From positions 3,906,001 to 3,970,000 of the forward strand of contig CM038998.1 of NCBI GenBank assembly GCA_017499595.2: DNA of 64,000 nt, given 5' to 3'. Position numbers and translations under genes: made by a program. The DNA is from Psilocybe cubensis. Lineage: Eukaryota. Of the stretch, positions 1 to 64,000 are shown one piece after another. The notes beneath the pieces are model-generated. The model saw only the letters and a program-made list of their open reading frames with translations, did not search any database and was not told where the DNA came from. Positions within the stretch are counted from its first letter, which is position 1, and each line of letters starts with the position of its first letter.

Positions 1-722
1 CCCGCATAGTAGCCTTGCCTCTTCAAATCAGACCCACGATGAAAGAAAGAACTCGTCATCGAGGTGCATGGTGGGAATGTTTGTGACAAGCCCGAAGCCG
101 AAGAAACGCCTGATGGGTTTGGCTGGCCTTTGAAAAGAAACAGAGGATAAATAATCATGGTAGAGCGTTCTTTCGTCCTGAGAGCCTGGACAATAAAAGA
201 TGAGGTACGAAATGAAGAGGGCACTGGCTGAGTTGGGAGTAGAATGGAGTCCGTCGGGTTAGGTTTAGTTGCTGATTGTTCTGTCAAGCGTGACGTGACC
301 AGTAACAATGGCACGCGGAACCGACTTGTAGCGGAGTCGGAAAGTGTTGAGTGCATCGCTGGTTGTCCTCGAACCACCACGCACTTGCTCATCGTCGTCC
401 GCAGGACACTCATCCCCCCTTCTTATCCCGTCTTCCGTGGTCTAGCGACACTTTTAGACGTTAGCCAGCTCACACAGGCCGCGACAGCCGCCTTCCCCCC
501 TCTGTTAGGTCTTTTTCAAGATCTTTTCATCTTACTTTGGTCTCCTACCCCCACCCCTCAAAAAGCTTACGAAAAGCGTTCAAGTCTCTCCAGGAACACC
601 CAAAATCACACCCATCGACTTTAATATCCATTTCGAACTCTTTTTCTTCTTCATTTATAACCTTTTCTTTTGTCATTTTTATTCCCCCTACCCCCCAACT
701 CCACCTTCGTATTTAACCAAAC

Positions 723-3700
723 ATGCTTGGCCATCAGTTCGCCTACTCCGCGGCTCCCATTCGCAAAGTGAAGGAGGTTCAGTTTGGTATTCTTTCTCCG
801 GAGGAGATTGTGAGTCTTTTCAACCCTTTTTCTTCGTCGCTTTCAATGCTGTGCTGACAAACACCCCCTTCTGACTCACAGAAAGCCATCTCCGTCGCCA
901 AGATCGAACATCCAGAAGTCATGGACGAGGCCACTCATAAACCCAAGATTGGCGGACTGATGGACCCCCGTATGGGTACCATCGATAGGAATTTCAAGTG
1001 TCAGACGTGCGGAGAGGGTATGTCAGAGTGTCCTGGTCATTTTGGGCATATTGAGCTGGCAAGGCCAGTCTTTCATCCTGGTACGTCCTGGCCTAGCATC
1101 GCCGCAGACGCCGTGTGTTCCTACGATGCTTTTTCCATACAGGTTTCATCGTGAAAGTGAAGAAGATTTTGGAGAGTATATGTGTAAATTGTGGAAAGCT
1201 CAAAGCCGACATCGTGAGTCGCGTCGTTTTATTTGCTCTACTCGTTTCGCACCCCACCATCCAAATTTTCTGGGGGCTCTCTCCACATCCCATGGGGAAC
1301 CCCAAACCCGCACCACGTCAGTCTCTCGACAATCGAGGGCGTTCTTCCACCCGTGGTAGGGGATCGTAATGGCGCGCGTTTTTTCGGTCGCTTGACCGCC
1401 GCGTCGATCCCATTGCACCTGCCACGGGCACCGGTTGGACACGAGGTTGCGTGGTGAAATGGGGGGCTGAACGAGGAGTGCGGAAAAAAATCAAACACAG
1501 TGCCCATCGATCCGTAAAAGCGGGACGTGGGACTGTGGAGGATGGAATATTGGCCAACCACACTCGGCTGTGACGCAGCTGGAGATGTGAGTCTCAGGGC
1601 CCTGCACTTCGTATCTCGACCTATTTTGCCCCCTGTGTTGTCCGTTATTTTATGTTGCTCTTCATATCTTGTTCCGTATTTCTTTGCTGTAGACACGACA
1701 TACTGACGGTTTTACTTGACATATTCTCCTTTTTCTAAAAAAAAAAATCCACCGTCGCCGGAAATCATTGTCCCTCTTGAATTGACCTGACCACTAACCT
1801 GTGTTCACGTTTTAAGTCGGACCCCAATTTTGCGGAGAAGATTCGCCACATCCGTGATCCCAAGGCGCGCATGGCAGTTGTCTGGTCGCACTGCAAAACG
1901 AAGAATATCTGTGAGCCTGATGACCCCAAAGAAGAGGGCGCAGATCCAGAGGCTGAAGAAGGGAGGAAGCATGGCGGTTGCGGCCATGCGCAGCCTCAAA
2001 TCAGGAAAGAGGGCCTCAAGTTGTTCGTTCAATACAAGAAAGCAAAGGACGACGATGATGTTAGTTGACCTAGCTCAATGGATGGTGTGAATGTTGATGC
2101 TTACATACTCGTCTTCTACAGGAGGTCAAGTCCATGCAGCCTGACAAGCGGCTCATCACACCGTCCGAAGTTTATACAGTGTTCAAGAAGATGTCGGACC
2201 ACGACCTGCACCTTCTCGGGCTCTCCGAGGAGTATGCGAGACCGGAGTGGATGATCCTCACGGTTATGCCCGTTCCGCCGCCGCCCGTTCGCCCCAGTAT
2301 CGCCGTCGACGGCGGCGCCATGCGCAGCGAGGACGATTTGACGTACAAACTGGGCGACATCATCAAGGCGTCGGCGAACGTCCGTCGGTGCGAGCAGGAG
2401 GGCGCCCCGGCGCATGTCATCACTGAATTCGAGCAGCTTCTCCAGGTACGTGCTGGCTCCTCCCTTCATATTCCATCTTCCACGTTCCTTGAAACGGTGA
2501 ACCCTGAACGCTGACGGAATGCGTGTGCAGTTCCACGTGGCGACGTACATGGACAACGATATTGCTGGTATCCCGCAGGCGCTGCAAAAGTCGGGTCGTC
2601 CTGTCAAAGCTATTCGTGCCCGTCTAAAGGGCAAGGAAGGCCGTCTGCGTGGCAACTTGATGGGCAAACGTGTCGATTTCTCCGCCCGCACGGTTATCAC
2701 GGGTGATCCGAATCTGCAGCTCGATGAAGTTGGCGTGCCGCGGACGATTGCGATGAATTTGACCTTCCCAGAAAGAGGTAAAGTTTATCTTTTCTTATTC
2801 TTATTTTTGACCGTTTCTTCTGGCGTCAGAGCTAAATGTGTTGATTGGTCATCTTTTTTTTAGTGACGCCGTATAATATCGCGTATTTGCAGGAGCTTGT
2901 AAGGAATGGCCCGACGACGTATCCTGGTGCACGCTATGTTGTGCGAGACACAGGAGAGCGTATCGATCTGCGGTATAACAAGCGTGCGGATGCGTTTTTG
3001 CAATACGGATGGATTGTTGAGCGCCATCTTAAGGATGGAGAGTAAGTTTTTTTTTTTGTACACTGTTCGCCTTTGTGGTTGTGGTACTCACCCCGTCTCG
3101 TCGTTTAGCTATGTATTGTTCAATCGTCAACCTTCGCTGCACAAAATGAGTATGATGAGTCATCGTGTAAAGCTCATGCCTTATTCGAGTAAGCTTCTTT
3201 ATTAATTATCGCAATGGAAGCAATGGAATGATTTTATTCATGTTAATTTTCTTACAGCCTTCCGCCTGAATCTTTCGGTGTAAGTTTACAGAGCAAGACC
3301 AGTGCCTGGCACGTTAATGATGTTGTTTAGAACGCCACCCTACAACGCCGATTTCGACGGCGACGAGATGAACATGCAGTACGTCATTTTTGCTCGTGAT
3401 ATTGGGGTTGGCTGGACATGTAACTAAATTGTATGGGCAGCGTACCTCAGAGCGAGGAAACGAGGGCCGAGTTGAGTCAAATCGCATGGGTGCCCAGACA
3501 GGTTCGTCTTCTGCGAATTATTTTAATGACAATTCTACAGCCTCGCTGACAATTGTTCTTCAGATCATTTCGCCTCAGGCAAACAAGCCCGTCATGGGCA
3601 TTGTGCAAGATACCCTGTGCGGTATTCGAAAATTCACGTTGCGTGATACCTTCCTGGACTGGAATCAAGTTCAGAACATCCTCTTGTGGGTGCCCGAGTG

Positions 3701-6700
3701 GGACGGCACAGTGCCCATCCCTGCCATCCTTAAGCCGAAGCCTCTCTGGACAGGAAAGCAGATCCTGAGCTTGACCATCCCTCGGGGGATCAACATTCAT
3801 CGCTCGCCCGATCCCAAGTCCTCTAATCCGGTGTTCGACGACGGTGTGCTGATTGAGAACGGAGAGCTGATCTTTGGTATCGTTGAGAAGAAGACGGTTG
3901 GCGCGTCGCAGGGCGGTCTTGTGCACGTAGTGTTCCGCGAGAAGGGTCCGGAGGCTACTCGCCAACTATTTACAGGTCTGCAGATGGTCGTGAACTACTG
4001 GTTATTCCACAATGGGTTTAGCATTGGTATTGGTGACACCATCGCTGATTCTGCAACGATGTCGTATATTACGCAGACCATCGCGGAGCGCAAGGCGAAC
4101 GTTGCGCAAATCATCGAGGATGCCACCCACGATCGCTTGAAGGCCGCGCCTGGTATGACGATTCGTGAATCGTTTGAGAGTTTGGTCGAGCGCCAACTCA
4201 ACTTGGCCCGTGACACGTCTGGTCAATACGCGCAGAAGCACTTGAAAGAGGACAACAACGTGAAGCAGATGGTGGTCGCTGGCTCAAAGGGTTCTTTCAT
4301 CAACATCTCGCAGATGTCGGTTTGTGTTGGGCAACAGTCAGTCGAGGGTCGGCGTATTCCGTTTGGGTTCAGGCATCGCACGCTGCCGCATTTCACAAAG
4401 GACGATTTCAGCCCCGAGTCGCGAGGATTCGTTGAGAATTCGTATTTGCGTGGGTTGACGCCGCAAGAATTCTTCTTCCATGCCATGGCTGGTCGTGAGG
4501 GTCTTATCGATACGGCTGTCAAGACGGCCGAGACGGGTTACATCCAGCGCCGTCTCGTCAAGGCGCTCGAGGACGTTATGGTGTGCTACGACGGCACGGT
4601 GCGAAACTCGCTCGGTGATCTGATCCAGTTCGTGTATGGCGAGGACGGTATGGACGGTGCATTCATTGAGAAGCAGACGATCGAGACCTTTGGCCTGAAT
4701 GACCGCGAGTTCGAGCACAACTACCGCGTGGACGTCACCGACCCAGCGGGCGGATTCATCCCCGGCGTCCTCCAGGTCGGCATCGACGACAGCTCGCTGG
4801 AGCTGCAGGTCAAACTTGACGAGGAGTTTGCCCGTTTGGTTGAGGACAGACGGCTCCTGAGGGAGTTTGTGTTTCCTCGGGTGCCCAACACGCAACCGCA
4901 TTATCTTCCTGTTAACCTCCATCGTATCGTGCAGAACGCTATTCAGATCTTCCATATCGACCGACGAAAGCCTAGTGACCTTGATCCTGCCTATATTGTC
5001 GACTCTATCCATGAGCTCGGTAAACGTCTGATCGTCGTGCGTGGCGACGACAACCTCAGCAGAGAAGGTCAAGAGAACGCCACCCTCAACTTTAGGATGC
5101 ACCTCCGTGCAACGTTTGCTTCTCGCCGCGTGCTGGAGAAGTATCATTTGACACGGGAAGCGTTCGATTGGGTGGTCGGTGAAGTCGAAACCAAATTCAA
5201 TCAGTCCGTTGTCCACCCCGGAGAGATGTGTGGTACGCTTGCCGCACAGTCCATTGGAGAGCCGGCGACGCAGATGACTCTCAACACTTTCCATTATGCC
5301 GGTGTGTCGAGTAAGAACGTTACGCTCGGTGTGCCGCGTTTGAAAGAAATTATCAATGTCGCGACGAACATCAAGACACCGTCGTTGACTGTATACCTTG
5401 AACCCCAGATATCCCGGTCGGCAGATTTGGCCAAGCAGGTCCAGCAGGAGCTGGCGTATACCTCGCTGCGGACTGTTACCGCTGCCGTTGAGATCTGGTA
5501 CGACCCCGATCCATCATCAACCATTATTGAGGAGGATTCGGTGTTCGTTGAATCCTTCTTCGCCATTCCTGATGAGGAAATCGAGAGCAAGCTGCATTTG
5601 CAGTCACCCTGGCTCCTCCGTCTCGAACTCGACCGTGCGAAGATGATCGACAGGAAACTCGACATGCACTACGTCGCTGGCCGCATCGCCGAGAGCTTCA
5701 AGACAGACCTGTTCGTCATCTGGAGCGAAGATAACTCGGAGAAGTTGGTCATTCGTTGTCGTGTGTTGGGTAGTCCGGATAAGGAGGAGGACGGCTTGGA
5801 GTCAGTTGAAGAGGACATTTTCCTTCGTCAGCTTGAGAACACGATGTTGAACTCTGTCAACCTGCGTGGTGTCAAGGGTATCAACCGTGTCTTCTTGACG
5901 GAGCAGGACAAGGTCGTCGTGGCGGGCGATGGCACCATCCGAACGGACCAGCAGAAAGAGTGGGTGCTGGAAACGGATGGCATCAATTTGAAGACGGTGA
6001 TGTGCATTGACGGTGTCGACTTTACGCGGACATACTCGAACAGCTGCGTGGAGATCTTCAATGTGCTGGGTATCGAGGCGGCGCGTGCAGCGATTCTGAA
6101 AGAACTTCGTGGAGTTATCGAGTTTGACGGTTCGTATGTCAACTACCGTCATCTTGCTTTACTCTGCGACCTTATGACCCATCGTGGAACACTCATGGCT
6201 ATCACACGCCATGGTATCAATCGGGCGGATACTGGAGCATTGATGAGGTGCTCATTCGAAGAGACTGTCGAAATTCTAATGGAAGCTGCAGCCGTAGGTG
6301 AAAAGGATGACTGCCATGGTATTGCGGAGAACGTAATGTTCGGCCAGATGGCTCCTATGGGTACTGGCGCGTTTGAGGTGGCTCTGGATATTGACATGCT
6401 GAAGGATGCTATTGTGGACCACCGTTTGCCGGTGCAGTCGATGCTGGCTGCGCAAATAGACGGTGGAATGACTCCTGGCCAGGTGGCCATGACACCTTAC
6501 GACACTAATTCACCGATGTGGCAAGATGGGCTGTTCAAGGGCGACCCAGCCTCGGCATCTTTCTCTCCTCTTGCCTCCAATACCGGCGAAGACGCCTCAA
6601 GCTTCCAGTTCCTTGGATATGGACAGAGCCCTCTCGGCGCTGGAGGAATGTCTCCGGGTGGTGTGGGTTACAGCCCCAGCTCGCCGAATGCGTACACACC

Positions 6701-7617
6701 CACTTCACCAAGCTTCGTACCCCAATCGCCATTCAGCGGCGCGACTTCCCCGTTCGGCACCTCTCCGTATGCGTCATCGCCCATGTACGATCGGGGAAGA
6801 GGCGCGACGTCCCCAACATACTCGCCTACTTCCCCTGCGCTCAACTTGACATCTCCGGGCTATTCGCCCACCAGCCCACGATACTCACCTACTTCTCCTT
6901 CATTCTCACCTACGTCTCCTCGGTATAGCCCGCAGTCGCCGTCGTTCAGCCCGACGTCGCCCAGGTATTCACCAGCGAGTCCATCGTTCAGCCCTGCGTC
7001 CCCCAGATGTATGCATTCCTTTTCTGTTCTATTCGTGCGTTACTGACGTAATGTTATTTTTAGATTCACCAAGTAAGTTTCTATGTGGTTTGATGCTTTT
7101 TTGTTATTTACAAAGTTTCTTCTACCCTCCTCATTGCGTTTAGCCTGTAAGTATCAGTACTGCATCATTGCGAATCCATGTACTGACATCTTCATCTAGC
7201 CCCTGCTCAAATGTCACCATCCTCGCCCAAATATTCGCCTACGTCCCCTATGCAATCACCTTCGTCGCCGAAATATTGTATGTTAAATTGCTTATTTATG
7301 GTTTGTACAGGAGCTCATTTCCCTTCTCATTTAGCACCCACCTCGCCGGCTTACTCGCCGCATTGTAAGTGGTCTCTAAAATATCATTCCACAAAGACAT
7401 ATGCTAATTTATCTTTTCAACAATATCAGCTCCTTATTGTAAGTATCCTCCATATTTGACTATCGTCCTGTTTTATTTACGCAACCTTCTTGCAGCCCCT
7501 GCTTCTCCAGGTTACAGCCCTACTTCTCCAACGCCCTGGTCGCCCTCGAGCCCTGCGCAAAACCAGAACGGCAATACGCGTAGCCACGCGTACCAGTCGA
7601 GCCCGTCGTGGGATTAA
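723..7617 (+). CDS. RPB1: DNA-directed RNA polymerase II largest subunit (multi-exon)
   Basis: ATG 723 ([29 protein letters not shown]); Zn-site CQTC...[19 protein letters not shown]; catalytic NADFDGD at ~3344-3364; bridge helix [34 protein letters not shown]-terminal YSPTSP heptads; TAA ends 7617. Exons joined at GT-AG sites by hand. Confidence 0.99.
1214..1816 (+). other. Unusually long (603 nt) spliceosomal intron of RPB1 with GC-rich stem-forming segments
   Basis: Donor GTGAGT at 1214 after KLKADI; acceptor AG at 1815-1816 before SDPNFAEK. The other RPB1 introns are about 50-85 nt. Confidence 0.9.
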
Positions 7618-8499
7618 GGTAGCATTGTAATTGCGACTCCTCACCTTTGCCATTCAGCACACCCATCCATTCATAATTATCTATGTTTTCCTGTCCTTCT
7701 TGTAGAATATGACCAAATTCTTTTTCGATTGTTTTTTTTTTCTTCTGTTGTGTTGATTCCCTCTCCTCTCTCACTCTCTCCAGCATAATGCACCGCAAAC
7801 TTTTTTTTGCTTAAAATATGTTTACAACTGGGTTTTTCTTTTGCATTGATCCAATTAGTGTATAACCCTGTATGAGTTCCTAGTTGAGCTTATTGGGTTT
7901 TCCTGATGTGTAATGACATGTCGTTAACCATCTGTTAAAGCTTGTGGGACTGCATCGCAAGAAAATCGATCAGCAAGCAGCATATGAATGTATTGCAAAA
8001 GCAAACTGGAAGACAACAGAGTCACTAATAATTATGAAGGACGAGGTAATGTATACAACAAAGTTTATGCAATCGTAGCACTCGACAAATGCGGGAGAGG
8101 ACAACATGTACAGTATGGCAGGAACGAAAACCCGACGAACGAAAATGGAGCAAAGCCGAACCGCGTTATCAACAAAAAAGCAAGAACGAGAAAAGAGATT
8201 GGGAGTCGGAGTGACAATACTAGTGGGACGAAGGGGATATATGAAGAGTAATGCAAAACGTGCGTGTTCCGTTAGAGCTGCTGGTGGGTTGGGCTAGGAA
8301 TGGGTTAGCGAAAAGTGGCGAGCCTTTGCCATTGGCATCTGTGGAAGGCAGGGTATATGTATCCAAGAATTGTGAGTCCTTGTGATGTTCTATATGGGTG
8401 ATACGTTCGAAAAAAGTCCATGATAGAACCAAGTGGTCGCGAGGTTCATAAAAATGATAAGCATGGAGGCTACAAGTCAGCAAACTAGAATTTCAAGCT

Positions 8500-11400
8500 T
8501 CAAGACTGGCAGTTGTCGTATGGAGAGTCCCTGACCGGATTCGGCCCCAACATCAGCTACATGAGAAACAAAACAAAAGAGTCGCGTCAGTTGTGAAACC
8601 CTTTTGTGCGGAAAGAATGGGGAAATGGTTCGACGGACCCCGATGTTCTGTACAGTGGTGTACGCCGCAGCTGCGAGACCAAACACGATGAGCGCGATGT
8701 CGAGGAGTTTGTCTTTACGCGTGCGCGAGCATGCCTTGTAGTGCAGCATCGCCGGGTACACGTAGCAGAGCGGTACACTGCAAATGCCATAATCAAAATC
8801 ATTACACATATATAAATGGACCCAAACTCACCAAGCAAAGCATCCAATGAACGCCACAAATTTATCCAAGTCCGCCGCACCGACCCACGCAATAGCGCTG
8901 CACACAAACACCATCGCGAAGCGGAACGCATTCTTGTACCACTTGACGCGCACGTCCACCTTACCGCTCCGCGTGAAGATGCCGTTCTCGAGGATGCGGA
9001 TCGCCGGGAAGAGCTGCAGTGGCACGGAGAGCATGATCGCGAGGGCGTAGAAGAGCTGTACCTGTCGTCGATGTCTTAGTATCACTGACCGTAACCAATA
9101 GCGAATAGATGCCGGTAATGGAAGGACTGGATAAGACGTACTGATTGGACCATCTTACTCTTCTGGTCGAGGTTCAACAGGACAACAGTCTGAACTTCAG
9201 AGCCAAATGTGACATAGGCAAGTACGCCAGCGCCACCGAACAAAACTATAATTCCATCATGGACAGTAAGCTCAACTTTCTGGCGGCGTCGTGGTTTAGC
9301 ACAATGCGGATGAACTACTTACGTAGGAGGAAGACCATCACGCCTGACAGCGCCATGGGGAACTTGTGCGGCTCGCGCATGGCATCGGTGATAGGAATGA
9401 CCTAGTCAGTCAATCACATATCAGCGAGTTGAAAACGTAAAATATGGTTAAAGAAAATTACACTCACAAGACCGATTCCTTCAAACGAAAACACTGCTGT
9501 TCTTTAAATACAAACACAGAGAATGGCAGAGCAAATCATCGACAGTCAGCTAAATGCGCAGTGCAACAAAATCAAAAGTGCGACCCTCACCCGATGAACA
9601 GTGAAAAGTCGCGTTCATTGAACATCTTGACCTCCGCCATGCCGCGCTCCCACAGCACACCAAACTCACTACCAAAGATATACACCAGCCCAAAGAGGAT
9701 GAAGGCGTCTGCCACCAACGCAGTCGAACTTAACTTCGCGAGATCGCGCACAAGCACAAGTGGCAGAAACACAACTAGCTGCGCGAGGATGAGGTGTTGC
9801 ACTGGGATGAGCTTGAGGCATTGTGTAACACCGAGTATGAATGCCTGTGCATGATATAGATATCAGTGATTGCAAATGAGTCTTCCGTTAATAGGTTTAC
9901 CTGCAGATTCTCGGCAACGAAGATGGTGTACGCACCAACGAACCCCATTTGCGAGATGACAATGGAACCGAGGATGAGATATCGCATCCATGGCCCATAA
10001 AGCGTGCCTCCGATGTCTGAAGCAGTAAAACTTAGCCCAGGTTGATTAGCCCGTGCGTGTAATTAGCTTACCTCCAAAACTTCCAGAAACGACGAATTTG
10101 GTCTTGACGAGCAGCAAGAATGAATAGAGTGAAATGAACGCAATGAACGTGAATGTGAGAATAGAGAATAGAAGGCCTCCGTTGAAGAATCTGGAACAAA
10201 ATTACAATCAGTCAGAATATAGCATGCAAGCAATGATACGTACGCTCGACCAAGGAAAAGAACGCCAGTGCCCACGAATGACTTCAACAACTGTGACCGA
10301 TCGCGTTGATTTGAAGGCACAATTCGTATAGTATAAGCACAATACACGTACCATCAGGACAGCCTGCGTGACAGTGGCGGTTCCTTGTCTTGATAACGAC
10401 GTCCTGCGGCGCCTGCTCCTAGACCGCGATCGCGAAAGGTTTGGGCTGCCGAGAAGACTCGTGTGTTCGTTGGCATCTGGTAAGCCGGTCGACAGAGGCT
10501 CGTCGATGGGGGGTGAAAGGTTTTCCTCGTCTTCCCCGTCCTTTTCTTCATCTTCTTCGAGGTCTTCTCCGGCCTGGAAGATCAGTCAGTCAAATGTTAC
10601 GATAATGAGGGGCGGAGCACAGACGAAATGTCCGAATAGAAGTAGGAAGTCGATAAAGTTGTTCAGGATCTGCGGTCCTTCGCCTCCCTCTTCGTTTGCT
10701 TCACGTCGCAACAGTAAATAGTTTCGTCTAAACCCTCCTGGCTCGTGGATATGTTCAAATGCAGGGTGCGGGGTGCGACTGGGGCCAACAGAAAGAGAGA
10801 CTGAGCGGACGCGCGCAGAAGCAGCTTGCCGCCGTTGATCTGTATGCCATTTGTAGATGTCATGGCTGAAAGAAAGGTAAATTCGAAATGAAATTATAAC
10901 GAAACGGGAGAAGACACACGTAACATCTGCACCGTGTGTATCGTATGGAACGGGGAACGGTTCCGAGTCCTCTCGCACCGCCCCACGTTCGCGCAGCGTC
11001 CCAGACGACGTGTTTCGTGAGACATCTGAACCTGTAGCGACATTCGCGTCCTGGACGGAGCCGACCACGGATTTGGGCGCAGAGTCATTCGCTTTGGTCC
11101 GTTGTTCCTTCGCCACGAGGTGGCGCCTTAGAACCTTGGCCTTCTCCTCTGCTGGCAAGCCGTCCAGGTCTGCTATGCTGGGAGGTGTGACTGCGACTTT
11201 ATCTGAGCTACCTGTATTTTGCTTGGTCGCTGAAAGCCCGCCGATGGGTGGTCTCAGGGGCGAGCCTGAGTCGGCCTTCGTGCCAGAAACCGGAAGCAAA
11301 GAAGTTGACGAGGATGCGGCTACCACGGCACCTCCTGTCAAGACAGGTGTCCCTGCCCCACGCATAGGGATGTTTGGTGGCGGAGGTGTCCCCGTATATT

Positions 11401-11533
11401 GTGCTCTGAGTGCTCGAAGATCTGGGGTGCCCAGAGAAGGCGTATAGGAGCCTGGTTGGAGTTCAGAGTCATTAGCTGAGACTGTAAGTCGATTGTTGGA
11501 CTTTATATTTAATGGCTTGGAGGGAGAGGTCAT
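8500..11533 (-). CDS. AVT3: Vacuolar amino acid transporter, AVT3/AVT4-like (Aa_trans family), multi-exon
   Basis: Long disordered N-terminus with GGFRRNYL; LLKSFVGTGVLFLGRA; SIVISQMGFVGAYTIFVAENL; LSVPLQLFPAIRILE; YVYPAMLHYKAC. Last exon LMLGPNPVRDSPYDNCQS with stop at 8502-8500. Confidence 0.9.
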
Positions 11534-12235
11534 GTTCTATGCAAAGAGCGGAATGAGGAGGCATACAAAGGTTGGGGGCGCTGTGGGACTTGAAGAACCC
11601 GTCGTTGGGCCTGGTATTGACATACTAATACGAGCACGTGCCAAGTCGGCGAATTCCACTGCCAAGAGTTAACCTCAGAGGAGGCCTTTTGGAAGGAAGG
11701 AAGACGGCTGAAGGTCCCAATATAGAAATGCCCGTCGGTCCACCGGTCGCCCCCGAGACCTCGCGAGCTCTGGTGGGACTCTCGACTCCCTCTCAGCTGT
11801 GATGTATTGACCACTAACAGTCATTGATCTCACTGGTCCGGGTGGTTTCGAGCCTTTGTTTATTTACCCAGGTTTTTACACATATTACACGTGGTACTCT
11901 ATCTAATCTGTTCTTTAGTCCACCATTGAATGGTGTATCAGTTCCATCACTGCGTGTTGTTGTCATTTGTCATCATCTGTGTCTGTCATTTCTTGTTGCT
12001 GCAGTGATTCCACTGACAGGTCGTTCCCTCTGTAGTCAGGGTGCCGATACACCTCTGTCTGCGCTAAAGTGGGAGGTGAGAATTGTTCCCATTAGCCATC
12101 AAATTTGAGAATACCATTATTTGAATAATTCCTATGGAATTATTTTACCGGACAGATTCTTATAATTTGTAGTCTTTTAACTAATAATATAAAAGCTAAT
12201 TATGGATATAGCATTGAAATAATAGAATTTAATTA

Positions 12236-26919: not shown

Positions 26920-27438
26920 CTACACCTGCTGCTGTCCAACATGCCTCCAATCCACATGCTCCGGCTGAATAATCGACCTCTTCCGCTGCGTCTTACACTT
27001 CACCGCGATCACAACCAACAAAAACACCTCCGCCACCACCATCGGCAGCTCAACATACCCCGCCAACCTCTCCCACCCCTCAAACTGCCCCATACCCATA
27101 ATCAGCGCACCCATAATAATAATCATCAACACAACCACACTCCACAGCGCCACGAGGAGCCAGCAGAGCACAATCGCCGCTCTACTAGCCGTAGGCGCCA
27201 TCGTCCCATGCAGCGCCGAGGGCGGGCGACGCCGATCGCGCGCGGCGAGCGCGAGGAGGGTGAAGTTGTGTGCGAGGGTGAAGAGGAACGTGATGGGCCC
27301 GACGAAGCATGATAGCCGGCCCATGTTGATGAGCGACACCGTTGCGCTGGCGCTTGAGAGCACGACGGACGCCCAGAGGTACTGCTCGATCTGCCGCGCG
27401 AGCTTGGAGAAGGGGTGGTTCTCGACTGTGATGGACAT
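26920..27438 (-). CDS. Hypothetical 172-aa membrane protein with about 4 hydrophobic segments
   Basis: Single ATG-initiated ORF, GC-rich third positions against AT-rich flanks, four long hydrophobic stretches. Confidence 0.75.
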   Translation of the reverse strand: MSITVENHPFSKLARQIEQYLWASVVLSSASATVSLINMGRLSCFVGPITFLFTLAHNFTLLALAARDRRRPPSALHGTMAPTASRAAIVLCWLLVALWSVVVLMIIIMGALIMGMGQFEGWERLAGYVELPMVVAEVFLLVVIAVKCKTQRKRSIIQPEHVDWRHVGQQQV

Positions 27439-30425
27439 TGCCGTGTGTGATATGTGTGTAGTATGTGTATCTTCAGAGGTCTATACGCAGCACTCGGTGA
27501 GAGCGAGGCAACTTTCTTTCTTTCTTTCTTTCTTTCTTTCGTTAATCAAGTCTCCAAACGGGCCTGCCGTTTCTGAGCGAGTGCGCGAGGGGCGAAAGCG
27601 GGATTCGAGCCAGTCGATACCCGGTCGTTCGGTCGGTCGTCGTCGTCGTACAAAGTCAACCAGGACTCTGCGCCGCCGCACGCCATCGTCACGAAGCTTT
27701 GTGATTAGCAAGCCTCGTCAGTGTCACGCACCACAGCCTCCCAGGGATCCCACCTCCGGCACGTCCATGCCGGTCGGAGTGGAGGTGACGAAGACCAATG
27801 CCATGGAACATCGAAAGCCAGAATACTCCAGGGTAAAAAAGGTGTAAAAAGAGAAAAGTTGAACGAAAAGAAAGAAAGGTACAAGTTGCTTTGACCTTTG
27901 TCCAGTTGTGGTTCGATCGAACGATGAAGTCACCGCTTAAGCGTATGCGTTCTATTTTTGTCACTCCGATTGAAGGCAAACTGCCGTAGCCGTAGGCTGG
28001 ATTGAAGCCTAAAGCTATCCAACTTCAAGTTTAACCCTCAAAAGGTTGTACATGGTTGTCCCAGTTTTACGTACTTATTTTAATCACGCAACGAATCGTA
28101 GTCCAAGTTTGAAGTGCATCAAACTTCCGACTCAAAAGAGTTCAAAATTCCATCCACCGACTCTCCCAGGGTTAAGATAGTCAGCATTTAATCCACGAAT
28201 AACTCAGATATAACGAGGTTAGGCTGGTACTCCATCGCAATACACCGCGTTATCCGTATATATTTTTTTAACTTAGTATACAAGTTCGTGTGCATTCCGA
28301 ATCGCCGCTCGAGGACCGTGACAATCGAGATAGCAAACTGCCTGTATACGAGGGTGCTCACATAATCGCCCACAAATCCCCCGCACTCAACTGTTGTAGT
28401 CATCAGATTTGCCGAAGAAAATGTCTGATGCCACGTAGCTACTTATTACTGCACGTAACAAAAGCCAGCAATTCCGAGTCAACGTCGCAGGAAAGGTGCA
28501 GCCGGTCAGCGGTCAACGTTGCCCTTAATTTTTGAATACAAAGGAAGAAAAGAAGGTTTCTTGAGATGCTTTCAAGTCGAATTCAAAGGATTAATAAAAA
28601 ATCGCGGCAAACATGGCATGATGGCATGTGCAAATTGTTGGCAAGGCCAAATACACGCTGCGACGCTCCGAGCCTGAGGAATGCTTACGCTGGTCCTGTA
28701 GCTGAATAGCCTCGCTGGCGTACCCCGAGGTATTTAGGCTGCGTACTCAAGCCTGTCGTACCAGTGGCGTTAGATGATATTGTACGTACTGCTGTTAAAA
28801 CTCGGGAGATGGTGTTTTTTTTCTTTGGGGTGTTCTGTCAAAGATCAATCAGAGGGTGATATGCGGATTAGCTGAGGGGATAATTGTTCGCTGGCGGAAT
28901 AGCGGCATGGAGGAGATATCACGGCTGCTCGAATATTCGCAATAACTGTGTGGGTTTTAGATTGTGGGCATCTTTGAGATGTGATAAATCCTAGCGCTGT
29001 GATTGGGCTTTGGAAATGATATATTCACAGGGAAGGAAGTAGTATTTATATCAGAGCAATTATCGAGCCTGATGAAAGAGAATGGTCGAACGTTTGAAAG
29101 AGACCGTTCAAACAACCAACATAGCGGGGAGACTCCCCGGATGGCGTTATATTGGACGTGAGAGTGGATGCAGATAGCGCTGGTTTGGCAGAGGGATTTA
29201 CGCCGTCACAGACTCACGGCGACATGTGGATCAGGGAAGATCGCGCGTAGTACGCGAGGGTCACATGGGTCCCCTTTGGTGGCGGTTATCGCTGGTCCAG
29301 CCAAAAGACGTCACCAGCAGGAACGAGACAGAAAAGAGAGAGATTGGAGGCAGAGCGCGCACTGAAGGAGGTGCGTCTGGTCAGTTGACCGGCTCGATGG
29401 AGACGCTGAGCTCGATGGGTTGTCCAGTCCTCGACCTGGATCGATGATTGATAAACACATATAGATTGATGTGGGCATCAGACGCTGGCGTATGTAAGGC
29501 CTGTGTCGTCGGCGTCTGCGTCTGTGAGACAAGACGACACAGACGGGCTTGGAGAGTCGGAGGGACGGGGCGCATACAGGCACGAGATTGGAAATATATT
29601 CTCCTTCAGGACCAGCGATTGTGCTCCTCGTCATGTCTGGATCACAAGGCTGAGGCATGTTTTCTCAACATTCTCGGGGTCTGAAGCCTTCCCAGCCTAC
29701 CCGGCTCCTGCTCCGGTGTGCACACTGGATATTAAATAAACGCTGAGCTCGCTGAGGCGCTTAGTAGATAGATTGAAGCAGAAAGCAGTCGGGCGACGTC
29801 GCAGTTGCAGTCGCCAGTGCGCAGAAAAGAGAAAAAAAAAGAAAAAGAAAAAAAATGAAGCAGCACGTGGGAGAGGCAAATGCAGCGCTGACACATTTCC
29901 GGGATTCTGTTATAACGACTGAAAAGGCGTTGCTCCTTTTTCTTTCTCTCATACCACCACCATCTCAGCTTTCACCTTTTCCACACCCGCCATTCGTCTC
30001 CAAACGGCGACAGCGAGAGGCGCTTAGTGCTGCCATCTCGATTTCGTCTCATTCAATAGCTCCGACTCCTCAGACAACCGCCTGTGTTGGTCAGTACTCG
30101 CCCTTTTTTCACCCACTTGTCTGCTCATTTCCGCCTGTCAGTTACAAAAACTTTCTGGAACGTGTTGTACACCATGATCATATCCCTGTAAAACCCGCAG
30201 ACACGACCCATCACACCTGCTTCTTGTCAAGCTCGCCTCACTCACGCACGCACGCCTTACACTACTTTTTTTTTCCACAATCGCACCATACCCCTTTCAC
30301 GTTTTCAACGTACATTGTGATCCATCCATACAGTCAAACTTACAAAACAGCTTTCATCTAATCGATTCCATCCATCATCACTTTTTTTCCCAAACACGAC
30401 ATACACAACGACTCCTACAGCAACA

Positions 30426-32745
30426 ATGGCCATTCACGAATCATCAAGCGAGGCTTCCCAGGCAGACGGCGAGGGCGACAGTCCCGATAAACCGCCCCAT
30501 GCCGATCTCTCCAGTCAGCTTCAGTCATCTTTGAACATTTCCCACCCAGCCACCACATCGAGCTCGTCCACAGTCACCCTCACGGCGAACGGTGCGACCC
30601 AGGTGCCGGAAAAGGGCCATAGCCCCGGAAGCTACCCCCTTCCGCCCCCAGATTCCCTCCTCGCAGGCAACAAGCAGCCAGGCTACACTCGAGGTGCCCT
30701 GCAGAAGCTCTCCTCCGTTCCGCTCTCGACAGCCTCATCCTCGTCCTCCGATCAGCCCAACCACAAGCGACAGGCATCGGGCCCGCACAGTCCGCTCCAC
30801 TCTCCCTCGCCATCTGCCACGTCGCCCGCAGACAGCTACTGGGAGGGAGCCAGCGCTCCACCCAGCAGGGGCCCCAGCCGGCCGCCGAGTCAGCCTGCCA
30901 GTCGTGCGCCCAGCATGTCTGCCGGCGTCTCCGGCGGCAAGATCGTAGTTCCGCAGCAGGCTGCCCAGCCTGTGGCGGGCAGGGAGCGACGGGCGAGTAA
31001 GGCGAGCGACACCGTCCCGGTCACCCCCGGCAGGGCCAGCAAGCCGGCCTCGGTCCACTCGGACAAGGGCGAGAGTTCCCACAAGTTCAACCTCAAGGAT
31101 CTGTTGGGCAGCGGGCCCAAGCTTAACAGGAAGAGCTCGCAGCGGTCGACGTCGTCGAGGAAATCAGACTCGGATGCAGGAGACGGGCGTGCCAAGAGCA
31201 CAGCGGGCGATAGTGCTGTCAGTTTGACGCAGAAGTATGGTGTGTGCCAAAAGGTCGCGATTGGGAAAGGAGCGACCAGTGTGGTTAGACTGGCTCATAA
31301 GTGGGATCGCAGCGAAGAGAAGCTATATGCAATCAAGGTAAATGAATCCCATTTCCGCCGCCACTGCTGTCGGTATCGCGATGCTCATTGTTATTCCCAG
31401 GAGTTCCGCAAACGCCGAAAGAACGAGTCGGAGAAGGAGTACGTCAAAAAGCTCACCGCCGAGTTCTGTATATCGTCCACCTTGCACCACCCCAACATTG
31501 TCGAGACCGTCGACCTTGTTCAGGATGAGAACCAACACTGGTGCGAAGTGATGGAATTCTGCCCTGGAGGAGACTTGTACGCTGCCATCAAGAAAGGGTG
31601 AGCATCTCTTTCATCTTTCTGTTCCTTTTAATGCCTGTATGTTTGCTGGTCGTGGTTGGGGAGAGAGAAGGTAGTAAAAACCCTCTGCCCTTTTTACTTG
31701 TTTCATAAGGCTCGGTAGTTTTTCCTGGTCCTTAATACCGCTTGGGTACCTGATCTGTCGGCCGCTGTCGTTCTGTTCCCGTCTCCTCCCGTTTTCTCGT
31801 AACCTCTTGCCCCTATTGATGTTTGATCACTTACGATGATTCTTTCTTATCAATAGCGGTATGAGCCCCAGCGAGGTTGAGTGCTGCTTCAAGCAGATCC
31901 TCAACGGCGTGTCGTATCTTCACAGCCAAGGTGTCGCCCACCGAGACATCAAGCCCGAAAATCTCTTCTTCGATACCAAAGGGCACTTGAAGGTAAATAC
32001 ACACTTTCATTTCATCTAGCTCCAAAGCAAATCAAAATTTCTTTTTCTAACGATAACCCTCCTTTGGTGATACTTTTCCTAGATTGGCGACTATGGTGCA
32101 TCGACCGTGTATCGTCTTCCGTGGGAAGCGACAGTGCACATGTCGACGGGGCTCTGCGGCAGCGAGCCCTACATTGCTCCTGAGCAGTTTTTAAGCAAAC
32201 GTAAGCCGCCATAATTGCTGTTTTGCTCGTATGCAGAGGCAGCCTGACATATCGTGCCCGCTTGCTTTCTGTCGTGCATCTCTCCAAAAATAATCATTTA
32301 AAAAACACCCCCAACAACCCCTTTGTTGTCGACTCGCTTTCGCTACATCCCACCCGTCATCTCTACAGCGTATGACGCACGGTTGGTCGACATCTGGGCA
32401 TGCGGGATCGTGTACTACTGCCTGCACTTCCAGGAGCTGCCATGGCGCGCGGCGCAGCCTGGGACAGACCCGCTGTACTCTGCCTACGCCGCGGCGTGCG
32501 CGAACCCGAACCCAGCGGTGTCGACGTGCCCGCCTACGATCAACAACCTGAACCCGCGCGCGTGCCGGACGCTGATCCGCAAGATGCTCGAGCCGGACCC
32601 GAGGCAACGCTCGACGATCGAGGACGTGATCGCGCACCCGTGGGTCGAGTCGATCGAGGTCTGCCATGAAGGCGTCGAGGCGAAGCATGTCCATGTCAGT
32701 GCGCGGGCGATGGGGATGGCGTATAATATTGGAAATGGGGCGTAG
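30426..32745 (+). CDS. HAL/NPR-family Ser/Thr protein kinase (HRK1/Oca2-like), multi-exon
   Basis: Ser/Pro-rich N-terminus; IGKGATSVV; YAIK|EFRKRR..YVKKLTAEFCISSTLHHPNIVET; VAHRDIKPEN; IGDYG; GLCGSEPYIAPE; DIWACG. Confidence 0.93.
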
Positions 32746-34423
32746 TACTACCACCTCCCTTTTTTGTTTGGTTTGGCTAAATCTTTGTTTGGATTTCGGT
32801 GCGTTGGGTTGTCCTTTTTGTTGTTGTTGTTGTACGTCTGTATTGACATGTGCGCTTTTTTTTCTTTTTTTTTTTGGCCATGTTTTACGTCGACAGCGAA
32901 GATACCGCATTTGGACCCCTTTGGTCGCTTCATCTACTGAATTGGTTCTCTCTATTTCACGAGTAAAGTCTTTTTTTTCACGGTTCAATAACGTCATCCC
33001 GGGCCTAGCTTCCGTTTACCCCGTTCTCTACTTTCTCTTCTCTTCTCTCTTCTTCTTCTCTTCTACTCTCGTTTTTTTCTTCTCCTAAACGTTTGTCACT
33101 GCTAACGGCCCTCCGCCTTTTTTTTACCCTTTTTTTCCATCCGTAACGACCACGATCGAAATTTTCTTTTTTTCTTTCTTTTTGAGCCCAGCAGACATAA
33201 TTTCAATCAACACAAATTAATAACGCTGCTGCTATGCTTCAGAATCCAGCCTCAATTACTCAAGATTTCATCGTGCATCCCGCAATAATGTCACCTCGAT
33301 GCTCGGTTCTCGATCTCGTCAATCAATGCACGTTAATCCGTCGTTGGCGTTCTTCACTTAGTTTTTTGGTTTTACGCGGTTCCGTAATTATTTTTTTTGT
33401 TTGTCATTTTCCTGTTTTCCACTTCTTCTCGAGAGGTCCACTCCCTCAATGTCGTGTCGTGTCGTGTCGTGTCGTGCCGCTTCCCCTATCTCTCCTCCCC
33501 TCCATCAATGAGCTCACTCGCTCCCACCGCACCTTATTTCCTTTCGGCTTCGATCTTCGATTTCGAGCCTTCCATCCGCTCACCCACCCCACCCCACCCC
33601 ACCCACACATGAATGGAATATAATTACAGTTACCTTTCCTTTTTTTGATTCTCGTTTTTTTTTCTTTTTTTCGTGTCCGTGTCCGAGTCTGTGATCGTGT
33701 TCGTGTCGTGGAGCCCGCCCCTCGCCCTCGCATATATACAAATGTAGTGTACATAATTGGAGAGATTATTGCGATTCGGTGTGTGCGAGTGTGTGCTCTG
33801 TGTTCTGCGCTCTGTGTTCTGTTGTGCACTCCCCGTTTTAGTCTTCGTCCTTGATATGGTTCTGGAATCTGGATGAACGTCGAGGGAATCTTTGATTTGA
33901 TTTGATTTTGTTGCGCCACACATGCTTGATTTTGGCTTGATTTAGAATTCAACCTTCCTCTTCCGAGCAGCGAGGCAATTTCGTATTGGACATTTTGGGA
34001 CTTTGTATACAGTCAGCTCGGACAAAAACATGGATTATGACCATTTGACATTGACGATGTGATGAAATAAATGTAGTATCAACTACATACATATTCTAGA
34101 TTTTCTACGCAACACTCCTTTTCCGATGTGATGTGAGGTTGTGAACCCGGAATTATAGAATTACATGATTATGAGACGGACGGGCGGATTGCAAGTGCGA
34201 CGGCTATGATGAATGATGCATGATGATGATGATGATGATTTGGGTGTTGTACAGTAGGGCTACATGTAAGATGTGATGTAAGGTATCAAATGGGAGTCGA
34301 GGCTCATGCTCAGGCTCGGTGAGAGAGAATGACTGGAAAGCAATGTAAAGAAAGCGGTCAGCGGAAAGCGAAAGAAAGGCAGGCAGCATGCTTGAATCTT
34401 GAAGCTTGACTGCGAACACGGTA

Positions 34424-35263
34424 TCAGTCGACATATGAGCTATCCGAGGGATCAGAGAGCGCCTCGGTCCCATCATCGTCATCAGTAGTGTCACCGTCGA
34501 TCAAGCCTTCCTGGATCATGCTCCGTCGCACCGCTTTGGTGTCCAGCTTGATGTCCCCGTTCGTCGGCGCAAAGTATTTGCGCAGGTGCAGCTTGTCGCC
34601 AAACTTGACTGGGTAAAACAGACCTTCTTTGCTCTGTATAACGAAAAAAACGTGGTGGTGTCAATTATAAAAGTTTGTAAATTGAATTCCAAGCCAAAAA
34701 TAAGCGCCCGACTTATTTGGGTGCGGTGCGGTGGATTGGAAGAAGGGATGGTGTACTTACATAGCGCGTCCGGCCTGCTCGGATGAGCGAGGGCCCTCCA
34801 GATACTTTCCCGTAGACCCACTTGGCGCCCTTTGTACGGACCCAAACTAGATCCTGGTCCTGCAAGAAAAAAGAAACACAAAAGAAAACGTATAATGAGC
34901 TTTTTGTTTCTTATTCAACTCATAGTAGCGGTAGCAAGCATCACACAGCGGGAAAACACAGAGTAAAAAAGAGTCGGACGCTTCCCGATCTCGGATTCGG
35001 AAGCGCATGCATGATGGTGCGTGTGTGTGAATTAAATAATAAGCACGAATACGGACCTTGAACGGGTACTCATCCTCGTCGTCCAGCTCACGTTCGTCTT
35101 CGTTGTTATTCACAGCATTGCGTGCTTTTAGCGCCTCACTCCAGGCTTTCACCTGCGCTTCACTAATACTGTGCAGTTTGGTCGACCTACTCGACTTGGT
35201 TGTTCTATTCACAAGGGAGGAGCTAGTAGTAGTAGCTGTACGGCGAGCGGTGGCGACGGGCAT
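34424..35263 (-). CDS. Small (~170 aa) 3-exon hypothetical protein with a Tudor/PWWP-like segment
   Basis: Exons 35263-35057, 34859-~34761 and ~34634-34424 join in frame at GT-AG sites: ...EYPFK|DQDLVWVRTKGAKWVYGKVSGG...TRY|SKEGLFYPVKFGDKLHLRKYFAPTNGDIKLDT...SSYVD*. Confidence 0.75.
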
Positions 35264-36214
35264 TGGGAGATGGGTCAGTTGTATTGTTTCAAAGGTTGTA
35301 TAGTAGTAGGTAATAGGGTAGCGAAGGGCAAGACAGTCGGGGAGGAGGGTATCAGGTCAATCAGATCAAGATGTTTAGTTCAAAGGCAATAAGAGAAGCG
35401 AGGGAACCCAAAAACAGGACGATTGTGGAAATCTTTAATCAAAACGTACTCGGGGGATGATCAAAAGGGCGAACCCCCCTTTATATGATCAGAGGGGCTG
35501 TGTGCCACATGTCAGCCTACGGGTCTTTGTGTTGTGTCAGAATGTGTCATTCAATTTCGGGAAGGTTGCTTGGACCAGTCATTGTCCAGGAATTGTGCCA
35601 TCATCGTCATTTGTCGCCCAAACAAGAAAAGACAAATGCTCCCTTTGGTTTTCTCACCCATATGCAATGCATGTAATCCCTTTGACGCCGCAAAGTACTG
35701 TCCTACTTCAGTTGTCCTAGTAATCATATTTGTATGTCCATTTCAAGGCAAAGTTATAGTGCCACGACATTGCCTCGTTCTCACCCATCGATAACGTCTC
35801 TTACGGAAATGACTCTCGTCAACGACCGCTGCCAGCCAACCTACGTACCACTGGACACGTGGTTGCCACAGTCGGAATTCAAGAATTCTCGCCAACCTTC
35901 CGTTAGCCTGCAGAGTATTTTGGGGACCAAAAAAAGGCCAAGCTGCCCATGGTACGGACCAGTGGTACGCCTATAACTCCTTACAAGGCGGACCTTCGGG
36001 ATGTTTAAATAAGACATCCAATTATGAAATGCAAGTAAACCTGGAATTGTTTATTGTGTCAGCATACACCTGTACCAGATTTTACTCACAAAAACACGGT
36101 GAAAGTAAAGCAATGATATTGAACAATGAATGAGTACAGGTTTATATACAGTGTTGTTGAGGCAAGACGCAGAAAGGTAATCGAGTAGGGGTCACATACA
36201 AAAAAACTAGTCGA

Positions 36215-39200
36215 TCATTGTTGTCCAACGAGCTCTTTGAATTCGGATCCCCAGGTAGGGTTCCTCCTGACGTCTTCGACAAGCGCATCGAATTTCGGGC
36301 TCACACCAGCACCTATCTTGCTCAGAGCAGCAACGGCGCGCAGGGCACTCCGCTGGAGCTCTGCGGCACGCTCCAGATCCTGCTTAACGGTATCTTTCGT
36401 GACAGTTGCGCCCTTCATGGTCTTTTCCAGCTGTGGAGTTGCTTCTTCCAGACGCTGGGAGACGGCGGCAGGTGCGACTTGGGATAGGCGGAATAGCATC
36501 ATATGTGAGATGACCTTGATCTCATCAGAGTCGTCCGCGAGTCCAGGAATGACACGCTCGAGGAATTCATGGAGGTTGAGTTTGGCAAGACATGTGTCGA
36601 GCTTCAGAAAAAATGTGTCCTTAGAAGCTGGCAAATAACGGTATAAGGAAATGAACATACCAAGGTATACATCGTCTCGTAAGCGGTCTTCCTGGTATCC
36701 AGGCCGTCATCGACCTTGTGGGTCCATGGACCCATCTGCACTGTCCTGATCAATGTAGGGTCGACAACGGTTTCCTTGTAGAGGTTAGGAAGAAGCGAAG
36801 CCAGGTGATCCCTGATGAGATGAGGCTTGGTGCGTGCAGCCGAATTCAATGTCGATAGCGCGAGGCGACGAACAATCTAAAAGCATACATTCATTGAAGA
36901 AAGCCGGAAAATTGGAGCCAAATACACTAACCAAATTCTCGTCAATCATGAGTGACAAGAAATCAACCAACAGGGGTGAAAATATTTCATCGAATGATTG
37001 AGATGTGTCTGCGAAAGTGTATCGTATAGCCGACACGACAGTTGCACGCGTATCCGGGTTTTTATCTTTGACCCGTGCCTAGTGAGAGTGGTCAATAATC
37101 ACTGGATGAAGTTTGAAAATAACCCAAACCCTTACATGAAGTTGAGGAAGGTATCGAGAAGGATCGGTGGTGGCCAGCTTTCCTAAGCAGGCTGCCGCGA
37201 CATTGCGTGTCGACTCTTCGGCATTTTGAGAGTTTTCAAAGAGAGGTCTCCAGAGAAGTTCAGCAACACCTTCCAACTGCCCATGCGAACAATGAGTAAC
37301 GACCTGTAATGGGTTTTGTCAATTTAAACACCCTCTCTATAGAGACAAACTGAAAACTACCTCTTTAGCGGCATGCAGCGCCAACAACCGTCTCTTGGAG
37401 TCGTTTTCGACCATCTTGACAATGACGGGCAAAAATTGTTGTAAATTACCAATCGCAATGTTACCTACATAGCCATCAGCTAGCTGCTCGATTTATTGAA
37501 AACTTATTCATTCTAACCTGCGGCAAAGGCTGCTGCTGCTCGTTGTTCTTCCTGGTCAGACGCAAAATGATCGATTACGAGAACAAAGATATCTCTCTGG
37601 GGTGCCATATCACTGCAGGAAGGAAGGGTCAACGGAGATAGTAGCACAGAGTAACGAAATAGAATTACATAAACCGTCCAAGTTCTCCAATGATGAGTAG
37701 GCTGAGGATGACCAAAGAAGGTTTGGCTTTCGTCGAAGGCTGAAAGCAGACAATTATCAGAACTCCATATCAACGTGTTCGGTATGAACGAACCTTGAGA
37801 TATTTGGAATATTCAGCGATGGTCCCAGCCGCAACACCGATCGAGCTCTTGACGACTTGGGCAATACATTTCGCGACATTCGAAGGGCTGCTCTCGGCCT
37901 TGGGTGCCTTTTCGGCTGAAATGACAAGATTGGGAACAATGTGGGTTGCGATTTGGTGGTCGGCTTGAACCAGTGCGGAGAAGAATCGGAAGAGAGACTC
38001 CAAAGCTGCGCCAGACACCAAAGGAGAGTGGGCGACAGCGTAGATGTCAGTCAAGAGGTCGTGTTCCACTTCTGGGAAGGTCAACGTCGGAGAAAGCTCT
38101 AACAGAAGAGCAATTGTTGTCAACGCCTGAGAAAGCAAAGAAATGTCGGCAGTTGAGACATAGGTCTTGATTTGAGGAATAAGAGTTGAAGGAAGCTCAG
38201 AAGGAACCCCGGATTGGTATCTGTTAGGAATAAAAGGATCAGATAAACCAGGGGAAAGAGCCATTACTGAAGCATACCCTTTTAGCAATACATCTAAAGC
38301 ACCGAAAACCTCGACCTTTCCTGCCTTCCCGCTCTTCCTCAGTAGACCCATAAGGTACGCAACACACCGGTTGGTCCAATCATCTCCTACCCTGACGTTT
38401 GCAGTGGCAACCTTGGTGATGACAGTCACAGCATTGTCTGTCTTGCCTGTAGTCCTGCAAATGTATTCCCACTCCTTCTTATCCTTGGAGTTTGCAACAT
38501 CGGTGGCACAAATCCAGATATCAGCAATGCAATCTTCTGCGCAGGTTCGAATTTCTGCATCAGTGTCATGGCTGCTCAATCTGCCAATCGCCTGGTCATA
38601 GAGAGCAACAGTCCAGTCGTTTGCTTTTAGAGGTTTTAAAGAGTTCAGCAAAGCGGAAAATACACGGAATGACTCGGATGTGATTCTTGGGTGCCTCTCA
38701 CCCAAAGAACGCAGCAGAACAGGAGTAAGAGTGGAAAGAGAAGCAGAGAAAACGCTTGGAGGATGGCTAGAGAAAAATAGTGCAAGGAAAGAAAGGCAGG
38801 TAAGGTGCAGAGTAGACGTAGAAGTGGTTGGAGCTTGTGACAAAACGGATTTAGAAGTCGTGACGATCAACGATACTTGAGTGGTCAATGACCCAGGCAG
38901 AACTGTCAACAAGGCTTGCAAAAGTCCAAAGCCGGCCTGCAGCACAGCAGGCGAAGTTTTTGGAGACTTTATTTGGCCCAGTAAAGCCTTAGATAGGGCA
39001 GGAACCTGTGATTTGAGTAGGGTGTACGGAGTTTCCTCCGTATCCATAGGGGCGTCGGTATCACGTTTTCTCTTTCCACGAGGCGAAGATTCGTCCTTAT
39101 AGTCGGGAAGTCCACCATATAGAGTCGTCTGCGTCAACAAAACGACATACGTGGCCCATATTTCGAGCCGGACAGTCTCTTCACGGTCGCCGAATCGTGA

Positions 39201-40766
39201 TATGAGCACAGGAGAAATGTCTCTGTATGTGCGTGTCAGACGGTCTGGGCGGGTGCCAATGACAGCAGAAAGTAATTTAGTGGCTGATCGACGGATTTTG
39301 TATGACGTGTCCTCATCGTCCGAATATCTTTGCAAATGGAAATTAGTGTGAATGAAATATTCAAAAAATATAACGCACTCATCGAGATCTTCCTCGTCGT
39401 CATCCTCTTCAGGGTCTGCCATTTCTTCGTCTTCATCAGCTTCATCGTCGCCGGCATAATTCTACACGATGGTGAGATTTCATGTGTACAAAATTAATTT
39501 CAGACATACTGGGTCGTATTTAATAAATTTATTTCCGACTTCGACAATGGAGGGCAAGTATAAATCGATTTCAGTAGGACATCTCAATACTAATGCCTCA
39601 AGGGCCTGTGAAAAGCATGTCAGAGGTTGTTAATAACTTGATCTTCGGTTTCTAGTTCTTACTTGAAGTGAACCCTCCCTCAATTCGTCATCCGCTTTGT
39701 CGACAGCTTGAAGAATCCCAGGCACAATTCTATCGAGGGCAGGAGCAATTTGACCCGGAGAATTCCTCGCTACAGCAGCAACCAGTTGTACAGTTGTCCT
39801 TTGTTTGTCAAGGCTAGCCGATGGGGTAAGATTAGGTAGGACATCTGATTTCAAAAGCTCGGTAAAGTGGGCAGGATGTGAGATAGGGATGAACTGCGAA
39901 AGAGTGATGATGGCGCGTTTCCTGACCACAGGTCTTTGATGAGATAACAGAGGAGCAAGAACTTTCAAAGGTGCCTTTGCTTGAGTGACGGCAGAAATAT
40001 GATTGGGGAATCGACTGATGAGGATCGACAGGATTGATAAAGTCTCAACGAGTGCTTCGGGAGGTGTCCATGACTAACCGATGAATTCAGTCGTACTTGA
40101 ATGGAATGTGGGATAACTCTTACATTTTGGATCTGCAATAGAAGTTTGGGCGTCAACTTGGCACAAGCTGTTGCAGCTATCTTTCCATCAGGAGGAAGTT
40201 CGGCAGTGATAGTTTTCAAAGCTGATTCTCGTGGTTAGCGCGTTTTCAGCTGGTAAAGCGCATTATATGCCCACCAAGTCCAGATATATCGCGCAGTTCT
40301 TCATCTTTGCCGCTTGAAAAGTCGATGAGTTTATCCACAACCAATTCCATCTGAACCTGTCGAAGGATCTTGATCAACTGCCCTAGACTAAGAATTGTCA
40401 TTTTTTAGTATATATAGTAACAATGAGGGCTACAAACCATTTAACAGCCTGATTCTTGACTTCGGAGATCTTGTCTTCCACCAAAGACAAAACCTGATTC
40501 AACACCTTGTTCTCCACGGCTTCATCGCCTGCAAATGAAGCTGGATCCTGCCTGATCTCTGTCATAAGATCGTTTAGCCCCATGAACCTGTAAAATATAG
40601 ATCAGATCTGTAAACTGCGCGTTCCTTGAAGGCCGTATCTACCGAAAATCCTGGTCTGGGGATTGCATCTGTGATATTCCAAGAACAAAGCATAAGTGTT
40701 GCGTCCAGAGATTGAGTCAGAATATACCTTTTCAATCAGGCTATTCATTAGATATAACTTCGTCAT
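36215..40766 (-). CDS. CAND1: Cullin-associated NEDD8-dissociated protein 1 (TIP120), HEAT-repeat protein, multi-exon
   Basis: MTKLYLMNSLIEK|MQSPDQDFR|FMGLNDLM; EVKNQAVK; YSDDEDTSYKIRRSATKLL; RFGDREETVRLE; LIRTVQMGPWTHKVDDGLDTRKTAYETMYTL. Confidence 0.97.
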
Positions 40767-41352
40767 TTTTACTAAGCAGGTATCGAAGCGAATATAACAA
40801 AAATGAGGGGTGGAGCTTTGGAGAAAAGCAGAGGCATTGAAGCGCCGAAAGCGCACACTAATATCGTTACATCGTAAGTAGTCACGTGTTCTAATTTGGT
40901 CAATCAGGGGTCACCATTCTGAGTCGACTAGCAACCTGTAATGTTTCTCAAAACTTTAGTTTCAAGCGTTGGACTCAGAGTTGAACAATACGTTTTTGTA
41001 GTTAGAATAATTCCAATATCGCAGCCATGTGTTACCTAAGAACGCTAAATTGCATGCACATTCGATCTACTGATTGTCCGTGCCATCCCTGAGGTGTCTT
41101 GCTATGATTTTCATCAACAAACCCATCACACTAGACTGTGAATCGATCGATAGCGATGAGCAATGCGCAACTTGGTGGTAAAGAGTAGTAGTGTCTTGCG
41201 GCGGGATGCGATTCTGAGAGCAAATCCAAGATGTGCATTGAAGAAACTAAGACTCGAGAGCGTCAGGGAAGCGGAAACTAACAAAGAGGTCGTACAATTG
41301 GAATTTAAATCGAATAAAGATAATCGAAAGATGATCAAAACCATGGCAAAAA

Positions 41353-43487
41353 TCAGTAATGATGGAGCCAGAAATAAGTTCCTTCAAGAACATCATTGAG
41401 CCGTGTAATCTCGGCGGAAAGGCTGTCTGGACTGTGCCACTCTGCACAGTCAAAGTCAATGATATATACTTTACCGTTCGAGTCGATCGTCAGATTGTCT
41501 GCTCGAATATCACAATGCCGAATGTCCGCTCGGTGTATACTTTCCAGTGCTCTTGTAAACGCTTCCCTGGAATTATCAACTCATTTAGTGTCACCCTGAA
41601 AAAAGGGGGAACGGGTTTGCCTACCTTTCTCCTTGAGTAGTGGTTACCTGCTCTGCAAATTTCCCCGTTCGCTCAATTTCCCGCTGTCGAAGAGTCTTCC
41701 CTCCGTCGGCCATCAAAAGTGCCATTGTATTGGACTCTGCGTCGTAAAACAGGCCATGTACATCAAGAACCCCTTCTATGTCGCTTGACCGGGACATACG
41801 GCAATATATTTCGAATTCAGCTTTAAGCTTGCTCTGCTGTTCCTCCGAAAACGCCAACTTCACGGCAAGATTTTCCCTCAGAATAGCACCCGACGATAGG
41901 ACGACTTCCGCCTGAGCAGGGTGAACGACACCTACTGCACCATGGCCGAGTGGCGCCAGTAATTTGAGTGTAATGTATTCCTTGTCGTTAAACTTCTTCT
42001 GCGTATAGACGTCCTTCGTCCAATCTGTGCTCTCGGTAGGCGAATAGCGCTTGCATGACTCCCCTATTCGTCTGAACGAAGAGGGTACCGATGATGAAAA
42101 TACGCCGTAGTCGAGACTAACAAGAGCGAGCTTGCGATGAGCCAGGTGCTTTGCAATCTAACCAGCTTAATTAAAATAAACAGTGGGACACTCGAGTCGG
42201 TGAAGCTTACTGAATCGTGAACCTCGGATGGGACACTGGGAGCCTCACTTAATCGGCGTCGTTTTGAGGGAGGACGTTCGAGCCCTTCGACGCGATCTGA
42301 GGAGCGTTTCACAGATTTTGATGCGGGAAACTCGCCTGGAGTCTCTCCTGCCTTCATCCGTTCCAACGCATCTTGAAGAATCGCAATGTGAAGCCCGATG
42401 TGGAGCTTCCTATAGTAGGGATTCTGTATATTAACGGTGTCGATTACACCAGATAAATACAATGTCTGCGTGGCCCTGTGTCTAATACCTATCCGTTCAT
42501 ACCGGCCACAGTGAAGAACCATGTAGGTAGTGTCGTGAATTGCCGCCTGCGTCCAGGCCTTGAGAAGATATCAACAAAAATTCAAAATGAGGATACTATG
42601 CTTACACATTGTAGGAAATGCTTCAAGTCGGGCCTATATCGTGCACGCTGTATAGTGGATGAAGGGATAACATATTTTCCTACTTTGGTGATACTGATCC
42701 TCTGGGACGATGTTTTGCTTGAGCTACGTTTGGGCAAAGTACTCATTCGAACGAGTCTGCTGGTAAGTGATTGGCCGTCGGGGGGTAGATTCGTACGAGT
42801 CAAAATTCTGTAGCCAATCGTTCGAGATGTTTCCCATTTGAATTCCATCCCTGTTGTTATATTCTGGAACACCTTCATGAATGGGCTGACCATGGGGAAG
42901 ATATGCCACATGGCCAGTCTAGGGTGTCTGTCTAAGAGTGTATTCAAGGTTTCCATAGTCGACCGAGACAGCTTTCCATCGAGTCCATTGTCCAAGGAGA
43001 TCCCCCCTTCCGGATCTTTGGTGATTGACAAAGAACTTTCCGCCATAAAACTGCCACTGTGCTCATGATCTACGAACTCAATGATTGACGGCCAAATCTT
43101 GATATGAGGATGGACGCATAACTTGGATGCAAACGCCTGAGCTATATCACCAACGTGAGTAAGGTAATACTGTCTGACCGTGCTAGCGTCTTTAAATTCG
43201 ATTTCGGGTATTTCCATGTTGAAGAAAAATTTTGCGGTTGAAAACTTGTTTCCTTTTCCCAAAAACGTGTTGACTGCGATATCGCAGGATGCAGATAATG
43301 TCTGTGGAATACCAGACAGATATACGACGCGTTGTAAGGCAAAGTTGGAGGCAAGATGTCGATCATAAAATTGGAAAGGTGCCACAATGAGATCTTTAGG
43401 ACGCTCCGCCTCGTCTTGGAACATGCCAGGATTATAATTAGCGTTGAAAACCTGGTTCAGAAATGATTGAACTCCTCTGGATGCCAT
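41353..43487 (-). CDS. Array gene A1: degenerate REase-like domain + atypical protein kinase with intact motifs (4 exons)
   Basis: Spliced model: LGHGAVGVV, AVKL, AEFEIY, IHRADIRHCDIRADN, IIDFD; TGA at 41355-41353. Confidence 0.85.
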
Positions 43488-43799
43488 TGAGGTCAGTCGA
43501 GTAGACAGCGAGTTTAGAAGTTATTGGCGGCACCAGTACAAAACGTTGAACAATGCTCAACCAATCCCAGTCAAGGCGTGAATTTCAAACACGATCATCT
43601 GACCTTGGTTTGTTTATTCACTAATGCTATTTTTAGCTATCGTTATGTTTGTTCTTGGAAGAGGCAGTGGCCACTCATAGCAATTAACGGGGAACAGAAT
43701 GTATATCTACGAATAATCTGCTGCTCTTCAGCGAGTAATACAGCCAAATTACGGATAAATTCATGTTATATTGTTGTGACTATACTATTAGCACTAAAA

Positions 43800-46321
43800 T
43801 TACCCCGAATCTGTGCTATTAGATACTCCTGTCTCTATTGGCGACACTTCCTCAGATCCAACACCGGTCATGTCAGGGGAAGAAACTGCCCGTATGGCAC
43901 TTTGAAAAGCATTGGCTTCATCGTTCTTAATTGCTGATGTTGCCGGGTGAGAAATATGCCCCAAGCTAATAACAGATACTTTACGCCCCTCGTTCATGAC
44001 GATATGATCGTTCATGATATTCCCGATTGAAATATTCAGATTGTGAAAGCTATCTAACGCAGTGAGATATGAATCCCTAAAAATGATGATTAGTCCCAAT
44101 TGGATGCCAATGTGCAGAAAAACGCGTGTGTGCGTACTTGAAGCGCTTGCAATGTGCTGCTGTTTCCAACGTGACGGGCTTTCCTCCGCTTTCCAGTATC
44201 AAAAACCTGTGATTTGGGAGTTTCGGATATTCAAATAATCCGTAGACTTGAACAATAGCGCCAACCCCTTTTGTGCGAAGATCCATGTAGTTGTTGTATT
44301 CCACCTCTAGCATCTTGGATAGTGGGGCATTTCGCGTCAGCTTGAGATATAATGGTTTAGAGTAGTATTTTGCAGCATTCATGGAGTGTTCTTCAACCAG
44401 GCCCAAGTAAACCACAAAAACCTTCTTGTCAAGCTGGGGCTCATAATTGAAGTCAAGGAATAGGCGCCCAGTTCGTTTGGGTTCACCAGTGGCGTCACAG
44501 TGAGAGCCGCGTTTTTGTAGATGCCATGTCCTGACGCCAAATGGGCCCCCGAGGCGCCCAGAAATGGAATTATCGTGAAATCGAATCGGAATTTCTGAGC
44601 ATTTTTCAAAAAGCGAAATGATAGCCTGCATGTAGGAGCGTGCAATGTTCCTCGCGTCAGTCATCTAACAAATTGCTTCTAACAATTAGGTACTTTACCT
44701 GGTCATGATTTTGCGGGTGTGTTTGTCCTGAACAAACCTTGGTGTATAACTCTGCCACAAGGTTTGTTTTAACATAAAAAGGTAGTTTGTCCACGTTTAT
44801 CCGGTACCCTGGTGATACTTCAGTCACAGGCAATGACAGCATAGATTCCAACTGTCGCGCACGGTCCAAAGCGTCGTTAAAGCCTAACAAAATGCAAGCC
44901 ACTAAGATTTTTGAGTGTGTTATACTTGAATTGGAGGTGCATTTGATCATGGGTGATAAGTATAAGGTCTGTTTCGCCCGGTCCCGGATGGCAACAAACT
45001 CCTCATTACCAGATGAAAAAATAGCCACCGACGCATCTTCAACTACGAGTTGAGTCCAAATCTGTTTGGGATCAAGTCGGAATCCAATTTTCAAATGACA
45101 TTCAGAAATGAAAGATATTATACTCACCTGTTGGCAGGCATACACTGAATTCTGTTTCGGAGCCCTTGACGATTTGTCCGAGTCTGGTTTGAAACGTTTA
45201 GAGGGCAGTTCTCGACTGCGCGCATCTTCTATGATCTGTAGAATGATATTCGAGTCAGGACTAGTGGGTCTTCCAGTCGTCTGCAACCTTCCATTAACCC
45301 GATGAGCGTTGGAAGAAGCCCGGCAAGTGGTTGACTTTTCGTTGTCGTCCGTCCTTTCTTCGCATGTTGACCAGGGAAATCTGCCTTCCAGACGATGCAG
45401 GTCTTCGAAAATATGAGGCGCGGCAACAAGACTTTTAAATTCGATGGTAACAAAAACGTCGAGGAGATATTTGCGAAGCAACTTCCAATCTGATTTCTGC
45501 TTGACAGTCAGGTGTTGCCCACCCGTTTTAGGGTCGATTGAAATTAGCACATCAGCGATACCCTCTTGTCGCTCAACCTTATTGGGCTTCTTCATACTGA
45601 AGATATCCTCCCAACTCTTTTTGAATAGAAGGCCAGAAGCCACCTGCAAGCAAGACTTATTTGACAGTATATACTGGTCAACCAGTTGGTCTTCGTTTTG
45701 GACTGGTCGAGGACGCTGTTGCTCGTTGTCTGAATTTGGAGGAGGACCAGCAGTGTGAAGATAGTCGGCACTCTCTTGAATGATATCATCGCAGTATTGG
45801 GAAAGAGCAGTAGGAAGGGTATCAAGGACAACCACTTCATTTAGTCGAAGGTCAGGATGAAGATGCTGATCAAACGGGTGGAATGGTCGCGTTTTAGTGG
45901 ATGGAACGTGATTGATGTCCTTTCTAAATTGCTTGGAAGGGCGTTGAAAAAATTTGTGGATCGGTGAACTCTTGGAGACGCCCTTGGAGTTCAATGCCTG
46001 TCCAGAGTTGGCTTGCTTGTGGGATCTTTTTAGAGACTTTCGTTGCACGGGAGACAATGCTGCGGTAGCATCACGTCGCGTCCTTGAGGTGGGGCCTCCC
46101 CGACCGTGAGGTATATCAGTCCTTGCAGAATGCTGATCGCTGACAGATGGGCAGGTGTCGGAAGGCTGCCCAGGGTGGTCATTGTCAACAGGTATCGACA
46201 GCGAGTCTAGTCGTGTACCCTCCTCCAGTAGGGAGTGAGCTCTTTCGTCAAGAGAATTGTTCGATGTTCGAAGTCTAGCAGAAGACCTGGTAGGTGCTTG
46301 CCTTTCCTTTCCTTTGGGCAT
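43800..46321 (-). CDS. Array gene B1: PD-(D/E)xK nuclease-like domain + pseudokinase (4 exons)
   Basis: NEDQL...GIADVLISID...FVTIEFKS...QQ|IWTQ. The kinase-fold C-terminus keeps LYLKL and LEVEY but has ISIGNIMNDH and ISLG in place of the HxD/N and DFx motifs. Confidence 0.82.
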
Positions 46322-47752
46322 TTGGCGAAGCGAGGTGAGCGTAGGGAATGGTTCGAATGTGCAGAACGCAATGAAATTTCATTCTGAATTTATATCTTCA
46401 GGTCCACTGGGTAGTGAGGATAATTGCTCTCATTGTTTATGAGCATTATTCATAATTGGGCGTTCTTCCAGATACAATTCCCTTGACAATCTAGGACTTC
46501 TTCGACTGACATGACATCGGAAAATATGTCTGTACTCATCGGCTACTACAAAAAGACAAAAAACAAAGTCGCCTTGGCACTGTGATTAGATGTAAGTTGT
46601 ATTTAAAATACCCTCAAATCTCAGGCTGTCTTTACACATTGTTGTAGTACAATTGTGCCATTACCCATGTTTGTTAGTCTCCTCGTTACCGTTTCTTTCT
46701 ATGTTGACAAGGTAGTGATAAAATGATACTGCATAGAATTTCTGTCGATTGATAATTAGCTTATTGTGCACCGTTGATCAATGATACCAGGTAGGAATGA
46801 GAAAGTGAACTAAAAATAGAGAGAAGACGTTGAGGTCAATTGTCTCTCATTTTCAGGAAGTTTGGTACAAAAAGATAGGCTGGAGTATTGTGTAATACGT
46901 TTACAGCTGCAGATCCATATATGTAGATTGTGTATCATTTACCTTTAAGTATGTTACGTTTTTTTAGTGTTTTGAGCGAACCAAATTCGAGCGCTTAGTC
47001 GCACTGGTGAACATGGCAAGGATATTATCACCGTGATCACACCAAATTTGCCCAGTTGCACCTTCCGATTGTCCAGACTTATACTAGTTGTATTTCAGAG
47101 AGTAAACGGAGTCAGTAAAATGGTTTTAACTTGGGAGTTTTCAGACCGTCTTCACAAATTGTTATTCATTTATCGTTAGATGAGCTTTATCAGGCGTCTC
47201 CATAAAGGCTTTGAAATAGGCGCTTCAGTGGATTTCCGTATCACGGGAGCATACATTCTTGGTTTTTGGAGTTCGAGAGGCTACCCATCCCAACTTATAT
47301 CCCAAGTATTCTGTGAGGAAAATCAGCAATTACATATTAGCGCCACCTAGACCCTTAACCAGCATGAGTATGTTATTCAGTGAGTTTGAGGTTGGCCTTG
47401 TCAGCTTACCTGATCCATCATGTTCAATTGCTTGAGAAGGTTAGGCAAATGAGTATGTAATTTTTGAGCAAATCGGGCACATCACACGACAAAAATTGCA
47501 AACCTGTATAATCATACAAAGGAGCAGAGCATACGACAAAAGTACCTCGAACCTCCCAACTGGCCTGTGAAAACCTGTCTCATGCTGCGGGGGCACATGC
47601 ATGGCTATGCGAGCAAAGACAAGATGTACGTTTGCATGAAGAGACTAAGACTGGAGAGTATGCGAGAGGCGAAAAACTGAACAGAGAAGTCGTATAACTG
47701 GAATGGAAATCGAATAAAGATAAGGAAAATATGATCAAAACTATGGGAAGAA

Positions 47753-49900
47753 TCAGTAATGAAGGCGCCGGATATAATTTCCTTCAAGAACTTCATTCAG
47801 CCTCGATATCTCGTCAGAAAGGCTGTCTGGACTGTGCCACTCTGCACAGTCAAAGTCAATGATATATACTTTACCGTCCGAGTCGATCATCAAATTGTCT
47901 GCTCGAATATCACAATGCCGAATGCCCGCTCGGTGTATACTTTCCAGTGCCCTTGTAAACGCTTCCCTGGAATTATCAACTCATTTAGTGTCACCCTGAA
48001 AAAAGGGGGAGCGGATTTGCCTACCTTTCTTCCTGAGTAGTCGTTACCTGCTCTGCAAATTTCCCCGTTCGCTCAATTTCCCGCTGTCGAAGAGTCTTCC
48101 CTCCGTCGGCCATCAAAAATGCCATTGTATTGGACTCTGCGTCGTAAAACAGGCCATGTACATCAAGAACCCCTTCGATATCGCTTAATCGGGACATACG
48201 GCAGTACATCTCAAATTCGGCTCTAAGCTTGCTTTGCTGCTCTTCTGAAAACGCCAGTTTCACGACCAGATTACCCTTCACGACAACCCCTGATGATAGC
48301 ACGACTTCCGCCTGGGCAGGATGAACGACGCCTACTGCACCACGGCCGAGTGGCGCCTGTAATTTGAGCGTAAAGTATTCCTGGTCCCGGAACTTCTTCT
48401 GCGCAAAGACATCTTTTGTCCAATCTGTGCTCTCGTTACGCGAATCCCGTATGCATGATTCTCCTATTCGTCTGAACGAAGAGGGAACCGACGATAAAAA
48501 CACGTCGTAGTCGAGACTGATAAGAGCGAGCTTGCGATGGACCAGGTCCTTGGCAATCTAGCCAGTCAAATTAAACGAATAATGGGATACTAGAGTCAAT
48601 GAAGCTTACTGAATTGTGAACCGCGGGTGGAACACTGGACGCCTTGCTTGATCGCCGCCGCTTTGGAGGACGTTCAAGCCCTTCTACGCGATCTGAAGAA
48701 CGTTTCAGTGATTTTGATGCGGGAAGCTTGCTCGATGTGCTCGGTATCTCTGAGGCCTTCATTCGTTCCAATGCATCTTGGAAAATCGCAATGTGAAGCC
48801 CAATGTGGAGCTTCCTATAACGAGGATTCTGTATGTTGACAGTGTCAATTACACCAGACAAATACAATGTCTGTGAAGCCCTGTGTCGAATCCCGATCCG
48901 TTCATAGCGACCACAATGAAGGATGATGTAGGTAGTGTCATGGATTGCCGCTTGAGTCCAGGCCTTGGAAGATATCAACGACTACAAACATTCGAGATGA
49001 ACATGCAACGCCTACACATTGCAGATAATGTTTAAAATCAGGTCGATATCGCGAACGTTGCACAGTTGATGGAGGGGTAACGTATCTTCCGACTTTAGCG
49101 ATGGTTGACCTCTCTAGCTTGTTTTTTTTCAAGCTCCTCCTACGCGAAGTGCCTGAACGACTGAGCTTGTTAGAAAGCGATTTGGCGTCGGTGGGAGGCA
49201 ATGTATGGGTTAAAAATCGATAACCTTCCGTATGCGAGTTCTCCCACTTGAATTCAGACCCTGTTGAAATTCTATGGAGCATTGTTGTAAATGGGCTAAC
49301 CATGGGAAAGACGTGCCATATAGCCAGTGAGGGGTGGTTGGTTAAGATTGCGTTTAATGTCTTTGTAGTCGAGGGTGATAGTTTTCCCTTGAGTTCATCC
49401 TCCAAAAAGACCCCTCCTTCAGGGTCCATAGTAACGGTTAAACAACTCTCCGATATGTAGCTTGCGCCAATGTAGTTATCAATCACGTTTTCCAAGATTG
49501 ACGGCCAACTCTTTACATGGGGATGAACGCATAGCTTAGATGCAAATGCCTGTGCTATAGGGCCAATATGAGTGCGGTAATAATCTCTGACCGTCTCAGA
49601 GTCCATAAATTTGATGTTGGGTAATTTCATGTTGAAAAAGGATTCGCCGGTTGAGAATTTATTTCTGTTTGCCAAAAAGGTGTTTACTGCGGCATCACAG
49701 GTTGCAGATAGTGCCTCAGGAATATTAGGAAGGTATACAACGCGTTGTAATGCAAAGTTGGAGGCAATATGTCGATCATAGAATTGGAAAGGTGCCACAA
49801 TTAGATCTTTTGGTAGTTCCGCCCCGTCTTGGATTATGTCGGGATTGTAATTGGCATTGAAAACCTGGTATAGAAAAGACTGGACTTCACTAGGTGTCAT
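47753..49900 (-). CDS. Array gene A2: degenerate REase-like domain + atypical protein kinase
   Basis: Paralog of A1 with the same exon layout: LGRGAVGVV, VVKL, RHCDIRADN, DFD. Confidence 0.85.
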
Positions 49901-50248
49901 CGAGGTTCGGCGAGTAGACAGCGAGTTAAGAAGTTGTTGGAGGCACTAGGACAAGGCGTTGAACAATGCAGCTTAACCAATGCCAGGCGATGGTGGGAAT
50001 TCAAACACGATCATCTGACCTTGTCCATAATGCTATTTTTAGTGGCGACGAATTTTAACAGTAATATAGAGTAATTTTGGGGCAACCAGACCCAAGTCTG
50101 CATCCTACAACATTGTAAATTTTAATTGTCAAATTTATCATGGCTACTTATGCTATTGGGTTTCCTGAAACTTAGAAACTTGCAATGTGGTGCCTGCATC
50201 GAATAATACGGTTAAATTCATGTTGTTTTATTGTCACTACCAGTAAAA

Positions 50249-52761
50249 TTACCCCTCGGACTCCGAGCTAGATACCGCATTCCCAGTTGGCAATGCTTCC
50301 TTAGTAGTGGTAATGTCAAAGGAAGGAAATGCTCGTATAGCATTGTGAAATGCTTTGACTTCATCCCTCTTAACTGATGATGTCGCGGGCTGGGAAACAT
50401 GAGCCAAACTAACAACAAATACATCACGTTCCTTGTTCATGACGATGTGATCGTTCATAATGTTTCCAATCGAAATATCCACGTCATGAAAGCTGTTCAA
50501 CGCAGCGAGATATGAACCCCTAGAAACAATGGTTAGTGCCAATCGGATGACAGCAGAACGAGTGTGTGCGCACTTGAAGCGCTTGCAATGCGCTGTTGTT
50601 TCCAAAGTGACCGGCTTTCCTCCACTTTCTAGTATCAGAAACCTGTGATTTGGGAGATCGGGATTTTCGAATAATCCGTATACCTGAACAATGGCGCGAA
50701 CGCCTTTCGCGCGAAGATCCGCGTAGTTGTCGTGTTCCACCTCTAGCATCTTGGATAGGGGCGCATTTCGCGTAAGCTTCATAAATAACGGTTTAGAATA
50801 GTATTTTGGAGCATTTCGAGGCTCTTCTTCGACAAGGCCCAGGTAAACCACAAAGACTTTCTTGTCAAGCTGGGACTCATAGTTGAAATCAAGAAATAAG
50901 CGTCCACTTGGTTCAGGTTCAAGGTCAACGGCGTCACGGTGAGAGCCGCGTTTCTGCAAGTGCCACGTTGTTGCACCAGGTGGACCCCCGAGGCGTTCGG
51001 AAATCGAACTATCGTGAAATCGAATCTGAATGTCTGAGCAATTTTCAAAAAGCGAAATAATGACCTGCAGCACAGAAGTGTGCAATGTTTCCATTATTTG
51101 CGTCAGTACCAACGAATTCCTTCTGAAAATGAGATACTTACCTGGTCATAATTCTGTGGGTGTGTTTGTTCTGAACGAACCTTATTGAATAACTCTGCCG
51201 TCAGGTTTTTTTTAACATAAAAAGGCAGTCTATCCACGTTTATCCGGTATCCTGGTGATACTTCACTCCCAGGTACGGTCGACATCGCCTCCAACTGTCG
51301 AGCACGTTCTAAAGCATCGTTAAAGCCTAATAAAATGCAAGCCACCAGAATTTTTGAGTGCGTTATACTTGAATTTGAGGTGCATTTAATCATGGGTGAT
51401 AAGTATAATGTCTGTTTTCCCCGGTCCCGGATGGCGACAAACTCCTCGTTGCCAGATGAAAAGATCGCCACCGAGGCATCTTCAACCACGAGTTGAGTCC
51501 AAATCTGTTAGGATTCAGATGTCAAATGCTACCTGGAAATGACTGATGACATGCTTACCTGTTGGCAGGCATAAACTGAATCCTGTTTCGCAGCGGTCTT
51601 CGACAAATTGTCCAAGTCTGCTTTCAAACGTTTTGGAGGCCGTTCTTGACTACGCGCATCTTCTATGAGCTGTAGAATGATACTTGAGTCAGGACTAGTG
51701 GGTCGCCCCGTCGTCTGTAGCCTTCCATTGACTCGATGAGCGTTGCCAGCAGAAGCCCGGCAAGTGGTTGACTTTTCGTTGTCGTCCGTCCTTTCTTGAC
51801 ATGTTGACCATGGAAATTTTCCTTCCAGACGAAGTAGGTCTTCGAAGATATGAGGCGCAGCGACAAGACTTTTGAATTCAAGAGTAACAAAAACGTCCAG
51901 GAGATATTTGCGAAGCAACTTCAAATCTGATCTGTGCTTGGCGGTCAGGTGTTTCCCACCCGTTTCAGGGTCAATTGAAATTAGCACATCAGCAATACCT
52001 TCCTGCCTCTCAACCTTGTTGGGCTTTGTCATGTTGAAGATGTCCTCCCAACCCTTTTTAAATAGAAGACCAGAAGCTACCTGCAAGCAAGCTTGATTTG
52101 ACTTTATATACTCGTTAACCAGTGCTTCCTCGTTTCTGACGGCATTAGGTTGCGAGGGAGCATCCGGAAGCGGACCTGCTGTGCGAAGATAGTCGGCATT
52201 CTCTTCAATAATATCATCGCAGTACTGGGAAAGAATAGTCGGAAGTGTGTCAAGAACAACTACCTCGTTCAATCGAAGGTCGGGATGAAGATGCTGATCG
52301 AACGGGTGGAATGGTCGGGTTTTGGTGGATGGGACGTGCTTTATGTTCTTTCTGAATTCCTTAGAAGGCTGTTGAAAAAATTTATGGATAGGTGAACTCG
52401 CTGCGGACGCGAAGACGCCCTTGGTGCCCGATGTTTGGCCAGAGTTGGCTTGCTTGTGGGATCTTTTCATAGACTTTCGTTGCACAGGAGATAATGTTGC
52501 GGTAGTATTACGTCGCGTCCTTGAGGCGGAGCCTTCCCGACCCTGAGGTATATCAGTCCTTGCTGTAGAGTGTAGCTCGCTGACAGACGGACTGGTGCCG
52601 GAAGACAGTCCGGAGTGACCATTGTCTACAGGAATCGTCGATGAGTTTAGTCTTGTACCCTCCTCAGGTAGGGAGTGAGCGCTTTCGTCAAGAGACTTGT
52701 TCGAAGTTTGAAGTCTAGCAGAAGACCTGGTAGGTGCTTGTCGAGCCTTTCCTTTGGACAT
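50249..52761 (-). CDS. Array gene B2: PD-(D/E)xK nuclease-like domain + pseudokinase
   Basis: Paralog of B1: NEEAL, GIADVLISID, FVTLEFKS, QQ|IWTQ; ISIGNIMNDH and VSLA in the kinase catalytic positions. Confidence 0.82.
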
Positions 52762-54256
52762 TTGGTGTAATGAGGCGGTAGGGAATGTTTCGAATGCTTA
52801 GAATGCAATGTAAATTCATTCTGAATTTATATACTCAGTTCCAGGGTGATAAAGATAATTGCTCTCCTCGTTTATGAGCATTATTCACAATTGGGCGTCC
52901 TTCCAGATACCATTCCCTTGACGATCCGGGAGTTCTTCGACTGACTTGACATCGGAAAAATGTCTGCACTCATCGGCTGCTACAAAAAGACAAAAAAACA
53001 AAGTGTCCTTGGCAATGTGACGACTAAATGTAAGTTGTATTTAAAGATATCCTCAAATCTCAGGCTGTCATTACACATTATTGTAGTACAATTACAATTG
53101 TGTGTAGTATCCCTGTTTGTTGGTCGCCTCGTTACCGTTTTTCTACGCTGACACGGTAATGATAAAACTATACTGCGATACCGTATAGTTTCCCCTCTGA
53201 TTGATGATTAGCTTATTGTGCAACCTGTTACACAAATACCGAAAGCAGCGGTAAGAATTATTACATACAAAAGGGTGAAAGTGAACTAAAAATAGATATA
53301 AAGCGCTAAAAGTCAATTGTCTCTCAATGCCAGGAAGTTCAGTACCGAAAAATGGGCTGGAATGTTGTGTAACACATTGATAGCTGAGATATATATCTGT
53401 GAGTATGTTGCTTATGATTTGCTTTTAAGTGTGTTACGTTTTTTTAGTGTTTTGAGCAAAACAAATTTGAGCGCTTAGTGTCACTGGTGAACATGCCAAG
53501 GATATTATCACTGTGATCACACCGAAATTTGCCCAGATGCACCGTTCAATTGTCCATACTTATACAAACCGCATTTAGAGTAAACGAAGTCAGTAAAATA
53601 GTTTTAACTTTGGGAGGTTTCTGACCGTCTTCACAAATTGTTATTCATTTTATCGTTAGATGAACTTTATCAGGCGAGTCCATAAAGGCCTTGAAATAGG
53701 CGCTTCAGTGGATTTCCGTATCACGGGAGTATACATCCTTAATTTTTGGAGTTCGAGAGGCTGCCCATCCCAGCTCGTATCCCAAGTATTTTGTGGAGAG
53801 AATCATCAAATTACTTAATAGCGCTAGGCCCCTTTACCAGCATGAGAATGTACATTCAGTGAGTTTGAGGTTGGCCTTGTCAGCTTACCTGTTCAGCTTA
53901 ATCATTCTTTGGATGATCCAGCATGTTCAATTGCTTGAGAAGGTTAGGCAAATGAGTATGTAATTTTTGAGCAAATCGGGCGCATCACACGACAAAAATT
54001 GCAAACCTGTACTTAATCATGCAAAGGAGCAGAGCATACGACAATAGTACCTCGAACCTCCCAACTGGGCAGTGAAAACCTGTCCCGTGCTGCGGGGGCA
54101 CATGCATGATTATTCGAGCAAAGGCGAGATGTACGTTTGCATGAAGAGACTAAGACTGGAGAGTATGTGAGAGGCAAAAACTCAACAGAGAAGTCGTATA
54201 ACTAGAATGTAAATTGAATAAAGATAAGGAAAATATGATCAAAACTATGGGAAGAA

Positions 54257-56394
54257 TCAGTAATGAAGGCGCTGGATATAGTTTCCTTCAAGAACTTCAT
54301 TCAGCCGTGATGTCTCGTCAGAAAGGCTGTCTGGACTGTGCCACTCCGCACAGTCAAAGTCAATGATATATACTTTACCGTCCGAGTCGATCGTCAGATT
54401 GTCTGCTCGAATATCACAATGTCGAATATCCGCTTGGTGTATACTTTCCAGTGCCCTTGTAAACGCTTCCCTGGAATTATCAACTCATTAAGTGTCACCC
54501 TGCGAAAAGGAGGACCGAATTTACCTACCTTTCTTCTTGAGTAGTGGTTACCTGCTCTGCGAATTTCCCCGTTCGTTCAATTTCTCGCTGTCGAAGGGTC
54601 TTCCCTCCGTCGGCCATCAAGAGTGCCATTACATTGGACTCTACATCGTAGAACAAACCATGCACATCAAGGACCCCTTTGATGCTGCTTAATCGAGACA
54701 TACGGCAGTACATCTCAAATTCAGCTTTAAGCTTGCTCTGCTGCTCTTCTGAAAACGCCAGTTTCACGACCAAACTACCCTTCACAACAACCCCCGATGA
54801 TAGCATAACTTCCGTCTGGGCAGGGTGAACGACGCCAACTGCACCGCGGCCGAGTGGCGCCAGTAATTTGAGTGTAATGTATTCCTTGTCGTTGAACTTC
54901 TTCTGCGTATAGACGTCCTTCGTCCAATCTGTGCTCTCGGTAGGCAAATCGCGCTTGCATGACTCCCCTATTCGTCTGAACGAAGAGGGCACCGATGATG
55001 AAAATACGCCGTAGTCGAGACTAACAAGAGCGAGCTTGCGATGAACTAGATGCTTTGCAATCTAACAGCATAATTAAATGAACCGCGGGACACTGGAATT
55101 AATGAAGCTTACTGAATCGTGAACCTCAGTTGCAACACTGGGCACCTTGCTTGATCGCTGCCGCTTTGGAGGAGGCCGCTCGAGCCCTTCAACGCCATCC
55201 GAAGAGCGTTTCACAGCTTTGGAAGCAGGGGGTATACTTGATGTCTCTGAGGCCTTCATTCGTTCCAATGCATCTTGAAAAATTGCAATGTGAAGCCCAA
55301 TGTGGAGTTTCCTATAACAAGGATCCTGTATGCTGACTGTGTCGATTACACCTGATAAATAAAGTGTCTGCGTCGCCCTGTGTCGAATCCCAATCCGTTC
55401 ATAACGACCACAATGAAGGATGATGTAGGTAGTGTCATGGATTGACGCTTGTGTCCAGGCCTTGGAAGATATCAGCAACTACAAACATTCGAGATCAATA
55501 TGCGACGCCTACACATTGCAGGTAATGTTTAAAATCAGGTCGATATCGCGAACGTTGCACAGTTGATGGAGGGGTAACGTATTTTCCGACTTTTGCGATG
55601 GTTGACCTGTCTAGCTTGTTTTTTTTTAAGCTCCTATGCGAAGTGCCTGAACGACTGAGCTTGTTAGAAAGCGATTTGGCGTCAGTGGGAGGTAATGTTT
55701 GAGTTAAAAATCGATAGCCTCCGGTATGCGACGTCTCCCACTTGAATTCTGTCCCTGCTGAAATACTTTGAAGTATTGTTGTAAATGGGCTAACCATGGG
55801 AAAGACGTGCCACATAGCTAGTGTGGGGTGGTTGGTTAAGAGCGCGTTCAATGTTTTGATAGTCGGTTGAGTCAGTTTACCCTTGAGTTTGTTGCTTAAG
55901 AAGACCCCCCCTTTAGGATCTCTAGTGATGGTTAAAATACTTTCCGACATGTAACTTGCGCCAATGTGGTCATGAAACATGAACTCCAAGATTGATGGCC
56001 AGGTTTTGACGTGAGGATGAACGCATAGCTTAGACGTAAATGCCTGTGCTATAGGGCCTATATGAATGCGGTAATATTGTCTGACCGTCCTAGCGTCCGT
56101 GAATTCGATTTCGGGTATTTCCATCTTGAAAGAGTATTCGTCGGTTGAGAATTTGTTCCCGTTTGCCCAAAAAGTGTTGACTGCAATGTCACAGGTTGCA
56201 GATAACACTTGAGGAATGTCAGAGAGACATACAACGCGTTGTAAGGCAAAATTGGAGGCAACATGGCGATCATAGAAATTGAAAGGTGCCACAATCGGAT
56301 CTTTAGGACGCTCCGCCTCGTCCGGGATTATATCAAGATTGTAATTCGCGTTGAAAACCTGGTTCAGAAATGGCTGAACTCTACTGGGTAACAT
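54257..56394 (-). CDS. Array gene A3: degenerate REase-like domain + atypical protein kinase
   Basis: ATG 56394 (MLPSRVQPFLNQVFNANYN) aligns with paralog starts; LGRGAVGVV, RHCDIRADN, DFD; TGA at 54259-54257. Confidence 0.85.
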
Positions 56395-56724
56395 CGAGGT
56401 CCGTTGAGTAGGTAGAGAGTCGAAAAGTTGTTGGAGGCACCAGTACAAACACACAATAAACAACAACGACAACAACAACTTAACAACACAATATGGTCAC
56501 GAGCCCTAACAGGGAAGTTGCATAAGTAATCTCACCAAATGATTGTGGAAACTTCCATTGAGGTTAGCAGCCAGGCTTTGCAATACTACTAATATTGAGA
56601 AAGTAAATTACAAGTTAAGAGGCTTACCACTTACACTGTGCACAAGCTAGATCGCTGGTATATGTCTTGTTGATGTACAGAATATATCAAAATTAGATGT
56701 ATATTGTACATTACCGAGATACTT

Positions 56725-58874
56725 TCAGTATAAAAGGCGTTGTTTGTATTTACCTTCCAGGATCTCATTTAAACGCAATGCTTCAGCAGTCAGGGAATCT
56801 GGTGAAGCCCATTCGGCACAGTCAAAGTCTATGATGAAAACCCTACCATCAGGAGTGACCGTCAGATTGTCCGCTCGGATATCCTGATGCCTTATATCTG
56901 CATTGTGGATACTTTGAAGAGCTCTTTTAAATGCGTCCCTAAAATGTTAGTGTAGCTAATCAGTGGCTGATGTGCAAGTTGAGATGTAATAAACCTACTT
57001 CTCCTTCGCCGTTGTTTTAACCTGTTCAGCAAATGCACCTGTGCGTTCGATCTCCCGTTGTCGAAGTGTTATACCACCATTGGCCATTAACAGTCCCATC
57101 ACATTAGATTCCGCATCAAAGAACAGGCCATGCACATCAAGAATACCTTCAATATCGGTGGCTCTTGACATGCGGCAATAAATTTCGAATTCATTCTTTA
57201 AGCGTGCTTGCTGCTCTTCGGTGAATGCTAACTTGAAGGCAAGATTCTCTTTCAGAACGCCTCCGGACTGCAGTGCAACCTCCGCTTGAGCAGGATGAAC
57301 AACCCCAATTGCACCATGACCGAGTGGCGCGGATAATTTGAGCGTAAAGTACTCTTGGCTATTGAATTTTTTCTGTTCATTTGAACCTTTGGTCCAGTCT
57401 GTGTCGACGGTGGGAGAATGACGTTTGCAAGATTCTCCAATTCGGATAAATGAGGATGGAACCGGTGAACAGAATGCATCATAGTCTAAACTGACAAGAG
57501 CTAGTTTGCGGTCAACCAGTTGAACGCTGATCTATTTTGTCAAATGAGATAGAATATGAGATAGAATAGTATAGTAAACGGACAATAAACCCACTGATTC
57601 GTGCGCCAAGGTTGTTGGAAGACCAGTTTTTCGCCGTTTCTTAGAACGTGGTGACTCGTATTCTTCATCATCACCCAAGGAACGTTTCTTGGCTATAGTA
57701 GATTTAGAAGGAGCATTGAGAGCACTCATACGCTCTAATGCATCTTGAAAAATGGCAATATAAAGACCTATATGAAGTTTCCTATATCGAGGATCTATGC
57801 TGTTGACCGTGTCAATCAATCCAGAGAGATACAATGTCCGTGAGGCTCTATGACGAATTCCGATGCGTTCATACCGTCCGCAGTTGAGGACAAGGAAGGT
57901 CGTATCGTGGATTGCTGCTTGTGACCATGCCTTTCGTATCATGTTAGATATCCTAAACTGTTCAAAAAGATGTGCCCGTCACGTACATGTTGAAGATAAT
58001 GACGAAAATCAGGCCGGTATCGTTTTCGCTTAGTAACGGTGGGCGTAGTGACAAATTTTCCTGCCTTCCCAAGTGTATTCCTATCGGTTAGGTGTCCACC
58101 TGGAATTTTCCTACGAGACACTCTACGAACGTGTACAAGGTTGGAGAGCATTGTGCCATCGGGAGGTAGAGTTACACGCGTCTTGAAGCGATAACCGGCC
58201 GTGCGAAGTGGTTCCCATTTAAACTTGGTGTCATTGACCGAATTTTGCATTGTTCTCGTAAATGTATCAACCATAGGGAAAACATGCCACATAGCCAACC
58301 TGGGGAAAGTATCCAAAAGAACATTGAGAGTATCCGTGGTCGATTTCGGTAGCTCGTCCTGCTGCGTCCAAAATACACCTCCTGATGGCGCTTCGCATAC
58401 AGCCAAGTGTCCTTCTGCCATATAGAATGTGGCATCCTTGTCGTGTTCCCTAAATCGAATGACTGTTGGCCAAGTTTCGACTTCTGGATGAACACAGAGC
58501 TTGGATAAGTAGGCCTGGCATGTGTCACCAACATGGGTGGCATAATAGTCTCGAACACCGCTAGCGTCCTTAAACTTGGTACCAGGAATATCCTTGCCGT
58601 AGATGTATCCAGTGGCTGAAAACTTATGACCGCTTGTGATAAACCGGTTCACAGAGACATCACAAATTTTAGATAGAAGCTGTGGAATGAAGGGAGTGTG
58701 TACGACGTTGTGCAAAATGTAGTCCGATCCAAGGTGCCGATCGTAGAACGTAAAAGGTGGGTTCATTGGTTCACTAGGCTGATCAACTGTGCTCTGTATC
58801 AAATCAGGATTGTAGTTGGCATTGAAAGCTCTGTGTAAGAAAAACTGGAATGTGTCTTCTTCTTCAAACGACAT
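56725..58874 (-). CDS. Array gene A4 (more divergent): degenerate REase-like domain + atypical protein kinase
   Basis: FNANYNP, RYRPDFRHYLQH|AWSQAAIHDTT, LGHGAIGVV, AFKL, IRHQDIRADN, IIDFD; TGA at 56727-56725. Confidence 0.85.
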
Positions 58875-59499
58875 TATGTGAGAGATTGGTCTGGCGCATA
58901 GGATTGTGCGGTGAGGTTGATATTGTAAACTGGAACGCGTTCTTTGACGTCATGTTGAATTTGAATGATTGAATCCAAATCATCTGACGTTGTAGTTTTT
59001 CCCAGGCTTTTAGCAACTGATGGCTTGAATCTGGCAAACAAATTTGCAGTGAGCGTTGCAAGTGCATGAATATTATTATTCCAATTATAGTCGAAGTACT
59101 ACACTATTATAGACTGTTTCTTCTCGAGATTGTCTTTTGCTATAGCTGCTGTAAATTGTGACATCTCCTCGCTCATTAATTCGTCTGATGGAAAACGAGA
59201 TAGAAGATAAATCAAAATCAAAGAAACTTGGTGACGATGGTTCATGAGGATAGACTCACCCCATCATGAGGCACCTTCAGGGGTCATGGTGGATAAAGCT
59301 TAAAGAGATCAGAGGGATCCAGAAATGACCTTAGTTTTGTAGGGCTATGTGATTGTGCGAGTAAACCCAAGATGTACGTTTGCATGAAGAAAATAAGACT
59401 CGAGAGTGTTCGAGAGGCGGAAACTAACCAAAGGAGTTGTATAATTAGAATGTAAATTGAATGAAGATAAGAGAAATATGATGAAAACTATGGCAAGAT

Positions 59500-61637
59500 T
59501 CAGTAATGAAGGCGCCTGATATAGTTTCCTTCAAGAACTTCATTCAGCCTCGATATCTCGTCAGAAAGGCTGTCTGGACTGTGCCACTCTGCACAGTCAA
59601 AGTCAATGATATATACTTTACCGTCCGAGTCGATCGTCAGATTGTCTGCTCGAATATCACAATGTCGAATATCCGCTTGGTGTATACTTTCCAGTGCCCT
59701 TGTAAACGCTTCCCTGGAATTATCAACTCATTAAGTGTCACCCTGCGAAAAGGAGGACCGAATTTACCTACCTTTCTTCTTGAGTAGTGGTTACCTGCTC
59801 TGCGAATTTCCCCGTTCGTTCAATTTCTCGCTGTCGAAGGGTCTTCCCTCCGTCGGCCATCAAAAATGCCATTGTATTGGACTCTGCGTCGTAAAACAGG
59901 CCATGTACATCAAGAACCCCTTCTATGTCGCTTGACCGGGACATACGGCAATACGTTTCAAATTCAGCTTTAAGCTTGCTCTGCTGCTCCTCCGAAAACG
60001 CCAACTTCACGGCAAGACTTTCCCTCAGAATAGCACCCGACGATAGGACGACTTCCGCCTGAGCAGGGTGAACGACACCTACTGCACCATGGCCGAGTGG
60101 CGCCAGTAATTTGAGTGTAATGTATTCCTTGTCGTTAAACTTCTTCTGCGTATAGACGTCCTTCGTCCAATCTGTGCTCTCGGTAGGCGAATAGCGCTTG
60201 CATGACTCCCCTATTCGTCTGAACGAAGAGGGTACCGATGATGAAAATACGCCGTAGTCGAGACTAACAAGAGCGAGCTTGCGATGAGCCAGGTGCTTTG
60301 CAATCTAACCAGCTTAATTAAAATAAACAGTGGGACACTCGAGTCGGTGAAGCTTACTGAATCGTGAACCTCGGATGGGACACTGGGAGCCTCACTTAAT
60401 CGGCGTCGTTTTGAGGGAGGACGTTCGAGCCCTTCGACGCGATCTGAGGAGCGTTTCACAGATTTTGATGCGGGAAACTCGCCTGGAGTCTCTCCTGCCT
60501 TCATCCGTTCCAACGCATCTTGAAGAATCGCAATGTGAAGCCCGATGTGGAGCTTCCTATAGTAGGGATTCTGTATATTAACGGTGTCGATTACACCAGA
60601 TAAATACAATGTCTGCGTGGCCCTGTGTCTAATACCTATCCGTTCATACCGGCCACAGTGAAGAACCATGTAGGTAGTGTCGTGAATTGCCGCCTGCGTC
60701 CAGGCCTTGAGAAGATATCAACAAAAATTCAAAATGAGGATACTATGCTTACACATTGTAGGAAATGCTTCAAGTCGGGCCTATATCGTGCACGCTGTAT
60801 AGTGGATGAAGGGATAACATATTTTCCTACTTTGGTGATACTGATCCTCTGGGACGATGTTTTGCTTGAGCTACGTTTGGGCAAAGTACTCATTCGAACG
60901 AGCCTGTTGGTAAGTGATTGGCCGTCGGAGGGTAGATTCGTACGAGTCAAAGCTCTATAGCCAATCGTTCGGGATGTTTCCCATTTGAATTCCACTCCCG
61001 TCGTTATATTCTGGAACACCTTCGTGAATGGGCTGACCATGGGGAAGATATGCCATATGGCCAGTCTAGGGTGCCTCTCTAAGAGTGTATTCAAGGTTTC
61101 CATAGTCGACCGAGACAGATTTCCATCGAGTCCATTGTCCAAAGAGATCCCCCCTCCCGGATCTTTGGTGATTGACAAAGAACTTTCCGCCATAAAACTG
61201 CCACTGTCCTCATGATCTACGAACTCGATGATTGACGGCCAAATCTTGATATGAGGATGGACGCATAACTTGGATGCAAACGCCTGAGCTATATCACCAA
61301 CGTGAGTAAGGTAATACTGTCTGACCGTGCTAGCGTCTTTAAATTCGATTTCGGGTATTTCCATGTTGAAGAAAAATTTTGCGGTTGAAAACTTGTTTCC
61401 TTTTCCCAAAAACGTGTTGACTGCGATATCGCAGGATGCAGATAATGTCTGTGGAATACCAGACAGATATACGACGCGTTGTAAGGTCAAGTCGGAGGCA
61501 AGATGTCGATCATAAAATTGGAAAGGTGCCACAACTTTCAGATCTTGAGGACGCTCCGCCTCGTCTTGGAACATGCCAGGATTGTAATTGGCGTTGAAAA
61601 CCTGGTTTAGAAATGATTGAACTCCTCTGGATGACAT
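59500..61637 (-). CDS. Array gene A5: degenerate REase-like domain + atypical protein kinase (near-copy of A1)
   Basis: ORF 60211-60669 translates identically to ORF 42064-42522; RHCDIRADN, DFD; TGA at 59502-59500. Confidence 0.85.
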
Positions 61638-62010
61638 TGAGGTCCGTCAAATAGACAGCGAGTTAAGGATTAATTGAAGAGGCCAGTTACTACATACCTG
61701 AGTGGGCGTTGAACAAAGCGACATTGAAGAGTTGCAAACGCGATCATGTGATATTCGCGGCAACTGGCATAAGGGCTATTGTTGGAGTTTGAGACGACAG
61801 TATATCGACATACAATATCTGACGAATCTTGTGGGTATAATTAAGTTATATGTCTAAACGGTGTAATACAATAGTGATAATAATGATGCTGATTTATGAA
61901 AAGTACAGTTTGACTCAGAGCAACTGAGAGTAAGTGCCAAACGACATGGGGTATTATACAAACTACAAAATACATATCTGAAACTCGAAGTAACAGCATA
62001 TTTTCCAAGT

Positions 62011-64000
62011 TCAGGAATCGTACCTACTTTTCCCTTCAAACATTGCATTTAAGCACCTCATATCCTCCTTCATGGCGATATCATCTGGGTATCGGTATTC
62101 GGCACTGTCGAAGTCGGTGATGAAGGCATTACCATTCGAGTCAATCGTTAGATTGTCGGCTCTGATATCGTTATGAAAGACCTTGGCCAATCGGAGGCTT
62201 TCTACTATACGCCTAAAAACTTCTCTGAAAAATAGTCGATCAGACGGTGCATGGACTCAGCATATACATTGCATACCTCTCTTTCGGAGTGGTAGTCACC
62301 TTGTCAGCGTAAGACCCTGTTCGCCCCATCTCTCGTTTTTGAAGGGAATTACCTCCATCTGCCATCAGCAAGCCCATTGTTTTCGATTCCGCGTCATAGA
62401 AAAGACCATGGACATCGAGAATCCCTTCAATTCCGTCGACTCGAGACATATGACAATAAATATCAAATTCATTCCTCAGTTTTTCTTGATTTTTTTCTGT
62501 GAATGCGAGCTTGAAAACCAGTCTCTCCCTTAGCACCTCTCCAGACTCTAATTTAACTTCGGCCAGAGCAGAGTGGGCGGTTCCAATCGCACCATTGCCA
62601 AGTGGGGCAAGCAATGTGAGAGTGAAGTATTCCTTGGATTCGAACTTGTTCTGTTCAAATGCATCCTTTGTCCAATCTGTTTCCTCCCTTGAAGATATCC
62701 GCTTGCATGATTCTCCGATTCGAATAAACGAAGAAGGCACAGAGGAAGACAGTGCGTCATAGTCCAAGCTAACAAGAGCAAGCTTACGATCAACCAAGTG
62801 TTTCCCAATCTAAGTACAGGAAATTAGCACGGAACCAAGCATTCAGTAGGGCTGCTCACATTACTAGGTATATAAGTTGGAACCATTGCGTCCCCTGCTC
62901 GACGGCGCTTTTTGGATCGGAGAATATCTTGATATTCGAGACTATCTGAACCACGCTTCTTTCCTTTTGATCCCAATTTCTGTTGGACAATGTCCTGAGA
63001 TCTTGTTCTTTCCAGAGCATCTTGATATATCGCAATGTGAAGCCCGACATGAATCTTCTGGTAATGTGGATCTTTGATGTTGACCGTATCAATGACTTCA
63101 GAAAGATAGAGCGTCTGCGATGCTCTATGTCGGATCCCAATACGCTCATATCGCCCACATTGGAAAGTCATGAATGTCGTATCGTGAATGGCCGCTTGCG
63201 CCCAAGCCTTTCAGAAGTGGTCAATAACTGTCGTATCCATTCTGCGTGCATCGCAAATACTTACATGCTCCAAGTAATGCCGTAGACTAGGGCGATATCT
63301 ATTTCTCTCTGTAGCGAAAGGTGGAGATATGGTCTTTTTTACTCGAGCGATACTCTTTCTATTTGATGTACTTCTTCTGACTGAAAGGCCTTTCCCAGTG
63401 GTTCCGAGAGCACCGTTGAGCTTTTCAGCCAGCATTTGCGAATCTGGAGGTGGAATGGTCTGGGTTATGAAGCGATATCCAGCAGTACGGGACTCGCGGC
63501 CCCATGAACGGATATCTGGTGCTATATTTTGCAACATTGTCGTAAACGTATCAACCATGGGGAAGTGATACCACATTGCCAACCTAGGAAACCTTTTCAG
63601 AAGCGCTAGGAGTTCATATTCGGTCGATTGTGATAAACCTTCCTTGAGCTCATCATCTAGATGGATCCCTCCAGAGTGGTCCTCGTACAATGTCAAATAC
63701 GCTTTCGAAATGTAAAATGACTTTGGTTCGTTGACAATGTGTGAGGTATACGAAAAGGGTGAATTCCCAGTTTCTGAATCAGGATTAACGCAGAGTTTGA
63801 AGAGATATGCTCGAGATATGGCCCCAATGTGGATATTATAGAACACGTTAACAGAGCGGGCATCGCTGAATCTAGCCTGTGCCATATCTAAACAGCGTTC
63901 AAATACTTGTGAAGATATTGCATGGCCGTTCGCCAAGAATTCCTGAACGGTAGAGTCGCAAATTTTGGATAAGAGGTGCGGGATGGATGGAAGAAGTACA
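62011..64000 (-). CDS. Array gene A6 (divergent, 5' end outside the window): degenerate REase-like domain + atypical protein kinase
   Basis: RLAMWYHFPM, RYRPSLRHYLEH|AWAQAAIHDTT, LGNGAIG, VFKL, VFHNDIRADN, ITDFD; TGA at 62013-62011. Confidence 0.82.

Follow-up and report, generated by a model that had tools for sequence, protein, structure and literature searches.

Reciprocal loss of nuclease and kinase motifs in a Psilocybe cubensis gene array, a candidate split counterpart of Spok-like proteins

Does a tandem array of homologous genes in the mushroom Psilocybe cubensis divide between two kinds of paralogue the nuclease and kinase functions that Spok proteins combine in one? We scanned the whole window (64,000 nucleotides of contig CM038998.1) in six frames with HMMs of both domains. 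Positions 41353-64000 hold exactly eight family genes, all on the minus strand, corresponding to P. cubensis JR316_0001337-44: six genes of type A and two of type B, intact and with four exons each, in the left-to-right order A1, B1, A2, B2, A3, A4, A5, A6 (Table 1). The scan found no fragments of the family elsewhere in the window; its sole match outside the array, at 31840-32016, falls on the catalytic loop of a kinase gene unrelated to the family. Our own gene models comprise eight open four-exon frames with GT..AG introns of 47-77 nt, A6 being cut by the window end. The models of B2, A3 and A4 are identical letter for letter to the public proteins P0002, P0008 and P0009, and that of A6 equals the C-terminal 609 amino acids of P0010. 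The public model of A1 (P0006, 627 amino acids) is 31 residues shorter than ours and misses part of a conserved hairpin region.

Table 1 Genes and features of the array (window coordinates; exons in order of transcription)
Feature	Position	Strand	Exons	Product or content
A1 (JR316_0001337)	41353..43487	-	42606-43487, 42211-42558, 41625-42157, 41353-41566	658 aa; N-domain without ExK, kinase, motifs intact
B1 (JR316_0001338)	43800..46321	-	45128-46321, 44699-45061, 44138-44625, 43800-44076 (modelled by homology with B2)	773 aa; D..ExK intact, predicted pseudokinase
A2	47753..49900	-	49016-49900, 48610-48963, 48025-48557, 47753-47966	661 aa
B2	50249..52761	-	51559-52761, 51142-51504, 50574-51064, 50249-50519	775 aa (= P0002)
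B2 nuclease motif	codons within 51871-51990	-		D258, E295-x-K297
B2 other regions				Cys/His insert, residues 321-342; predicted pseudokinase, about 520-750
A3 (JR316_0001341)	54257..56394	-	55513-56394, 55113-55460, 54529-55061, 54257-54470	658 aa (= P0008)
A4 (JR316_0001342)	56725..58874	-	57987-58874, 57595-57930, 56999-57531, 56725-56938	656 aa (= P0009)
A5 (JR316_0001343)	59500..61637	-	60753-61637, 60358-60705, 59772-60304, 59500-59713	659 aa
A6, 3' part	62011..64000	-	63265-63999 (cut by window end), 62860-63207, 62277-62809, 62011-62224	609/684 aa (full = P0010)
Tandem units of ~6.4-6.5 kb	41353..54500	.		each a B gene, then an A gene downstream on the minus strand

Homology between the A and B proteins extends along their whole length (22-25% identity), and their N-domains align with an hhalign probability of 100 (E 5.8e-68, 340 columns). 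Both B genes carry the D, E-x-K and Q of a nuclease-type motif set; the E, D and ExK sit on predicted strands and do not vary among diverse proteins with a B-type N-domain (17 of 17). At the positions where A has the kinase residues G, G, K, E, H, D, N, D, B has D, K, K, E, I, N, H, S, and so keeps the beta3 Lys and alphaC Glu of the kinase fold while being without the G-loop, HxD, Asn and DFD. The A genes show the reverse: E-x-K is absent in all six (WH[IV]FPM in five, WYHFPM in A6) and GxG, Lys, alphaC Glu, HxDxxxxN and DFD are present in all six. The sequence-only reading had described eight co-oriented four-exon genes in this order, homologous along their length and with these reciprocal motif losses, and the scan, the gene models and the alignments bear this description out for every gene. 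D358, E422, R427 and R429 (B2 numbering) are invariant in both classes and mark a second conserved site, so that calling A nuclease-dead follows solely from its loss of ExK.

Part of the array is built of repeats. Direct-repeat families D1-D15 give start-to-start spacings of 6400-6413 for A1-A2, 6428-6443 for B1-B2 and 6494-6504 for A2-A3, and dS is 0.66 for A1-A2 and 0.50 for B1-B2, which fits a B-A pair that was probably duplicated as one unit. A5 is a recent copy of A1 (95% amino acid identity, dS 0.066).

Spliced contigs from two runs, X1 and X2, support transcription of both classes. Joints with CT..AC ends match 8 of the 24 modelled introns, in a comparison that took in every gene but A6: A1 intron 3 (41565>41624 in X2), A2 intron 1 (48962>49015 in X2), B2 introns 1 and 2, A3 intron 1 (in X1) and all three introns of A4 (in both runs). 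Five more joints run between paralogues at intron borders, among them an A1/A5 joint at the border of intron 1 (42557>60752 in X2). None of the spliced joints is present in the DNA run X3. Spliced transcripts are thus found for A1/A5, A2, A3, A4 and B2. Intron 3 of B2 has no spliced joint in X1 or X2, and the gene model there equals P0002; the introns of B1, a gene with almost no RNA-like cover and covered by no spliced contig, rest on homology, and its intron 1 (66 nt) could be read through in frame.

Purifying selection acts on both 'dead' domains (dN/dS 0.16-0.37). The ratio is 0.16 for the N-domain and 0.17 for the pseudokinase of B, and 0.20-0.37 for the N-domain and 0.18-0.27 for the kinase of A. 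It had been argued from the intact frames that the two classes reflect specialisation, not decay; the open frames, these ratios and the splicing of A genes and B2 strengthen that view, and purifying selection on all four domain types contradicts neutral decay of one class. That either class is a set of decaying pseudogenes is thus scarcely credible: each class does have one domain whose catalytic residues are lost, but every one of the eight genes has an open frame and canonical introns, spliced transcripts exist, the dead domains have the low ratios given above and both classes persist as large clades.

The A types belong to the protein kinase superfamily, as judged from a Pfam score, motifs and a fold match. 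A3 scores 42.5 bits against Pkinase PF00069 (cut-off 31.7; E 6.9e-11), although only over profile positions 4-150 of 263, and A4 scores 27.7 bits, under the cut-off; the domain is short, the protein ending about 30 residues past DFD. The AF2 model of A3 (mean pLDDT 85.8, pTM 0.85) matches the FGFR2 kinase in Foldseek with an E value of 8.9e-9. The B types have no match in Pfam. Their kinase domain, with its catalytic residues lost, appears to be a pseudokinase, and its fold matches include RNase L and Ire1.

The N-domain has no sequence match in Pfam, PADLOC or PDB, the PDB fold searches were filled by kinases, and comparison of the family N-domain with 50 EcoKI-type HsdR domains in hhalign gave a probability of 0.1, the same as the control. 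An Atlas structure search, together with motif and strand order, suggests that it resembles an REase fold: HSDR_N and HSDR_N_2 clusters align over 118-119 residues with the Atlas's model of residues 1-370 of A3 (TM 0.60 as the row value). In the Atlas feature search, which compares language-model features, the closest Pfam family with a name is SPOK2_N, for A3 (0.92) as for B2 (0.93), and SPOK2_N clusters account for 5 of 30 matches for B2 and 8 of 30 named matches for A3.

The split into A and B appears to be an old, family-wide dichotomy of two clades that is not specific to the P. cubensis locus. A profile of B retrieves 690 cluster representatives at E<=1e-3, and the family is Agaricomycete-wide. 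Our census comprised 219 units from 208 proteins, of which 143 complete units were classed by nuclease (N) and kinase (K) motifs: 52 are N+K-, 79 N-K+, 11 N-K- and a single one N+K+ (P0095, from Amanita muscaria), and none of the eight window genes is bifunctional. In the tree, the B clade (support 0.989) holds 51 N+K- units and no N-K+ unit; the A side, with a support of 0.252 as a clade, has 75 N-K+ units and none that is N+K-. Beside the B clade lie six units that are bifunctional or nearly so, and both clades span many Agaricales families. Whatever its function, the family illustrates cleanly how duplicated genes can lose their active sites reciprocally.

Linkage outside the window was read from locus tags, accessions and contigs. 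In at least nine genera, A and B genes are next to each other, share an array or are joined in a fused gene model, and the earlier idea of a two-component system gains support from this. Neighbours include 253433 (B) and 253434 (A) in Galerina; 1843847 (B) beside 1843848, 49, 51 and 53 (A) in Gymnopilus; KAF8954477 (A) and KAF8954478 (B) in Flammula; 960740 (B) and 960743 (A) in Pluteus; and, in Agrocybe chaxingu, g4667 (B) and g4668 (A) as well as g1617 (A), g1618 (B), g1620 (B) and g1624-26 (A) on one 45.7 kb contig. Of the seven gene models with two units, five combine one A with one B (Cyclocybe, Laccaria, Tephrocybe and two from Pluteus). Arrays of like genes occur too (A3-A6 here; JR316_0001287/88/92), as do the A-A fused models P0123 and P0128. 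The ratio of A to B copies is 6:2 in the P. cubensis array, and the match lists contain many species with A types and no B type seen.

We tentatively favour a linked two-gene module in which the nuclease B is controlled in trans by the kinase A, so that the killing and resistance functions of Spok would be split between genes. The family protein would consist of an N-domain of HsdR/Spok-like PD-(D/E)xK nuclease type and, after it, a protein-kinase domain that is short and atypical. Its ancestor probably had both active sites, as rare extant forms have or nearly have. In a single split into two clades, B would have kept the nuclease triad while its kinase became a pseudokinase, which could have retained nucleotide binding, given that beta3 Lys and alphaC Glu are kept; A would have lost the ExK triad and retained a catalytically complete kinase. 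As B and A have remained neighbours and appear to be co-duplicated, we read them as one two-gene module, with B as a putative toxic, DNA-cutting effector that the linked A kinase would control or neutralise. What is observed is the anatomy, motifs, selection, transcription, phylogeny and linkage; nuclease activity, toxicity, control of the nuclease by the kinase and any part in drive, conflict or defence are inferred.

The Spok3 study (PMC6660238) reports that K240A abolishes killing and keeps resistance, and that D667A is toxic and rescued in trans; the linked gene pair could be regarded as the natural counterparts of these two mutants, with nuclease-borne killing mapping onto B and kinase-borne resistance onto A. 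PMC6660238 and PMC12693581 both leave unexplained the means by which the kinase of Spok gives protection from its nuclease. Spok (Podospora, Fusarium), a single-gene spore-killer toxin/antidote, has a PD-(D/E)xK nuclease-type domain, then a short atypical ELK-like kinase near the C-terminus, an order that the family proteins, with their putative nuclease-type N-domain, would share. The best HHpred match of Spok3 in PMC6660238 is HsdR; here A3 resembles HSDR_N clusters and lies nearest to SPOK2_N by features. By contrast, the active sites lie here on two paralogous genes, both being present in only 1 of the 143 complete units. The Cys/His cluster that PMC6660238 places between nuclease and kinase (C-x3-C-x13-C-x5-H-x7-H) is absent in the A proteins, and the B proteins have a different insert, C-x12-C-x7-H, inside the nuclease domain. 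Whereas Spok has an N-terminal coiled coil, the AF2 secondary structure of A3 has no long N-terminal helix, and residues 1-117 of B2 have a pLDDT below 50. Each family gene has three introns, and Podospora Spok coding regions have none according to the Fusarium study PMC12693581; the hosts are Basidiomycota, not Ascomycota. The link to REase+kinase fusions and Spok drawn in the sequence-only reading thus stays plausible, given the HSDR_N structure rows and the proximity to SPOK2_N, but membership in Spok proper is not upheld, with no Spok-type Cys cluster, coiled coil or EcoKI-type HsdR profile match.

A more specific form of this reading, doubtful though possible, is an old, widespread Agaricomycete killer-protector derived from a Spok-like bifunctional protein, with B as nuclease toxin, the adjacent A kinase as antidote, extra A copies as stand-alone protectors and conflict between nuclei or spores as the setting. 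If true, it would act where basidiospores are killed or where the nuclei within a dikaryon compete, would provide mushroom-forming fungi with their first molecular candidate for drive of this kind, and would be a natural experiment separating both Spok functions. A full-text literature search returned no report from these fungi of relatives of Spok or of nuclease/kinase pairs split between genes; Spok-like biology would be extended to them from Ascomycota. With the activities on separate linked proteins, each could be expressed, purified and mutated alone, and the existing yeast toxicity assay could serve directly for a split system.

Part of the same evidence would suit, with low probability, an obligate heteromeric enzyme with A and B as subunits, derived from a bifunctional homo-oligomer, each contributing one live site to regulated DNA processing, repair or defence signalling with no toxin-antidote or selfish logic. 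The sites were lost reciprocally and both dead domains are conserved across Agaricales, and adjacency is conserved with co-duplication. Heterodimers of dead and live paralogues are common among nucleases, as in XPF-ERCC1 and Mus81-Eme1, where one paralogue keeps the nuclease site that its partner lost. B keeps the kinase-fold Lys-Glu pair, as allosteric pseudokinases often do, and its fold matches RNase L and Ire1 combine a kinase or pseudokinase with a nuclease; like B in this reading, they attach a non-catalytic kinase-fold domain to a nuclease, but their KEN domain has a fold unlike that of the putative family nuclease. A fixed stoichiometry, however, is a poor fit to the 6:2 ratio and to large A-only arrays, and lineage restriction, multiple copies and a variable copy number would fit conflict systems better than housekeeping enzymes.

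Taken by itself, adjacency could be a relic of history, reflecting tandem-born paralogues in an array-forming family, and A and B might be functionally unrelated old subfamilies that are linked as a side effect of local duplication and the dynamics of arrays. The like-gene arrays and A-A fusions, and the many species with A types only in the match lists, speak for this, but we consider it improbable: the split is old, yet at least nine genera have B and A as immediate neighbours, most fused two-unit models are A with B, and the duplicated repeat unit here holds one of each. Still less probable is a non-self or immune device in which the dead nuclease domain of A senses nucleic acid, its kinase is the output and B is an executioner nuclease switched on by A, in allorecognition between nuclei or strains or in defence against mycoviruses or mycoparasites. 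It would account for the many diverged A copies per genome and accords with the 'activator kinase' alternative of the sequence-only reading. The A N-domain also diverges more than the kinase (A1-A3 dN 0.18 versus 0.066), but dS shifts the same way (0.93 versus 0.30), and gene conversion within the kinase region may be all that the contrast reflects. The family proteins carry no fused sensor or NLR-type domain, and the closest NLR gene of the window lies at a distance of 25 kb.

Under the preferred two-gene module, the excess of A copies has parallels. PMC12693581 describes driver-family copies with protection only, the antidote-only wtf genes of fission yeast and a resistance-only Spok2 allele in Podospora strain A; A would be comparable if it is an antidote, although wtf proteins are unrelated to the A/B family. 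Crinkler (CR) effectors such as Phytophthora CRN8 likewise couple an REase-superfamily domain, to which the N-domain here may correspond, to a protein kinase, and the review PMC5289972 takes toxicity to reside in the REase, with the kinase regulating it. The N-termini of the family match no Pfam family at E<=1 and give no sign of a Ubl header or of secretion; the family differs from the Crinklers in its saprotrophic mushroom host and in the division of the two activities between paralogues.

Family sequence in the window, scanned in six frames with domain HMMs, is confined to 41353–64000 on the minus strand, where it forms eight genes and no stray fragments. Gene models built on paralog-conserved GT..AG introns are all open, with four exons each and introns of 47–77 nt, and uphold the eight co-oriented four-exon genes of the sequence-only reading. 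The source contig (4.68 Mb, Psilocybe cubensis) carries public proteins, named JR316_0001337 to JR316_0001343, that are identical to window products; the match is exact to the letter for four models (B2, A3, A4 and A6, the last being the C-terminal part of public protein P0010). The public models of A1 (P0006, JR316_0001337), A5 (P0007, JR316_0001343) and B1 (P0001, JR316_0001338) deviate from the paralog-consistent ones, and those of A1 and A5 are missing part of the N-domain region whose motifs are best conserved. Identity is 51–95% among A proteins, 78% between B1 and B2, and 21–25% between A and B.

Features of the window, with coordinates in nucleotides
Feature	Position	Strand	Product or evidence
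RNA polymerase II Rpb1	3372-7046		
NACHT-WD40 NLR	12236-16298	minus	two large open frames; NACHT/NPHP3_N E 4e-26; long WD40 array
another kinase	about 30.3-32.0 kb		
CAND1/TIP120	36215-39461		
A1	41353-43487	minus	658 aa
B1	43800-46321	minus	773 aa
A2	47753-49900	minus	661 aa
B2	50249-52761	minus	775 aa
A3	54257-56394	minus	658 aa
A4	56725-58874	minus	656 aa
A5	59500-61637	minus	659 aa
A6	62011 to window end	minus	609 aa inside window
ribosomal protein L19e	rest of window		
Tudor-knot protein	rest of window		

The A and B proteins can be aligned end to end, and their N-domain profiles match with a probability of 100 (E 5.8e-68, 340 columns). The aligned motifs bear out the proposal that B keeps the nuclease motifs and loses the kinase residues and that A does the reverse. 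In B, D and E-x-K lie on predicted strands, with Q in the long helix that follows, and the kinase part retains only the beta3 Lys and the alphaC Glu, without the G-loop glycines, the catalytic Asp, the Asn or the DFD Asp. The A proteins have WH[IV]FPM (WYHFPM in A6) at the site of the E-x-K triad and retain GxGxxG, Lys, Glu, HxDxxxxN and DFD. Pfam places a kinase in A only, over profile positions 4–150 of 263 (A3, E 6.9e-11; A4 under the cut-off), and finds no match in the C-terminal half of B. Because the A proteins terminate about 30 residues past DFD, they are short, atypical kinases. No variation is seen at E, D, ExK or F-x-W-x2-C among 17 diverse proteins with a B-type N-domain, and very little at a second Cys and a His.

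B proteins carry an insert after the ExK strand and before the Q helix (B2 residues 321–358, window about 51688–51801; modelled with low confidence) of the pattern C-QER...C...H-R-x-NGR...TGR...PD, in which Cys, Cys and His are conserved; A types have a shorter form that lacks the Cys/His part. All but one of the six A proteins have basic clusters of the KRRR/KKRRK type in the disordered interdomain linker (for example, A1 residues 390–397); these clusters could be nuclear localisation signals. No basic cluster of the same pattern was found in B1 or B2.

Searches with a profile of A and B proteins recovered 60 relatives in Agaricales (Galerina, Gymnopilus, Hebeloma, Agrocybe, Flammula, Cyclocybe, Hypsizygus, Mycena, Volvariella, Pleurotus and Pluteus), besides further P. 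cubensis copies. The latter are A-type proteins (P0011, P0013, P0014, P0045 and the UniRef-only P0012), with loci on the same contig outside the window (JR316_0001287, 1288 and 1292) and on another contig (JR316_0013327). The A:B ratio in P. cubensis is thus at least 10 to 2, two being all the B-type proteins seen for the species. A B-only profile, run against 1.84 billion cluster representatives, matched 690 at E<=1e-3, 410 at E<=1e-10 and 67 at E<=1e-30; all 30 representatives looked up by name are from Agaricomycetes, except one nameless record.

We scored the key residues from HMM alignments (hmmalign) in 208 proteins, which comprise 219 units, a sample biased by its seeding through A+B and B searches and by its use of the best 150 of the 690 B-profile matches. 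The nuclease motif is intact and the kinase motif lost in 52 units, the kinase part is incomplete beside an intact nuclease motif in 40, and the nuclease motif is lost with an intact kinase in 79; 36 units are unreadable in one region or the other. Neither motif set was scored in 11 units, although six of these are B-clade members misscored through alignment offsets. Both sets occur in a single unit, the 674-amino-acid protein P0095 of Amanita muscaria, which has D..ExK together with GxG, Lys, Glu, HxDxxxxN and DFG (kinase motifs checked by eye).

A midpoint-rooted tree of 143 complete units (581 columns, FastTree LG+gamma) separates the classes. The B clade (support 0.989) has no kinase-live member among its 57 tips, and the A side, with support of 0.252 as a clade, has no nuclease-live member among its 80. 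Six units lie between both sides as sister to B, a grouping with support of 1.0: an Amanita trio and three proteins from Botryobasidium/Phellopilus, the latter three with a kinase and a partial nuclease triad. These three and the relatives P0119 and P0120 are near-bifunctional. The simplest reading of the tree would be a bifunctional ancestor and one old split, after which each clade long retained its complementary site.

The repeat unit of the window, about 6.4–6.5 kb, consists of one B gene with one A gene downstream. Outside the window, linkage was read from locus tags, consecutive accessions, contig sizes and fused gene models rather than from DNA. By these measures, B and A adjoin or lie close together in Galerina marginata (253433, B; 253434, A), Gymnopilus junonius (1843847, B; 1843848, 49, 51 and 53, A), Agrocybe chaxingu (g4667, B; g4668, A), Flammula alnicola (KAF8954477, A; KAF8954478, B) and Pluteus cervinus (960740, B; 960743, A). 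One 45.7-kb contig of A. chaxingu has g1617 (A), g1618 (B), g1620 (B) and g1624–26 (A), and A and B share one scaffold in Hebeloma, Hypsizygus, Agrocybe pediades and Cyclocybe. In five of the seven annotated proteins with two full units, A is joined to B. The order is B–A in the models from Cyclocybe, Laccaria and Tephrocybe and A–B in two from Pluteus; most likely, each such model merges genes that are neighbours.

The N-domain has no sequence match in Pfam, PADLOC or PDB: the B-type profile gave none among PDB sequences at E<=10, the 17 B-type proteins gave nothing consistent in Pfam and PADLOC, and Pfam searches of exons and whole proteins returned only the kinase in A. The local Pfam copy did not contain SPOK2_N (PF27653), and its negatives therefore carry no weight on that family, which is the nearest named Pfam family by language-model features (0.92 for A3 and 0.93 for B2), with 186 (A3) and 194 (B2) of 256 features in common with SPOK2_N clusters. 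The AF2 model of A3 is confident (mean pLDDT 85.8, pTM 0.85) and that of B2 fair (68.5). The predicted B2 core runs helix, strand, strand (D258 at its start), helix, strand (E295-x-K297), helices, strand and hairpin, an order that fits a PD-(D/E)xK core with insertions. Full-length Foldseek searches (pdb for B2 and A3, viral for A3) and a wide VIA search with B2 barely probed the N-domain, kinases filling the lists. The ESM Atlas model of A3 residues 1–370 aligns with bacterial HSDR_N and HSDR_N_2 clusters at a TM of 0.60 (normalised by row) over 118–119 residues, with an Eco57I-type methylase/nuclease cluster and a YhaV toxin cluster, and with Ascomycota clusters of unnamed and kinase-bearing proteins. 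Against 50 EcoKI-type HsdR nuclease domains, N-domain alignments of A alone, B alone and both together gave null profile comparisons (hhalign probability 0.1–0.2; kinase-domain control 0.4). Taken together, this null result included, the findings on the N-domain make an REase fold, and a distant relationship to Spok, likely rather than proven.

Spok proteins are single-gene spore killers. SPOK3 is described as having a coiled coil, a domain of unknown function, a PD-(D/E)xK domain (HsdR best in HHpred), a Cys/His cluster and an ELK-like kinase; Spok3 K240A abolished killing and kept resistance, D667A and a kinase-less truncation were toxic, and wild type rescued them in trans (Vogan et al. 2019, PMC6660238). 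The same article reports Spok homologs from Ascomycota. According to a paper on Fusarium Spok, killing appears to work through DNA degradation, a yeast assay exists, and the REase+kinase architecture is widespread (PMC12693581, citing Zhang et al. 2016). Domain order, and probably folds, are common to Spok and the mushroom proteins. The latter have neither the coiled coil nor the Cys cluster of Spok, their genes contain introns, and the two active sites are on separate genes; they are not Spok family members in the narrow sense. In this comparison, B resembles a naturally occurring toxin-only mutant and A a resistance-only one. In full-text literature searches, supplements aside, no publication turned up that deals with Spok relatives in Basidiomycota or with split nuclease/kinase pairs there.

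Two sequencing runs from one study (X1 and X2), in which no RNA record exists and the RNA label is a guess, were treated as RNA-derived because their contigs are spliced; a further run, X3, is DNA. In contigs of X1 and X2, modelled introns are spliced out precisely, and their plus-strand ends read CT..AC; this confirms 8 of 24 introns within genes (A1 intron 3, A2 intron 1, B2 introns 1 and 2, A3 intron 1 and A4 introns 1–3); five more joints between paralogs fall at intron borders. None of these joints occurs in X3. The intron-skipping contigs show that B2 and several A genes are transcribed and that their splicing follows the models. Cover of B1 in X1 and X2 is close to nil and carries no weight on its expression.

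In B2 exon 2, the spliced contigs, which come from another strain with many SNPs, are one base short in a T8 run (A8 on the coding strand) at window 51199–51206, where X3 agrees with the window. Such a loss would end B2 at residue 502 of 775, past the nuclease domain and ahead of the pseudokinase; a true difference between strains, slippage and homopolymer error are all possible causes.

By the Nei–Gojobori method, dN/dS of whole pairs is 0.32 (A1–A5), 0.23 (A2–A3), 0.22 (A1–A2) and 0.24 (B1–B2). By domain, it is 0.16 (B N-domain), 0.17 (B pseudokinase), 0.20–0.37 (A N-domain) and 0.18–0.27 (A kinase), and both ‘dead’ domains are therefore constrained. The earlier view of specialisation instead of neutral decay therefore stands (0.16–0.37). 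In some A pairs, dS of the N-domain half and of the kinase half differ roughly threefold (A1–A3, 0.93 versus 0.30), a gap that points to gene conversion in the A kinase part. A1 and A5 are nearly identical despite a separation of 18 kb, which, with the uneven dS, suggests that gene conversion or very recent copying has acted within the array.

As our preferred reading, we tentatively hypothesize that the array is a linked two-gene module in which the B nuclease would be under trans control of the A kinase. In the roles that we infer, B would be a DNA-cutting effector and its conserved pseudokinase a regulatory or docking module; the A kinase would control or neutralise B in trans, and extra A copies may protect on their own or be variants of different specificity. 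Pseudogene decay, extremely improbable, is contradicted by the open frames, dN/dS and the spliced transcripts, and we rule it out.

The linkage of A and B is strong as an observation at individual loci, but, as A-only arrays also occur in the family, it is not yet a statistical result. That A and B are independent subfamilies, adjacent as a by-product of tandem duplication, seems unlikely to us, and we consider an obligate A–B enzyme without toxin–antidote logic to be equally improbable. A predicted complex of A3 1–658 with B2 150–480 scored 0.00 in a run without controls and weighs neither way. We give still less credence to an immune or allorecognition device in which A, as sensor, would activate B as executioner.

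There is no sign within the window of a transposon or mobile island around the array, and the genes outside it are ordinary. The NLR gene lies about 25 kb from the array.
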